Shown in pieces: positions 1-64,000 of a stretch of DNA of 64,000 nt. Source of the stretch: Chiloscyllium plagiosum (Eukaryota); the NCBI RefSeq assembly GCF_004010195.1, contig NC_057711.1, positions 140,749,601 through 140,813,600 of the forward strand, read 5' to 3'. Positions within the stretch are counted from its first letter, which is position 1; every line of letters starts with the position of its first letter. The notes below the pieces were generated by a model. It saw only the letters and a program-made list of their open reading frames with translations, did not search any database and was not told where the DNA came from. The translations under genes and the position numbers were made by a program.

Positions 1-3000
1 ATGGTACGAGACTGGAAATGAGGCACCTACCCTTTTTTGAATGCGGTGGAGGGAGAGGAAAAGAGTTATGTCTGGTTGAGGTTTGTGTGCGTACATTTTT
101 CAGTAGCAGATTTCTATAGAAATCAGCTGTTGCCTCCACTCGTGCCTAATTTTGCTGATAAAGGTTTGTGAGATACAACATGCATAGATTAGAACAGGTA
201 GGAGCAGTTCTAAAATTGTGGATTTGTTTGGATAGCTGGAGTAACCTTATGAAGAGGTTTTGGATGTGGTCTCAGGTCACCTTCGGGAGAGGCCAACCAC
301 TTTGAAATTGTTAAAATTAGACATGGAAATGATGCATTGAAAGTGCATAAACTCATTAATTGCCAAGCTAATTGGAACTGTCACAAATGTCAAGGCAATT
401 AAGGAGAAAAAACACTGCAGTTTAAAAGAATTTTTGAACATTGGCATAAACCTGAGCACTGCCATTACTGAATGAGCTCTGAATGAATGATGTCACAACC
501 TTTCGCAGTTAAGGACATAGTTTGAATGATTATTGCTAGTCATTATAGATTCTCAAGTAGGATTATGAATTCCAGAACTTGCTGTTGTAAGTGATTATGC
601 ATGTAACTTTTTTTTGTAAGGGACATAGAAGTTGAAGAAAGTTTTTGTACTAAAGTTTTTTTTCTAATGTCTGCAACAGACACTTAGAATTTAATATTAT
701 TTTATCTCAGCATGGGCCTTAAGGCCTGCCTCTTGGATTTCTCGTTGAGTTGTCGTGGTAGATGTAAGGGTAAAGAATGGTGGGAGGGGCACAAGTTGCA
801 GAACTTGGCATAAGGGCCATGGGAAGGTGGAAACCATTGGTTGATATGGAGGGTACTAGGATTTGTGAAGATTGGGTTAAGAGGCCATGGATGGAATGAT
901 ATTTTAGTTTTATTCCTTTTCAATTCCAGCACCTTGCGGTAAGCTTTCTACCCAGCCAGTTTCCCCTTTCAGCAGCCTCCATGCTCTTTCTGGGGTCACT
1001 TGGCTCAAGTCCCAACGATCGCTACCACCATGGAACAAAAAGCTCTCCTCTGGACCACATTCCCCTAGTTCAGGATTGTGTAACCAAGAAATGTACCAAC
1101 TCTACCATGAATAAAAATCCAAGCCGTTCAATAGGGTTCAGTGAGAGCCAACAGGTAACTTACATCGGCTCAAAGCTTATGTGGACTCCCACTGGGTCTT
1201 ATGCAAATCTCTTAAAAAGATTGCACTGTGATTGACAAAAGCCTTGGAGGATCTTATTGGTTTAGCCAAAATGTCAGTGGACTGTCACCAGTAATGCTAT
1301 GAATTATTTCTTGAAAATTGGACCTTTGCCTATGCAGGATATTAATCCTGAGTCCATGAGGATTTGTGAATGGTCAAATGGCAGTTTCAAGCTTGTTGGA
1401 CAGGTATGGTTCAGCAAAGAGCTCAGCTACTCCCTGCTATTGAAGCTAACACAACAGCCCTAGATTGTTGTGTTTCAGAGAGCTTTTACAAGGTGGTGAA
1501 AATGTGGCCCAAATTTCCTGGTTCTCCCCTTCCATGACACCTCCGATTTCTATGAGTGGGTGGAATTGGAGTCAACTAGGGCTTCACCACGTATGGGGAG
1601 AGAGGGCTGGATCTGGTTCCATTCTTATTAATTGAACTTTAATGCAGTGCTGAGGAATATAGGCAGGTCTCCTTATACCCAGTCTGCATCCATTGCCCTC
1701 AGCCTCTGCTCTCCTGCCTGCCTTCCAGGAAACATCTGACACATGAGAATGAAAATACAACTGGCTGGGTCACTTTTTCCCAAGTTAGATTTGTGAACCC
1801 ATGAAATCCAGCCCAGATGGGAGAATCTAAGCTGTTCTCTTTTGTAGTCTTGATCTGTGTTCTGTGGTGCAAAATTGAGCCCTTACCACCTGATGCTTTA
1901 TCTTCTGATCCCAGTAATGAATCCTGCTATCATGTTGAATGTGTAAGAGAATCAAGTGGTTATCCTTCAAAACGTTAAACATGAAGTATTATGAAGTGAT
2001 CCAATTACATCTTGTGACTCCATGATAAAAATCAATGATGAGGCAAGATTGAGGTTCAAAGGCAAACACCTGCATGAGGATTGTGGTTCTATAAAAGAAT
2101 TGTCTCTTAGAGACAGAGAGAGACAAAAAGAGAGACAACTGGTGGTGGTTTAACCTGAGGGTCACCCAGGTGGTTGAGAAAAGAGTGTCCTTCACAGTAA
2201 GCTCAGCTGGTGCAGAAAGTGAAGCCACACAACTGGCAATGCTCTGTTAACTGAATTTTCATTACGAATTGGAAGTACAATTCACCGCAACTAGATTTTC
2301 TGTCAGAGACAAGTGACAAGAAATTGATCAACTATAGCATAAATTGTTTCTTTTTTTTGTTCAGAAGGGAGTTGGAGAGACAAACCCTGCAGACAGAATT
2401 ACAACAATAAACTAACATAAAATGAAGTGGCTATATTTAGGTGGGTTCAATTCTTTACAATTTTCAGTAAACACCTTACTTTTAATAACCGGATTGGAGA
2501 AATACACCAAAAACATAGAAGATTTGCTAATGCAAATTCTGATCTTTTAAGAAAATCTCATCTTTTTACAATATGTATTACACTGACAGAAATGAGTTCA
2601 ATCCCCAAAAGATTAGCCACATTTACAATGACATTAGCACCAGGAGTGTGAAAATTCAGGCACTTGTTCAGAGAAAAAGTCTGAATTAATTTAGTAATTA
2701 ATCATTAACCTTTACTCTCTGCTGAGCTGCTTGTTTTTACTGAATGTATTGTTGTCAGGTGGCTCTGCAGTCTGAGATGGTCAGGGATAAAAGATTCAGT
2801 TTCTATCCTAAAACTCTAATTAATCTTTTGCTAGCTTGTGATTATCATGATTTCATTTTATGAAGTTAAAAAAAGCCATCTGATTGTTAGCTTTCACAAA
2901 GATCACTTTAGCAGAGTAATTATCATTCTACTATTTTTAGTTAGGGTAAAATGTTCAAATAAACATTTGGGCGATACCTATTCACTCACCTGTTATGTAT

Positions 3001-3049
3001 ATCTTCCAATTAATTTCCACTAAGGTCAATGGGATACATATAATAAGTG

Positions 3050-3552
3050 GATGGACAGGAAGGATATTTTTAAGCTGGAGGGGGTTCAGAAGAGATTTAT
3101 CAGGATGTCGCCAGGTATAGAAGGTTTGAGTTGTAAAGAAAGGCTGGATAGACTGGGAATGTTTTCACTGGAGCTGAGGAGGTTGAGAGACGATGTTATA
3201 GAAGTTTATAAAATAATGAGGGGTATAGATAGACTTAATGGTAGTTGTCTTTTCCCTAGGATGGGAGATTTCAAGATACAGTTTTAAAGTGAGAAGAGAA
3301 AGATTTATAAAAGACAAGGGGCAAACTTATTTTTGTTTTGACACAGAGGATGATTCCGTGTGGAATGAACTTCCTGAGGGTGTTGGATGCAGTTACAATT
3401 TCAATGTTTAAAGGACAGTTGGATAAGTAAATGAATAGGAAAGATGCAGAGGGATATGAGCCAGGAGCAGGCAGGTGAAAGTAGTTTATTTAGGGATTAT
3501 GTTTGGCATGGACTGGTTGGACAAAAGGGTCTGTATCTGTGCTGTATGACTC
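3050..3552 (+). mobile_element. CR1 LINE 3' fragment
   Basis: LEGVQKRFIRM...LFSLELRRLR...EVYKIMRG. Similar fragments at 4310-5740, 23120-23550 (-), 39575-39840 (-), 40205-40850 (-) and 61325-61740 (-). Confidence 0.85.
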
Positions 3553-6074
3553 ACCTGTTTCAGACGTCTGACTCAAGACAAAAGCTTGGATGCATGAGAC
3601 AAGCATCTGTTAGTTAGAAAAGTTGAGCTTTATTTTGAGCACTGATCTTTTAGTGGAGCAAAAAATGATCTATGAAATCAACATTTATCAGTCCTGTTCA
3701 ACCAATTATAGGGTAAGAGTAGCATTTTGAATTAATTGTCACCCAAAACAACGCTCCATGTCTGAGTGGTGAAGCCATTGCTCTCGTTTCCACATGGCAT
3801 CAAGCCTCTCAACAATTGAAGTTTGTATCTAAGTCACTTCCAGTTCCTGAATGGACATTGATTGAATAGTGACAAAAACAAGAAGTTTTTATAGCATACT
3901 TCACAACCTTGGGATAACCAATGAATTACTTATGAAGTGTAATCACTGTAGGAAATGCACAGAGCAAGGGCACTTAAGTAGCAATGCAGTGAACGATGAG
4001 GGAGTCTGTTTTAATGATGTTGGTTCAGGAACAGATGTTGGCCCAGATACAGGGGACATTCCATTGCTCCTTCAAATTATGTCCTGGGATCCTCTGAAAT
4101 GTCATGTGGACAGAAACACCTTTGGCTTAACATGTCATCTTAAAATACATCTTTTGTTGGCAGTCCCACAATACTGCACATACATCAGCTTAGATTGTAT
4201 GATCACATCTCTGGTGTATTCGAGTTATGATTTCTATTACTAGTACCTATGGTAAAAATATTTTCAGCAGGTAAGTATTTCCATAAAGGTAACCAATTAT
4301 CCAAACTTGTGCAAAAGGCAATTATAATAGGGAATTTCAACTTCCCCAACATTGACGCAATAGACATAAGAAGAAAGACCTAAGGGAGCAGAATTCTTAA
4401 AATGCACCCAGGAAAGCTTTTTTATCTACCTAAAAGTCCTACAAGAGACTTATAATTTAGTAATAAAGCCAGGCAAGTGGTTGAAATATCAAGTAAGCAT
4501 TTTGCAGACAGCGATCATAATTCCAGTAGATTCAAGACTGTTAGGGAAAGAAAGACAAAGGCAGGCCTGAGATCAACATTCTGAACTCGGGGGGGGGGGG
4601 GGGGGGGGGGGTCTGATTTTAGTACGATCAGATTCAATTTGGCCAGAGCAGACTGGGAGCAGATACTTTTAGATAAATCGGTGTCAGTGAAGTGAGACAT
4701 TCAAAAAGGAAATAGGGAGAGTATGGGACCAACACATTCCAATAAACACAAAGGGTTGATTAGTAAAAGTCTCGGGGATTACAGGGAGAAGGCAGGAGAA
4801 TGTGGTTGAGAAAGGTACATCAGCCATGATCAGCCAATTGGTCTCATTCTGTTCTGAGATTGGATGGTCTTGATACCAACAAATTCTGTGAACCCTAGCT
4901 ATCAAGGGATATATAGAATTGAATAGAGAAAAAGGGAGGCTTACTGCAGATATCAATGGCTGAAAATAGCAGAAGCCCTCGAGTACAGAATGTACAAGGG
5001 TAAACTTAAGGAGGAAGTTAGGAGAGCAAAAAAAGAGACATGAAAGAATAACAGCAGGTGAAATAAAGGAAGGTCTTCAGTTATTTAACAAGTATATTAA
5101 GGATAATTAGGGCCCATCAAAGATCACAGTGGAAACTTGTGCATGGAGTCAGAGGATGTCTGGTATGAAAAAAAAATTTAGACTTGAATGTGGGAGGGCT
5201 GATCGGTAAGTTTGCAGATGGCACAAAAATTGGGGTTGTAAACAGTGAGGAGGATAGCCTTAGATATTGATGGACTGGTCAGATGGGATGATCAATGGCA
5301 AATGGAATTCAATTTGGATTAGTATGAAGTGATGCATGCTGCCTGACCTGCTGCTCTTCTCCAGCAACACATTTCCATCTCTGATCTCCAGCATCTGCAG
5401 ACCTCATTTTCTCTCTAAACAAGGTGAGGGTAAACATGATGAATGGTCGGACCCTGGGAATTGTATATAGAGAGGGTAGATGCAAGAAGGCTTTTAAACA
5501 TATGGAGGAGTCATTTTTTTCAACTAGTGGTGAAATATCTTCAGCCTATGGCATTTTCTGCCACATAAAGCAGTTGAGGCCAAATCATTTCAATGGATTA
5601 GTTATAGCTCTTATGGCTACAGAGTTTAAAGGGTAGGGGGAAGAAAGTCAGAATAGGGGAGTGAATTGGATGATCAGCCATAATCCTATTTTATGGCAAA
5701 GCAGCTTCAATGAGCTAAATGGGGGACTTCTCTTATTTTCTACATTTCTAATGTTTTCCACTGTAAGAGGAGACAACACTGGTACTGAAGCAAGGGTTCC
5801 AAGGTCTGGGTCATCCAGCAGTGATCTTGTGTCAGCGTGGCTCACTGTGCTCTTGAACCTTGGTTAGAAGCCACATGAAGCTGCCACTCCGGAGGTAAAT
5901 GAGGGGAGCCTGATGAGTTTGTAATTAATTTTGAAGCTCCTCTGGATTAGATCTTCAAAAGTGACTAATTGATGAATCATAATTTTATTTACATGTAAGA
6001 GAGACTTCATAATTTTTTGCTTGCATATTTAAATTAGCTAAGCATAATTGAAAACTCTACTACTCACTGTTATT

Positions 6075-6308
6075 GTTTGAGTAAAAAGATCTGGCCCCTT
6101 CCTTATTCCTTCTACTCATGTATTTCCCTTCCCACGTGGTTAAAAATGCCCTCCAACGCATGTCATCCACATCCCGCACCTCCACCCTCAGACCCCACCC
6201 CTCTAACCCTAACAAGGAGAGAACGCCCCTGGTGCTCACCTTCCACCCTACCAACCATTCTAATCTAGACTCTGGTTTCCAGCATCTGCAGTCATTGTTT
6301 TTACCTTC
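6075..6308 (+). mobile_element. Penelope-like fragment
   Basis: FPSHVVKNALQR...NKERTPLVLTFHPTN linker motif followed by a pLTR tail (ccagcatctgcagtcattgtttttac). Confidence 0.7.
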
Positions 6309-6598
6309 TACTCATGTAAGTGTAGTCACTAGAACCACCTGTCTTATACCCTAAAACAACAAAACTTCAGCAAACAGAACATCCAATTAGATGCACAGTA
6401 GTTTCCAGGGTCAAGCAGAGATCGTGGATCTCCCTTATCTGCTTTCTCATCTCAGCACAAGCTTTTCCTGTGGTTCCTTTCCATTGCCATGGTTAATAAT
6501 GCAGGCTAGATCCAGAGGATGCCAACGATTAGTAATATCTCTATTTTAACACACGTTTCCCTAACTAACAAATGAGAAATAAAACTCAAGTTGAAAAT

Positions 6599-7295
6599 TG
6601 AGAGGATTTGTAGCTCAGGTTGAGGTTCTGGATGTAGGTTTGCTCACTGAGCTGGAAGATTCATGTTCAGATGTTTCGTCACCATACTAGGTAACATTTT
6701 CAGTGAGCCTCCAGCTGAGGTGACATGGCCCACTTTTTATTTGTGTGTTTAGGATTCCTTGGATTGGTGACATCATTTCCTATTCTTTATTTCAGGGGTG
6801 GTAAATGGGATCCAAGTCAACGTGTTTGTTGATAGAGTTCCAGTTGGAACGCCATGCTTCTAGAAATTGTCGTGCATGTCTCTGGTTGGCTTGTCCTAGG
6901 AATGGATGTGAGGATATCTGGGAAAATGCAAGAAGGATCCCGATTTGCAATAGGACCCATGCCTTGCAATTGTAAGTGGCTAGACAACACATCCTAGGAC
7001 AAGCCAAAGAGAGACACGCAGAGAATTCCTAGAAGCATGGCATTCCAACTGTAACTCTATCAACACACACATTGACTTGGATTCCATTTACCATCCCCTG
7101 AGAAAAAGATCAGGAAATTACATCACCACAAGCAATGATGTAGCCACAGGAAAGACATCACCAACCCAAGGAAACCTAAACATACATAAAAAATGGGCCA
7201 TGCCATCAGTGCTTCATCCGGAGGCTCACCGACGATGTTACCTAGTATGGTGACGAAATGTCTGAAAACCTTCCAGCTCAGCGAGCAAACCTACA
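6599..7295. mobile_element. Penelope-like fold-back insertion, family A
   Basis: Inverted arms at about 6630-6900 and 6976-7297 contain a GIY-YIG C-terminal remnant (ILGQANQRHARQFLEAW...SINKHVDLDPIY) and hammerhead-like cores. TSD tcaagttg(a/t)aaat at 6586-6598 and 7296-7308. Confidence 0.85.
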
Positions 7296-8789
7296 TCAAG
7301 TTGTAAATCTACAAACTGTCAATCTTCGTATGAAACTGCAACATAGCAAAGCTTAAAAATAAACAATATTCAAAAAAAACTACTACTTGAAGTAATTTTA
7401 AATTATCTCACATTTCCACAGATAATTCTCATTCTGTTAGATCGGTGGAATAAAGGATAGTGATAAAAAAAATTCAATAAAAACGCCACTCTTTGATACT
7501 GCAACTTCCAGAGATCAGGAGACCATCCGAAGTAGTATATTTTTGCAGATTAGCTGGTTTTGGAGTGGGGGGGGGGGGGGGGGGGGGGAAGGACTATTTC
7601 AATATGAAAGTTCCCAATCCTTAAAAATTAACTTACTCGATTCTTTAGATTATCCTTGTAAGCTCATCCTCTTACAAGGAGGAGTCAGATGGGAAGATGA
7701 TGAGTGGCAGGTAAGGAAATGGAGTACGAGAGCAGGCAGTGCAGACACAGTGAAGATCATTCTGGTCGAACCACATGCAGCAATTTTACAACAAAACCAA
7801 TCTGCTGATCATTACTGGTGTCAATCCACTTTAACTTCTCTCCCATAAAACTTATTACCTGCTTATAAATTCTCTTAAATTACACACACTAAATTCCCTC
7901 AATGAATTTTGTACAAAATATGATCCAGAAATCTTTCACAGAACAACAATGTCAACAGAACAGATGTGTAACATGCAGTTGATCCGATATTGCCTGTTTA
8001 GAATATTGCCCAAAGTCAAAAGGAAGTTATAATGAAAAGACATCAATGTGAAATGTTGACTGTTTATTTCTCTACAAGGGCTTCCAGTACTTTCTATTTT
8101 AATCCTGATTTCAATGTGTGCAACATTTTCCTCCTGGTTAGGCACAGGTATAGCTAATATTTGCATCTAGATTTTAGATACTTACCTCCAAGTTATACTG
8201 AAGCTAATATTAGTTAAATTGTAAAAAGAAGGTAAAATAAGGAATTCCCACCTTTGCTCTCAGGGAAAGGTCTTCTCCGCTATTGTACTTGAAGTATGCT
8301 CAGAGTTACCTCTGTACACCCTTAAAACATGAGTTGATCCTACTAGCAGTCAGTATATAAAAAAAATTCTAAATATGCAAGGCAGGAGGTGCAAACTGTC
8401 ATGCTCATTACCTCGCTAGTCTCACTACCTCACATGTTACTACAGGAAATAAAAACTTCAAATTACCAAGGTGACCAATTAAATATTTTACTGTTTAAAT
8501 TCTGATCAATCACAGATTTCTTAAACAACTACTGATTAATTACCAAAACAAAATTTATTAAATAAAGGTGCAATAATTAGTTAATGTTAAAAAGTGTCAG
8601 AAGTATAAATGCTGGTCTCTCTAAATATGCCCAAACCACACAAATCCAGGAAAATACAAAAATAATTCTCTACAGAGACTGACTTTCTGAAAAGGACGCA
8701 TTCTGACCTATTATTATTGAAGGCAAAAGGATAAAGCATAGATTTGTGCAGCAATCTGTTGTTTGGGACCTTCTGACTTTTGGTCAAGT

Positions 8790-9720
8790 CAGTAATCATG
8801 CACAATCATCTCTAAAATTCTATAGATAGGCAGGGTGCCCTCTTACTAACTTACTGTTCTTGGACAACATGAGGAGCGTTAAGGAATGTTGCCGTAACCC
8901 AATAGTTATTAATATTGTTAAACCATGGAGGGAAATACGGCAGAGTGAAAGCAATATTGCCAAAATGTCATTTCTTACAATCATAGTTGGTATACTGGGT
9001 TTTCAACTGGGGCTGATGGACTCAGGGTTTAAACTATGGCAGCTAGGGGTGTGTCTTACCTGGGTGACTTACTTGAGGGGGAGACATTGATGTTTTTTGA
9101 GCAGTTAGCTAAGAAATACAAGTTACCCAGTAAGAACCTCTTCTATTTTTTTTTCAAATTAGGGACTTCATTCAAAAAAACTACTGCACTTTTAACTGCT
9201 TCCTATAGATCCTATAGATCAGAGAAGAGGGTGCTTAGTGTTGGGAACACACTCTGTCGGCAATCACTATCACTTGTTGGGAGAGGGCCCCTCGGATGAG
9301 ACTCAGCGGCTTTGTAAGGTATGAGAGAGGGAGCTGGGCATTGAGATCTCCTCGGAGGCATGGAGGATATCTGGGAAAATGCAAGAAGGATCTCGATTTG
9401 CAATAGGACCCATCCTTGTAATTGTCCACTTGACTCTGAATTGTTTCTCTAAATTTAAAGTGGGAGTATCTCCAACATGTTCCAAATGCAAAATGAGTAC
9501 GGGTACTCTCACTCATTATCTTTGGTCCTGCCACATACTCTGGACATACTGGAGTGCTGTGGTAGGCGAAATAGAGGGGGTCTTGGGGACAGAGGTGGAG
9601 ATGGACTTGGTATCTCCTCTTCACACATATATTAAAAAATCAACATACATATTTTTATATATGTAGATCTAGGTTTTTTTTCTTTGTTCTGTTTTGCATT
9701 GTTTTGTTTTGTGTTTGTTT
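8790..9720 (+). mobile_element. L1-clade LINE 3' fragment (ORF2 C-terminus)
   Basis: WAARGVSYLGDL...FEQLAKKYKLP and the CCHC motif SPTCSKCKMSTGTLTHYLWSC; frameshifted. Confidence 0.8.
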
Positions 9721-10483
9721 AAAAATTCTACAGACAACTTGCTCAGAAAATGCCATCTTCATAGGTTATTTCGAAAGAACAAGTAGGTTGCATACTGAAC
9801 TCAACGAGAGGGTTTACTTTGCAGAACTGTAAGCCATCAGCTGGGAATCCTGCTTTTCTTCAAGTCAGCAGCTTCTTAGCAGACTGCCCTCCAACTGAAC
9901 CAGAGAAAACCAGGATCTCCTCAAGCCCATCACTGTTCAAAACAGCCTGGACAGGGACTTAAAGCAACACAAGCTATTATCAGCTGTCATGAGATTCACT
10001 GGACACATTATCAAAAACCTCTCAATGCCCAAGGTGAATTTTCAAAAAAAAACTTTCAAATAAGTCCAAACATTCCACAAAATGAAGTGAATCTACTTTC
10101 CACAGTGCTTCAAATCTTAAGTGCTCCAAGTAATATTAAATATCAAGCATCTTTGAAATAAATGTGATGTTCATAGTCACATTGTACACTGCCAGGGCAT
10201 TCTACTCAGAATCCTGTAACTGGACTTCCCAGCTTTTATCATTCCGGATCATCATCCAACTTACTTCAGCTCATCTGCTGTTGAAACTATCACCAGTGCC
10301 TTTGTCAGAACAGTCAATTCTCTGCCAGCTCCCATCTCTCACCTTTCATAAACTGGAGTTCCTTAAAAACCCTGCAGCACGAAGTCCCATTCACCATCAT
10401 TTGTATGTTCACTGTTCAGAAATGCTGCAATTTTAAAATTCTTATCCTTATTTTCAAATCCGTGCATGACCTCTGAAATAACT

Positions 10484-10693
10484 CCAGAGAGGCCAGTATC
10501 CTGTCATCAAGTCACCCTTTCTTTACAGGTGGAGAGTCCTCGATACTGATCCAGCTCTCAGAATGAACAGGAAATCTGACACTTCTATTTATATCTGATC
10601 CAATCAGGGAGTCCTGGCTTACAGATGAACAGGCCCCAATCAGGGAACTCATTCAGTGAGGTCCACATGGCTGACTTCATTACAATCACTGCA
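10484..10693 (-). mobile_element. Possible short solo LTR
   Basis: Begins TG(C)AGTGATTGTAATGA on the minus strand and contains CCAAT boxes and TATAAA; interrupts an older repeat. Confidence 0.4.
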
Positions 10694-11311
10694 GCCTCAT
10701 TTTAACTTTTCTCTGCAACCTCCTCTATTCCCACAACCCTCCAATCCTGGCATCGTGCATATTTTTGATTTTAAAACCACTCCACCACTGGCAGCTTTGC
10801 CTTCACCTGCCCAGGTCCTAAGCTTCCCAAATTACTTCACTTCTCCTCCTCCAAAAGGCATTTTAAAATCTACCTCTTTGATCAGGATTTTTGGTCGCTT
10901 GTCATTATAACTCATGTAGTACCATGTCAAATTTTATCAGTGTCAATTTGCATCCCATAACTGCCAACTGTTCAACTTGGCAATTTAGACACCAAGACAA
11001 AAATGTCTACTAAACAATCACGTCCTCAAGTTGCTGTTTGATGACACTGCCGATAGCCCATACTGAAACTCATTTGCAGCAATTAATTGATCATTTCCCT
11101 GGGCCTGCAATGTCAGGAAGGTCAAAGATATGAACCAGGTATAAAGACCTTGCATCAACATCGCAACTTCACTCCAGAGATTGTTGACAGATAGCGTCAC
11201 CAACAGTATCAAAGCTGTCATATCAAAGTTCAGAAGTCAAGCGTGGATCAGCAGACCAAAAATATAACACTCCATTTTTATCAGGTTGGTATTCTGAAAG
11301 CGTTCCTTCAC

Positions 11312-11635
11312 AGTAGCCTAGTGGTGTTATCGCTAGGTTATTAATCCAAAGACCTTGTTCGTATTCTGGGGACTTGTATTCAAATGCTACCATGGCAGAT
11401 GGTGCAATGTGAATTCAGTACTACTCTAGAAATAAGAGTATGACCATGTCATCATTGCCAATTGTCAGGGAAAAACCCATCTCGTTCACTAATGTCATCC
11501 TCACCTGGTCTGGTTTACATGGGACTCCAGACCCACAGCAATATGGTTGACTCAACTGCCCTCTGGGCAATTAGGGATGAACAGTAAATGCGGGCCTATC
11601 CAGTGATGCCCATATACGTGAATGAACTTTAAAAA
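11312..11635 (+). mobile_element. tRNA-headed SINE (second family) sharing its tail with the CR1/L2-group LINE
   Basis: A/B-box-like head and central acctggtctgg...gactccagacccacagcaat...tgccctctg. Other copies at 16250-16580 (-), 16065-16180 and 36440-36810. Confidence 0.7.
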
Positions 11636-12699
11636 GTAGAGTGGAGAACCTACACAAGCCAAGAAAATTAGCTGAACAGCTTCCACTCCCACTGCTTAAA
11701 ACAAAGAATGGGAATTCATAAGGAAGTTGAATGCAGAATATAGAAGTAGACCATCTTGCATGAATCCCCAGGTTTGCTGTTGAGTTTCAGTGAGCTCATA
11801 GCTAGGTAGTGTGCTCAGAATAGAATTTAGCTGCATCCTCAAAGACCTATAACGAGCTTGCTGTTGGCACAAGACCAAGGGGTCACCCAGATCTGTGATA
11901 CAAGGACATCGGTGAGAACACAAGTTTAGCTGGATGTCAGTTAACTAATGGAAAGTCCTTGCTGGTGTCTGGAGTGCCAGGAGAGGAGCAGTCAAGAAAA
12001 GAAATGACCAAAGTGGAAAAGGTCTGCCTAAGGTCAAAATGACATCAAGGCAAGGCCATATACCTACACCAGTTACAAAAGGAACGGCTACTCACAAGTA
12101 GGCCTCTCTCACCACAACACTGAAAACCAATACAGAAGTGATATACGCAGTCTGTCATCTTCTGACACATGTCAAACTTTAAATTAGAATTAGGTTTTAT
12201 TTTCACGTGTACTGAAGTACAGATATATGGGAGTACAGTGAAAAGTTTATAATGTCACCATTCATGGCACCATCTTAGCTACAAGGTACCTAGGTACAAA
12301 ATCTTAGATTAAAAAGTAGAAAAAATAAATAAGTTAAAAGTTTGTTTAATAAAACACTTCGTAAAAGTTTACATCAAAGGTGTTATAGAAATTTAAATTA
12401 CCATTTTAAAAAAGCCTTCACTACAATCGAGGTTTTACTAAAATGTAAGTATTTTATTTTTGAAAACTGTATGTCTTTAACATTCCAATAATGTGGTAGT
12501 ATTGCCCATGAAGCTATTGTAATAATGTGACCAGCCTCTCAAAGATCATCACTAGGCTACTTCATTTTAAAATATTACACCGTTTTGTTTCTACAGCATG
12601 AATATGCTGGAGTAGCAGTGGTGTAGCGAGTGGCAACGACACAGGTCCAGTAATCCAGGGATCCCATGCCAGTGCTCAGGGGGCATTGGTCAGAATGTG

Positions 12700-13040
12700 A
12701 CCACAGAAGATATAAGAGTGCAGAAACAGGCCATTTGGTCCACAGAGTCCACAGTAACTCTCCAAAGAGCATCCCACCCAGACACACCCTCTGACCTTAT
12801 CCCTATAACCCTGCATTTCCCAGGGAAAATCCACCGACCTACATATCCATGGATACTATGGGCAATTTAGCATGGCCACTCCATCTAACCTGCATATCTT
12901 TGGACTGAGAAGGGAAACTGGAGCATGCGGAGGAAACCTATGCAAAAATGGGGAAAACATACAAATTCCACACAGTCACCCAAGAATGGATCTCTGATGC
13001 TTTGAGGCAGCAGTGCTAAACACAGCCACCGTGTCACCGT
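12700..13040 (-). mobile_element. HE1-type SINE, older copy
   Basis: Diverged match to the same family. Confidence 0.75.
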
Positions 13041-13376
13041 ATGGTTGAATTCAATAAAACAAAAAAATCAGGGTACTAAGAGTCAGTCAATTGTCACAAA
13101 ATTCCAATTGTTTCACTAATGCCCTTTAAGGAAGCAAATATGTCATCCCTACCTGGTCTGGCCTACTTATGACTCCAGATTGACTTTTAAGTGCCCTCTG
13201 AAATAGCATTCACACCACTCAGTTTCATTAAAAGGAATGAAATTGGATGGACCACGTGGCATTAACCGATATACCAGAAACAGCTAACTCAGCCCTGACA
13301 ACCCTGTAAAGTACTCCTTACTTATATATGAAGCTCGTGCCAAAAGTGAGAGAGCTTTCTTAGTCAGGTAACAGCC

Positions 13377-13575
13377 AGTTTTGAGAAGATTTGTAGCTCA
13401 GGTTGAGTTTCTGGATTTAAGTTGGCTCACTGAGCTCGAAGGTCTGTTTTCAGACATTGCGTCACCATACTAGGTAGCATCATCAGTGAGCCTCCGGTTG
13501 CTCACTGATGTTACCGAGTATGGTGACAAAACATCTTAAACCAAACCTTGCAGCTCAGCAAGCAAACTTACACCC
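13377..13575. mobile_element. Short Penelope-like fold-back insertion, family A
   Basis: Same terminal sequence as the 6599 element; inverted arms centred near 13495; TSD agtca(gg/aa)taacagcc at 13362-13376 and 13576-13590. Confidence 0.8.
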
Positions 13576-14199
13576 AGTCAAATAACAGCCTGACCACCAT
13601 ATTCATGGACCCATACCTTATAATGGCCCAGATACTTGGCACGTCCGACCCAGTGGAGATTGTATCATAGTGTTATGCAGTCGGAAAGGTTGCTCTGGAA
13701 GACCTCAACTCTGACTCAAAACCCAAGAAATCGCATGTGATCATGTCAAACATGGGCAAGGAAACCTCCTGCTGATTACCATGTAACACCTCCCCCAGTT
13801 TATGAATCAGTGCTCCTCCATAGTGAGCTCCACTTGCAGTATGTACTGGGGGTGGCAAGGCTGCAAAATGTACTCGGGGTGAGAAATTTCAATGTCCTTC
13901 AATAAAAGTGGCTAGGTCACACCACTATTTAGTGAGCTGGCCAAGTCGTTCAGGAAGTAGCTCCTCCACCAGCTCTGTGGCTGATTGTGCAGCAAGGAGG
14001 GAGGGAAAAGCATCTGCCCTTGACAATAGGAGTACGAATGACCACTGCACAGTCACTGTGGAGTCAAAGTCCCATCTTCACAATGAGGATAACATCCATG
14101 CAAAATAGAACAGACTTCAAACAGATCTAGCAACTCAAAAGTGGTCATCCACAAGGCATTGTGACCATCGACAGCAGGAGAATTGTATTCAACAATTAG

Positions 14200-14517
14200 T
14201 TTAGATTAGATTAGATTCCATACAGTGTGGAAACAGGCCCTTCGGTCCAAGTCCCCACCGACCCTCCGAAGAGGAACCCACCCAAACCAATTTCCCTCTG
14301 TCTAATGCACATAACACTCGGCAATTTAACATGGCCAATCCACCTGACCTGCACATCTTTGTGACTGTGGGAGAAAACTGGAGCACCTGGAGGAAACCCA
14401 CGCAGACACGGGGAGAATGAGCAAACTCCACACCGACAGTCACCCGAAGCTGGAATCGAACCCAGGTCGCTGCGCTGTGAGGCTGCAGTGCTAATCACTG
14501 AGCCACCGTGCTGCCCT
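14200..14517 (-). mobile_element. HE1-type SINE
   Basis: Same head, body and (TCTAA)n tail. Confidence 0.8.
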
Positions 14518-15640
14518 ATAATCTGTAATCTCATAGGCCTAATCTATCCCACATTCTACCATGAAAAACATGGCAGAGATCAACCATAGTTCATGCCAGT
14601 AGCAGCACCAGAGTCACCTGAAAATGATGCCCTAATGTCGTGAATCTACAAAATAGGTCTACCTGTGTGTCAAACAAAGCAAGCAGCAAGAAAATTGACA
14701 GGGCTAAATGATCCCACAACCAAAGGATCACATCTAAGCTCTGCAATCTGCCACATCGGTCAAAAACAACTGTGGACAGTTAAACAAAAGAGAGAACGAG
14801 CCTCCACAAATATCCCTGTCTTTAGTGATGAAATCAAGACAATGCAGAAGCTCCTGACATCCAAAGCAACATGACGTTAAGCCTTCAACCAATTTGATTC
14901 ACTCCATGTGACATCGAAAAATGGCTGATAGGTCCTGACAATATTCCAGCAATAGTAGTGAAGACCTATATCCTAGAAATGGCTGTGTTCCTAGCTAAGC
15001 TGTTTCAGTATTGCTGATATCTATGTGGCAATGTGGAAAAAGCAGCTCAAATCCAACCTGGCCAATTGCTACCTATCAATCAACACTTAAATCAATACCA
15101 AAGTGATGGATGGGTTTGACAACAGTGCTTTCAAGTGTCCCTTGCTGAGGATGTGCAGGTTTCTCATTGGTGCTCAGTTTGGATTTCAAAAGGGTCACTC
15201 AGCTCCTCACCTCATATCAGCTTTCGTCCCGACATGGCGAACTGAGGTGATCTGATCTCCAGAAGTAAGGCAAGAGAGTGTCTGACCTTGACATCCAGCA
15301 GCATTTGACTAAACATGACATAAAGGAACTATAGCAAAACTAGGTTCAATGGGAATCAGCCGAAAAAATTGCTGCTGATCAGAGACATTCCTACTACAAA
15401 GATGGGTATAGTTCTTTGAGGTCAGTCAGCTCAGCCACAAAACATCAAAGCAGCTTTGTCCTTGGTATCCCTATATCACACTGTTGCAATTCAAGAAGGC
15501 AACGCCTCCCCAGGTTTTCCAGGGCATTTAGGGGTGAGCAATATATCCCAGTCCAGCCAGCATCCGAAGAACTAGCAGTGATTTCTAAAAAGAAAATTAC
15601 ACTCAAAACCTCAGACTATAATTGGACCTGTGTACAGCAT

Positions 15641-15819
15641 GAGCTGAAAATGTGTTGCTGGAAAAGCGCAGCAGGTCAGGCAGCATCCAGGGAACAGGAG
15701 AATCGACTTTTCGGGCATCACGTCGATTCTCCTGTTCCCTGGATGCTGCCTGACCTGCTGCGCTTTTCCAGCAACACATTTTCAGCTCTGATCTCCAGCA
15801 TCTGCAGACCTCACTTTCT
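15641..15819. mobile_element. Penelope-like pLTR-derived perfect hairpin, family B
   Basis: 67-bp perfect inverted repeat (15641-15707 / 15722-15788), 14-nt loop, 31-nt unpaired tail; TSD cctgtgtacagcat at 15627-15640 and 15820-15833. Confidence 0.9.
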
Positions 15820-16896
15820 CCTGTGTACAGCATACTGTACCTCCCTCACTGTACAGGTAAAAGTCACTACATTTCAATTACAATTGCTGGAAATAAAGGC
15901 ACACTAACTTGTTTAGGGCATTGGGAAGACAAATTAATTGTCAGTACTAACCTTCAAAATAGGAAAATCTGCAATGAACATACCTGACATATTCTCTTTG
16001 AAGAAGCATTTTAAAATCTAACTTGGGAAAGAAAAAAAACAAATCCAATTTCGACTCTGTGTCCATACCTGCCATCTTTACCTGGTCTTGCCCATATGTG
16101 ACTCACATCCACAGCTACTGCCCTCAGAGCAGTTAGAGATGAACAAATACCTACACAGCCCACATCCCATCAAAAAAAAAGTTTATACCCAGCTCGCAAT
16201 ATCCAGTATCCCACATTTCTTATAGTAGCTGATGACTCTTGTTTTTATATCCATTAATGGGATGACAACATCACTGGCTAGGCAGCATTTATTGCCCATC
16301 CTTAATTACCCAGAGGGCAGTTAAGAGTCAACCACTTTGCTGTGGGTCTGAAGTCACATGTAGTACAGACCAGGTAAGGATGGCAGTTTCCTTCCCTAAC
16401 AAACATTAGTGAATCAGATGGGCTTTTCTGACAATTGATTTTGGTTTCATGGTCATTGTGAGACTTTTAATTCCAATTTTTTACCGAATTCAGATTCCAC
16501 CATCTGCTATGGCAGGATTTGAACCTGGGTCCCCAGAACATTGCTTGGGTGTCTGGAATACCACTATGCCATCACCTCCCTAAAGGATAGCAAACCAAAT
16601 AACCACACCATTATAGCTCTTAACACATGGACAGATTTCTAAGAAATCCATATCTCAGCAGGTTTTCAAGAATACAGTGATGGATTTTTGTTGTATGTTA
16701 CACTGGAGAATACTAATGTTCTATTCAATTGAAACAACAATACTTTACCAGACTTCATTACCTTAAGAGGGGAAGAGGATCAAGAGGCAAGATTGATGAG
16801 ACTAGGTCACTTCTCCATCTCCTTTTAGAACTGAACTCTGACAGCAATTTAACGAACCTTTTAAGATCCATGTGGAGGAAAACTATCTTAACAAGG

Positions 16897-18172
16897 CATA
16901 GGAGCAAAATACTGCAGTTGCTGGAAACTGAATCAGGAAACATCAGCTTGCTCTCTCTACATGAATGTTGTCCGGCCAAAGCCACTGACTCCCAAAGCTA
17001 TCTTCACTACAGCTTGTCACACCCCATGTCCTGCAAGGTCTCCATCCCATTCTCCCAGTTCCTTCACCTACTTCACATCTGTTCAGATGAAACCACCTTC
17101 CAAAACAATGCTGCTGACATGGCTTCCTTCTTCCATGACTGTGGTTTCCCACCCACTGTAGTTGACAGGACCACAACCGAATCTGACCTATCACCTGTGT
17201 TTCTGCACTTGCGCCTTCCCATCATTTATAACAGCGTGATCAGGTTCCCTTTATCCTTACTTTTCATCCCTCCAGCCTCCGCACTGAAAGGATCGTTCTC
17301 TGCCATTTCAGACAACTCCAGTAGAACGCCACCAACAAAACATCTTCCCCTCACTCCCCATCTGCATTTCGCAGGGATCATTCTCTCCGGGACATCCTAG
17401 TCCATTTTACAACCAACATCTCTCCACGGCATCTTCCCATGTAACTGCAGAAGATGCAACACCTATCCCTTCACCTCCTCCCTGCTCACCATCCAAGGGC
17501 CTAAACAGTCTTTCCAGGTGAAGGAGCATTTCACCTGGACCTCCTCCAATCTTGTGTATTGTATTCGCTGCATCCATTGTGGCCTACTCTAAACTAGAGA
17601 AACCAAATGCAGACTGGATGGCCGTTTTGCAGAACACCTCTGGTCTGTGCGCAAGCACCACTCCGATCTTCCTGCAGCCGGTCATTTTAACACAGCTTCC
17701 TGCTCACATGTCTATCTTCAGGATGTTGCAGTGTTCCAGTGAATCATAGCGCAAACTGGAGGAACATCTCATCTTCAAACTAGGCACTTTACAACCTTCT
17801 AGACTTAATATTGAGTTCAATACCTTTAAATTGTAAACCAACTTCTATTTCTTCCCTTTCTTCCATCCTGTTATCATGTCCTCCCCTCCCAGCATTCCAC
17901 TTTGTCCTTTCAATTCTGGCAGGTAACACACCATTGTTCTGCCATTCTCACATTCTGATCACTTAATCTGAACTATCAACATCTTTTCTCCATCAACACC
18001 CTACACCCATTATCCCACCCCCAACCCCCACTGCAAACAATAGCATAAATTCTGTCCCTTCACCTTTTACTTCAGCTCTGATGAACAGTCATCTAGACTC
18101 GAAACGTTAGCTTGCTCTCTCTCCATGGATGTTGTCTGACCCGCTGTGATCACCAGCATTTGTTGCTTTCAA
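16897..18172 (+). mobile_element. 5'-truncated Penelope-like element (RT C-terminus, GIY-YIG, pLTR with hammerhead core)
   Basis: TDSQSYLHYSLSHPMSCKVSIPFSQF, SSNLVYCIRCIHCG and FAEHL motifs; CTGATGA...GAAACGTT at 18078-18108; TSD tatcttaacaagg at 16884-16896 and 18173-18185. Confidence 0.85.
18074..18112 (+). ncRNA. Minimal type I hammerhead ribozyme motif (PLE-associated)
   Basis: AGCU-CUGAUGA-A-CAGUC aucua GACUC-GAAAC GUU-AGCU: stem I AGCU/AGCU, stem II with one mismatch, palindromic ACGU stem III. Confidence 0.7.
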
Positions 18173-18389
18173 TATCTTAACAAGGTATTTGCAATACAAA
18201 CATTTAATACAGATAAATATAATGCAGTAGCAGAACTTTTAAATGAAACTGCAAACTTCTCAGATGTTTCATCAATTTGCAGGCCACAGTTTGCATAAAT
18301 CAAAAAGAAGAATATATTAAGCATAGACCTGGCGGATAATTTCATCTTGTGCATCGTGTTTCCCTCAGTTCATCATTCAATCTCCAAAG

Positions 18390-18863
18390 TTACTGGTGCT
18401 TCTGCTCTAAGGTTGCTGTCTGGTGAAATGGATTCTGCAGCATATCTACATGGGGGCTAGTAAGGAGGGACTTGAAAGATGGAAGTGGACTAATCATCTT
18501 ATCATGATGTCTTTCTGAAGCAGTGGAGACAGTTGTATATATAGGCGGGATCATAGCATTATGATTATCAGGAGCAGTGCAGACCACATGTGGCATGCTA
18601 GACACTGCACCAGGGATTGTTATGGCATTTCCAAAAGAGGATATTGTAGAATCAGTTGATCCACGCAACCGAGTATCAGTCCTGTCCACGAAGTTACCGC
18701 TTCCCTTGACCGTGCAATCACTCTCCATCTCTCGAGGTAGAAAGTCTTTGAGAAGCTTCGGAGAGGCATGCTCCTTGTCGATCTGCACTCGGATTTCCTC
18801 TTTGTGAACTGTTCGAATGTGTTTCTTGAGGTTACTTGGATGACGGCAACGCTTTCCACAGAC
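18390..18863 (-). CDS. ZBTB gene last coding exon
   Basis: cactag|GTC TGT GGA AAG translates VCGKRCRHPSNLKKHIRTVH, completing the finger begun by YQCR (phase 0). Frame stays open for 157 codons to TAA at 18392-18390. Confidence 0.9.
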   Translation of the reverse strand, partial: VCGKRCRHPSNLKKHIRTVHKEEIRVQIDKEHASPKLLKDFLPREMESDCTVKGSGNFVDRTDTRLRGSTDSTISSFGNAITIPGAVSSMPHVVCTAPDNHNAMIPPIYTTVSTASERHHDKMISPLPSFKSLLTSPHVDMLQNPFHQTATLEQKHQ

Positions 18864-21196
18864 CTAGTGCATAACCAGAACACAAGATTACTGCAGGGGT
18901 GTGAAGGAAAATTACCTAAATGATAGGAAAGAGTGGGAAGGTGGGAAAGCAGCAACTGAACAAATTACTGCAGGAATATTGTGGGGACTATTCGATTGCA
19001 GCATGTGAACCCAAATTGTTACAGGTGATGCAGGAATATTACCGCTGAATGCCAGTGAACAAATTACATTCATGTGACATCTTTTACATTAGAAACACAC
19101 AAAGTGCTTCACAAGAGCATTATAAAACAATATATTACACTAAACCATATAAGAAAATCATTTCAAAGATGAAAAGTTTGAAAAAGAAAGCAAGTAGCTT
19201 TAAGCAGTACATTAAAAGAGGAAAACAGAACAGAGAGGCTGAGGTGTGAAGGAAGGGCATTCCGGGACTTAGGGATATGCAGCTAAATACATGGCACCGA
19301 CGGGAAGCAGTTAGCATTGGGGAGTGCATAACAATCTATATTTACAGGAGTACAACTGTCTCAGAGGGTTGTGGGGCTGAGAGAGATTACTGAGGTAGGG
19401 GAGACCAAAGGCAGGGAAGAACATGAAAAGAAGAATGAAAGTTTTAAAATCAAGACACTTCTTGATAAGGAGTCAAAAGTAGATCTGTGCTCAGGAGGTT
19501 ATTACCAGAGATATAGGAACACTGAAAATAATGTAGATATCATAACTAATATAATTTTAAGTAAGAGCAATTGTATTTTTAAAAAATTAATCATTTTAAG
19601 ATTTTAAATCATTTAATGCCTCTTGTAAGCACACTATTTCCTGTTAAACCAGGTAATCAAGTCCCAGTTATTTTGGCAAAACTGGAGGAAAAAACTCTCA
19701 ACTGACTGGAGTTAGACCTAGTACAAAGTGAAGATGGTTGTGGTTGTTGCAGACCAGGATACCTCTGTATGACACCTCAGGCTGGTTCCTACAGCCAGCC
19801 ATCTTCAGTTACTTCATCAAGAGCCTTCCCTTCATCATAAACGTCAGAAGTGGCAATGTTTGCTCATGATTGCACAACGTTCAGGACCATTTGCCACCCC
19901 TCCGATACTGAAGCAGCCAAAACACTAGGTTTGAGCTGATAAATGACAAGTAACACTTGTGCCACAAAGTGCATGCAATGACCACCTCCAACATGAGAGA
20001 ATCCAAAGCATCCTTCCTTGACATTTAACTGTACTGCTAACCTTTTTGTCCTCCAACATCACAGAGATTTCCATTGACCAGAGATTTAAACGCTCAGCCA
20101 CGGGAGGGGGTAAAAGATGAGAATGTTGCAGACAGCAACTAATAGCCCCTCAAAACCTGTCCACCATCTACAATAATGGAATATTCTCTACATCCTAGCT
20201 GAGTGTAGCTCCATCAACACTTTAAGCAGTTCTTGGACACCACCCAGGACAAAGCACATTTGAATGAAACCCCATCCATCACATTAAACATTAATACCTT
20301 CCACCTCCTGCATTCAGTGACAGCAGTATATACACTATCTCCAAGATGAACCTTTTCAGTTCCCCATGGCTCCACTGATGGGATCTTCCAATCCCACAGC
20401 CTCCACCACTAGAGGAACAGGGATAGCAGACATCAGGGAGCATCACCACTTCCCTCCATGTCACAGTCCTCCTCCTGGAGCCATATTACTATTCCTTCAC
20501 CATCACAGGTCAAAATCCTCAAACTCCTTCCATAAAAGCACTGTAGATGTATCGACATCAGAGCTACTGCAATGGTTCAGGAAGGTGACTCACCTGTATT
20601 TTCTCAAGGAAAATTGGAACTGGGCAATAAACGTCGACTCAAGCCAGTGAAGTCCAGGAAGAAAGCATCCAGGGATCCCATTTGATCCATGAAAGGGAAA
20701 GAGACAAATGTCCAGTCCCTGGAATGCTTATCCCATCTAAGGCAAACTCATGCTTCATATGCCCAAATCTCCAGGAATGTTAATCACTGGAGAAAGCAAA
20801 CAAATGGGGAGAATTTTTCAGGGAAACAGTACAAATTCTTCTCCAAATTATGACAAATAAGCAAACTTTAAGGAGATAGCTAAAATATGCAACTAAGTCA
20901 CTCCACAGCCTCCTTTCTTCTTAAATAAACCTAGTCTTTCCAGTCTTTCCTTATAGCTGCAATCTTCAAGCCTGACAACATTCCTGCACATCACGTCTGT
21001 TCCCTATCTAAAGCAAGTATGTCCTTCCTCTCAGTGACCAGAAATGTACACAAAATACTTGCTATGGCATAACCAGCATTCTATACAATTCCAGCATATA
21101 TACCTACTTTTGTATTCTATATTTTATCTTGTAAAGGAATGCATTCCAGGTGTTTTGTTTTAAAACCACCTCACTTTCCTGTACCACCACATTCAA

Positions 21197-21518
21197 AGAT
21201 TACATTACATTACAGTGTGGAAACAGACCCTTCGGCCCAACAAGTCCACACCGACCCGCCGAAGCGCAACCCACCATACCCCTACCCCTACCCCATATAG
21301 TTACACTTACCCCACTCTACAGGCAATTTAGCATGGCCAATTCACCTGACCTGCACATCTTTGGACTGTGGGAGGAAACCGGAGCACCCGGAGGAAACCC
21401 ACGCAAACACGGGGAGAACGTGCAAACTCCACACAGTCAGTCGCCTGAGGCGGGAATTGAACCCAGGTCTCTGGTGCTGTGAGGCAGCAGTGCTAACCAC
21501 TGTGCCACCGTGCCGCCC
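21197..21518 (-). mobile_element. HE1-type tRNA-derived SINE (young copy)
   Basis: GGGCGGCACGGTGGCACAGTGGTTAGC (A box), GGTTCAATTCC (B box), V-domain-like tgtgtggagtttgcac and a CR1-like tail. Confidence 0.85.
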
Positions 21519-24214
21519 AAAGACATGGGGATATGTTTTCTTACTTCCTCTACCACTCTCAAAATCCTCCCATTTGTTGTGTTTCTTTGCTTCGTTTGTT
21601 GTCTCTAAATGCATCATCTCACATTTCTCCAGATTGAATTCCATTGGTCACTTTTCTGCCCAGTCAAGCAAATCATTTATATCTTCCTGCAGTCTACAGC
21701 CACCCACTTCACTATCAACTACCTGGTTAATTTTTGAATCATCTACAAATTTAAGTGCAAACCATTAATAAATACAGAAAGAAGCAAGAGAGTCAACACT
21801 AAGGCCTGTGAAACAACACTGGAAACCTATTTCCAAAACATCTATTTTTCTGTCACTGAGGCAATTTTGAAATGTGGGATTATTGGTTAAATAATCAGAT
21901 ACAGTTTTGAGGAGAGATCATCTAAGTCATTAATACCAACATACCAAACCCACAACCACTTCCATCTGGAAAGTACAAGATAGCAGATATATAAGAACAC
22001 CACCACCTGCAGGTTCCCCTCTAAGCCACTCACCATTCCTTCACTGGCCCTGACTCAACATCCTGGAATTCCCTTCCTAAGAGCAGTGTAGATCAACCTG
22101 CAGCAAATAACTACTGTATTTCAAAAGGCAGTTCATCACCACCTTCTTGAGGGTAACTAGGCCCACATCTGACAAATGAATAAAAATCAAAAAGGACTAT
22201 CATCTCTGGCTGTTCACTCATGCCCAGAAAAATGTCCTGCAGCTAGACTATGACATTCTTATCTCCTAGCTGAGGGAAGCAACATTCCATCTTGAGGTCG
22301 CATCCATGGTCACAGAAACACTTGTCTGTTTTCCTGACTAACAAATTCCCTATCACTATTGCTCCTCTCTACTTCTTCCTCCTCACCTGTACAAGTGAGC
22401 CATCCTTGGTGCCACAAACTTGGCTCTGACTGCACTCCTCTGAGGTACTAACGTCCTCATAAAAATGGAAATCCAGTTAGTGAGCAGGACCTCAGCAGAG
22501 TCCTGTACAACTTGTCTGGTTCTCTTAGACTGTCTGGTAACCAAGCATTCCCTTTATATTTCCAAACCTCACCATAATAGGGAGTTCACTTTACCTTCCA
22601 GAATACCTGTCTCAGGGTCTTCTTCTCACCCATCCCTCTAAAGTGCTGCTAACTGCCCATGTTTGGATCCTCTGCTCAGCTGCTCCTCTAGGTGGAGCCT
22701 GTCGGGGCTCCTCTACTCAGTTGCTCCCCTCAAATATGACATACAAGGCCACAAGCATTTCCACAGCAACATTCTATCTGGTTGATTACATCACTCACAT
22801 TGATCACATTGCACAAGCTGAAAACTGGAAATATTTATCTTATTTTATCTCACATTGTTTAATGATGTGCTGGGAAAACAGGTTCAAACTTGCCAATTGG
22901 ACTCAAATGTAGCACATGGCATAACTCAAGGCTATTTAATAGATGACAATTATTCCCTTGCTAAGCTGACAACAATTAAATTTAGTTCATCAAAATTAGA
23001 AAGAGTCAGCATTAGAAATCAGAAATTCTAGGTCACAAAAGAAACATTGGTTGTCTATATAGATCTGATAGTCCAGAGAATAGAATATATCACTTGAAGC
23101 CATACAATGACAATTCGAGTCAGAGTTGTGCAGCATGGAAATAGACTCTTCGGTCTGACTAGTCCATGCCGACCAGATATCCCAACCCAATCTAGTCCCA
23201 CCTGCCAGCACCTGGCCCTTATCCCTCCAAACCCTTCCTAATCATATACCCATCCAGATGCCTTTTAAATGTTGCAATTGTACCAGCCTCCACCACTTCC
23301 TCTGGCAGCTTATTCCATACACGCACCACCCTCTGCGTGAAATAATTGCCCCATAGGTCTGTTTTATATCTTTCCCCTCTCACTCTAAACCTATGTCCTC
23401 TAGTTCTGTCCACTACACCTCTAATTTTGGTGTCATTTGCAAACTTACTAACTATACCTCTTATGCTCACATCCAAATCATTTATGTTAATGATGAAAAG
23501 TAGTGGACCCAACGCCAATCCTTGTGGCACTCCACTGGTCACAGGCCTCCGGTCTGGACAATTCAGATTATTTCAACCAGAAGTTTATGCACATCAACTT
23601 ATGTCTCAAACAAAGATGGTCAAGTCCAAATTAAAATATTATTCACAGCACCAAATTAACATTTCACAGTCACAGAACAGCAGAAAGCATTTTCTAACCA
23701 GTTATGTACTTCTGACATGTATTCACTGTTACGTTGATAAATAAATAGCCAATTTGCATGTTCCCTGAAAGCACAGTAAAACAAATAACCAATATGTTTA
23801 GTGATGCTGGCAGATGGGTAAATGTTAGTTAGATACAGAGAACTTCACCTTCCTCTTTGAAAAGCTACCATAGGATCTTTCACACCCATCTCAACAGCTA
23901 AACCGGGTCTCCGTTTAATATCATACGTGGCAGAAATGAGTCAGTACCTGAATGATTCATTCACGTTTCATCTCAGGTTATGTGCTGAAGTCTCAAGACA
24001 GAATGTTTCCACTAATCAAAAATATGTGCTGGTTGGGTTTAACCAATCAGAAACTAGTTTACTTTTATTCCAACCAACACATTCCAGATATTTGGGAAAA
24101 AAAATACATTATCTAAATGATTTGCCCCATGAAGGTCTTGCAACTTGAATAGTTCCTGACTGGCTGTTTATTTTAATTCTTACTACAATAGCAAATAAAT
24201 TACTTTCACTCTTT

Positions 24215-24332
24215 TGTTCAGATAACTGATCTAATCGAAAACAAAGGAAGCCACACTGGGACCTTGAGATCTTGTTCGGGTAATCCGAAATTCAGATAAC
24301 TGATGTTTGGATAATCAAGGTTGCTCTGTATA
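24215..24332. mobile_element. Possible terminus of a Tc1/mariner-type (Tigger-like) MITE
   Basis: Repeated ttc(a/g)gataatc motifs ending ...ggttgctctg-TA; the partner end was not located. Confidence 0.35.
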
Positions 24333-25079
24333 GGGTTTATTTTATCTTATTTTGGACATTACTTGTTACAATCATGAAAGAAAGCCCTAGTCACCAGATT
24401 ATCCTACAATATAATGACAAGGGTATCCCAACAACATTGGTGTACGAGTGAACAACAAAATTGATGTCTCAGAAATTATAAAATGGAGAGAAGATGAAGG
24501 CTGGCAGGATAGCCCAAATAACAGATAAAATACAAATAGCCTAAATCAAAGTGGTATCATCGGATCTTATTAACAAAGGTCTACTCCACCATGGAAACCA
24601 GGATTTAACCTGTTCATCAATAAAGAGGCCCTCCCACATCGGTTTTTCTCGAGCAAAAATGAAGACCTGCCAACCAGTCAGTGTTGGCTGGGACAATATA
24701 AGCCTTTTATGATTTTTCTTCAGAACAGTTCAGTTTGATTAACTTTTGTTTTACTTTGTGGGCGATTTTAGCTAGACTGGGGACTCGTTGTGAGAAGTGT
24801 GACAGGAAGCTTGGGAAATTAATGGAGAATCACAGGTTTGGGATGAGGAATTAGAAAAAGGAGGAAGAGGAGGTAGTTGCCAGAGTTTTTGCACGTGACT
24901 GCAACTGGGTTTTCACCCTTATTGGCCAAGTTGTTATTCTGTTTTTCATTGTCTCCCCACGTCATTACCTGGCTGTAATGAGATACCTTCTGCATAGTTA
25001 TGCTGTTAGGCCATTGTGAGAATGGCACAGTTTTGAAGGAGCACTTTGAGCTTCCCTATCAATTTTTAATGTTTGTTTT

Positions 25080-26155
25080 TCGACATAGATAGACGTTGGA
25101 GTGGAAGCAAGGCCATTCAGCCCATCAAGTCCACTATGCCATTTAATCATGGCTGATGGGCCTTCCAATTCCACTTACCCGCACTCTTCCCATAGCCCTT
25201 AATTCCTTGCGAGATCAAGAATTTATCAATCTCAGCCTTGAAGACACCTAACGTCCCAGTCTCCACTGCACTCCGTGGCAATGAATTCCACAGGCCCACC
25301 ACTCTCTGGCTGAAGAACTTCCCAGTGTCCAACCCTTTCTAAGCCCTGCGTTATCTTGTAAGTTTCTATTAGATTTCCCCTCAACCTTCTAAACTCTAAT
25401 GAATACAATCCCAGGATCTTCAGCTGATCATCATATGGTCGGCCTACCATTCCAAGGATCATCCGTGTGAATCCCCACTGGACACGCTCCAGTGCCAGTA
25501 TGTCCTTCCTGAGGTGTGGGGCCCAAAGTTGGGCACGGTATTATAAATGGGGCCTAACTAGAGCTTTATAAAGTCTCAGAAGCACGTTGCTGCTTTTATA
25601 TTCCACCCTCTTGAGATAAATGACAACATTACCTTTGTTTTCTTAATCACGGACTCAACCTGCAAATCAACCTTTAGAGAATCCTGGACTAGCACTCCCA
25701 GATCCCTTTGTACTTTGGCTGTATGAGTTTTCTCACCGTTTAAAAAAAAATAGTCCATGCGTGTATTCTTTTTTCCAAAGTGCAAGACCTTGCACCTGCT
25801 CACGTTGAATTTCATCAGCCATTTTCTGGACCACTCTCCTAAACTGTCTAAATCTTTCTGCAGCCTCCCCGCTTCCTCAATACTATCCGCCTGTCCACCT
25901 CACTTCGTATCATCGGCGAACTTCGCCAGAATGCCCCCAGTCCCTTCGTCCAAATCATTTATATATAAAGTGAACCGCTATGGCCCCAACACTGAACCCT
26001 GTGGGACCCCACTTGCCATTCCAAAAAAGAACCTTTTATCCCAACTCTCTACCTCTGTCAGACAGCCAATCCCCAATGCAAACCAGCAGCTCACCTCAAA
26101 CACCATGGGCCCTCACCTTATTCAGCAGCCTCCCATGAGGCACCTTTTGGAAGTC
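25080..26155 (-). mobile_element. CR1 LINE 3' fragment
   Basis: [17 protein letters not shown] and KFFSQRVVGLWNSLP on the minus strand. Confidence 0.88.
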
Positions 26156-28035
26156 TAGACTGATGAGGGCTTCAATCAGTTTCACTAAGTTAAAAGGTTA
26201 CATTTTAATACGACAGGAACAACAGATGTACAAACACAATCAGGCGCTGCACTATCAGCAAGATAGCATCAGACTTGGTGAAATTTAAATTTTAACGCAG
26301 AGTAAACTGTAGCAATATAGCAATTGCAACATGTAATGACATATTATTCCGTACAAAGCTGGGAGGTATCTGCATCTCAGTAAAATTGGTTTTTACACTT
26401 CACGGTGGCAAGACCGCATACCTGAAAATTGTGGTCCTATTTGCTGAGTGTCCTCTCAATTTATTGGCTTGTGGAATAACATTGTATGATAAAAAATAGC
26501 ATATCATAATGAAAATCATAAAACTTGATCTTGCTGAAGCTTCACAAAGGCACTTTTCAACAGAGGTTAATAGGTCAGCAGTTAGCAGCAGGAACCCTGA
26601 TCTCATTTTCCCCAGTTCCAATTCGGGGCAATTGTCTGAACCCTTGCAGTAGCCAGTGGTACAATTTGCACCTGAACTGGAAGATTTGAACTCCACCCCA
26701 GAGACTCTACTACAAAAATCTAGGCTGACACTCTGATTCAAGACTGAGGGAGTGCTGCCTTTCAACAAGATGTTAAAATCAACTAGATAAAAACAATGAG
26801 TGTAGATGCTGGAAACCAGATTCTGGAGTAGAGCGATGCTGGAAAAGCACAGCAGTTCAGGCAGCATCCGAGGAGCAGGACTGGCCCATCTTCTCAGATG
26901 GAGGTAGAAGATCAGTGCTTTGGCCAATATTTATCCCCCAATACGTATTAATGCCAAGTAAAACAGATGATCACACTACTGTGGATTCTTTTACTGGCTG
27001 TTGTGCTTCCTATGAATAACATTGTATGCCAACCTTGTTTAATGCTGCAGCTAAAGCTCGATATACTGGCAGATGTTCATATAACTTGTGTAAATGTCAC
27101 AATCTGTAATCACTATGCCTCATGATTTTATGTAGACATTAAACCTACTGCTGTTCTATTGAGAGAGTGTGGTCTTCTGTAACCAAATATAAATACTGTG
27201 GACACAAGAGGAGGAAAAGAAACTTCAGAATTAGCAGCCACATTTCAGAATACTCAGCTTCATAACTCCTCCAAAAACTCAACAGTCTGATGTAGCAAAC
27301 GCTATATGAGCTAGGCAGGCCAGACTCAGATGGCCCCAGGCATATCCACAAATTTTGGGTAAGTTGGACCAAAAACAATGAGATATTTCACTTCTTGAAA
27401 AATGGGTTCAGACCGAACTTTTCAGAAAGTCCAAATCAAATGCTACAGACCATAAGCATAGGAGCAGAAATTTGGCTGTTCAGTCCATTGAGTCTGCTCT
27501 GCCATTCAATCATGGCTGGTAAGTTTCTCAACCTCATTCTCCTGCTATAAGACCATAAGACATAGCAGCAGAAATTAAACGTAGGTACACAAACTCTAGA
27601 CAGGTTAGAATGAGCATAGGCCTACAGTACAAAAGCATGGCAATTCAGCTGCAATTGGCTTGGCAATTTCTCTCAGAGAGGATATACACCAATAGTTATG
27701 CAAAATAAAACTTTGCTTATTAGGCAGCTGGAGATGGGGCTCATGATGCAGTTGGATTAGTTTAATCCGATCCAGGTATGTGCTACCTGATAATGGTATA
27801 TGGTACACATAATCTCAGTTTGTTAGAAAACAAAGTGAGTAAACATCACTTTAACACAATACCAACCACCTGATCATAGGGACATAAACCCTACCTGCAA
27901 TTAACCATTACAATTACCATTTGTGAAAAATCATCACCTTTATACAAAGCCCTCCCGCAATTAACCCATACACAAAACCCATTTGTAAAAAACTTGCTTT
28001 CACGCAAATCCAACCTGCAATAAACCATCGCCTTT

Positions 28036-30234
28036 GTACAAACCCAAAGTGCCTGGGTACACCGAAATGACTGAGCTTCCAGTTGCCTGCCATTTCAACA
28101 CACCGCGGTGTTCCAATGCTAACATTTCTGGCAAGGCCTGCTGTGCTGTTCCAGCAAGCCTCAGTGCAGGGTCAAAAAACAACATCATTTTCCACCTGAG
28201 TAACCTGCAGCCTCTAGGACTCAATATTGAGATCAAAGTTTAGGGAGCCTGATTCCACCCTTCCGTACTTTTAATCCAACTCACACCCAGTACTATTGCA
28301 ACATGGGTTGCTTTTAGCACGATTTGGAGATGTCGGTGTTGGACTGGGGTGTACAAAGTTAAAAATCACACAACACTAGGTTATAGTCCAACAGGTTTAT
28401 TTGGAAGCACTAGCTTTCGGAACGCTGCTCCTTGATCAAGTGGTTGTGGAGTATAAGACTGTAAGACACAGAATTTATAGCAAAAGTTTACAGCGTGATG
28501 TAACTGAAATTATATGTTGACAAAAGACTTGGATTGTTTAAGTCTCTCATCTGTTAGAATGACCATGTTGGTTTTAGTTCTTTTATATGTAAATTGCAAA
28601 ACATTTTTAAAAGTTACATTCTCGAGTGATAAAGTATTGAAGGTGCGACTGCCCTGTGTTAGACTGTCTATGCCACAATGGTCAGACTAATTCTAATCTT
28701 AAAAGCGGATTTATAGAATCTTACATGGATTCATGCAGTTTTTGAGAAAATAAAATGTAATTCTGCAAGTACAAATTCACCCCATAAACTTATAAGTGTA
28801 TGTGCGCATGTGTGCGCGCACGCACGTGTTGGGGGGAGTTATGAGTGTCTGTGATAGAGTGTATGTATGTGTGCGAGTGTGAGTGTAAAGAGGTATAAGT
28901 CTGTGAGAGGGTGTGTGTGAGAGCGTGTGTGAGCATATGAGAGAGGGTCTGCGTGAGTGTGTGTCTGTCTGTGTGTATAATGCAATGGGGTCACCTTTAG
29001 TGTGACATGAACCCAAGGTCCCGGCTGAGACCCTCCCTATGGGTACCGAACGTAGCTATCAGCCTCGGCTCGGCCACTTTTCGCTGTTGCCTGTTCCAAA
29101 GTCTGCCTCGTAGGACGGTCACCCGAAGATCCGAGGTCGAATGTCGTGGACGGCTGAATTGTTCTCCGACTGGGAGGGAATAGTCCTGTCTGTTGATTGT
29201 TGTGCGGTGCCCATTCATCCGTTGCTGTAGTCTCTGCTTGATGTCACCAATGTACCATGCCTCAGGGCATCCTTGCCTGCAGCATATGAAATAGACAACG
29301 TTGGCTGAGTCGAATGAGTACCTGTCACGTACGTGGTGGGAGGTGTCCCCACACGTAATGGTGGTATCCACGTCGACATTCTGACACGGCTTGCAGCATC
29401 TACCTTGACAAGGTTGTATGGTATTGTCCTGAAAGCCGGGCAGTTCACTACGAGCAATCTGTTTGATGTTTGGTAGTTGTCCACACACATGCACACATAC
29501 AAGTTTCTGGGGTGAATTTGTACTTGCAGAATTACATCTTATTTTGCTCAAAAATGCATGAATCCATGTAGGATTCTGTAAATCCGTTTTTAAGATTAGA
29601 ATCAGTCTGACCATTGTGGCACAGACAGTCTCACACAGGACACCTCGACCTTCGATGCATTATCTGGGCCGACATGACACCAATTGTTATAGTTCACTTG
29701 ACTATGTAACTTGTAAAAAAAAGTTTTGCAATTTACATATGAAAGAACTGAAACCAACATGGTCATTCTAAAAGATGAGAGACTTGACAAACAATCCAGG
29801 TCCTTTTCAATATATAATTTCAGTTACATCACGCTGTAAACTTTTGTTATAAATTCTGTGTCTTACAACCTTGTACTCCACAACCACCTGAAGGAGCAGC
29901 GCTCTGAAAGCTAGTGCTTCCAAATAAACCTGTTGGACTATAACCTGGTGTTGCATGATTTTTAACTTTGCTTTTAGCACAGTCACCCATTCCTATGTAA
30001 TCCTAGGCCCATGATCAATTATGAGTTCCATTCAACAAGGCCAACCCCATTTTCTCATTCTTAGCTCTTACTATCATTTACTCAGCTTCTGTTCATAAAT
30101 ACCAGCTTTTCCTAGCTACTAATAGTTCTGATGAAGTCATTGGACTTGAAAAAAAATTAACTCTACTTCCCCCTCCCGCCTCCCCCACAAATACTGCCAG
30201 ACTTGGTGAGTTTCGCCAGCAATTTCTATTTTGG
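28036..30234 (+). mobile_element. Older Penelope-like element (outer member of a nested pair)
   Basis: ELPVACHFNTP...IIFHLSNLQPLGLNIE remnant; degenerate CTGATGA core at about 30128; 21-bp TSD ctgcaataaaccat(c/t)gccttt at 28015-28035 and 30235-30255. Confidence 0.75.
28321..29967 (-). mobile_element. Penelope-like element, family C: GIY-YIG remnant between ~450-bp inverted pLTRs
   Basis: SANVVYFICCRQGCPEAWYIGDIKQRLQQRMNGHR...GLSRDLGFMSH; inverted arms at about 28354-28810 and 29482-29970; GT-rich tract; TSD ttgcttttagcac at 28308-28320 and 29968-29980. Confidence 0.9.
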
Positions 30235-30285
30235 CTGCAATAAACCATTGCCTTTACATAGTTGTTGATCCTGAGCAATACTTAC

Positions 30286-30394
30286 ACGGCACTGATAAGG
30301 CAGCTCCCCTGTGTGGGTCCATGTATGCCTCTTCAGCTCTGACAAGCGATAAAATGCCTGCAGACAGAACTTGCACTGGAACTTTTTAATGCCA
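30286..30394 (-). CDS. ZBTB gene internal zinc-finger exon (phase 2 to phase 0)
   Basis: Polypyrimidine tract and cacag acceptor, then (S)GIKKFQCKFCLQAFYRLSELKRHTWTHTGELPYQCR|gtaagt. Canonical C2H2 finger with a TGE-P linker. Confidence 0.92.
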
Positions 30395-30879
30395 CTGTGA
30401 ACCAAAATGGAAAGAAAGGTATGGCAGCAATCCCACATTCTTGCCACGATCATTTATAAATTAAAAAAATTACACCAAAGCAACAGGAACAGGAGTATGC
30501 CATTTCACTATCTGAATGTGTTTGTCTATTCCTTTAGAACAAAACTGGTTAACATACTCCTCAAAGCTAACAAATATCCATTATTCTGTTAATATTGAAA
30601 ACTAATTGATCCAGAATCCATTGCACAGTGGGAGTGATTTCTGTCATGCTTTCTCGAAATAGTGCTTCTTGATTTCACTTCTAATCAGTTTTAAGATGTG
30701 ACCCCTTGTTCTTGATTTCCCCCACATAAGGAGATAGTTATTTCATTTCCAGCATTTTTTAAAAATCTGTATACTTTTATAGATGTCAATCAGATCAACC
30801 CTCAACTTTCTAAGATCAAAGGAATAACAGCCCAACTTTATGAAACCGGACCTCAAAATGCAATAATTTAAGTATTAGT

Positions 30880-31245
30880 TGTGGCTTAACAGTAGAAATA
30901 ACATTCTTGAGTAAGACGTCTGGGGATTCAGGTCTCATGCCCAATGCTCAAATACAAAATCTCAGCTGATATTTCAGTGCAATATAGAGGGAGTTTGTCA
31001 CTTTTGGAGATGCCTTTTTTTTAAATAAGACATTATACTGAGGCCCTGGCTGCCGTTCTGGGTGGATATGAATGATCCCAAAGCAAGGATCTCTTTCTCA
31101 CAGACCTGGTCAATATTTGTCCCTCAACCAATATCGTTGGAATAGGTTATCTGGCCACTTATTACAGCGTTTTTGTGGAATTTTGCTGTACATATTTCCA
31201 CAACAGTAACTATACTTCAAAAGCATTGTGAGACATAGGCAGTAT
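30880..31245 (+). mobile_element. Deu-domain SINE (SacSINE1/AmnSINE1-like)
   Basis: gctgatatttcagtgcaat...gagggag...ggtggat...gatccca...caatatttgtccctcaacc...caacagtaactatacttcaaaag resembles the recalled Deu-SINE consensus. Further copies at about 3870-4230 (-), 23640-24010 (-), 26640-27030 (+) and 56920-57190 (-). Confidence 0.6.
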
Positions 31246-31345
31246 CTTTCACAACCTTTGTAAGTTTAGTTTCCCTTTTCTTGGATGTTGCTAGTACAAA
31301 TCATCAACTGCCCACCATCTAGGAACCCCAGTTCTTTTACTGTAC

Positions 31346-31472
31346 CTGCAGAAAATCTTGTGGCTCTTGTAGTGTTTTACAGCCTGACCGCAGAATTCAC
31401 ACAGCTGCACCAGGGGTGGTTTTCCCTTTGATGCTTCCATATGCTTCACACGGATGTGCTGGGTTAGATCAT
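31346..31472 (-). CDS. ZBTB gene internal zinc-finger exon (phase 1 to phase 2)
   Basis: tttcag|AT GAT CTA ACC CAG CAC... translates DLTQHIRVKHMEASKGKPPLVQLCEFCGQAVKHYKSHKIFC-AG|gtacag. Its phase matches the 30394 exon. Confidence 0.8.
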
Positions 31473-31648
31473 CTGAAATATATTTTTAACTCCTGTTTAA
31501 TGAAGTATCACCATTTAGATTTCAGTGCATTTCCAGTGCTGAATACACAGGGACTTCAAAAATCAAATCATATTTTTACAAGTTCTGTGCACAATATTAA
31601 ACATCTCAGTCACTGAAGTCCGTTACAATATTGGTCAAAGATACTAAC

Positions 31649-31715
31649 CGTCTTCCAGTAGCTCACTCATGTGGCCACTTTTTCCAAATGATCTCTCACA
31701 TCTTACATTGGTATG
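31649..31715 (-). pseudogene. Disrupted zinc-finger exon of the ZBTB gene (apparent 2-bp deletion)
   Basis: Minus strand reads ...tttccctggtctaatag|CA TAC CAA TGT AAG ATG TGA GAG ATC. Restoring TG gives YQCKMCERSFGKS, which joins the next exon's DDLTQHIRVKH into a canonical C2H2 finger. A gttagt donor lies at 31648. Confidence 0.6.
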
Positions 31716-33244
31716 CTATTAGACCAGGGAAAGCATTGTAACAGAAGGTCAGCCTGTCTATATAAACATCCCCACAGGAGATTTTATTTTTTATTAACTA
31801 TTGTTGGAATAAGAGTGTCACTAACCAACCCAAAATTTACTTCCTACCCTCAGTGGTACAATTAGATATTGCTCCTAATCATCATTTGAGGCTTCGTTCA
31901 ATTTAACTACATTTTTAGCAGAAATCCATACAAAAAGTGATCTATCAATTGTCATTTGTGGAGTTAAATTCCAAACTTCTGCCACGCTTTACATATTGAA
32001 ATATTTCCAAACTTCACTTCTGAAAGGTCAAGATCTTTTTTTTTTTATTTAATTTGCCTTGTCTTAGACTTCCCAACCAGTGGAACTAGTTTCTTTCTGT
32101 CTGCCTCATCAGTTCCCCTTAATAATTTGGAAACTTCAATCAAAATTATATCTTAAACATCTAAATTCCAGGAAATACAACAAGAGCTTGTCTAATCTCT
32201 CATGATTTAACCTTTGGAGTCACAGCATCGCTTTGGTAAATCTATGACAAACTCCCTCCATGCCTAATACATCGTTCCCAAGGTACAGTGTCCAGAACTA
32301 GACATAGGATGAGTCCTGAAGCAGGAGCAGACTATTCAGCGGCTTGAGCCTGCACAACCATTCTAGATTATTGCTGATAATCTGCCTCAATGGCATATTC
32401 CTGAACTATTCCCTATATCTCAATGTCATTAGTATCTTGAATCTATCAACCTCTACCCTGAACATACTCAATAATTGTGCTCCTGCAGCCCTTTGGTTAA
32501 AACATTCCAAAGATTGCGTGTCATCTCAGTTCAAAATGGCTTACTCTTACCCTAATTTCCTCATTCAAACTCCCTTCTCCAAACAAGGGAATCATCCTTT
32601 CTGCATATACTCTGTCTAGCCCTTTACAAATTAGAAATTCATAAAGAATTCATATTAAATAACCTATTAAGCAAACACTAGAGAGTACAATCTTCTCAAT
32701 CTCTCTTCAGAGGACAGTCCAACCATCCTAGAAATTACACTGGTGAATCTCTTTTGAATCCTCTCTATGGAAGACATCCTCAGGTAAGGGAATTAAAACT
32801 GTACATCATACATCAGATATTTTACAAATGAAGCAAGAAAGTTTTACTCCTGTACTCAAATCTTCTTGCATAAACAGGCCAACATACCATTTGGCTTTCT
32901 AATTATTTGCTTCACTGCACATTTGCTTTCAGTGATTCACGAACAAGGATACAGATCATTTTGGAGATTAACAGTTCCAAACTTTAAACATTTACAAAAT
33001 ACTCTGCACTCCAACCCTCCTTCCAAAATGGATAATTTCACACACACATTTCATCTGACATGTTCTTGTCCACTCAGCCAGTCCAGTTCCCATTGAAGTC
33101 TCTTTACATCATCGCCATAATGCTCATTCCCATTAAGTTTTGTGTCATTTGCAAACATGGAAATATGACATTTGGTCTCCACATCCAAATCATGATATGA
33201 TTGAAAAACAGCTGGGACTCCAAGCACTGATCCTTTTTTCACTT

Positions 33245-34165
33245 TATCGATCTAGATGAATGAACTGAAGGCATTCTGGCGAAGTTTGGAGACCATGTAA
33301 AGACAGGTAGAAGGACAGGTAGCGTTGAGAAGGCAGGGAGGCTGCTGAAGGATTTGGACAGTTAGGAGAGTGGGCAAAGTAATGCAGATGGAGTACCACA
33401 TTGGAAAGTGTGAGTTCATGCACTTTGGTAGCAAGAATAGAGGCATGGACTATTTTCTAAATAGGGAGAAAATTCAGAAGTCTGAAGAGCAAAGAGACTT
33501 GGGAGATCTAGTCCAGGATTCTCTCAAGGTAACCTTGCGGGTTGAATCAGTAGTTAGGAAGGCAAATGCAATGATGGTATTTATTTTGAGAGGACTGGAA
33601 TATGAAAGCAGGAATGTATTTCTGAGGCTCGATAAGGCTCTGGTCAGACCAGGTTTGGAGTATTGTGTGCAGTTTTCGGCCTCATGTCTGAGGAAGAATA
33701 TATTGGCCCTAGGGCGCATTCAGAGGAGACTCCTGAGAATGGTCCCAGAAATGAAAAGCTTAACATGTAAGGAATGTTTGAGGACTCTGGGTTTATACTC
33801 GGCAAAATTTAGAAGGATAAGGGGGGAATTGAATTGAAATATACAAAATACTGAATGGGCTCGACAGAGAAGATGTTTCCATTGGTAGGAGAGACTAGGA
33901 CTCGAGGGCCTAGCCTTAGAGTAAAGGGAAGACCTTTTAGAAACAGAGATAAGGAGAAACTTCTTCAGCCACAGAAGGCTGTGGAGGCCAGGTCATTAAG
34001 TATATTTAAGATTAGATAGATGTATTCTTGAATATGAAAGGAATCAAAGGTTATGGGGAGAAAGCAGAAGAATGGGGTTGAGAAATTTATCAGCCATGAT
34101 TGAATGGCAGAGCAGACTCGATGGCTGTTTGACCTAATTTCTGTTCCTCTGTCTTATGGTTTTAT
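33245..34165 (+). mobile_element. CR1 LINE fragment inside older minus-strand CR1 pieces (about 31940-34600)
   Basis: KCEFMHFGSKN...ALVRPGLEYCVQF. Confidence 0.85.
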
Positions 34166-34600
34166 AGTATCCCACTAATAACACCAGACAGTGATTTGTT
34201 TATTCCTACTTTGTTTTTGTTCTATTGACTAATCTTCCATCCACGCCAGTAATTATCCCAATTTTTTGTTTATATAGCACCTGTGATCAGCATTCTTGGA
34301 AGCTTTCTCAAAATCCAAGTATGCCACATCCCATCAGTTTCCCCTTATCTACTGTTAAAAACATCCTCAAGAAACTCTAACATGTCTATCAAACATTACT
34401 GCTCCTTTATAAAACTATACTGACCCTGCAAAGTACTTCAGATGTGATCTAACAAGACCTTTATAAGCTTTAACATGACTTCTACACTCACCCATTTTGT
34501 CTGAGTCCTCTTAAAATCCATCACTTAATTGCCTTTCTACTTACATGGATGCCCAAATCTCTTTGGAGCTCCACTGTTTCTAACATGTCACCATTTAGAA

Positions 34601-34766
34601 AGTCAAGAGTGTGGTGCTGAATCGACGTTTCAGACATAAGCTCTTCATCAGGCTTATGCCCAAAACGTTGACTCTCCTGCTCCTCGGATGCTGCCTGACC
34701 CGCTGTGCTTTTCCAGCACCACACTCTCGACTCTGATCTCCAGCATCTGCAGTCCTCACTTTCTCC
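34601..34766. mobile_element. Short Penelope-like fold-back insertion, family B variant
   Basis: Inverted hammerhead-core halves meet near 34650; TSD caccatttagaa at 34589-34600 and 34767-34778. Confidence 0.8.
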
Positions 34767-35054
34767 CACCATTTAGAAGGTACCTAATTCTATTCTTTTA
34801 AACTCCATTTGCTACAGTTTTGCATATTCACTTAATCTATCAATTTTGTTTTGTAAATCCATTAGATTTTAGAATCCTACTGAAGGCATGAGTTAAGACC
34901 TTAAGTCCTGAATTGCGCACACAATCTAATAAAATCTTTCTGAAATCTATGACATTTTATCAAACTCTGCTCAGTCTTTTTTACCATTGACGTTAACAAA
35001 AAGGAAATGAGGCACAGTGAATGACGAACCAACCCAATCACCCTGTAGCACAGC

Positions 35055-35554
35055 NNNNNNNNNNNNNNNNNNNNNNNNNNNNNNNNNNNNNNNNNNNNNN
35101 NNNNNNNNNNNNNNNNNNNNNNNNNNNNNNNNNNNNNNNNNNNNNNNNNNNNNNNNNNNNNNNNNNNNNNNNNNNNNNNNNNNNNNNNNNNNNNNNNNNN
35201 NNNNNNNNNNNNNNNNNNNNNNNNNNNNNNNNNNNNNNNNNNNNNNNNNNNNNNNNNNNNNNNNNNNNNNNNNNNNNNNNNNNNNNNNNNNNNNNNNNNN
35301 NNNNNNNNNNNNNNNNNNNNNNNNNNNNNNNNNNNNNNNNNNNNNNNNNNNNNNNNNNNNNNNNNNNNNNNNNNNNNNNNNNNNNNNNNNNNNNNNNNNN
35401 NNNNNNNNNNNNNNNNNNNNNNNNNNNNNNNNNNNNNNNNNNNNNNNNNNNNNNNNNNNNNNNNNNNNNNNNNNNNNNNNNNNNNNNNNNNNNNNNNNNN
35501 NNNNNNNNNNNNNNNNNNNNNNNNNNNNNNNNNNNNNNNNNNNNNNNNNNNNNN
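35055..35554. other. Assembly gap (500 N) within a ZBTB intron
   Basis: Run of N. Confidence 1.
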
Positions 35555-36889
35555 CTTTTCATCTGTCCATGGATAGCATCTTCAGATGCTCATCCAATAG
35601 TCAAGTCAGAAGATGGAACAGATATTGATGTGGTTTTCAAAGGCAGGGTCCTAGCTGGATGATGGCACAGAGATGAAAGTAAATAATCTCTTTGATGGAA
35701 AGAATATGGTGTTAGAAGCTTAGCTGGAGCTACAACAGGACATTGAGATTTCAAACAGTCTGATTCAGCTTGAGATAGTGGCCAGGGCTGTCGGTGTTGG
35801 CTTTGGTATTTCCACCACTTAGCTGGAGGTTACTGCAGCTTTTCCAAGAATCAGGTCAGGTAAGCAGTTGAGAACACAGACAGTGAAGTGATTGAGAGAA
35901 GTAGTGGTGAAATAGAATTTGATGTTATCAACATACATATGGAATCGTACAATCTAATGTTACGATGAGATAGGATATAGATATGGATAAGGATAAGGAG
36001 ATGTAAACCCAGGATGACAGTGCAGGTAAGGGAACAGAAGCCATTGCTGGAGAACCTCTGTTAAACAAGTGAAAGACAACCTAATCAAGTTGAACAATAA
36101 AAGAAAGCTATTGGAGAATTATGAAGCTAACTGTGTAAAAACCACAAAGAAACTATGAGGCAATGTAAAGTAGTACTTTTACATGGATCTCATCCATAAC
36201 TTTGTTTAGGGCCATTTTAGTGCTGCAAGGTGGATGCAAACCTAACTGGAAGGATTGAAACTGGAAGTTGTAGGAGAAACACATTGCTGTACTTGTGTGT
36301 TTGTATGTGCATGCACATAACCCTGGGCCAATATTACATTCTTCTTTTCTATAAGCAACACAGGGTTGACTAAGGACAGCACCAAAATCCAGAATTAAAC
36401 AGGAAAATGAGGGTACACTAAAATAACTAAAGGCATCACCACAATAATGGTACTGATTATGTTATTGAACCAACATTCAGAGAACATGAGTTCAGATCCC
36501 ATCGTAGCCATCAGTCGGAGAAGCTAAATTTTGTTACTTGTTTCAAAAATCTGAAACTGTAAAAGTGACACAGAACATGTCATACTGTTATGAAAATCCA
36601 AATATTTCACTGATATCCTTTTGGGAAGGAAACCTGGCATCCTCAGCTAGGTTGTTCTGCATGCGACTCCAGCCCCACGCCAATATCATAGATAATTAAG
36701 AATCATTTAAAACGTTATTCAGTTAGAACAAACTGTTTCAAGGTAATGGTCCACCATCATTCTGGCAAAAAATACCAGTACTAACCACATTCTAGCATGT
36801 ATTAAAAAAATACTAACTGGCTGCACAACAAAATTCTCCTTACTTGATGAACTGAGATAACCCAGAGTTCTGTAGAAGCAGTAACTCAC

Positions 36890-37986
36890 CTGTAACTGAA
36901 CAATTTCTCACACATGTCACACCTGAACAACTCCTCACCAGCAGAAACCTGATGGGAGCGGTAGAGTGTATATGGCAGCAGCTTCTTACAACCTTCACAT
37001 CTCAGTTGTTTCCTTTCCAGAATGTCATCGCCATCTCCTGAAAGGTTCTTGGTTATTAATATAGAATCCTTCTGTGGTTTCCCCTTTGATCGTTTTGGCC
37101 TCCCACAATGTGTCAGTAGTGAAGATTCCATATTCAAAGATGGCAAAACACTGGTGCTATTTTTGACACTATCATGTATACCATTCTTTGAGTCTCTCTC
37201 CCCCACAGCAATATTTAGTATTTCAGGTCCAGCCGCTCTCTGGGATCCACTTAAGCTCACTTTTGTCCACTGACATGGAACCTTACAATTTTCCGATTTG
37301 GCAATAATATCTTGATTCCCTTCTCTCCCATTCACACGAGTTAGGCTGGTCTTTAGACATCTGGGTTTTCTGCTAGAAACAATTGTTCTAGCTAATCTGG
37401 CAGTCTGCAATCGAGTTTTGATTTCAGCCAAGCATGATCTGTGAACCTTTTTGTTAACAATTGATTCATTGTTCAATTCAGTTTTGCAAGATGGACTTGC
37501 CGCCCACACAGAATTATCTTCCTTCACTCTCTTAAGGAGTTCTAGGTCTTCCACTTCTTGGTTTCTTACAAGAACATTCCTTAATTTACAGATCTCTTTG
37601 TCTGATATTTGGCCATTACCATTAATTCCACTATTCTCCACGTGAAGCTTTACTGGTACACAAACATTCAAACTCTGAGCAGCTGAAAGGAAGTCATTCA
37701 TGTGACAACCTGGGACCTTAGAAGTATAAAAATATTCTAACAAATGGCTAAAACCCTCCAGGCTCACTGTATCTAGCACAACTGTGCATTCCTGGTTATT
37801 CTTGCTCAGGGTTGTATAGAAATAGCTGCTGCATGCAGACAAGATGTTTTTATGAGCATGAAAAGTCTTTCCCTCCACAACAACTGCAATATCACAAAAT
37901 AAACCTATAGCTCGCTGTTCGTAAAGTTTCTGAAGAATTGCTTGACAGTGATTGTAACATTCCTTAATATAGGAAGGACTCTCCAT
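36890..37986 (-). CDS. BTB/POZ-zinc finger (ZBTB-family) gene, first coding exon (BTB domain, linker, start of C2H2 array)
   Basis: ORF begins MESPSYIKECYNHCQAILQKLYEQRAIGLFCDIAVVVEGKTFHAHKNILSACSSYF, a classic ZBTB BTB motif. Strong Kozak context (GAAAATGG). Ends CEGC...FRCDMCEKLFSY-AG|gtgagt, a phase-2 donor at 36889. Confidence 0.93.
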
Positions 37987-38759
37987 TTTCCCAAAAGATT
38001 TGGTGGATTTGAACTTGTATTAAGACTCAAAAGGAGAAAGCAATAGCAGACCAAGTCAAACACCACAAATGCTTAAGAAGTGCAAAGGCTGTAATAATCC
38101 ATGATCCAAATGTTTCCAGTTCTTCTGAAAAGCTGCTTGTTCTCAATGTGTTTACTGTAAAAACAACCATTAAATTATAAGTAGTTTTTACATTAAATTG
38201 TGCATCCAACTCCAACAACCACTTGCATTTATATAGCACCATTAACAATGAAAACAATGGTTATATTATTAAATAAATTTTAAAACTGATCACATTATGC
38301 AAAAAGTTTGGTCAAAAATATAACTTATAAAGGAGCATCTTAACAGGAAAGAGGAGAAACAAGGGAACAAGATTTAATAAGAGAATTGCAGATCTTCAGA
38401 CAATGGAAGCTGAACAGCCAGTCACCAATCAAGCAATTCAGAGTTGTGCAATGCCACAGAGTGAAAAATAGATAGCCCACATGACGATACGGATATGCTG
38501 TCAGGACTGGTTTCAAGAACACATCAAGGGAAGAGGAGAAGAACCAGACGTTATTATGCAGAAATGGGAAGAAGAATAATTCTCACTGGTCATTCAATTA
38601 AGATTCATGAAATAGTCCCTACAATCAAACCTGGTGTCATTTAATTTCCAAATCAAAAAGGCAATGCCTTTTTACAAGTTTTAGGCTTAAATGATTCCTC
38701 TTCCTCTTGCGCAATGTATTATAACTAATCTACAGTCACTCACCTCTAGGATTCATTAG

Positions 38760-39460
38760 GGAGCATCCCATCGTCTCGCGCTCACGCAAAACACTTCAGG
38801 TTTTATTCGCGGGAGTTAGATTCCCTCATTGAGCATGACTTATTTTGATATACTGTACTGTACTTCACAAGCTTAAGTACGTTCTGAAGTGTTTCTGCCC
38901 ACTTTATTCTGATCTGCGGTTCCTTCCTCACACTTCCCTTGACTTTGACAGTCACTCCTTGAGCAAGGAGAGAAGTTAACGGATGTTTTTCTTTCCTCCC
39001 CAAACTGCAGTTACACCGCCAGCTCCGGGCTGAACGGCGAGTAGTGTCAGAGGATGTCGGGGCAGCAAAACTCCGGTAGGGCAGGCTGTACGGCGGGGAT
39101 TACACCGCCGTGAAGACGCTTTGGCCGGCCTCGGCCGGTGGGACAGGGATTCCCGCGGCACTCAGGAGACAGACGGAGCAGCCAGACTGCGGCCTTTACC
39201 CGCACACCACAGCCTGGGCCCGGAAATAACTATTTAAAAACACCTCCGGCCCCAGGTCTAAGGACCTTCGTGTTTCCTTCTCCTCCCTCCCCCCCGACTC
39301 ACCTCCAGAGAAACCGACAAAACCCCCTCCGGTGATCACTCGTCGACTCTGACCTCTGACCCCGACTTCGCGGAGCCAGGCGGCCCTCGGAGAGGACTGG
39401 GGAAGGTGGTTGCTAGGTGACGGGTTGCTCGGAGACCATCTCAATGAGGTTCACGATCAA
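38760..39460 (-). promoter_or_regulatory. CpG-rich promoter and 5' non-coding exon(s) of the ZBTB gene
   Basis: GC/CpG-rich stretch in an otherwise CpG-depleted window. Minus-strand donors GAG|gtgagt (39302), CGG|gtaaag (39199) and GAG|gtgagt (38742); pyrimidine-rich acceptor at about 38026, just before the ATG. Confidence 0.65.
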
Positions 39461-42400
39461 GTTCCTCACTTTTTGATGGCTGGACTCTGTGAGGTCTCAG
39501 TGTAGGCTGCGGGTTCACTGATGGCCTGTGAGCCTCAGCTTAGCCTTGCAGGCTGTCCCTCAGTGAGGACAACGTAAGGCCATAAGACATAGGAGTGGAA
39601 GAAAGGCCATTTGGCCCATCGAGTCCACTCCGCCATTCAATCATGGCTGATGGGCATTTCAACGCCACTTTACCCTCACTCCCTCTGTATCCCTTAATTC
39701 CTTGCGAGGTTAAGAATTTATCAATCTTTGCCTTGAGGACATTTAACGTCCCGGCCTCCACTGCGCTCCGTGGCAATGAATTCTACAGGACCACCACACT
39801 CTGGCTGAAGAAATGTCTCCTCATTTTCATTCTAAGTTGACCTCCTGTAATGACTTGATAATATCAGTTATCAATTGGCAGTGATTTGAGCAGCTGTTGG
39901 TGCTCTGTGACTGCTCTTGTTTGGAAGAGCTCACCTCTGATGATGTCTTACCATTTTACTCCTGATTCTGCACCTGTTTCCATGCATTGATGTCAGTAGA
40001 GCAGACCTGGAGGTTTCAAGACTGTCTTTGAAACATTTCCTTTCAACCTGTGAAATACAGTTTTGTGTGCGGCCATTTGTGAGATGGTGTTATGATCTGT
40101 GGAAAACAGCAGAAGCAAAGGCCACAGTGATTTTGACAGCTACTGGCAGGGATTATGGTGAGCAGTGCTGCATGGTGCAATCTTTTTGTTATGGGATATA
40201 TTTATAGAGTCATAGAGATGTACAGCACAGAAACAGATCATTTGGTCCAACCCGAGCTGACCAGATATCCCAACTCAATCTAGTCCCACTGCCAGCACCC
40301 GGCCCATATCCCTCCAAACCCTTCCTGTTCATCTTTTTGAACATGATTTGGAGAGTCACAGTTTCTTATTCTTGGTGAGATAGCTTTGTCTCCAACACAG
40401 AGTCATAGATATATATAGCATGGAAAGAGACTCTTTGGTCCACCTCGTCCATGCCAATCAAATATCCTAAATTAATCTTATTCCATTTGCCAGCACTTTG
40501 CCCATGTCCCTCTAAACCCTTCCTATTCATATATCTATCCAGATGCCTCTTAAATGTAATTATACCAACCTCTTCCACTTCCTCTGGCAGCTCATTCCAT
40601 ACACATTCATCCTCTGCATGAAAATGTTGTCCCTTAAGTCCCTTTTAAATTTGTCCCCTCTCACCCTAAACGTATGCTCTCTAGTTCCGGACTCCCCCAC
40701 CCCAATAGACCTTGTCTATTTACTCTATCCATGCCCCTTATGATTTTATAAACCTTTATAAGGTCACCCCTCAGCCTTTGATGCTCCAGGGAAAACAGCC
40801 CCAGTCTATTTAGCCACTCCCTATAGCTCAAACCCTCCAACCCTAGTAAACTTTCTGCTGGGGTGTGGACTCCAAACCTTCCAAATGCTTCTCTCCTCTG
40901 CCCTCATGTTTGAGCTGTGGCCTTCCTCCTTATCGTTACCAATCCAAAATCTGAGAGGCATGACCCCGTCCTTGTCAGCAGCTGCTTTCTTTTGGGCTCG
41001 GGAGGCCTCCCAGTTCTGTTTCACAGCCTTGTTTTCTCTTTGCCCTGTGATACTAGAAGGGTAACAACTCTCTCAACACGAGCACTTACATCCGATTCTC
41101 TTAGCAGCTTCCACTGATCCAACGGTAGCTGCATATCAATAAGTAAAGCCCCACCCATACTACCCAACACCTCAAGGGGCCCACCTAATTCCTCAGTGAC
41201 CAGGACTGTCTCTCCAGTGTGCATTCACCTGGTTTGTACGGAGACAGCTGGTGTAGCTTTTGCACATCCATCAAAATCAGAATGTGTCCATCAACAAGTT
41301 CAGATCAGGCAGAATTTTGGGACCACCCTGTCCTTTTCTTGATGATTCACTGGAAATGGCATTGGAAAATCAGTTTGTTGATCAGTTGGTATTTTCACCT
41401 TCTGCGCAACTCCATTCCTCCAGAGGGCTTTTAATATCATTAATAAATCCTAGATCAGAATCCCAGGATCTGTATGTTGTATGCTGATCTTGAGGTTTTT
41501 GTACATTATAATAATTTGGAGTTAAACATTTATCTGGTCTCTAATGTTAAATTGTATCGATCTATGTGGCCCAAACAAATAAAACGTTTAATACCCTGGT
41601 ATTAAAGATAAACTACTCACCCTGCACTGTGTTACCTCATTTAAATATTAGCAACAACTTGCATTTATAAAATGGCTGTTTGGTAGTATGCAATTTGAAT
41701 ATTGCAAAAAAGATCTGAAGCTTTTCATTTTTCAGGATAAATGTAAGAATGCCAAATTTCGAATATTCACAACAATTTATATCACAGAGAAAGGGTTCTG
41801 ATTAACAGATGAAAAACATTTCAAGATGGCACCTCACAGAAGCATTATCGAACTAAAATACACACCAAGCCCAAGATGAGATGATCAAAGGCTTTGTCAA
41901 AGAGGTGGGTGTAAAGCAGCACCTTGAAGACAGAGAGGGAGGCAGAGGGCATCAGGGAGGAAATTTCAGAGTATAGGGCCTAGATGGCTGAAGGCACGTA
42001 CTGGTGAGAGAGTGAAGGGGAGAGTTGTGAACTAAACACCAGAGTCAGAAAAGTAAGTGGTTTTGGAGATGGAGTACCATTATAGGAGTGAAGTAGGTTA
42101 GAAGAACAAGACATAGAACGGATTTACACAAAACAATGAGAATCTTAAATTCGATCCATTTGGAGAATAGGATTAAATGTAGGTCCATGAGTACAGAAGT
42201 AAAAGATTAGCGGTGGTGTAGATATTAGGATATTGGCAGCAGAGATTAGGGCAATGAGATTTATGGAAGAACAAACAAAACAGTTTGGTATTGGTCAAGT
42301 ATGCAGGTAACAAATGGATGGATGAAGAGTTTGATGGCATGTAGGCAATGTTAACTGAGAAAGAAATTGATGTTGTTTGTGATGAAAAGAATGAGGATTC

Positions 42401-42799
42401 AAGCTTATTTAAGATTCAAATACTAGGCAAAAGATGTGAATAGGTCTATTCCACCTGAGACAGTGTGAGTGGAGGAAGGATGGAATTAGTAGTGAACAAT
42501 TCATGGCAGGGACTAAAAACAATGGCTTTGGCCTACTGATATTTAAGGAGAAAGTGAGGACTGCAGATGCTGGAGATCAGAGCTGAAAATGTGTTGCTGG
42601 AAAAGCGCAGCAGGTCAGGCAGCATCCAAGGAACAGGAGAATCAACGTTTCGGGCATAAGCCCTTCTTCAGGAATGAGGAAAGTGTGTCCAGCAGGCTAA
42701 GATAAAAGGTAGGGAGGAGGGACTTGGGGGAGGAACGTTGGAATTGCAATAGGTGAAGGGAGGTCAAGGTGAGGGTGATAGGCCGGAGTGGGGTGGGGG

Positions 42800-42845
42800 N
42801 NNNNNNNNNNNNNNNNNNNNNNNNNNNNNNNNNNNNNNNNNNNNN
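42800..42845. other. Assembly gap (46 N) at the centre of a long inverted repeat
   Basis: Run of N. Confidence 1.
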
Positions 42846-42991
42846 AATCTTCTTCCTGACCTCTCCGCCCCCACCCCACTCCGGCCTATCACCCTCACCT
42901 TGACCTCCCTCCACCTATCGCAATTCCAACGCCCCTCCCCCAAGTCCCTCCTCCCTACCTTTTATCTTAGCCTGCTGGACACACTTTCCTC

Positions 42992-43028
42992 ATTCCTGAA
43001 GAAGGGCTTATGCCCGAAACGTTGATTC
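42992..43028 (+). ncRNA. Minimal hammerhead ribozyme motif (mirror copy on the minus strand at about 42640-42675)
   Basis: AUUC-CUGAAGA-A-GGGC uuau GCCC-GAAAC GUU-GAUU. Confidence 0.7.
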
Positions 43029-43444
43029 TCCTGTTCCTTGGATGCTGCCTGACCTGCTGCGCTTTTCCAGCAACACATTTTCAGCTTCTGATATTTAAAC
43101 ATGGAAGTTACAGCTATTGTAGGAATTGATACGAGATAGGCAATCTGACATAAAGATATGGGGGGAGGCGGAACAACAGAGAGAGGTGGTCATGAGGAAG
43201 AGTTAGGTGTTATCAGTATACATGTGGAAGTGGAGCAATATTTGTGATATACAACCAGGCAGGTGAGTTCAAGGAGAGAGTCAAGGACAGATATTGGGGC
43301 ACTCCATGGTTAATGCCACAAAGTTGGGAAGAGAAAACATGTCTGGAACTGTTCTGACTACAACTGGATAGATAAGAGTAAAAGCAAACAAAGGCATTGC
43401 CTCTGACCTGGACAATGAAAGGGATAATTTTTAAAGTACAGATT

Positions 43445-44000
43445 TGAGACAGCCCAGGGAATCCCTTGTGGACTTAATCTGTAAGCCTTTCTTGGTTCAT
43501 CCCAGAGACTCTATTCGTTGATAGTCTGGAATAAAAAACCTCTTACAGATAGTTTAGTTTAATTTTAGTCATCCCCTTTATTTACCAATAGCATCACTGT
43601 TCCAATATAACACTCATACCTATAAGTTAAACTAACTAGGTTCTAATAGCCCAGGAGCGTAGGATATCACTCTTCCTTTAAGAACCCTCGCAGTCTACTC
43701 TGCTGTACTGTTACAAACAGGCTTCCTTTATTCAAAAAGTTTACAAAAACACTGCATGTTCTTAACTCGACAGATAACAGTGCAGGACAATAGTTCATAA
43801 GGGAGAGAAGTTAATCAACAGGTCTGTGTGCACTTGACTGATCACTCCTACAGGCTCTAAGCCATTCATCAGGTGGGAAAAACAAATCCAGCCATGTTAG
43901 GCATCTGCTGGTGAGATAAGTTCCTATCATAGAGAAGTACCAGTCCGAATTAAGTGGGAGATGTCAGAAGGTAACCTTGCACAACTCGCATGTCAGATAC
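43445..44000 (-). mobile_element. Probable partial 3' LTR of the ERV
   Basis: Non-coding block downstream of env on the same strand with two AATAAA signals, ending ...CTGTCTCA on the minus strand. No second LTR is available in the window to confirm it. Confidence 0.4.
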
Positions 44001-45557
44001 TTTTTTTTTATTTCAAAAAATATACTTTATTCATAAATATTTTGATCTGTACAATTGATGATGCCATACATACGTATACATTCAATTTCTTTACATACAG
44101 AGATTGGAATTAATCATTCGTATATACAGGTCTATACGTTTACCATCCATATATTTAGCTGAGGCGTCAGTGGAGCCCACTTACTGAGTGGGCCCCCTGT
44201 TCTTCTTTGGCAGGCAGACGTTACACGGTGGTCTTGCCCCACCGCGCCTTGGCGGCAGCTGTCCCAAGCTTCAGCGGGTCCCTCAACACGTAGTCCTGGA
44301 CCTTGGAATGTGCCAGTCCGCAACAATCAGTCGGGGTCAGCTCCTTCAGCTGGAAGTTCAACAGGTTTCGGACGGACCAAAGAGCGTCTTTGACCGAGTT
44401 GATGAACCTCCAGGCACAGTTGATGTTTGTCTCGGTGTGCGTCCTGGGGAACAGACCGTAGAGTACGGAGTCCCGCGTCACGGAGCTGCTCGGGACAAAT
44501 CTCGACAAACACCACTGCATTCGTCTCCAGACTTCCTTTGCGTAGGCACATTCCAGAAGGAGGTGATTCCAGAAGGAGGTGTGTGACAGTCTCGTCCCCT
44601 CCACAGCCGCTTCAAGGGCAGCGTGCGGTGTGGCAGAGAGTCCAGACATGCAAATGGATCTCACAGGCAGAGCCCTTCTCACCACCAGCCAAGCCATGTC
44701 TTGGTACTTGTTGGAAAGTTCTGGCGATGAGGCATTCTGCCAAATGACTTTGACAGTCTGCCCAGGAAACGCTCAACAGGATCCGAAGGGTCTCAAGGAC
44801 ACTATGTGCTGACCACTTCCTGATGGTCAAAGGTGTTTTGCTCCATAAATTTCTCCACGAAGGACAGGTGATATGGAACGGTCCAACTACTTGGAGCGTT
44901 CCGTGGCAGCGAGGCCAAGCCCATCCTTTGCAACACCGGGGACAGGTAGAACCTTAGTACATAGTGACACTTGGTGTTTGCGTACCGGGATCCACACACA
45001 GCTTGATGCAGCCACACAAAGGTGACCATCAGGGTGAGGGTGGCATTGGGTGTGTGTTTTTCCCCGTTGCCCAGATCTTTATACATCGAGTCCCTTTGGA
45101 CCTGATCCATCTTTGATCTCCATATAAAATGGAAGGTGGCCTAAGACTGATTAATGTGTACACCCCAGTGGGTAAGAGTGAACGGTTGGCCGTCCTGCAG
45201 CAGCTTCCACTGTTGCTGGCCGGATACTTCAACTGTATCATTGATGCAGATGGACGATCCACCGGGGGGTCAGTAAACTGGACATCAGAGTGAGGGTGGC
45301 ATTAGGTGTGTGTTTTCCCCCGTTGCCCAGATCGTTGCGGGCTGGTAAGGGAACGTGGAAGCTGAACACCAAGCTGTTGACCCCAGGAAACATTGAGGAG
45401 CTCAAGAGGGACTACGCAGGTTGGAGAATCGTGAAGCCCCTCTTTGAGTCTCCAGCGGACTGTTGGGAAACAGTAAAAGGGGACATCAAGAGGTTCTTCA
45501 TCCTCAAAGGTGTTCAGGAGGCGAGAGAGAGACAGGGAAAACTGTCTCCTGCTTTTT
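44001..45557 (-). mobile_element. Tx1/L1-clade LINE, internally deleted, with an inverted 5' segment
   Basis: Minus strand carries the ORF2 C-terminus (WLVVRRALPVR...HLLLECAYAKEVW) and an AATAAA/poly-A tail at about 44001-44035. From about 45140 the plus strand carries APE endonuclease pieces (LINVYTP...FNCIID; GKGTWKLNTKLL). Confidence 0.85.
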
Positions 45558-47215
45558 AAGCACTGAATCATTCTGTACCTGAGGCTGAGATATTACAGCG
45601 ACTATAGCCAGCAAGTATCACTCCATCCACATGAATCGGATGACAGTGTGTCTTGACCCATTTTGTTGATAACATCTGTGTCGTCCAAAATGTCTTTTGA
45701 GAAATCATCGATGTAGATGCAGCATTGCAGGCCAATGACTGAACAAGCGCCTCCTTTTTTAGCAAGGAGGAAATCTAGCATTTGCCGATTCTGAAGCATC
45801 ATCATCCGTATCTCCTGTAAATCTTTGTTCACCAGCTTCAAAGCATGGGCAGTGAGTTGGCAAGTTTTCCGATGTCATACGCAAGGTCACTTATCTGATC
45901 TAGGGCCATCTCAACACTCCAGCCAGGAATAAGGCCTCCCAGCAACCTGGACCACCAGGTTTGTTGATGGAAGAAGTTGTGTAAGTCCCGTTTTGTTTTT
46001 CCTCTACTTTTTGTTCCATACTGATTCACATGTTGGTGGGCATTCCATTCATCATCTACTTCAGGAATTTCATGGTGGATGGTGAAAAGTGGTAAGGTGT
46101 GTACTAGGGCACAGCATCCACCCAGTCATTGGGTAGATATGGGTAGGCTTTGTTTTCACACAGCCAATGAAGGCTAAAAGGAGTTCCAAGGGTGCACTTC
46201 TGTGAGTGAATGACGAGTCCATTCAGAGCGAGAGCTGAATCTTGTAAACGGTGAGTGCTATCAAATATTCGATTGACCGAGTATATTGACGGATGGAGAG
46301 CAGGAGTACGACCAGAGTCTTTGATAATATTTTTGCACAGTTTTTGCTTTACTTGCCCATGTCGTGGGTACTGGAAATTCTTTCAATGCTCCATTTTAAC
46401 AGCAGATCAATGTTAATGTTGAATCCTTCAGGTTTGTTAGTGCACTTCACACAGCGACGTGCTTCTTCTACCAAATGGGTTTTTCCATCACAAATGAGGG
46501 ATTGCATAAGCAGGGTGAGTCCTATTTATACACTGTACATCAGAATGATGGAAGGGTGAGCAGATAACACTGTTTAGCTTGAATAAAGAAACCATTAGTA
46601 ATAGGAGGAAGATTGGGAGTGCATAGTCTTTCTTCATCTTTCCAGCTTGTGTTGTTAATTACAGTAGCTACTGAATACAGGAAACGTGTAAAGGTATTTC
46701 TGTCAGTGGCAGTAGGTTGGATAGGAGAGGGTTCTGTTAAGAAAGTATAGGTGATCTCTCTCATAGGAATAAGTACTTTAGGGTTTGGTGATTTCGGTAC
46801 TACGTGCTCAATTCTGCAATATGTACGGTTCATTTTGAGAGGGGAACAGACAAACATTTCAAAGTAACAATTTTCGGTTGACGGAGCGGATGAGGTTAAG
46901 GAATTGTGCCATCATGATGAATGGCATAGAAGTGTTGTGAGGATGACAATAAGGTTGAGAGTGATGTTTGAATATGCAATGTGAATAGTTTAAATGAGTT
47001 TCAGCTGGGCAGCTGCATTCATGACTTCCAATGGTATTAGTGCGAGTTTCATTTATACAGTCACATTGGAGTTTTAGCCGGTCTGAGATATCACAGATGG
47101 GTTGGTTACATCTGGGCATAAGCACTTGGGTTGGGTTTTCATCAAATGCCTGTATCAGTACTAACACTAGGACTGTGAGGGGGATACAAGCTTGCAATGT
47201 ACTTTGTAGACCCAT
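45558..47215 (-). pseudogene. Endogenous retrovirus env (gamma-type), frameshifted
   Basis: Signal peptide MGLQSTLQACIPLTVLVLVLIQA overlaps the pol end. Also present: frameshifted C-F-V-C motif at about 46850, furin-type site GKTKR, fusion peptide WWSRLLGGLIPGW, ISD-like LQNRQMLDFLLAKKGG and CX6CC (CSVIGLQCC). Confidence 0.9.
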
Positions 47216-47730
47216 GTTGAGTGTCCTTCTACTTTTACTGCAGTTTCAGTTGTCAGAAGTGCTTTATAAGGACCTTTCCAGCGGGGGCCCAATTTTTCAC
47301 AATTAAAGTCTTTCAATAGTATGTAGTCAGCAGGGTTAATGTCTTTAAACACTGGAGCTGTTTCTTCTTCCTTCCCTAGTAGTCGATGAGCTTCTTGGTT
47401 CTGTTGATGATAAGATTGCAATGCTTTGGTTAGCTTAATCAGGTACCTGTGCTTCTCTTCTAACATGACATGCACATCAACAGGGTGTTGGGCAGTTAAT
47501 GATGCAGACTAGGGAGTCCTCAGGGGCTTTCCATATATCAGTTCAGCCACCGAGAATCCCGTCTTGTTCTGTATCATGGTTCTCATGTTAAAAAGGGCAA
47601 TTGGGAATACTTGCAGCCAATTAAGGCCCGTTTCTTCTACTAACTTGCTTAGCTGACCTTTTAAGGTACCATTGGCTCTTTCTACAATTCCCGCTGCTTG
47701 GGGATGGTTGGCACGATGGAATTTTAAATT
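47167..47730 (-). pseudogene. Endogenous retrovirus pol fragment: integrase core end and C-terminal domain (class I, gamma/epsilon-like)
   Basis: FHRANHPQAAGIVERANGTLKGQLSKLVEETGLNWLQVFPIALFNMR...GFSVAELIYGKP, an in-frame TAG at 47511-47509, then LGPRWKGPYKALLTTETAVKVEGHSTWVYKVHCK. Confidence 0.92.
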
Positions 47731-48479
47731 ACATTAGTTTGAATTTAATTTGCACTTCTGGTTGTTTTAAAGTTGAACTGAAATAGGTTTTTTTAAAAAA
47801 ACTAGCAAGGTTTTGATTCTTTCAGCAGTGCATCATTTTCTTTCACCTTCTGGTTAAAGAGCACGAACTGGTTTTAAAAGCAGCAGTTAGCTTTGATCAA
47901 AATCAGTGGCCTTAAGTTCATTTATCAATGCAATTGTAACACTCCTAACACACAGGGACAAATGATTCACTGGGGGAAGGGCATGAGCCTGCTGTACAGT
48001 CCTCTCGTACACTGCGGATGTCTATTGTGATATGAATTGCTTAAGTGCTGTACTGGCACAAAATGTCAAGACCCTAGTTGGGTTATTGCAGGCAAATCTG
48101 AGCAGAGCACATTAGAGTGAATAGAAGCCCTCAGAGACAATGCAAATGACATTTACAAGAATGACACCAGAGCCGAAAGAGTTTGGTATATGGGAAAACC
48201 AAAGAAATAGTTTTTTTGTCCTTAAAGCAGAGTTTAAGAGAATAATTGATAGAAGTGTTCAAAAACATGAAGGACTTTGTTGCAAATAAAACAAAACCAT
48301 TTCCAGTGTTAGAGAGGTCAGTGGACCTAGATTTAGGATATTTTGCAAAAGAGCTAGAGGCAACTTGAGGATTTATTTTGTTTTGTTTTGCAAAGAACAA
48401 AACATTTGATCAAGAATGCCTGAAAGAATGTTGAAAAGAGATTCCGTAATAACTTTCAAAAGGAATACATATCCGAAGG

Positions 48480-50785
48480 CTATCAAATTGGAAAAGAAGG
48501 CATACCAAGTAGCCAAAACAGCATGAAACTAGAAGACTGGGAAAACTTTAAAGGTCAACAGAAAGCCACAAAAAGAGCTATAAAGAAAGGTAAGATAGAA
48601 CATGAGAAAAAAACTAGCACAGAATATAAAAACAGATAGCAAAAGTTTCTATAAATACATAAAACAAAAAAGAGTGGCTAAAGTAAATGTTGGTCCTTTA
48701 GAGGATGAGAAGGGGCATTTAGTTATAGAATATGATGAACTGGCCGAGGTATTGAACAGGTATTTTGTATAGGTCTTCAAAGTGGAGGACACTAATAACA
48801 TGCCAGTAATTGACAAAAAGTCAAAGATAAGTGAGGACCTGGAAGCAATCATTATTACAAAAGCGGTAGTGTTGGGCAAGCTAATGGAGCTAAGGATAGA
48901 CAAGTCTCCTGGCCCCGATGGAATGCATCCCAGGGTACTAAAAGAGATGGTGGGAGAAATAGCAAGTGCACTGGTGGTAATTTTCCAAAATTTGTTGGAC
49001 TCTGGGGCAGTCCCAGCAGATTGGAAAACAACAAATGTGACACCACTATTTAAAAATGGAGGTAGACAAATGGGTACTTATAAACTGGTTAGCTTAATCT
49101 CTGTAGTGGGGAAGATTATTGAGTCTATTATCAAGGAAGAAATAGCAAAGTATCTCGATAAAAATTGTCCCATTAGGCAGATGCAGCATGGGTTCATGAA
49201 GGGCACGTCATGCTTAACAAATTTTTTGGAATTCTATGAAGACATTATGAGCAAGGTGGACATTGGGGACCCAGTGGATGTGGTGTACCTAGATTTCCAA
49301 AAGGCTTTCAACAAGGTGCCGCACAAGAGGCTGCTGCTTAAGATAATGATGCATGGTGTTACAGGTAGAGTATTAGCATAGATAGAGGGTTAATTGACTA
49401 ACAGGAATCAAAGAGTGGGGATAAATGAGTGCAATTCTGCTTGGCAATCAGTGACTAGTAGTGTGCCTCAGGGATTAGTGTTGGGATTGCAATTATTCAC
49501 AATTTATGCAGATGATTTGGAGTTGGGGATCACGTGTAGTGTGTCAAAGTTTGCACATGGCACTAAGACAAGTGGCAGAGCAAAGTGTGCAAGGGACTGT
49601 GAAACATAGAGACTTTGAGTGAGTGGGCAAAGGTCTGAATCATAGAATCCCTACAGTGTGGAAACTGGCCATTTGGCCCAACAAGTCCACACCCAACTCT
49701 CCAAAGAGTAACCTACCCAAACCCCATTCCCTACCCGAATATTCTATATTTACTCCTGACAAATGCACCTAACCTACACATCCCTGAATACTCTGAGCGA
49801 TTTAGCATGGCCAATTCACCTAACCTGCACATCTTTGACCTGTGGGAGGAAACCAATGCAGACACGAGGAAAATGTGCAAACTCCACACGGACAGTCACC
49901 CGAGGCTGGAATTGAACCCAGGTCCCTGGAACTGTGAGGCAGCAGTGCTAACCAATGAGCCACCATGCTGCCCCTGACAGATGGAATACAATGTTAATAA
50001 ATGTTAAGTCACCCATTTCGGTAGGAGTAACAGTAAAAAGGTCACTACTTGAACGGTAAAAAGTTGCAGCATGCTGCTATGCACAGGGACCTGGGTGTCC
50101 TTGTGCATGAATCACAGAAGGTTGGTCTGCAGGTAGGAAGGCAAATGGAATTTCGTCCTTCATTGCTAAAGGGATTGAGTTTTAAAAACAAGGAGGTTAT
50201 GTTGCAGCTGTACAGGATGCTGGTGAGGCCACAGCTGGAGTACTATGTGCAGTTTTGGTCTCCTTGCTTGAGAAAGGATGTACTGGCACTGGAGGGGTGC
50301 AGAGTAGGTTCACTAGGTTGATTCCGGAGTTGAGGGGGTTGTCTTATGAGGAGAGACTGAGTAAACTGGGATTAAATTCATTGGCATTCAGAAGAATGAG
50401 GGGGATCTTATAGAAACATATGAAATTATGAAGGGAATAGATATTGTAGAAGTTGAAAGGATGTTTCCACTGGCAGGTGAAACTAGGACAAGAGGGCATA
50501 GCCTCAAGATTACAGGGAGCAGATTTAGGACTGAATTGAGAAGGAACATCTTCACCCAGAGGGTTGTGAATCTATGGAATTCATTGCCCAGTGGTAGTGG
50601 ATACTACTTCAGTGAACGTTTTTAAACCTAAGATAGATTTTTTTTAACAATAAGGGAACTAAGGGATACAGTGAGAGGGTGGGTAAGTGGATCTGAGACC
50701 ATGAAAAGATCAGCCATGAATGGCGGAGCAGGCTCGAAGGGTCAGACAGCCTTATTCCTGCTTCTAGTTCTTATGTTCTTATGAA
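48480..50785 (+). mobile_element. CR1 LINE, 5'-truncated ORF2
   Basis: KSPGPDGMHPRVLKE, QHGFMKGTSCLTNFLEF, DVVYLDFQKAFNKVPH, SVPQGLVLG, RTRGHSLK; (TTCTTATG) tail. Confidence 0.92.
49637..49973 (-). mobile_element. HE1-type SINE inserted in a CR1 LINE
   Basis: Interrupts CR1 RT between ...AAGGTCTGA and CAGATGGAATAC; ctga is duplicated at the junctions. Confidence 0.8.
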
Positions 50786-51829
50786 GTGAAATACCATACA
50801 GGGTAATGGAGAAGGAGCAGAGAGTGGGATTAATTGGCTAGCTCTCCAAAAAAGCTGGCTTAATTGACAAAATAGTTGCCTTTATTTTGAGTTATTGGTG
50901 GGAGGAGTAAATGTTTAGTTGAGGATAATGAGGTCAAAGAGAGAGTAAGTGAATTGTTGATCAGATCATTGACTCCACAAGTACGTATTTTGAACAAAGG
51001 ACAAATGGTTGAGTAACTGGCAATTTAAAACATTTGATTAGGGACATCTCTTCTTATTTTAGTACAGCACTGAGATTGAAATGGGGCATGGGAATATGGA
51101 TTGTATGATAATTTATAGAAAGGTGAAGTTGAGGATTATCAGATCAGAGAGCAGATTCGATGGGCCAAATAATTTTACAGATTATGACAAGTTCAAGAAC
51201 GTGATCAAAGATGATCTAACATGATTGTGAGGGTAGTGAGCCTGTATAACGTGGAAAGAGTTTGTTCCTGTGTGTATGGGCTGGAGAGTGGGAGAAGGTT
51301 AGCACCAAATATGAACACTAACTTAGGCCATTTGGACTCACTAGCCTGTTTTTCCACTGTTTCTGTAAAGCAATTTTTTTCATTAAAATTGTAGGATTAG
51401 ACTGTATTGTCCTCACATTTTTCTCTGCACACAACAAAATTATAAGCATGCATGAGTGTTTTAGCAGAACTAGTAAAAATTCTAACTGTCAGCTAACTAT
51501 TATCTACATGTGGTCTATTTTTGTTTTTCTCTATATGGCTTCGGCAAGTCAGAGGTGAAAAATTGGGCAGATCTTTATCGTATTTCTCTATTTCATAAGA
51601 GATATCGCCTTCTATTTTGGAAAATACAAATATGTAGTGGAGGGGTCTCTTTAATTCACAATTATCAAGGAATAAAGTTTTGAAAACAAGTCACTAATTT
51701 CAGTGCTGGAAATACAATAGCATCTCAGAGGATTCATGGTTGCTGAGTGTTTTGCTCCCATGACTGGAATATGCGAGTCATATTTTGCTAAGGAATTACA
51801 CTTTGGAAGTTTCATTGCTCTCTTAACAA

Positions 51830-52115
51830 CGGGTGGCACGGTGGCTCAGTGGTTAGCACTGCTGCCTCACAGTACCAGGGCCCCAGGTTCAATTCCAGCC
51901 TTGGCCAACTGTCTATGTGGAGTTTGCACATTCTCCCCGTGTGTGTGTGGGTTTCCTACTACAGTCAGGTGAATTAGTCATGCTAAATTGCCCATAGTGT
52001 TAGGTGCATTAGTCCGAGAGAAGTGGGTCTGGTTGGGTTACTCTTTGGAGGGTTGGTGTGGACTGGTAGAGCCGTAGGGCCTGTTTCCACACTGTAGGGA
52101 ATCTAATCAAATCTA
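51830..52115 (+). mobile_element. HE1-type SINE
   Basis: gggtggcacggtggctcagtggttagcactgctgcctcacag head. Confidence 0.8.
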
Positions 52116-53266
52116 AAAACAGATTGAGGGTGGCCCAATAGCTCAAGCAGTTAAGTGCCTGACTCACAACCAAATGTCAGCCCAAATCTTGAGACTGGCT
52201 GTCATTCACATTGCTCTGTCTAAATTATCAGATCGTTGACTTGAACCCTGGACTGTGTGGAAATATTCTATTTGAAGAGAAGGGAAAAGGGAGATTGTTT
52301 GGTTTGTTACACTTCAATTAAAATTGTAGAAAAGTGGTCATAAGAATCACCAATGAGGATTATGATTAAATCTCAATCTTGAATATCTGCTCACAACTCT
52401 TCACACCAAATTTAAAGAACAAGAAGAGAAAAAAAGAGAAGATAAGGCAAATAAATAAGTTTTACCAAAATCTGTTAAATGCTCAGTGCTTGCAAAATAT
52501 TATGTAATGCCAAAATGTCAGCAAGAAAGGAATCCAATATTCTATTAACAAAAGCATTACTGATTAAACAAATTGAACTTTTAAAATGCTGCACTTTGAA
52601 ACTATGTGTGTCAATCCCATGATATATAAACAGTGGGATGATACAACACAACTGAGATATCAGGCACACTGATTGCTTGGTTGAATTGCAAAATCCTCCA
52701 ATCTGTTGTTGGCTTAAACTTACACCTATTTAATTTTCTATATATGCTTAAGAGTATTAGCTGTAGCACAAATAGATTCAAAGAGGGAAAATCTAACTTC
52801 CAAGAGCAAATGGGTTTTGATCATGTAGGATGTTAAATGTGGGAATCACAGGGATCATGCAAGAACAAAAGTAGATAGGCAGAACCTTGTGGACTTGTAA
52901 AATTCCGATAAGTTGTGAGCATTTCCAGGTCCCAATTTGTTTGGGTTTGCATTGTTCCAGCATAGGAGCTCTTCTACATGGTGGTCAATTAGTAGACTAC
53001 CTCCATTTCACCATCAAAGTGATGGTGGAACAGGGAAGCATGTGGGCCAACAAAAATATCTACCTGGCAAACCCAGCTGATGATAATCTATGATCAGTCA
53101 GATTCCAGCATGTAACCTGGCTTGTTTGACCATACGATTCAATTTTGCAATTTGATTACCAATGTGCTGAGTCACTGATCATTTACATGTGATGCTGCTA
53201 ATATGCTTTTAGTAAAATAAATAGGTTTTTACATAAAGGAAAGAAAGATCTATTTATATTTTTTTT

Positions 53267-53573
53267 TAGATTAGATTACAGTGTGGAAACAGGCCCTTCG
53301 GCCCAACAAGTCCACACCGACCCGCCAAAGCGAAACCCACCCATACCCCTACATTTACCCCTTACCTAACACTACGGGCAATTTAGTATGGCCAATTCAC
53401 CTAACCTGCACATCTTTGGACTGTGGGAGGAAACCGGAGCACCCGGAGGAAACCCACGCAGACACGGGGAGAACGTGCAAACTCCACACAGTCAGTCGCC
53501 TGAGTCGGGAATTGAACCCGGGTCTCTGGCGCTGCGAGGCAGCAGTGCTAACCACTGTGCCACCGTGCCGCCC
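53267..53573 (-). mobile_element. HE1-type SINE (young copy)
   Basis: Highly similar to 21197-21518, with CpGs retained. Confidence 0.85.
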
Positions 53574-53869
53574 ACAAATATGACAATTATGAAAGATCTG
53601 ACCAAAGGCAACAAGAAAAACATTTTCCCCAGCAATATCTTCCACCATCCCCGTGAAGTATCCTTCCTATTTTGACTTTAAAATGTTTTACTCAACTGAC
53701 ATGTTCATAAATTGTTCTTCTCCCTGAGACACATTTCAATGAATTCTAAGAAAATAAACTTATGGCTGCTAAAACAACATAATAATTCTTTCCATCTCTG
53801 ATGGCCTGAAGACTGACAAAATAAATTACTCCTCTGCTAGAATGAAGCTATTCTTCTGAACTCAGTAGA

Positions 53870-54905
53870 AGAGGGTTGTTTTTCAGACTGGAGGCCTGTG
53901 ACCAGTGCAGTGCCACAAGGATCGGTGCTGGGTCCTCTACTTTTCATCATTTATATAAATGATTTGGATGCGAGCAGATGAGGTATAGTTAGTAAGTTTG
54001 CAGATGACACCAAAATTGGAGGTGTAGTGGACAGCGAAGGTTACCTCAAATTACAACAGGATCTTGACCAGATGGGCCAATGGGCTGAGGAGTGGCAGAT
54101 AGAGTTTAATTCAGATAAATGCGAGGTGCTGCATTTTGAGAAAGCAAATCTTAGCAGGACTTATATACTTAATGGTAAGGTCCTAGAGAGTGTTGCTGAA
54201 CAAAGAGACCTTGGAGTGCAGGTTCATAGCTCTTTGAAAGTGGAGTAGCAGGTAGATAGGATAGTGAAGAAGGCGTTTGGTATGCTTTCTTTTATTGGTC
54301 AGAGTATTGAGTACAGGAGTTGGGACGTTATGTTGCGGCTGTACAGGACATTGGTTAGGCCATTGTTGAAATATTGCGTGCAATTCTGGTCTCCTTCCTA
54401 TCATAAAGGTGTTGTGAAACTTGAAAGGGTTCAGAAAAGATTTACAATCATGTTGGCAGGGTTGGAGGATTTGAGCTATGGGGAGAGGCTGAACAGGTTG
54501 GGGCTGTTTTCCTTGGAGCGTCAGAGGTTGAAGGGTGACCTTATAGAGGTTTACAAAATTATGAGGGGCATGGATAGAATAAATAGACAAAGTCTTTTCC
54601 CTGGGCTGGGGGAGTCCAGAACTAGAGAGCATAGATTTAGGGTGAGAGGGGAAAGATATAAAAGGGACCTAAGAGGCAACTTTTTCACACTGAAGGTGGT
54701 ATGTGTATGGATTGAGCTGCCAGAGGAAGTGGTGGAGGCTGGTACAATTGCAACATTTAAGAGGCATTTGGATGGGTATATGAATAGGAAGGGTTTGGAG
54801 GGCCGGGTGCTGGCAGGTGAGACTAGATTGGGTTGGAATATCTGGTTGGCATGGACGGGTTGGACCGAAGGGTCTGTTTCCATACTGTGCATCCCTATGA
54901 CTCTA
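53870..54905 (+). mobile_element. CR1 LINE 3' fragment
   Basis: [19 protein letters not shown] and LYRTLVRPLLKYCVQFWSP motifs. Confidence 0.92.
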
Positions 54906-56129
54906 TCTGTCTCTGTATATATCATAAAAGTTTCACTTAGAAATATTTATGCATTATCTTCCCAGGTAGATTGCTAGTCATTTAAACTGGAACATGCTTT
55001 CATAGGAGAGCTTTTTTGAACTCCAATTAAAAGTTACTTCTTGACCATCTCGAAACCAGTATCAGAAATTCAATTAACATGGCAAAACTTCCCAAGGCAC
55101 GTTATAGAAGCACTACCAAACAAAATTTGGCATGAAGCATGAAGATTTATTAAGGCAGGTTACAATTGTTTAAGTCAAGGAGTTGGGTTTTATGGAGCCT
55201 CTTAAAAAGTGTACCGGTTTATGGGGTGGGATTTCCACAAAGTACAGCTTCGGCAGCTGAAGGAATGGCTACTAAAGATGGAATAATTGAAATCCATGAT
55301 TTTCGAGAACCCAGAATTGGAGGAGTGCAGATCAGAGTTGTAAGGTTGATATAAGTTAGAGACATGGACGCATGAAGATAGAGGGATTTGAAAACAAGAT
55401 TGCGAATTTTAAAATCCAGGTGTTATTCAACCAGGAACCAACACAGATCAGTGAGCACAGAGACAGTGGATGAACTAGAGTTTGCATGAGTTAAGATACA
55501 GGTAGTAAAATGTTTGAAATAAAAACATAAAGTGCTAAAGAAATGCGGCAAGTCTGGCAACATCTGTGGTGTGAGAAGTAGAGTTAATGTTTCAAGTCTA
55601 ATGTGAACCTTCCTTGGAAACACTCTCATGATGAGCAATTTACACTTAGCATAGGACTTAGTTGTATCCCTTTAAAGTCTTTGATGGGCTCAAGTTTAGG
55701 GGCTGAAGATGGGATACCACATAGGAATGTATTAGAAAGTTGCACCTAAAAGTAACTAATGTATGAATTCAAGTTTCAGTAGCAGATAAGCTAAAACATT
55801 ATAGATGTCCAAGTAGACATTCTTCATGAAGGCACAAATGTGTTTTTGGAAGCTCATCTTTGGATTAACTATAACAACAAGGTTATAAAGAGGGTGCAGA
55901 TTTAGAGTAGCTTTTCCTCAGTGCACATTCAATGGGTCAAGGAGTCTCTTCTGTACTATATGAATCTATGATTCTGAAAGTATTCTTTTAATTCCACTTT
56001 CCAGCACTTGGTCAATAGCTTTGAATGTTAATGCATGTAAAGTGCTCGTCCAAATACTTTCCAAATGTTGAGGTTATCCACCTCAAATATTCTCCCAAGC
56101 ACTGAATTCCAGATTCCCACCACCCTCAT

Positions 56130-56435
56130 GGGTGGCACGGCTGCCTCACAGCACCAGGGACCCAGGTTCAATTCAACCTCAGGCAACTGTCTGTATGGAG
56201 TTTGCACATTTTCCCCATGTCTGCATGGGTTTCTTCGGGTGCTCCAGTTTCCTCCCACAATCCAAAGATATGCGGGCTAGGTGAATTGGCCATGCTAAAT
56301 TGCCCATAGTGTTCAGGGATGTTTAGGTTACGTGTTAATATAGGGTAGGGGAATGGATCAGGGTGGGTTACTCTTCGAAGGGTCAGTGTGGACTTGTTGG
56401 GCTGAAGGGCCTGTTTCCACACTGTAGGAACTCTA
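56130..56435 (+). mobile_element. HE1-type SINE
   Basis: Same family, with a deletion across the A box. Confidence 0.75.
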
Positions 56436-58159
56436 AGTTTTCACCCCCAAATCTCCTCCAAGCCTCCTGCCCTTCACTCTAAAATTATGCAATCCACCCC
56501 CCATGCCTCATTGTTAATCCTTACTGATCATTATTGAAGAACAGATGCTTTCTATGCATCCTATCCATGACCCTCTTAATCTTATACACCTTAATCAGGT
56601 CCTCTTATGGGCTTCTCTGCTCCAATGAAAATAACCCATTGGTCACAAATTTTCAAGCTGGTCAAAAGTTTGCGACAGTAAATGAAATTTATAAACATAC
56701 ATTAAATCCAATTGTAGGTGTGGCCAAGTTTGAAATAAACTGCCAAATATTTTGACCTGAGCTGATTAGTTGGACAAGGTAGTGTCTTGATGTTTTAGAC
56801 AATTCATGATCTCAGAACATTTTCCAACTACTGCTTTCTGGTGAATTAGATGGAGCTGCTTGTCAGATTTGTAAAGAGATCACAGTTTAAGAGAGATGCT
56901 TCCTTCAGTTATCCAGAAAAGAAAATGACTGTATTCTTCATGAAGAAAACACATCCAAAAGTGCTTTGATGAAATATTTTTGAAATCTTGTCACAATTGT
57001 AATATAGGAAATAATTTGCACACAGCAAGGTACACTGAGGTAATTACCAAATAATGTTGTTTGGGTGGTGTTGTTGTGAGCTAAGTATTGGCCATGAGAA
57101 TAAGAAGAATTCCAAACTTTTCCTCAAATAGTGCCTTGGGATCTTTCACATCCACTTCAGAGAGCACTCAGGGCCTTGGCTTAAGATTTTTTCCAAAAGC
57201 TTAATTTATAAAGCTTTAATTAAGTACATAGAACATAGAACATTACAGCGCAGTACAGGCCCTTCAGCCCTCGATGTTGCGCTGCCCTGTCTTACTAATC
57301 TGAAGCCCATCCATCTACACTATTCCATTTGCATCCATATGCCTGTCCAATGAAGACTTAAATGAACTTAAACTTGGCGAATCTACTACCATTGCAGGCA
57401 ATGCATTCCATATCCAGTGCCTGGCACGAACCAACATTGGTGGCATACTGTGGAGAAAGGGAAAATTTTGTGACCACCAGCAAGTCTCAATATCACTGTG
57501 GTAATACCCACTGTCCAGTGAGCTACTCAACTTTCTGCTACCCTATAAGAACTTGAGCAGTCACGTGCTATCAGGAGCTTGGGGCATTAAATGCCTTGTT
57601 AACAAATTAATATGCCAGCTGAGTAACTGAAGATGTTGACAATGGAAAACAGTGGTGCCTGAGGTTGCAAAGTATAAGAATTAAGGTATTGTTAATGCTT
57701 ATCACTGTGATTTGTAAATCAAGAGTCAGTATCATCCACTGTAGGGTAAACTTTATAATCCTATCATTGCTATATCCAGTTACTTGTGTTGGATTATGTA
57801 CTATTCAAGTTATCTGTTGTCAAATTGTCTAACCAATATGAGTGTTGACTCACATTTTGAATAATTTGTTCAGTATGTAGTCTCAATGAGAGAAGCCACT
57901 AAACTCCATTAAATGTACATGAGCTAACAATACAGTTGAACTGCACCAGCAAAGTCACTCATTCAATTGTAACCCTTAAGTTAAAGAAGTAGGATTTTGC
58001 ATTGTAGAATGATTTTCCAGAGTCAGTCAGTATTTGTGAATTAATTACAACTGCTAGCTATAACAAGCTTTTTAACTTCTCAATGTTATTGAATAAAACA
58101 AAGTAGTCACTAGCATTAGAGATACCAGTCTTCAACAATTTTGACATTCTCCTTGTGAT

Positions 58160-59665
58160 ATCAACAAACTGACAGAGGCAGTGGATGCAGCAAAGTCTGT
58201 GGGCCCTGACAAACATTCTGGCAATAGTACTGAAGACTTGTGCTCCAGAACTTACCGCTCCCCTAGTTCTTTCAGTATAGTTACAATACTGGTTTCCACC
58301 CAACAATGTGGAAAATTGCCCAGGTATATTATGTACACAGAAAGCAGGATATTTTCAATCCAGCCAATTACTGGCCTATTAGTCTACTGTTGATCATCAG
58401 TAAAGTGATAGAAGATGTCATCAACAGTGCTTTAAAGCAGCACCTGCTCAGCAATAGCCTGCTCAGTGATGCCCAGTTTGGATTCTGCCAGGGCCACTCT
58501 GCTCCTGACCTCATTAACAGGCTTAGTTCAAACATGGACAAAAGAGCTGAATTACAGAGGGGAAGTGAGAGTGACAGTCTTTGGCATCAAAGAGCTGAGC
58601 AAAACTGTAATCAATGGGTATCGGGGCAAACTCTCTGGTGGTTAGAGTCATACCTAGCACTTAGGATGATGGTTATGGTTGTAGGAGGTCAGTCATCTCA
58701 GCTCCTGGGCCATCTCTGCAGGAGTTGCTCTCCTAACCCCAATCATTTTCAACTGCTTCATCAAAGACCTTCCATCCATCATAAGGAGATATTCAGTGAT
58801 GATTGCTCAATTGCACCGTCACAACACTTCAGATACCAAAGCAGCCCATGTTCAATTGCGACAAAATCTGGACAATTTCCAAACTTGGGCTGACATGTGG
58901 CAACTAACATTCGGACCACACAAAAGCCAGGCAATGATCATCTCTGAAAAGAAACACACTAATCACCTTGACATTCAATGGTGTTACCATCACTGAATCC
59001 TCCTCTATCAACATCCCTGGAGTTACTATTGATCAGAAACTCAACTGAAATCACCATATAAACACAGTGGCTGCAAGAGCAGGTCACAGCCTAGAAATAC
59101 TGTGGCAAGTAACTTACCTTCTGACTCCCCAAAGCCTGTTGATCATCTACAAAAGACAAGTCAGGAGTGTGATGGAAATCTCCCACTTGCCTAGATGGGC
59201 GTGGCTCTAACAACATTCCAGACGCTTGACACCATCCACGACCACGCAGTCTGGATTGCTTGATTGGCACCACGCCAAAAGCATCCATTCCCTCCATCAC
59301 CAAAGCTCAATAACAGCAGTGTGCACTGTCTACAAGATGCCCTGCAGAAATTCAACAGAGATCCTTAGACAGCACCTTCCAAACCCACAACCACTTCCAT
59401 CTAGAAGAACAAGGACAGCAGATGCAGAGGAGCATCAACACATGCAAGTTTCCCTTCAAGCCACTCACCATCGTGATGTGGAAATACCCACTGTTGCTGG
59501 GTCAAAATCCTGCCCCTCAGGGCATTGTGTGTCAACCTATAGCATATGGACTAAAGTGGTTCAAGAAGGAATCTCACCACCACCTTCTCATGGGCAACGA
59601 GGGTACAGGCAATAAACACTGGCCAACTAGCAATGCCCATGTCTCACAAGTAAGAAAGAAAAGAA
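58160..59665 (+). mobile_element. Same CR1/L2-group LINE family, 3' half
   Basis: NPANYWPISLLLIISKVIE, DAQFGFCQGHSAPDL and SDDC motifs; tail gggcaac...aataaacactggcc. Further pieces at 19680-20660 and 21940-22190. Confidence 0.8.
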
Positions 59666-60067
59666 AGGTTAAGGAACCAAAGTTAGTCCTTCTTAGATGA
59701 TAAGAAGATAGAGAAAATAATGAAACAAATATAAGGTGACTGATGCATACCAGAGCCAGGCCAAATACAATAACATGAATGAAATAGTGAGAAGGAAAAT
59801 ATGACTGGCAAAGAGATATGTGAAATAGAATGCAATTAACATAAATGGGAACCCAAATATCATCTACCATGTAAATAGTGAAGAGGTAATAAGAGATGAG
59901 AAGGGGTCAGAAGTGGAACCCTTGGGTCACACTAAAAAAATCAAGAACTAGGGAAATAGAAGGTCAGTATAAATGTAAACACACATAGCAACCACCAGAG
60001 CTAATAACTTCTCAGAAGCAAGACAACTACACAGGGTGTTAATGTCATTACAAATAATGGAACGCAG

Positions 60068-60190
60068 GTAAAAACAAGGACTGCAGATGTTGGAAACCAG
60101 ATTCTAGATTAGAGTGGTGCTGGAAAAGCACAGCAGTTCAGGCAGTAGGGAAATCGACGTTTCGGACAAAAGCCCTTCATCAATAAAACC
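60068..60190 (-). mobile_element. Penelope-like pLTR fragment with hammerhead-like core
   Basis: Minus strand reads TTGATGAAGGGCTTTTGTCCGAAACGTCG plus the tail. Similar pLTR fragments lie at 5337-5413, 26787-26880 and 63950-63970. Confidence 0.7.
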
Positions 60191-60844
60191 ATGCACGCAG
60201 GCAGGTGCACCCTACCTTGTGCGACAATGGGAAGACAATACCTCGAGCTAATAGTTAAACTTGAATAATAATTTCAGTTAAATGAGATTAAACAACTAGT
60301 TGGTAGTTAGAACAGTCCATGTCAGTAGAGTAAAACTGAGGAAAGAATTCCAGGCATATTCAGGGTCCACATAAAACCAGTGTATCCAGTAGTAGTAGGC
60401 TAAATAACCCATATGTACCCAGCCATGATATGCTGAATAACTGTAACAAATCAAGCAACTAGGCTGAGTAAATGTAGACTGTATAAAACCTTATATCCAT
60501 CATTGTTCAGAAAGAGCAATTGTAGAGAGCTCAGCAGGGGCTGACTGGAGGCTGAACTCTCCCATGCGCATTAATTAAACTGCTTGAATTCAAAACTCAA
60601 CAAACAGTGTCAAGGTCTTTTTTCAATATCCACTACATCTTTGGGAAGAAAGAGGTGCTAAATAAATACTAAGAGATGCAGAGCATGACTAGAATACTTA
60701 ATAACTACTTTGTATCAGTGTTTACTGGGAGAAAAAGGATGCTAAGAAAATATCATTAGAAATAGCAATGGTAGAGATAATGATAGGATGAAAGTTAAGA
60801 GGCTGGATTTACTGAAAAGGGATGTACCGAATTAATTGAAAATT

Positions 60845-61186
60845 GGGGTAGCATGGTGATGTGGTTAATGGTTAGTGCTGCTACATCACAGCACCAGGCA
60901 CCTGGGTTCAATTCCAGTCTTGGGAAACTGTGTGGAGTTTGCACATTCTTCCCACGTCTGAGTAGGTTTCCTCCCACAGTCCAAAGCTTTGCAGGTTATG
61001 TGGATTAGCTATGATAAATTGTCTGTAGTGTCCAGCACTGTGCGGGCCAGGTGGATTAGCCATTGGAATGCAGAGTCCGAAGGATAGGATAGGATAGGGG
61101 ACTAAATCTGGTTGGGATGCTCTTTGGAGAACCAAAATGGACTTGATGGACTGAATGGACTGCTTCCACATTGTAGGGATTCTATG
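60845..61186 (+). mobile_element. HE1-type SINE, older copy
   Basis: Diverged match to the same family. Confidence 0.7.
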
Positions 61187-62195
61187 AAATGGTAGAGATA
61201 AATGTGAAAGGGTTTGTCGTAATCTTCCAATCATGCATAGATATAGGAGAGGTACCTAAGGAGTGGAGAGCAGCAAATATGCCACCCTTACTCAAGAACT
61301 GGCAGTAAATTCTACCCTATGCTGATACATAAGAACTTGGAGCAGGACTAGGCCATCTGGCCCTTTGTGCCTGCTCTGCCATTCAATACGATCATGGCTG
61401 ATCTTTTCGTGGCCTCAGTTCCACTTACCCACCCTCTCACTATAACCCTTAATTCCTTTACTGTTCAAAAAGATATCTATCTTAGCTTTGAAAGCATTTA
61501 CTGAGGAAGCCTCAACTACTTCACTGGGCAGGGAATACATAGATTCACAAACCTTTGGGTGAAGAAGTTCCTTCTTAATCCAGTCCTAAATCTGCTCCTC
61601 CTAATTTTGAGGCTATGCCCTCTTATCCTAGTTTCACTCGCCAATGGAAACAATCTCTCTACTTCTATCTTATCTATTCCCTTCATAATTTTATGTTTCT
61701 CTAAGACTCCCCCCTCATTCCTCTAAATTCCAATGAATATGGCACCTAAGGGTGCAGGACTCCTCTTTACTGCACTGAAGCAAGGCTGACGCCTCCTTCA
61801 GGCTTTGGGACAGAGGCGAGCCAGAATGGTTCTGTATGGGGTGAAACAGCATTAATAAACTCATAAAGAAAATCAAACATGGCATTAAACAGGGACCTTC
61901 TGCTAAGCCTGTTTTCCATTACCAAGGAAACTAGCTTCACCCCTCATATGTTTCACCCACTTTGTGTTTTTTTTAATTAAAACACTTTTCATGGAATGAA
62001 TGATGCTGAATTTGGAAGTAAGAGGTCGGAGGGGGGTGATGGAGGTGCTTCTATTTGACCCTGGTTCACCAAGAGCCTATTTGTCACACAGAGCTGCTTG
62101 TCCAGACAGTATCCAGGGTGGACTGGCTAAATCAAACATTCTTCCACATCCGGCAGAGAGTTTCCTCCACATCCAAACACGTCAGCTACTGTGGA

Positions 62196-62893
62196 GAAAC
62201 GTTGATTCTCCTGCTCCTCGGATGCAGCCTGGCCTGTTGTGCTTTTCCAGCACCACACTCTTGATTCCAACCTCATCTACTGTGTCCATTGCTCTCGATG
62301 TGATCTCCTCTACATTGGGGAGGTAGAATGCCAACTTGTGGAACGTTTCAGAGAACACCTCCAGGACACATGCACCAAACAACCCCACTGCCCTGTGGCC
62401 CACCACTTCAACTCCCCCTCCCACTCCACCAAGGACATGCAAATCCTGGGCCTCCTCCACCACCAAATCCTAGCCATCTGATGCCTGCAGGAAGAACGCT
62501 TCATCTTCTGCTTTGGGAGCCGGCACCCACACATCAACGTGGATTTCACCAGTTTCTTCATCTCTCCTCTCCCTACCTCATCCCAGATCTAACCCTCCAA
62601 ATGGTCACCGCCCTCTTGAAATGTCCTACCTGTCCATCTTCCTTTTCACCTATCCTCCACACTCTGCTCCATCCTGTTACCATCACCGCCTCACGGCCTT
62701 CCCAACTACTTTCCCCTCCAGCCCTACCCATATCCCTATTTATCACCCAGCCCCTTCCCCCCAATATTCCTGATTTGGGGTTTATACCTGAAACGTCGGC
62801 TCTCCTGCTCCTTGGATGCTGTCTGACCTGCTGTGCTTTTCCAGCCCCACACTTGATCGACTCTGATCGCCAGCATCTGCAGTCCTCACTTTC
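62196..62893 (+). mobile_element. Penelope-like element with direct partial pLTRs flanking a GIY-YIG remnant
   Basis: SNLIYCVHCSRCDLLYIGE...LVERFREHL...CPVAHHFNSPSH; pLTR sequence repeated at 62196-62265 and 62790-62893. Confidence 0.85.
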
Positions 62894-62999
62894 AACATTG
62901 GTCAGAATGGGAGCCTCCCCTTGTTTGAATGAACTGTAAAGCCCCGTTAAGAGGTCTCAAAGTCCCTGTTTGATTTGGCAGCACTTTAAGCAGGCAGGC

Positions 63000-63160
63000 A
63001 TGTGGCTTCGGGGCTTCAGCCGCGGCATCCTGACAGAGCTGAGCCGAGCTGCGACCAGTGAAGCGGGGCACACCATGCAGAGGAACCGGCCCCTGGCGAA
63101 GGTGTTTGTGAGCCGGCGGGTCCCACAGGAAGCGCTGAACCTGCTCCGAGACTCGGGCAT
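63000..63160 (+). CDS. GRHPR: Glyoxylate/hydroxypyruvate reductase (GRHPR-like), coding exon 1 (ATG at 63000 or 63075)
   Basis: MQRNRPLAKVFVSRRVPQEALNLLRDSG resembles the GRHPR N-terminus (KVFVTRRIP). CpG-rich context, CACCATG Kozak at 63075, phase-2 donor AT|gtgagt at 63161. Which paralog this is remains uncertain. Confidence 0.82.
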
Positions 63161-64000
63161 GTGAGTGTTTTCATTACTACAGGATTCCTGGTCCAGAAAA
63201 AAAATGTCAATGCCACTTATTTATTCAGATACTTTATAACCTTCATTGGTCAACTCTAACCTAACTCGCCAGCTACCTTATACTTAGGCTGTAAAAATTG
63301 AAATAGTTTAAATTAGGAGACATCCTTGGTACAGAGCAGGTGTTGATCAGCAGAGCAAGATACCCCAGCCCCTCAGTTCCAGAAAGCAAAGAACATTGGA
63401 GAGATCAAGATTGATTGCGTCTTTAAATTAAAGTTGTTTATTTGCTTTCTCATAAAGAAAATTGAAAGAATTCTTTTCCTTACCTGGGATGACTCTTCCC
63501 TAATCTCGAAGTTATTAACTATTAGAATTCTAATGGGCCATCTATTGCAGCAAAATTTAAATGTGCTAGAATATACAGCGAGTGTTTACATGGGTCAGGG
63601 AAGAGAAAGATCGTTTTGAAATGTTTAGGCGCTACTATCTCCCGCGGTAACTCAATCCAACATAAATCTGTTAGAGAAATGTTTGCAGCGCAGTTTCAGT
63701 TGAGCGAAGTCGGCTCACAGATGTAATTAGACATAGGGACATGCACGATCCCCGTGGAAAGGGTGTCTCAGGCTAGTTAGAGTCCGTTAGAAAACGGAGT
63801 CTTACAAACTGAATAGTGATGGCGTGCTGTAGTTATCAACACGATATCTAGAAAACTAGCCAGAACTCCTAACCCTGATCGTTGTTCAATGACCCTCTGC
63901 CGTGATATACCTGATGTCAAATAGTGTGGTCAATGGAGGGAAGGTTGATAAGACCCTTCATCAGGTCTGGGGACAAGGAAGGGAGCACATAAGTAATTAG

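Follow-up and report, generated by a model that had tools for sequence, protein, structure and literature searches.

Inverted arm pairs of Penelope-like elements in a shark genome: one-sided tails, independent arm content and a probable origin by priming on two target strands

Endonuclease-bearing (EN+) Penelope-like elements (PLEs) have been described as units in which a pLTR is joined to an adjoining inverted, 5'-truncated copy and carries a one-sided tail of 30-40 bp (PMC3846280, PMC8557442, PMC2377424). The minimal hammerheads in PLE pLTRs consist of CUGANGA, stem II and GAAA, are devoid of helix III and have a palindromic loop 3, and dual motifs lying 100-700 bp apart on opposite strands were already noted (PMC4209133). 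The architecture of inverted pLTRs, one-sided tail and hammerhead is already published. For the Anolis Poseidon element PAc, the main text of an in vitro study reports that both target strands are cut and extended, that synthesis begins at two internal sites, some 110 nt inside the transcript, which delimit the tail, and that hammerhead cleavage is dispensable (PMC11167929). This main text draws no connection between the two start sites and the two arms of inverted copies. How PLE inverted repeats arise was left open in papers of 2013 and 2021; the 2013 paper prefers self-priming, with an antisense transcript as template (PMC3846280).

The window analyzed here is a stretch of 64,000 nucleotides from Chiloscyllium plagiosum (contig NC_057711.1, positions 140,749,601 to 140,813,600). 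Six insertions had been predicted in it, and a re-check of the sequence identified all of them at their predicted positions, with the arms head-to-head and a tail on a single arm of each. The features are the following, short ORF-less units being termed minis.

6586-6598 and 7296-7308: target site duplication (TSD) of 6599-7295, 13 bp, one mismatch
6599-7295: head-to-head insertion of family A (presumably Poseidon-type); tailed arm 6599 to about 6930 (-), tail-less arm 6992-7295 (+)
13362-13376 and 13576-13590: TSD of 13377-13575, 15 bp, two mismatches
13377-13575: mini of family A; tailed arm 13377-13495 (-), tail-less arm 13500-13575 (+)
15627-15640 and 15820-15833: TSD of 15641-15819, 14 bp, exact
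15641-15819: mini of family B1 (Neptune-type); tail-less arm 15641-15718 (-), tailed arm 15720-15819 (+)
28308-28320 and 29968-29980: TSD of 28321-29967, 13 bp, exact
28321-29967: insertion of family C (Neptune-type); long tailed arm 28321 to about 29480 (-), tail-less arm 29484-29967 (+)
28997-29500 (-): GIY-YIG endonuclease remnant with a CX4CxxC-type linker upstream
34589-34600 and 34767-34778: TSD of 34601-34766, 12 bp, exact
34601-34766: mini of family B; tail-less arm 34601-34652 (-), tailed arm 34651-34766 (+)
34628-34651 (-): minimal hammerhead core motif, intact
42536-42546 and 43088-43098: TSD of 42547-43087, 11 bp, exact
42547-43087: insertion of family B1; tailed arm 42547-42799 (-), tail-less arm up to 43087 (+)
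42648-42671 (-): minimal hammerhead core motif, intact, in the tailed arm of 42547-43087
42996-43019 (+): minimal hammerhead core motif, intact, in the tail-less arm of 42547-43087

The predicted TSDs of 11-15 bp were found at all six insertions, and the three terminal sequences are unrelated, as had been stated, their longest shared alignment being at most 13 nt. A GIY-YIG remnant was rightly assigned to the 1.65-kb copy 28321-29967, in which the tailed arm carries the 3' UTR together with the endonuclease remnant; a second coding copy, 6599-7295, had been overlooked and contains a remnant of the endonuclease C-terminus in each of its arms. In 34601-34766, part of the interior of the tail-less arm is deleted. 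An assembly gap of 46 N (42800-42845) separates the arms of 42547-43087, so the length and the junction of this copy are not readable. In total, 15 loci of the same families are present in the window; six are inverted pairs, and the other nine are pieces which are not.

These insertions are EN+ PLEs of one presumably Poseidon-type and two probably Neptune-type lineages. The PLE identity was borne out by the pLTR and tail layout and by RT and GIY-YIG frames in relatives. The endonuclease remnant 28997-29500 alone gave no match in a Pfam search, and searches against the PDB yielded only matches at E>0.3. Its best genomic relatives, however, are located in frames containing RT; RVT_1 matches were obtained in three of the five family C relative frames scanned, one of them above the Pfam cut-off, and the nearest Atlas cluster of these relatives is GIY-YIG/HTH_animal/RVT_1 (0.97). 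In families A and B, YIGE and YIGQ motifs were read by eye. A CX2-5CxxC linker, as in the Neptune/Nematis clade, lies upstream of GIY-YIG in families B and C; it fits Neptune and Nematis alike, and Neptune is the label which we take to apply. In family A this linker was not seen in the single broken copy reaching the region, and the C-terminus is presumably Poseidon-like. The tail corresponds to the start of the element body, since three loci (L197, L201 and L203) run on beyond it into common sequence.

The arrangement was followed in a survey of 1.42 Mb in six blocks, comprising 377 loci. These were classed with seven subfamily references; a single reference per family mislabels diverged subfamilies as solos. 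Inverted pairs account for 155 of the 377 loci; most of them have a tail at one end, matching EN+ PLEs, whose pLTRs stand in direct or inverted order with a 30-40-bp tail at one end. A TSD was found at 121 of the 155 pairs, compared to two of 500 control trials with mismatched flanks; TSDs are 9-20 bp long with a mode of 14-15. The prediction that inverted insertions are the dominant outcome holds for the TSD-bearing loci (121 of 154) and for the youngest subfamily (66 of 118), but not for all loci taken together. Like published EN+ PLEs (Penelope/Poseidon, Neptune), the shark units have head-to-head pLTRs, a one-sided tail, a short TSD, and RT with a C-terminal GIY-YIG in long copies. They differ in being mostly ORF-less minis (119 of 155 pairs are at most 260 bp long) and in their density of about 109 inverted pairs per Mb, which would extrapolate to about 4 x 10^5 pairs genome-wide, provided that the six blocks surveyed are representative.

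The restriction of the tail to one arm proved general. For its length, originally given as about 30 nt, the survey yielded a median of 35-40 nt, with a range of 25-48. A tailed arm is combined with a tail-less one in 142 of the 155 pairs, or in 136 of 149 when the window is excluded. Seven pairs combine an intermediate with a tail-less arm, six have two tail-less arms and a TSD at none of the six, and none has two tails. With a looser two-tail pattern, 11 loci were identified genome-wide, none with a TSD above threshold; apart from two which are unexplained, they reflect gaps, folds in the assembly or sequence running on into the body of the element.

The description of the insertions as ribozyme-bearing was too strong. 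The core motif CUGANGA...GAAA of a putative hammerhead is present in all seven subfamily references. In the window, Rfam hammerhead models gave no match at E<=1, and the hairpins gave just sub-threshold miRNA-type matches in the Rfam scan. Single-sequence folds of three hammerhead regions formed no more than stem II, with z values from -0.6 to -2.5; the value of -2.5 is driven by the hairpin junction, and the folds are not counted as support. Of the cores or remnants predicted in the arms, three of 12 arms contain an intact core; both cores are mutated in 6599-7295, and 15641-15819 has lost the core from both arms and contains no CUGANGA at all. The survey gave a similar picture, with no intact core in 47 of 111 pairs and two in 17. 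The shark cores are the same as the published minimal hammerheads (PMC4209133) but are mostly truncated or mutated in the pairs. Where two are present they lie on opposite strands, so a single transcript would be unable to form the dimer.

That the inversions are assembly chimeras is extremely improbable. The assembly does contain gaps, including the one inside 42547-43087, two loci elsewhere (L200 and L205) are folded with an identical flank on each side, and a twin of 15641-15819, located 192 kb away with 162 bp identical and a different TSD, may be mis-filled interior. However, the TSD frequency relative to the controls is not expected of chimeras, and the arms of old pairs are just 72-83% complementary. 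In addition, contigs from another run enter the 15641-15819 element from either flank in the orientation assembled; its junction is spanned by none among the contigs listed. The empty-site check proposed originally was carried out for this insertion, one of the six, and a single TSD copy was found in two runs of organism C, a related species.

For the origin of the second arm, it has to be considered whether one cDNA, or an antisense template, folds back and copies itself. Palindromes at PLE inverted junctions have been interpreted so in the literature, the tail-less arm lies wholly within the span of the tailed arm in 32 of 111 pairs, and the two arms of an insertion have subfamily alleles in common (34 of 34, 30 of 31 and 31 of 31 at three sites), although the sharing of alleles could instead reflect gene conversion or a single active subfamily per period. 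The 5' reach of the arms argues otherwise: the tail-less arm extends further in 66 of the 111 pairs, the tailed arm in 32, and both equally in 13. In the 66 pairs each arm holds sequence absent from the other. Neither arm can then be a copy of its partner, and self-priming is largely refuted for them; post-insertion asymmetric loss at hairpin centers could raise this number. Among 20 ORF-bearing family C loci, eight TSD-bounded pairs were found, with the ORF in the tailed arm in four and in the tail-less arm in four, which again speaks against self-priming; at the other 12, no TSD-bounded inverted partner was found within the stretch examined. A non-templated G, described below, is likewise found before tail-less arms that stop at -4 (four of six), pointing to a sense, capped template. 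Self-priming is therefore very unlikely, and fold-back, the term used in the original prediction, is the wrong name for a mechanism in which the arms are independently templated.

The minis had also been predicted to be MITE-like, which would mean that a transcribed hairpin master re-inserts as one unit. Identical loop junctions at many loci were expected for amplification of the hairpin and unique ones for its formation at each insertion; 83 of 88 survey junctions are distinct, favoring the latter. The only recurrent junction tested genome-wide occurs at 952 loci, two C1 copies 27 kb apart have the same junction and one private change in common, and the twin of 15641-15819 might be seen as a re-insertion; the junction of that element, however, is limited to two loci genome-wide. 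The 952-locus junction sits on a 2-nt microhomology, is found in at least three subfamily haplotypes and occurs with the tail on both sides, with varied tail-less ends (54-100) and the tail right in 18 and left in two of 20 copies read. In a genome-wide count of this junction by orientation, 1,099 loci have the tail on the right and 172 have it on the left; this side bias of 6:1 would suit a hairpin master and lacks an explanation under a two-strand model. MITEs and non-LTR retrozymes are likewise short, non-coding and of high copy number, and retrozymes are PLE-related with type I hammerheads (10.64898/2026.07.22.740005; see also PMC7229834). The shark pairs, in contrast, share neither a conserved unit nor a conserved junction, and have ends that are asymmetric and TSDs that vary. 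No uniform unit was found whose interior recurs unchanged at many loci, nor were there head-to-tail arrays in which every repeat holds a complete type I hammerhead, the pairs being head-to-head. A MITE-like origin is highly improbable, and the minis are likely dead-end by-products of each insertion.

The 5' edge of the arms indicates where the template may begin. Of 55 B1 pairs, 35 have their longer reach ending within -8 to +2 of the hammerhead core and two have it within -9 to -58, and both arms of 13377-13575 end 5-9 nt 5' of the core. The end point of short arms is an initiator-like A slightly 5' of the ribozyme (-4 A, B1); in the window, TCATTCC precedes the core 42996-43019, and its A would be the RNA 5' end. 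In B1, the -4 A preceded by a non-templated base is matched at 6,431 loci. This base is G in 57 of 100 loci, whereas a control position has G in 17 of 100 (Fisher p 6e-9), counted by eye for this subfamily in the first 100 listed of the 6,431. In L1 insertions, capped 5' ends are recognizable by an additional G (PMC11702581), and the excess is as expected for a capped RNA 5' end, a start deduced here from DNA; some extra G's can derive from the other arm via microhomology. The minis would then derive from near the RNA 5' end and not from the 3' end. Two-strand priming might be right while the edge has another cause, such as stalling of the polymerase at the hammerhead, cleavage by the ribozyme or splicing. 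The edge does lie a few nt from hammerhead stem I in three unrelated lineages, and a D. virilis intron terminates on the 5' side of helix I (PMC4209133). A stall, however, leaves the G excess without a reason, the predicted cleavage site (+27/+28) takes four of 110 B1 arm ends compared to 47 of 110 in the interval -8 to +2, and an AG acceptor is absent before the edge, where the letters are heterogeneous. A TATAAA (families A1 and C) or TTATCT motif (B1, B2 and B4) about 30 nt upstream also favors an RNA start, and these other origins of the edge are unlikely.

The original prediction that the two target strands are primed at offset RNA sites was upheld by the one-tail rule and by the independent templating of the arms, and we regard two-strand priming as the probable origin of a tailed and a tail-less arm within a single TSD. 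The enzyme would nick both strands about 14 bp apart, and each nick would prime its own cDNA at one of two sites about 35-40 nt apart on one RNA or two. Both cDNAs would run toward the RNA 5' end and be joined via microhomology of zero to a few nt or filler. Priming at the 5'-proximal copy of the sites would reach the cap after 90-130 nt, resulting in minis of about 170-230 bp with a cap-derived G, produced anew at each insertion, while the long forms, with coding sequence possible in either arm, would stem from priming at the pLTR copy further downstream. The hammerhead would be a passenger, because the RNA start lies on one side of it and the priming sites lie on the other. Microhomology of at least 1 nt with the target was found at the two outer ends in 29 of 39 and 24 of 33 cases, compared to 35% and 27% in shuffles; it is also a product of end joining. 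Single arms (222 of the 377 loci, 189 of them without a detectable TSD, a wider search giving a TSD for two of 34 in B1) count against the model.

L1 twin priming is comparable in that both target ends are primed on RNA, the TSD is kept, the internal junction shows microhomology and complete 5' ends have an extra G (PMC11702581). In L1, however, the second primer is placed at variable internal sites and the pieces barely overlap, whereas the two sites in the shark keep a fixed spacing of 35-40 nt, and the near-full overlap of the arms results in an inverted repeat. In the PAc study, the main text describes the start site as alike on both strands in bulk, a result which lends the one-tail rule no support (PMC11167929). 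In the PLE literature compared, no statement of this rule or of a 5' edge with extra G was found; the elements and their layout are known, and the interest lies in the statistics. We lean slightly towards PLE integration being intrinsically two-ended, with a protein dimer priming both strands, always at different start sites, on a capped sense transcript, and with the minis as fossils of "strong-stop"-like run-off.

The one-tail rule, the independent arms and the cap-like G make a sense-template two-strand model testable in the existing in vitro system. In practice, annotation will mistake such pairs for MITEs or miRNA hairpins, and short-read assemblies will be interrupted at them; they are also a plausible candidate source of intronic double-stranded RNA. 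If the model is true, hundreds of thousands of minis would map the transcription start to the base, and the question of sense versus antisense template and of self-priming in PLE inverted repeats would be answered.

The six insertions of the window, which start at 6599, 13377, 15641, 28321, 34601 and 42547, are genuine. Each consists of a head-to-head pair of arms within a single TSD of 11-15 bp, and mapping of the arms, TSDs and hammerhead motifs revealed the predicted one-sided tail in all six. The terminal sequences of families A (6599, 13377), B (15641, 34601, 42547) and C (28321) never align with one another over more than 13 nt. In the 42547 element, an assembly gap lies between the arms. 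The description as ribozyme-bearing was not upheld, the hammerhead core being intact in only 3 of the 12 arms. Nine further single-arm pieces of family B, absent from the original prediction, and two exons were also identified in the window.

Further features of the window
36886-38019, minus strand: BTB/POZ exon
18390-18863, minus strand: C2H2 zinc-finger exon
5333-5413, 6260-6306, 18077-18146, 26783-26878, 30185-30232: family B single-arm pieces
55515-55612, 60066-60182, 62196-62259, 62718-62892: family B single-arm pieces, remaining four

Both exons probably belong to a single ZBTB-type gene. As they lie on the minus strand of the host region, one on either side of insertions 28321 and 34601, these two insertions are probably intronic. 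The host is apparently a shark.

On sequence grounds, families A, B and C are assigned to the endonuclease-bearing Penelope-like elements (PLEs), as had been predicted. The remnant at 28997-29500 has at least 150 genomic relatives (the best 150 of 46,108 candidates scored), of which the longer ones carry an RT, with an RVT_1 match in three of five frames, and the Atlas cluster nearest to them is GIY-YIG/HTH_animal/RVT_1. A CX2-5CxxC linker was found in families B and C and appears to be lacking from family A, which presumably resembles Poseidon. This linker is a marker of Neptune/Nematis (PMC8557442). By eye, other PLE-like coding remnants (RT thumb-like and endonuclease-like) were seen on the plus strand at 16717-17400 and 62304-62939, where the frames scanned gave no Pfam match. 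Also by eye, open frames at 33349-33837, 48773-49381, 54249-54977, 58267-58893 and 44221-44772 resemble LINE remnants (CR1/L2- and Tx1-type); where these match one another over long range in inverted orientation, the matches are between copies of dispersed repeats.

For the 15641 element, the predicted empty site was identified in contigs of a related species, organism C (two runs from two studies), in which 15626 joins 15820 directly and one TSD copy remains. Same-species contigs from another run enter the element at both flanks in the assembled orientation; no listed contig crosses its junction. PLE assembly folds do exist outside the window: the hairpins at loci L200 and L205 are such artefacts, recognisable by one flank that recurs in mirror image on the other side and by the absence of a TSD.

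The genome was sampled in six blocks (1.42 Mb without N), one made up of the window plus 200 kb on each side and the remaining five, of 200 kb each, taken from contigs other than that of the window, and loci were classified with seven subfamily references. This yielded 377 loci, comprising 155 inverted pairs, 119 of them no longer than 260 bp, and 222 single arms. In every family the 3' ends are bimodal, being either tailed (T, with a 35-40-nt extension) or tail-less (S). The pairs comprise 142 T+S, 7 intermediate+S, 6 S+S and no T+T; 19 of the 142 have a shorter S arm, and none of the six S+S pairs has a TSD. Genome-wide, a two-tail pattern gave 11 matches, none with a TSD above threshold, and nine of these are accounted for by sequence that continues into the element body, by gaps or by assembly folds. 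TSDs were detected in 121 of the 155 pairs and 33 of the 222 single arms, against 2 in 500 for a control with mismatched flanks, so pairs make up most of the TSD-bearing loci (121/154). The predicted dominance of fold-back thus holds for these and for the youngest subfamily, B1 (66 of 118 loci), but not for all loci (155/377). Single arms may hide decayed or distant partners.

Junctions were analysed in the 111 pairs with a TSD and no gap contact, 44 being excluded. Directly joined junctions were mostly unique (83 of 88 distinct). The 15641 junction occurs at two loci genome-wide, the second being a twin 192 kb away (L023:~3590-3750, G000:C2:140573230), which is identical to 15641-15802 over 162 bp (100%). 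These two loci alone share the junction and one private change; the twin differs in its TSD, is shorter in the tail-less arm and may have arisen by local re-copying or gene conversion, or from a mis-filled assembly. A junction found three times in the sample, based on a 2-nt microhomology, occurs at 952 loci genome-wide. The 20 copies read differ in their TSDs and in where the S arm ends, and represent at least three subfamily haplotypes, which fits recurrence rather than amplification; a shorter pattern places the tail right at 1,099 loci and left at 172, a 6:1 bias without explanation. The distinct junctions, the two-locus 15641 junction and this heterogeneity leave the suggested MITE-like self-amplification of the minis, the short ORF-less pairs of ~170-230 bp, unsupported.

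Self-priming on an antisense template is proposed for Penelope in PMC3846280, whereas two separately primed cDNAs are proposed here. S reaches beyond T at the 5' side in 66 of the 111 pairs and T beyond S in 32. In those same 66 pairs, each arm holds sequence missing from its partner, and among 20 ORF-bearing family C loci, eight have a TSD-bounded partner, the ORF arm being T in four and S in four. Self-copying cannot yield either result. The T+S pairing and the independent arm content support the predicted offset priming of the two target strands. Target microhomology at both outer ends exceeds that of shuffles, and subfamily alleles are common to both arms of an insertion, which fits templating by one RNA or by sibling RNAs.

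In all three lineages, arm 5' ends cluster just upstream of the hammerhead core. The B1 peak is the A of TCATTCC, termed initiator-like after the initiator consensus, and a conserved motif lies ~30 nt upstream. Relative to the core, the longer-reaching B1 arm ends within -8..+2 in 35 of 55 pairs and within -9..-58 in two; only 4 of 110 B1 arm ends fall at the predicted ribozyme cut site. A non-templated base precedes this A at 6,431 loci genome-wide (exact G form, 5,546). Counted by eye in the first 100 of the 6,431 listed, it was G in 57, A in 26 and T in 17, against G in 17 of 100 at a control position whose templated base is also C (p 6e-9). In L1 insertions, an extra G is the sign of an mRNA cap that has been copied (PMC11702581). 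In tandem copies the tail continues into the element body. Priming at internal start sites near the transcript 5' end would let cDNAs end by run-off at the cap once 90-130 nt had been copied.

Despite diverged surroundings, B1, B2 and B4 retain TTATCT ~30 nt to the 5' side of the inferred start (for example at ~42963-42968, plus strand). It may be a TATA-box stand-in, and on the opposite strand it reads as a GATA site. Since the D. virilis promoter is internal and TATA-less in PMC2377424, that work does not confirm the upstream motifs of these families. Head-to-tail forms were also seen at L197, L201, L203 and L052 (G000:C1:~50117000). In these, a piece of element body from beyond the tail abuts a copy whose first base is at the inferred RNA 5' end; in L201 the extra G is present as well. 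The junction looks like a cap-to-internal-site template jump, which may be a source of partial tandems.

In the proposed mechanism, which as a whole we regard as quite probable, the target would be nicked at staggered positions ~14 bp apart, and the 3' end at each nick would prime its own cDNA, using the T site in one case and the S site in the other. Both cDNAs would extend 5'-ward and be joined via microhomology or filler, and repair would leave the TSD. The data show directly the pairing rule, the diversity of junctions, the independent content of the arms, the 5' edge and the excess of G; priming of both strands, the cap and a dimer on one RNA are inferred from them.

In the literature, inverted pLTRs with a 31-bp tail and a TSD are given as the typical Penelope structure (PMC3846280), and the same layout is described with its origin called open (PMC8557442). 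Minimal hammerheads and dual motifs on opposite strands (PMC4209133), cutting and extension of both strands with two start sites flanking the tail (PMC11167929), tandem retrozymes linked to PLEs (10.64898/2026.07.22.740005) and L1 twin priming (PMC11702581) are likewise described. No statement of the rule of one tail per pair or of cap-terminated minis was found in the literature searched, in which subscription papers were thinly covered. The elements and their layout are already known, and it is the mechanistic handle on PLE integration that is of interest.
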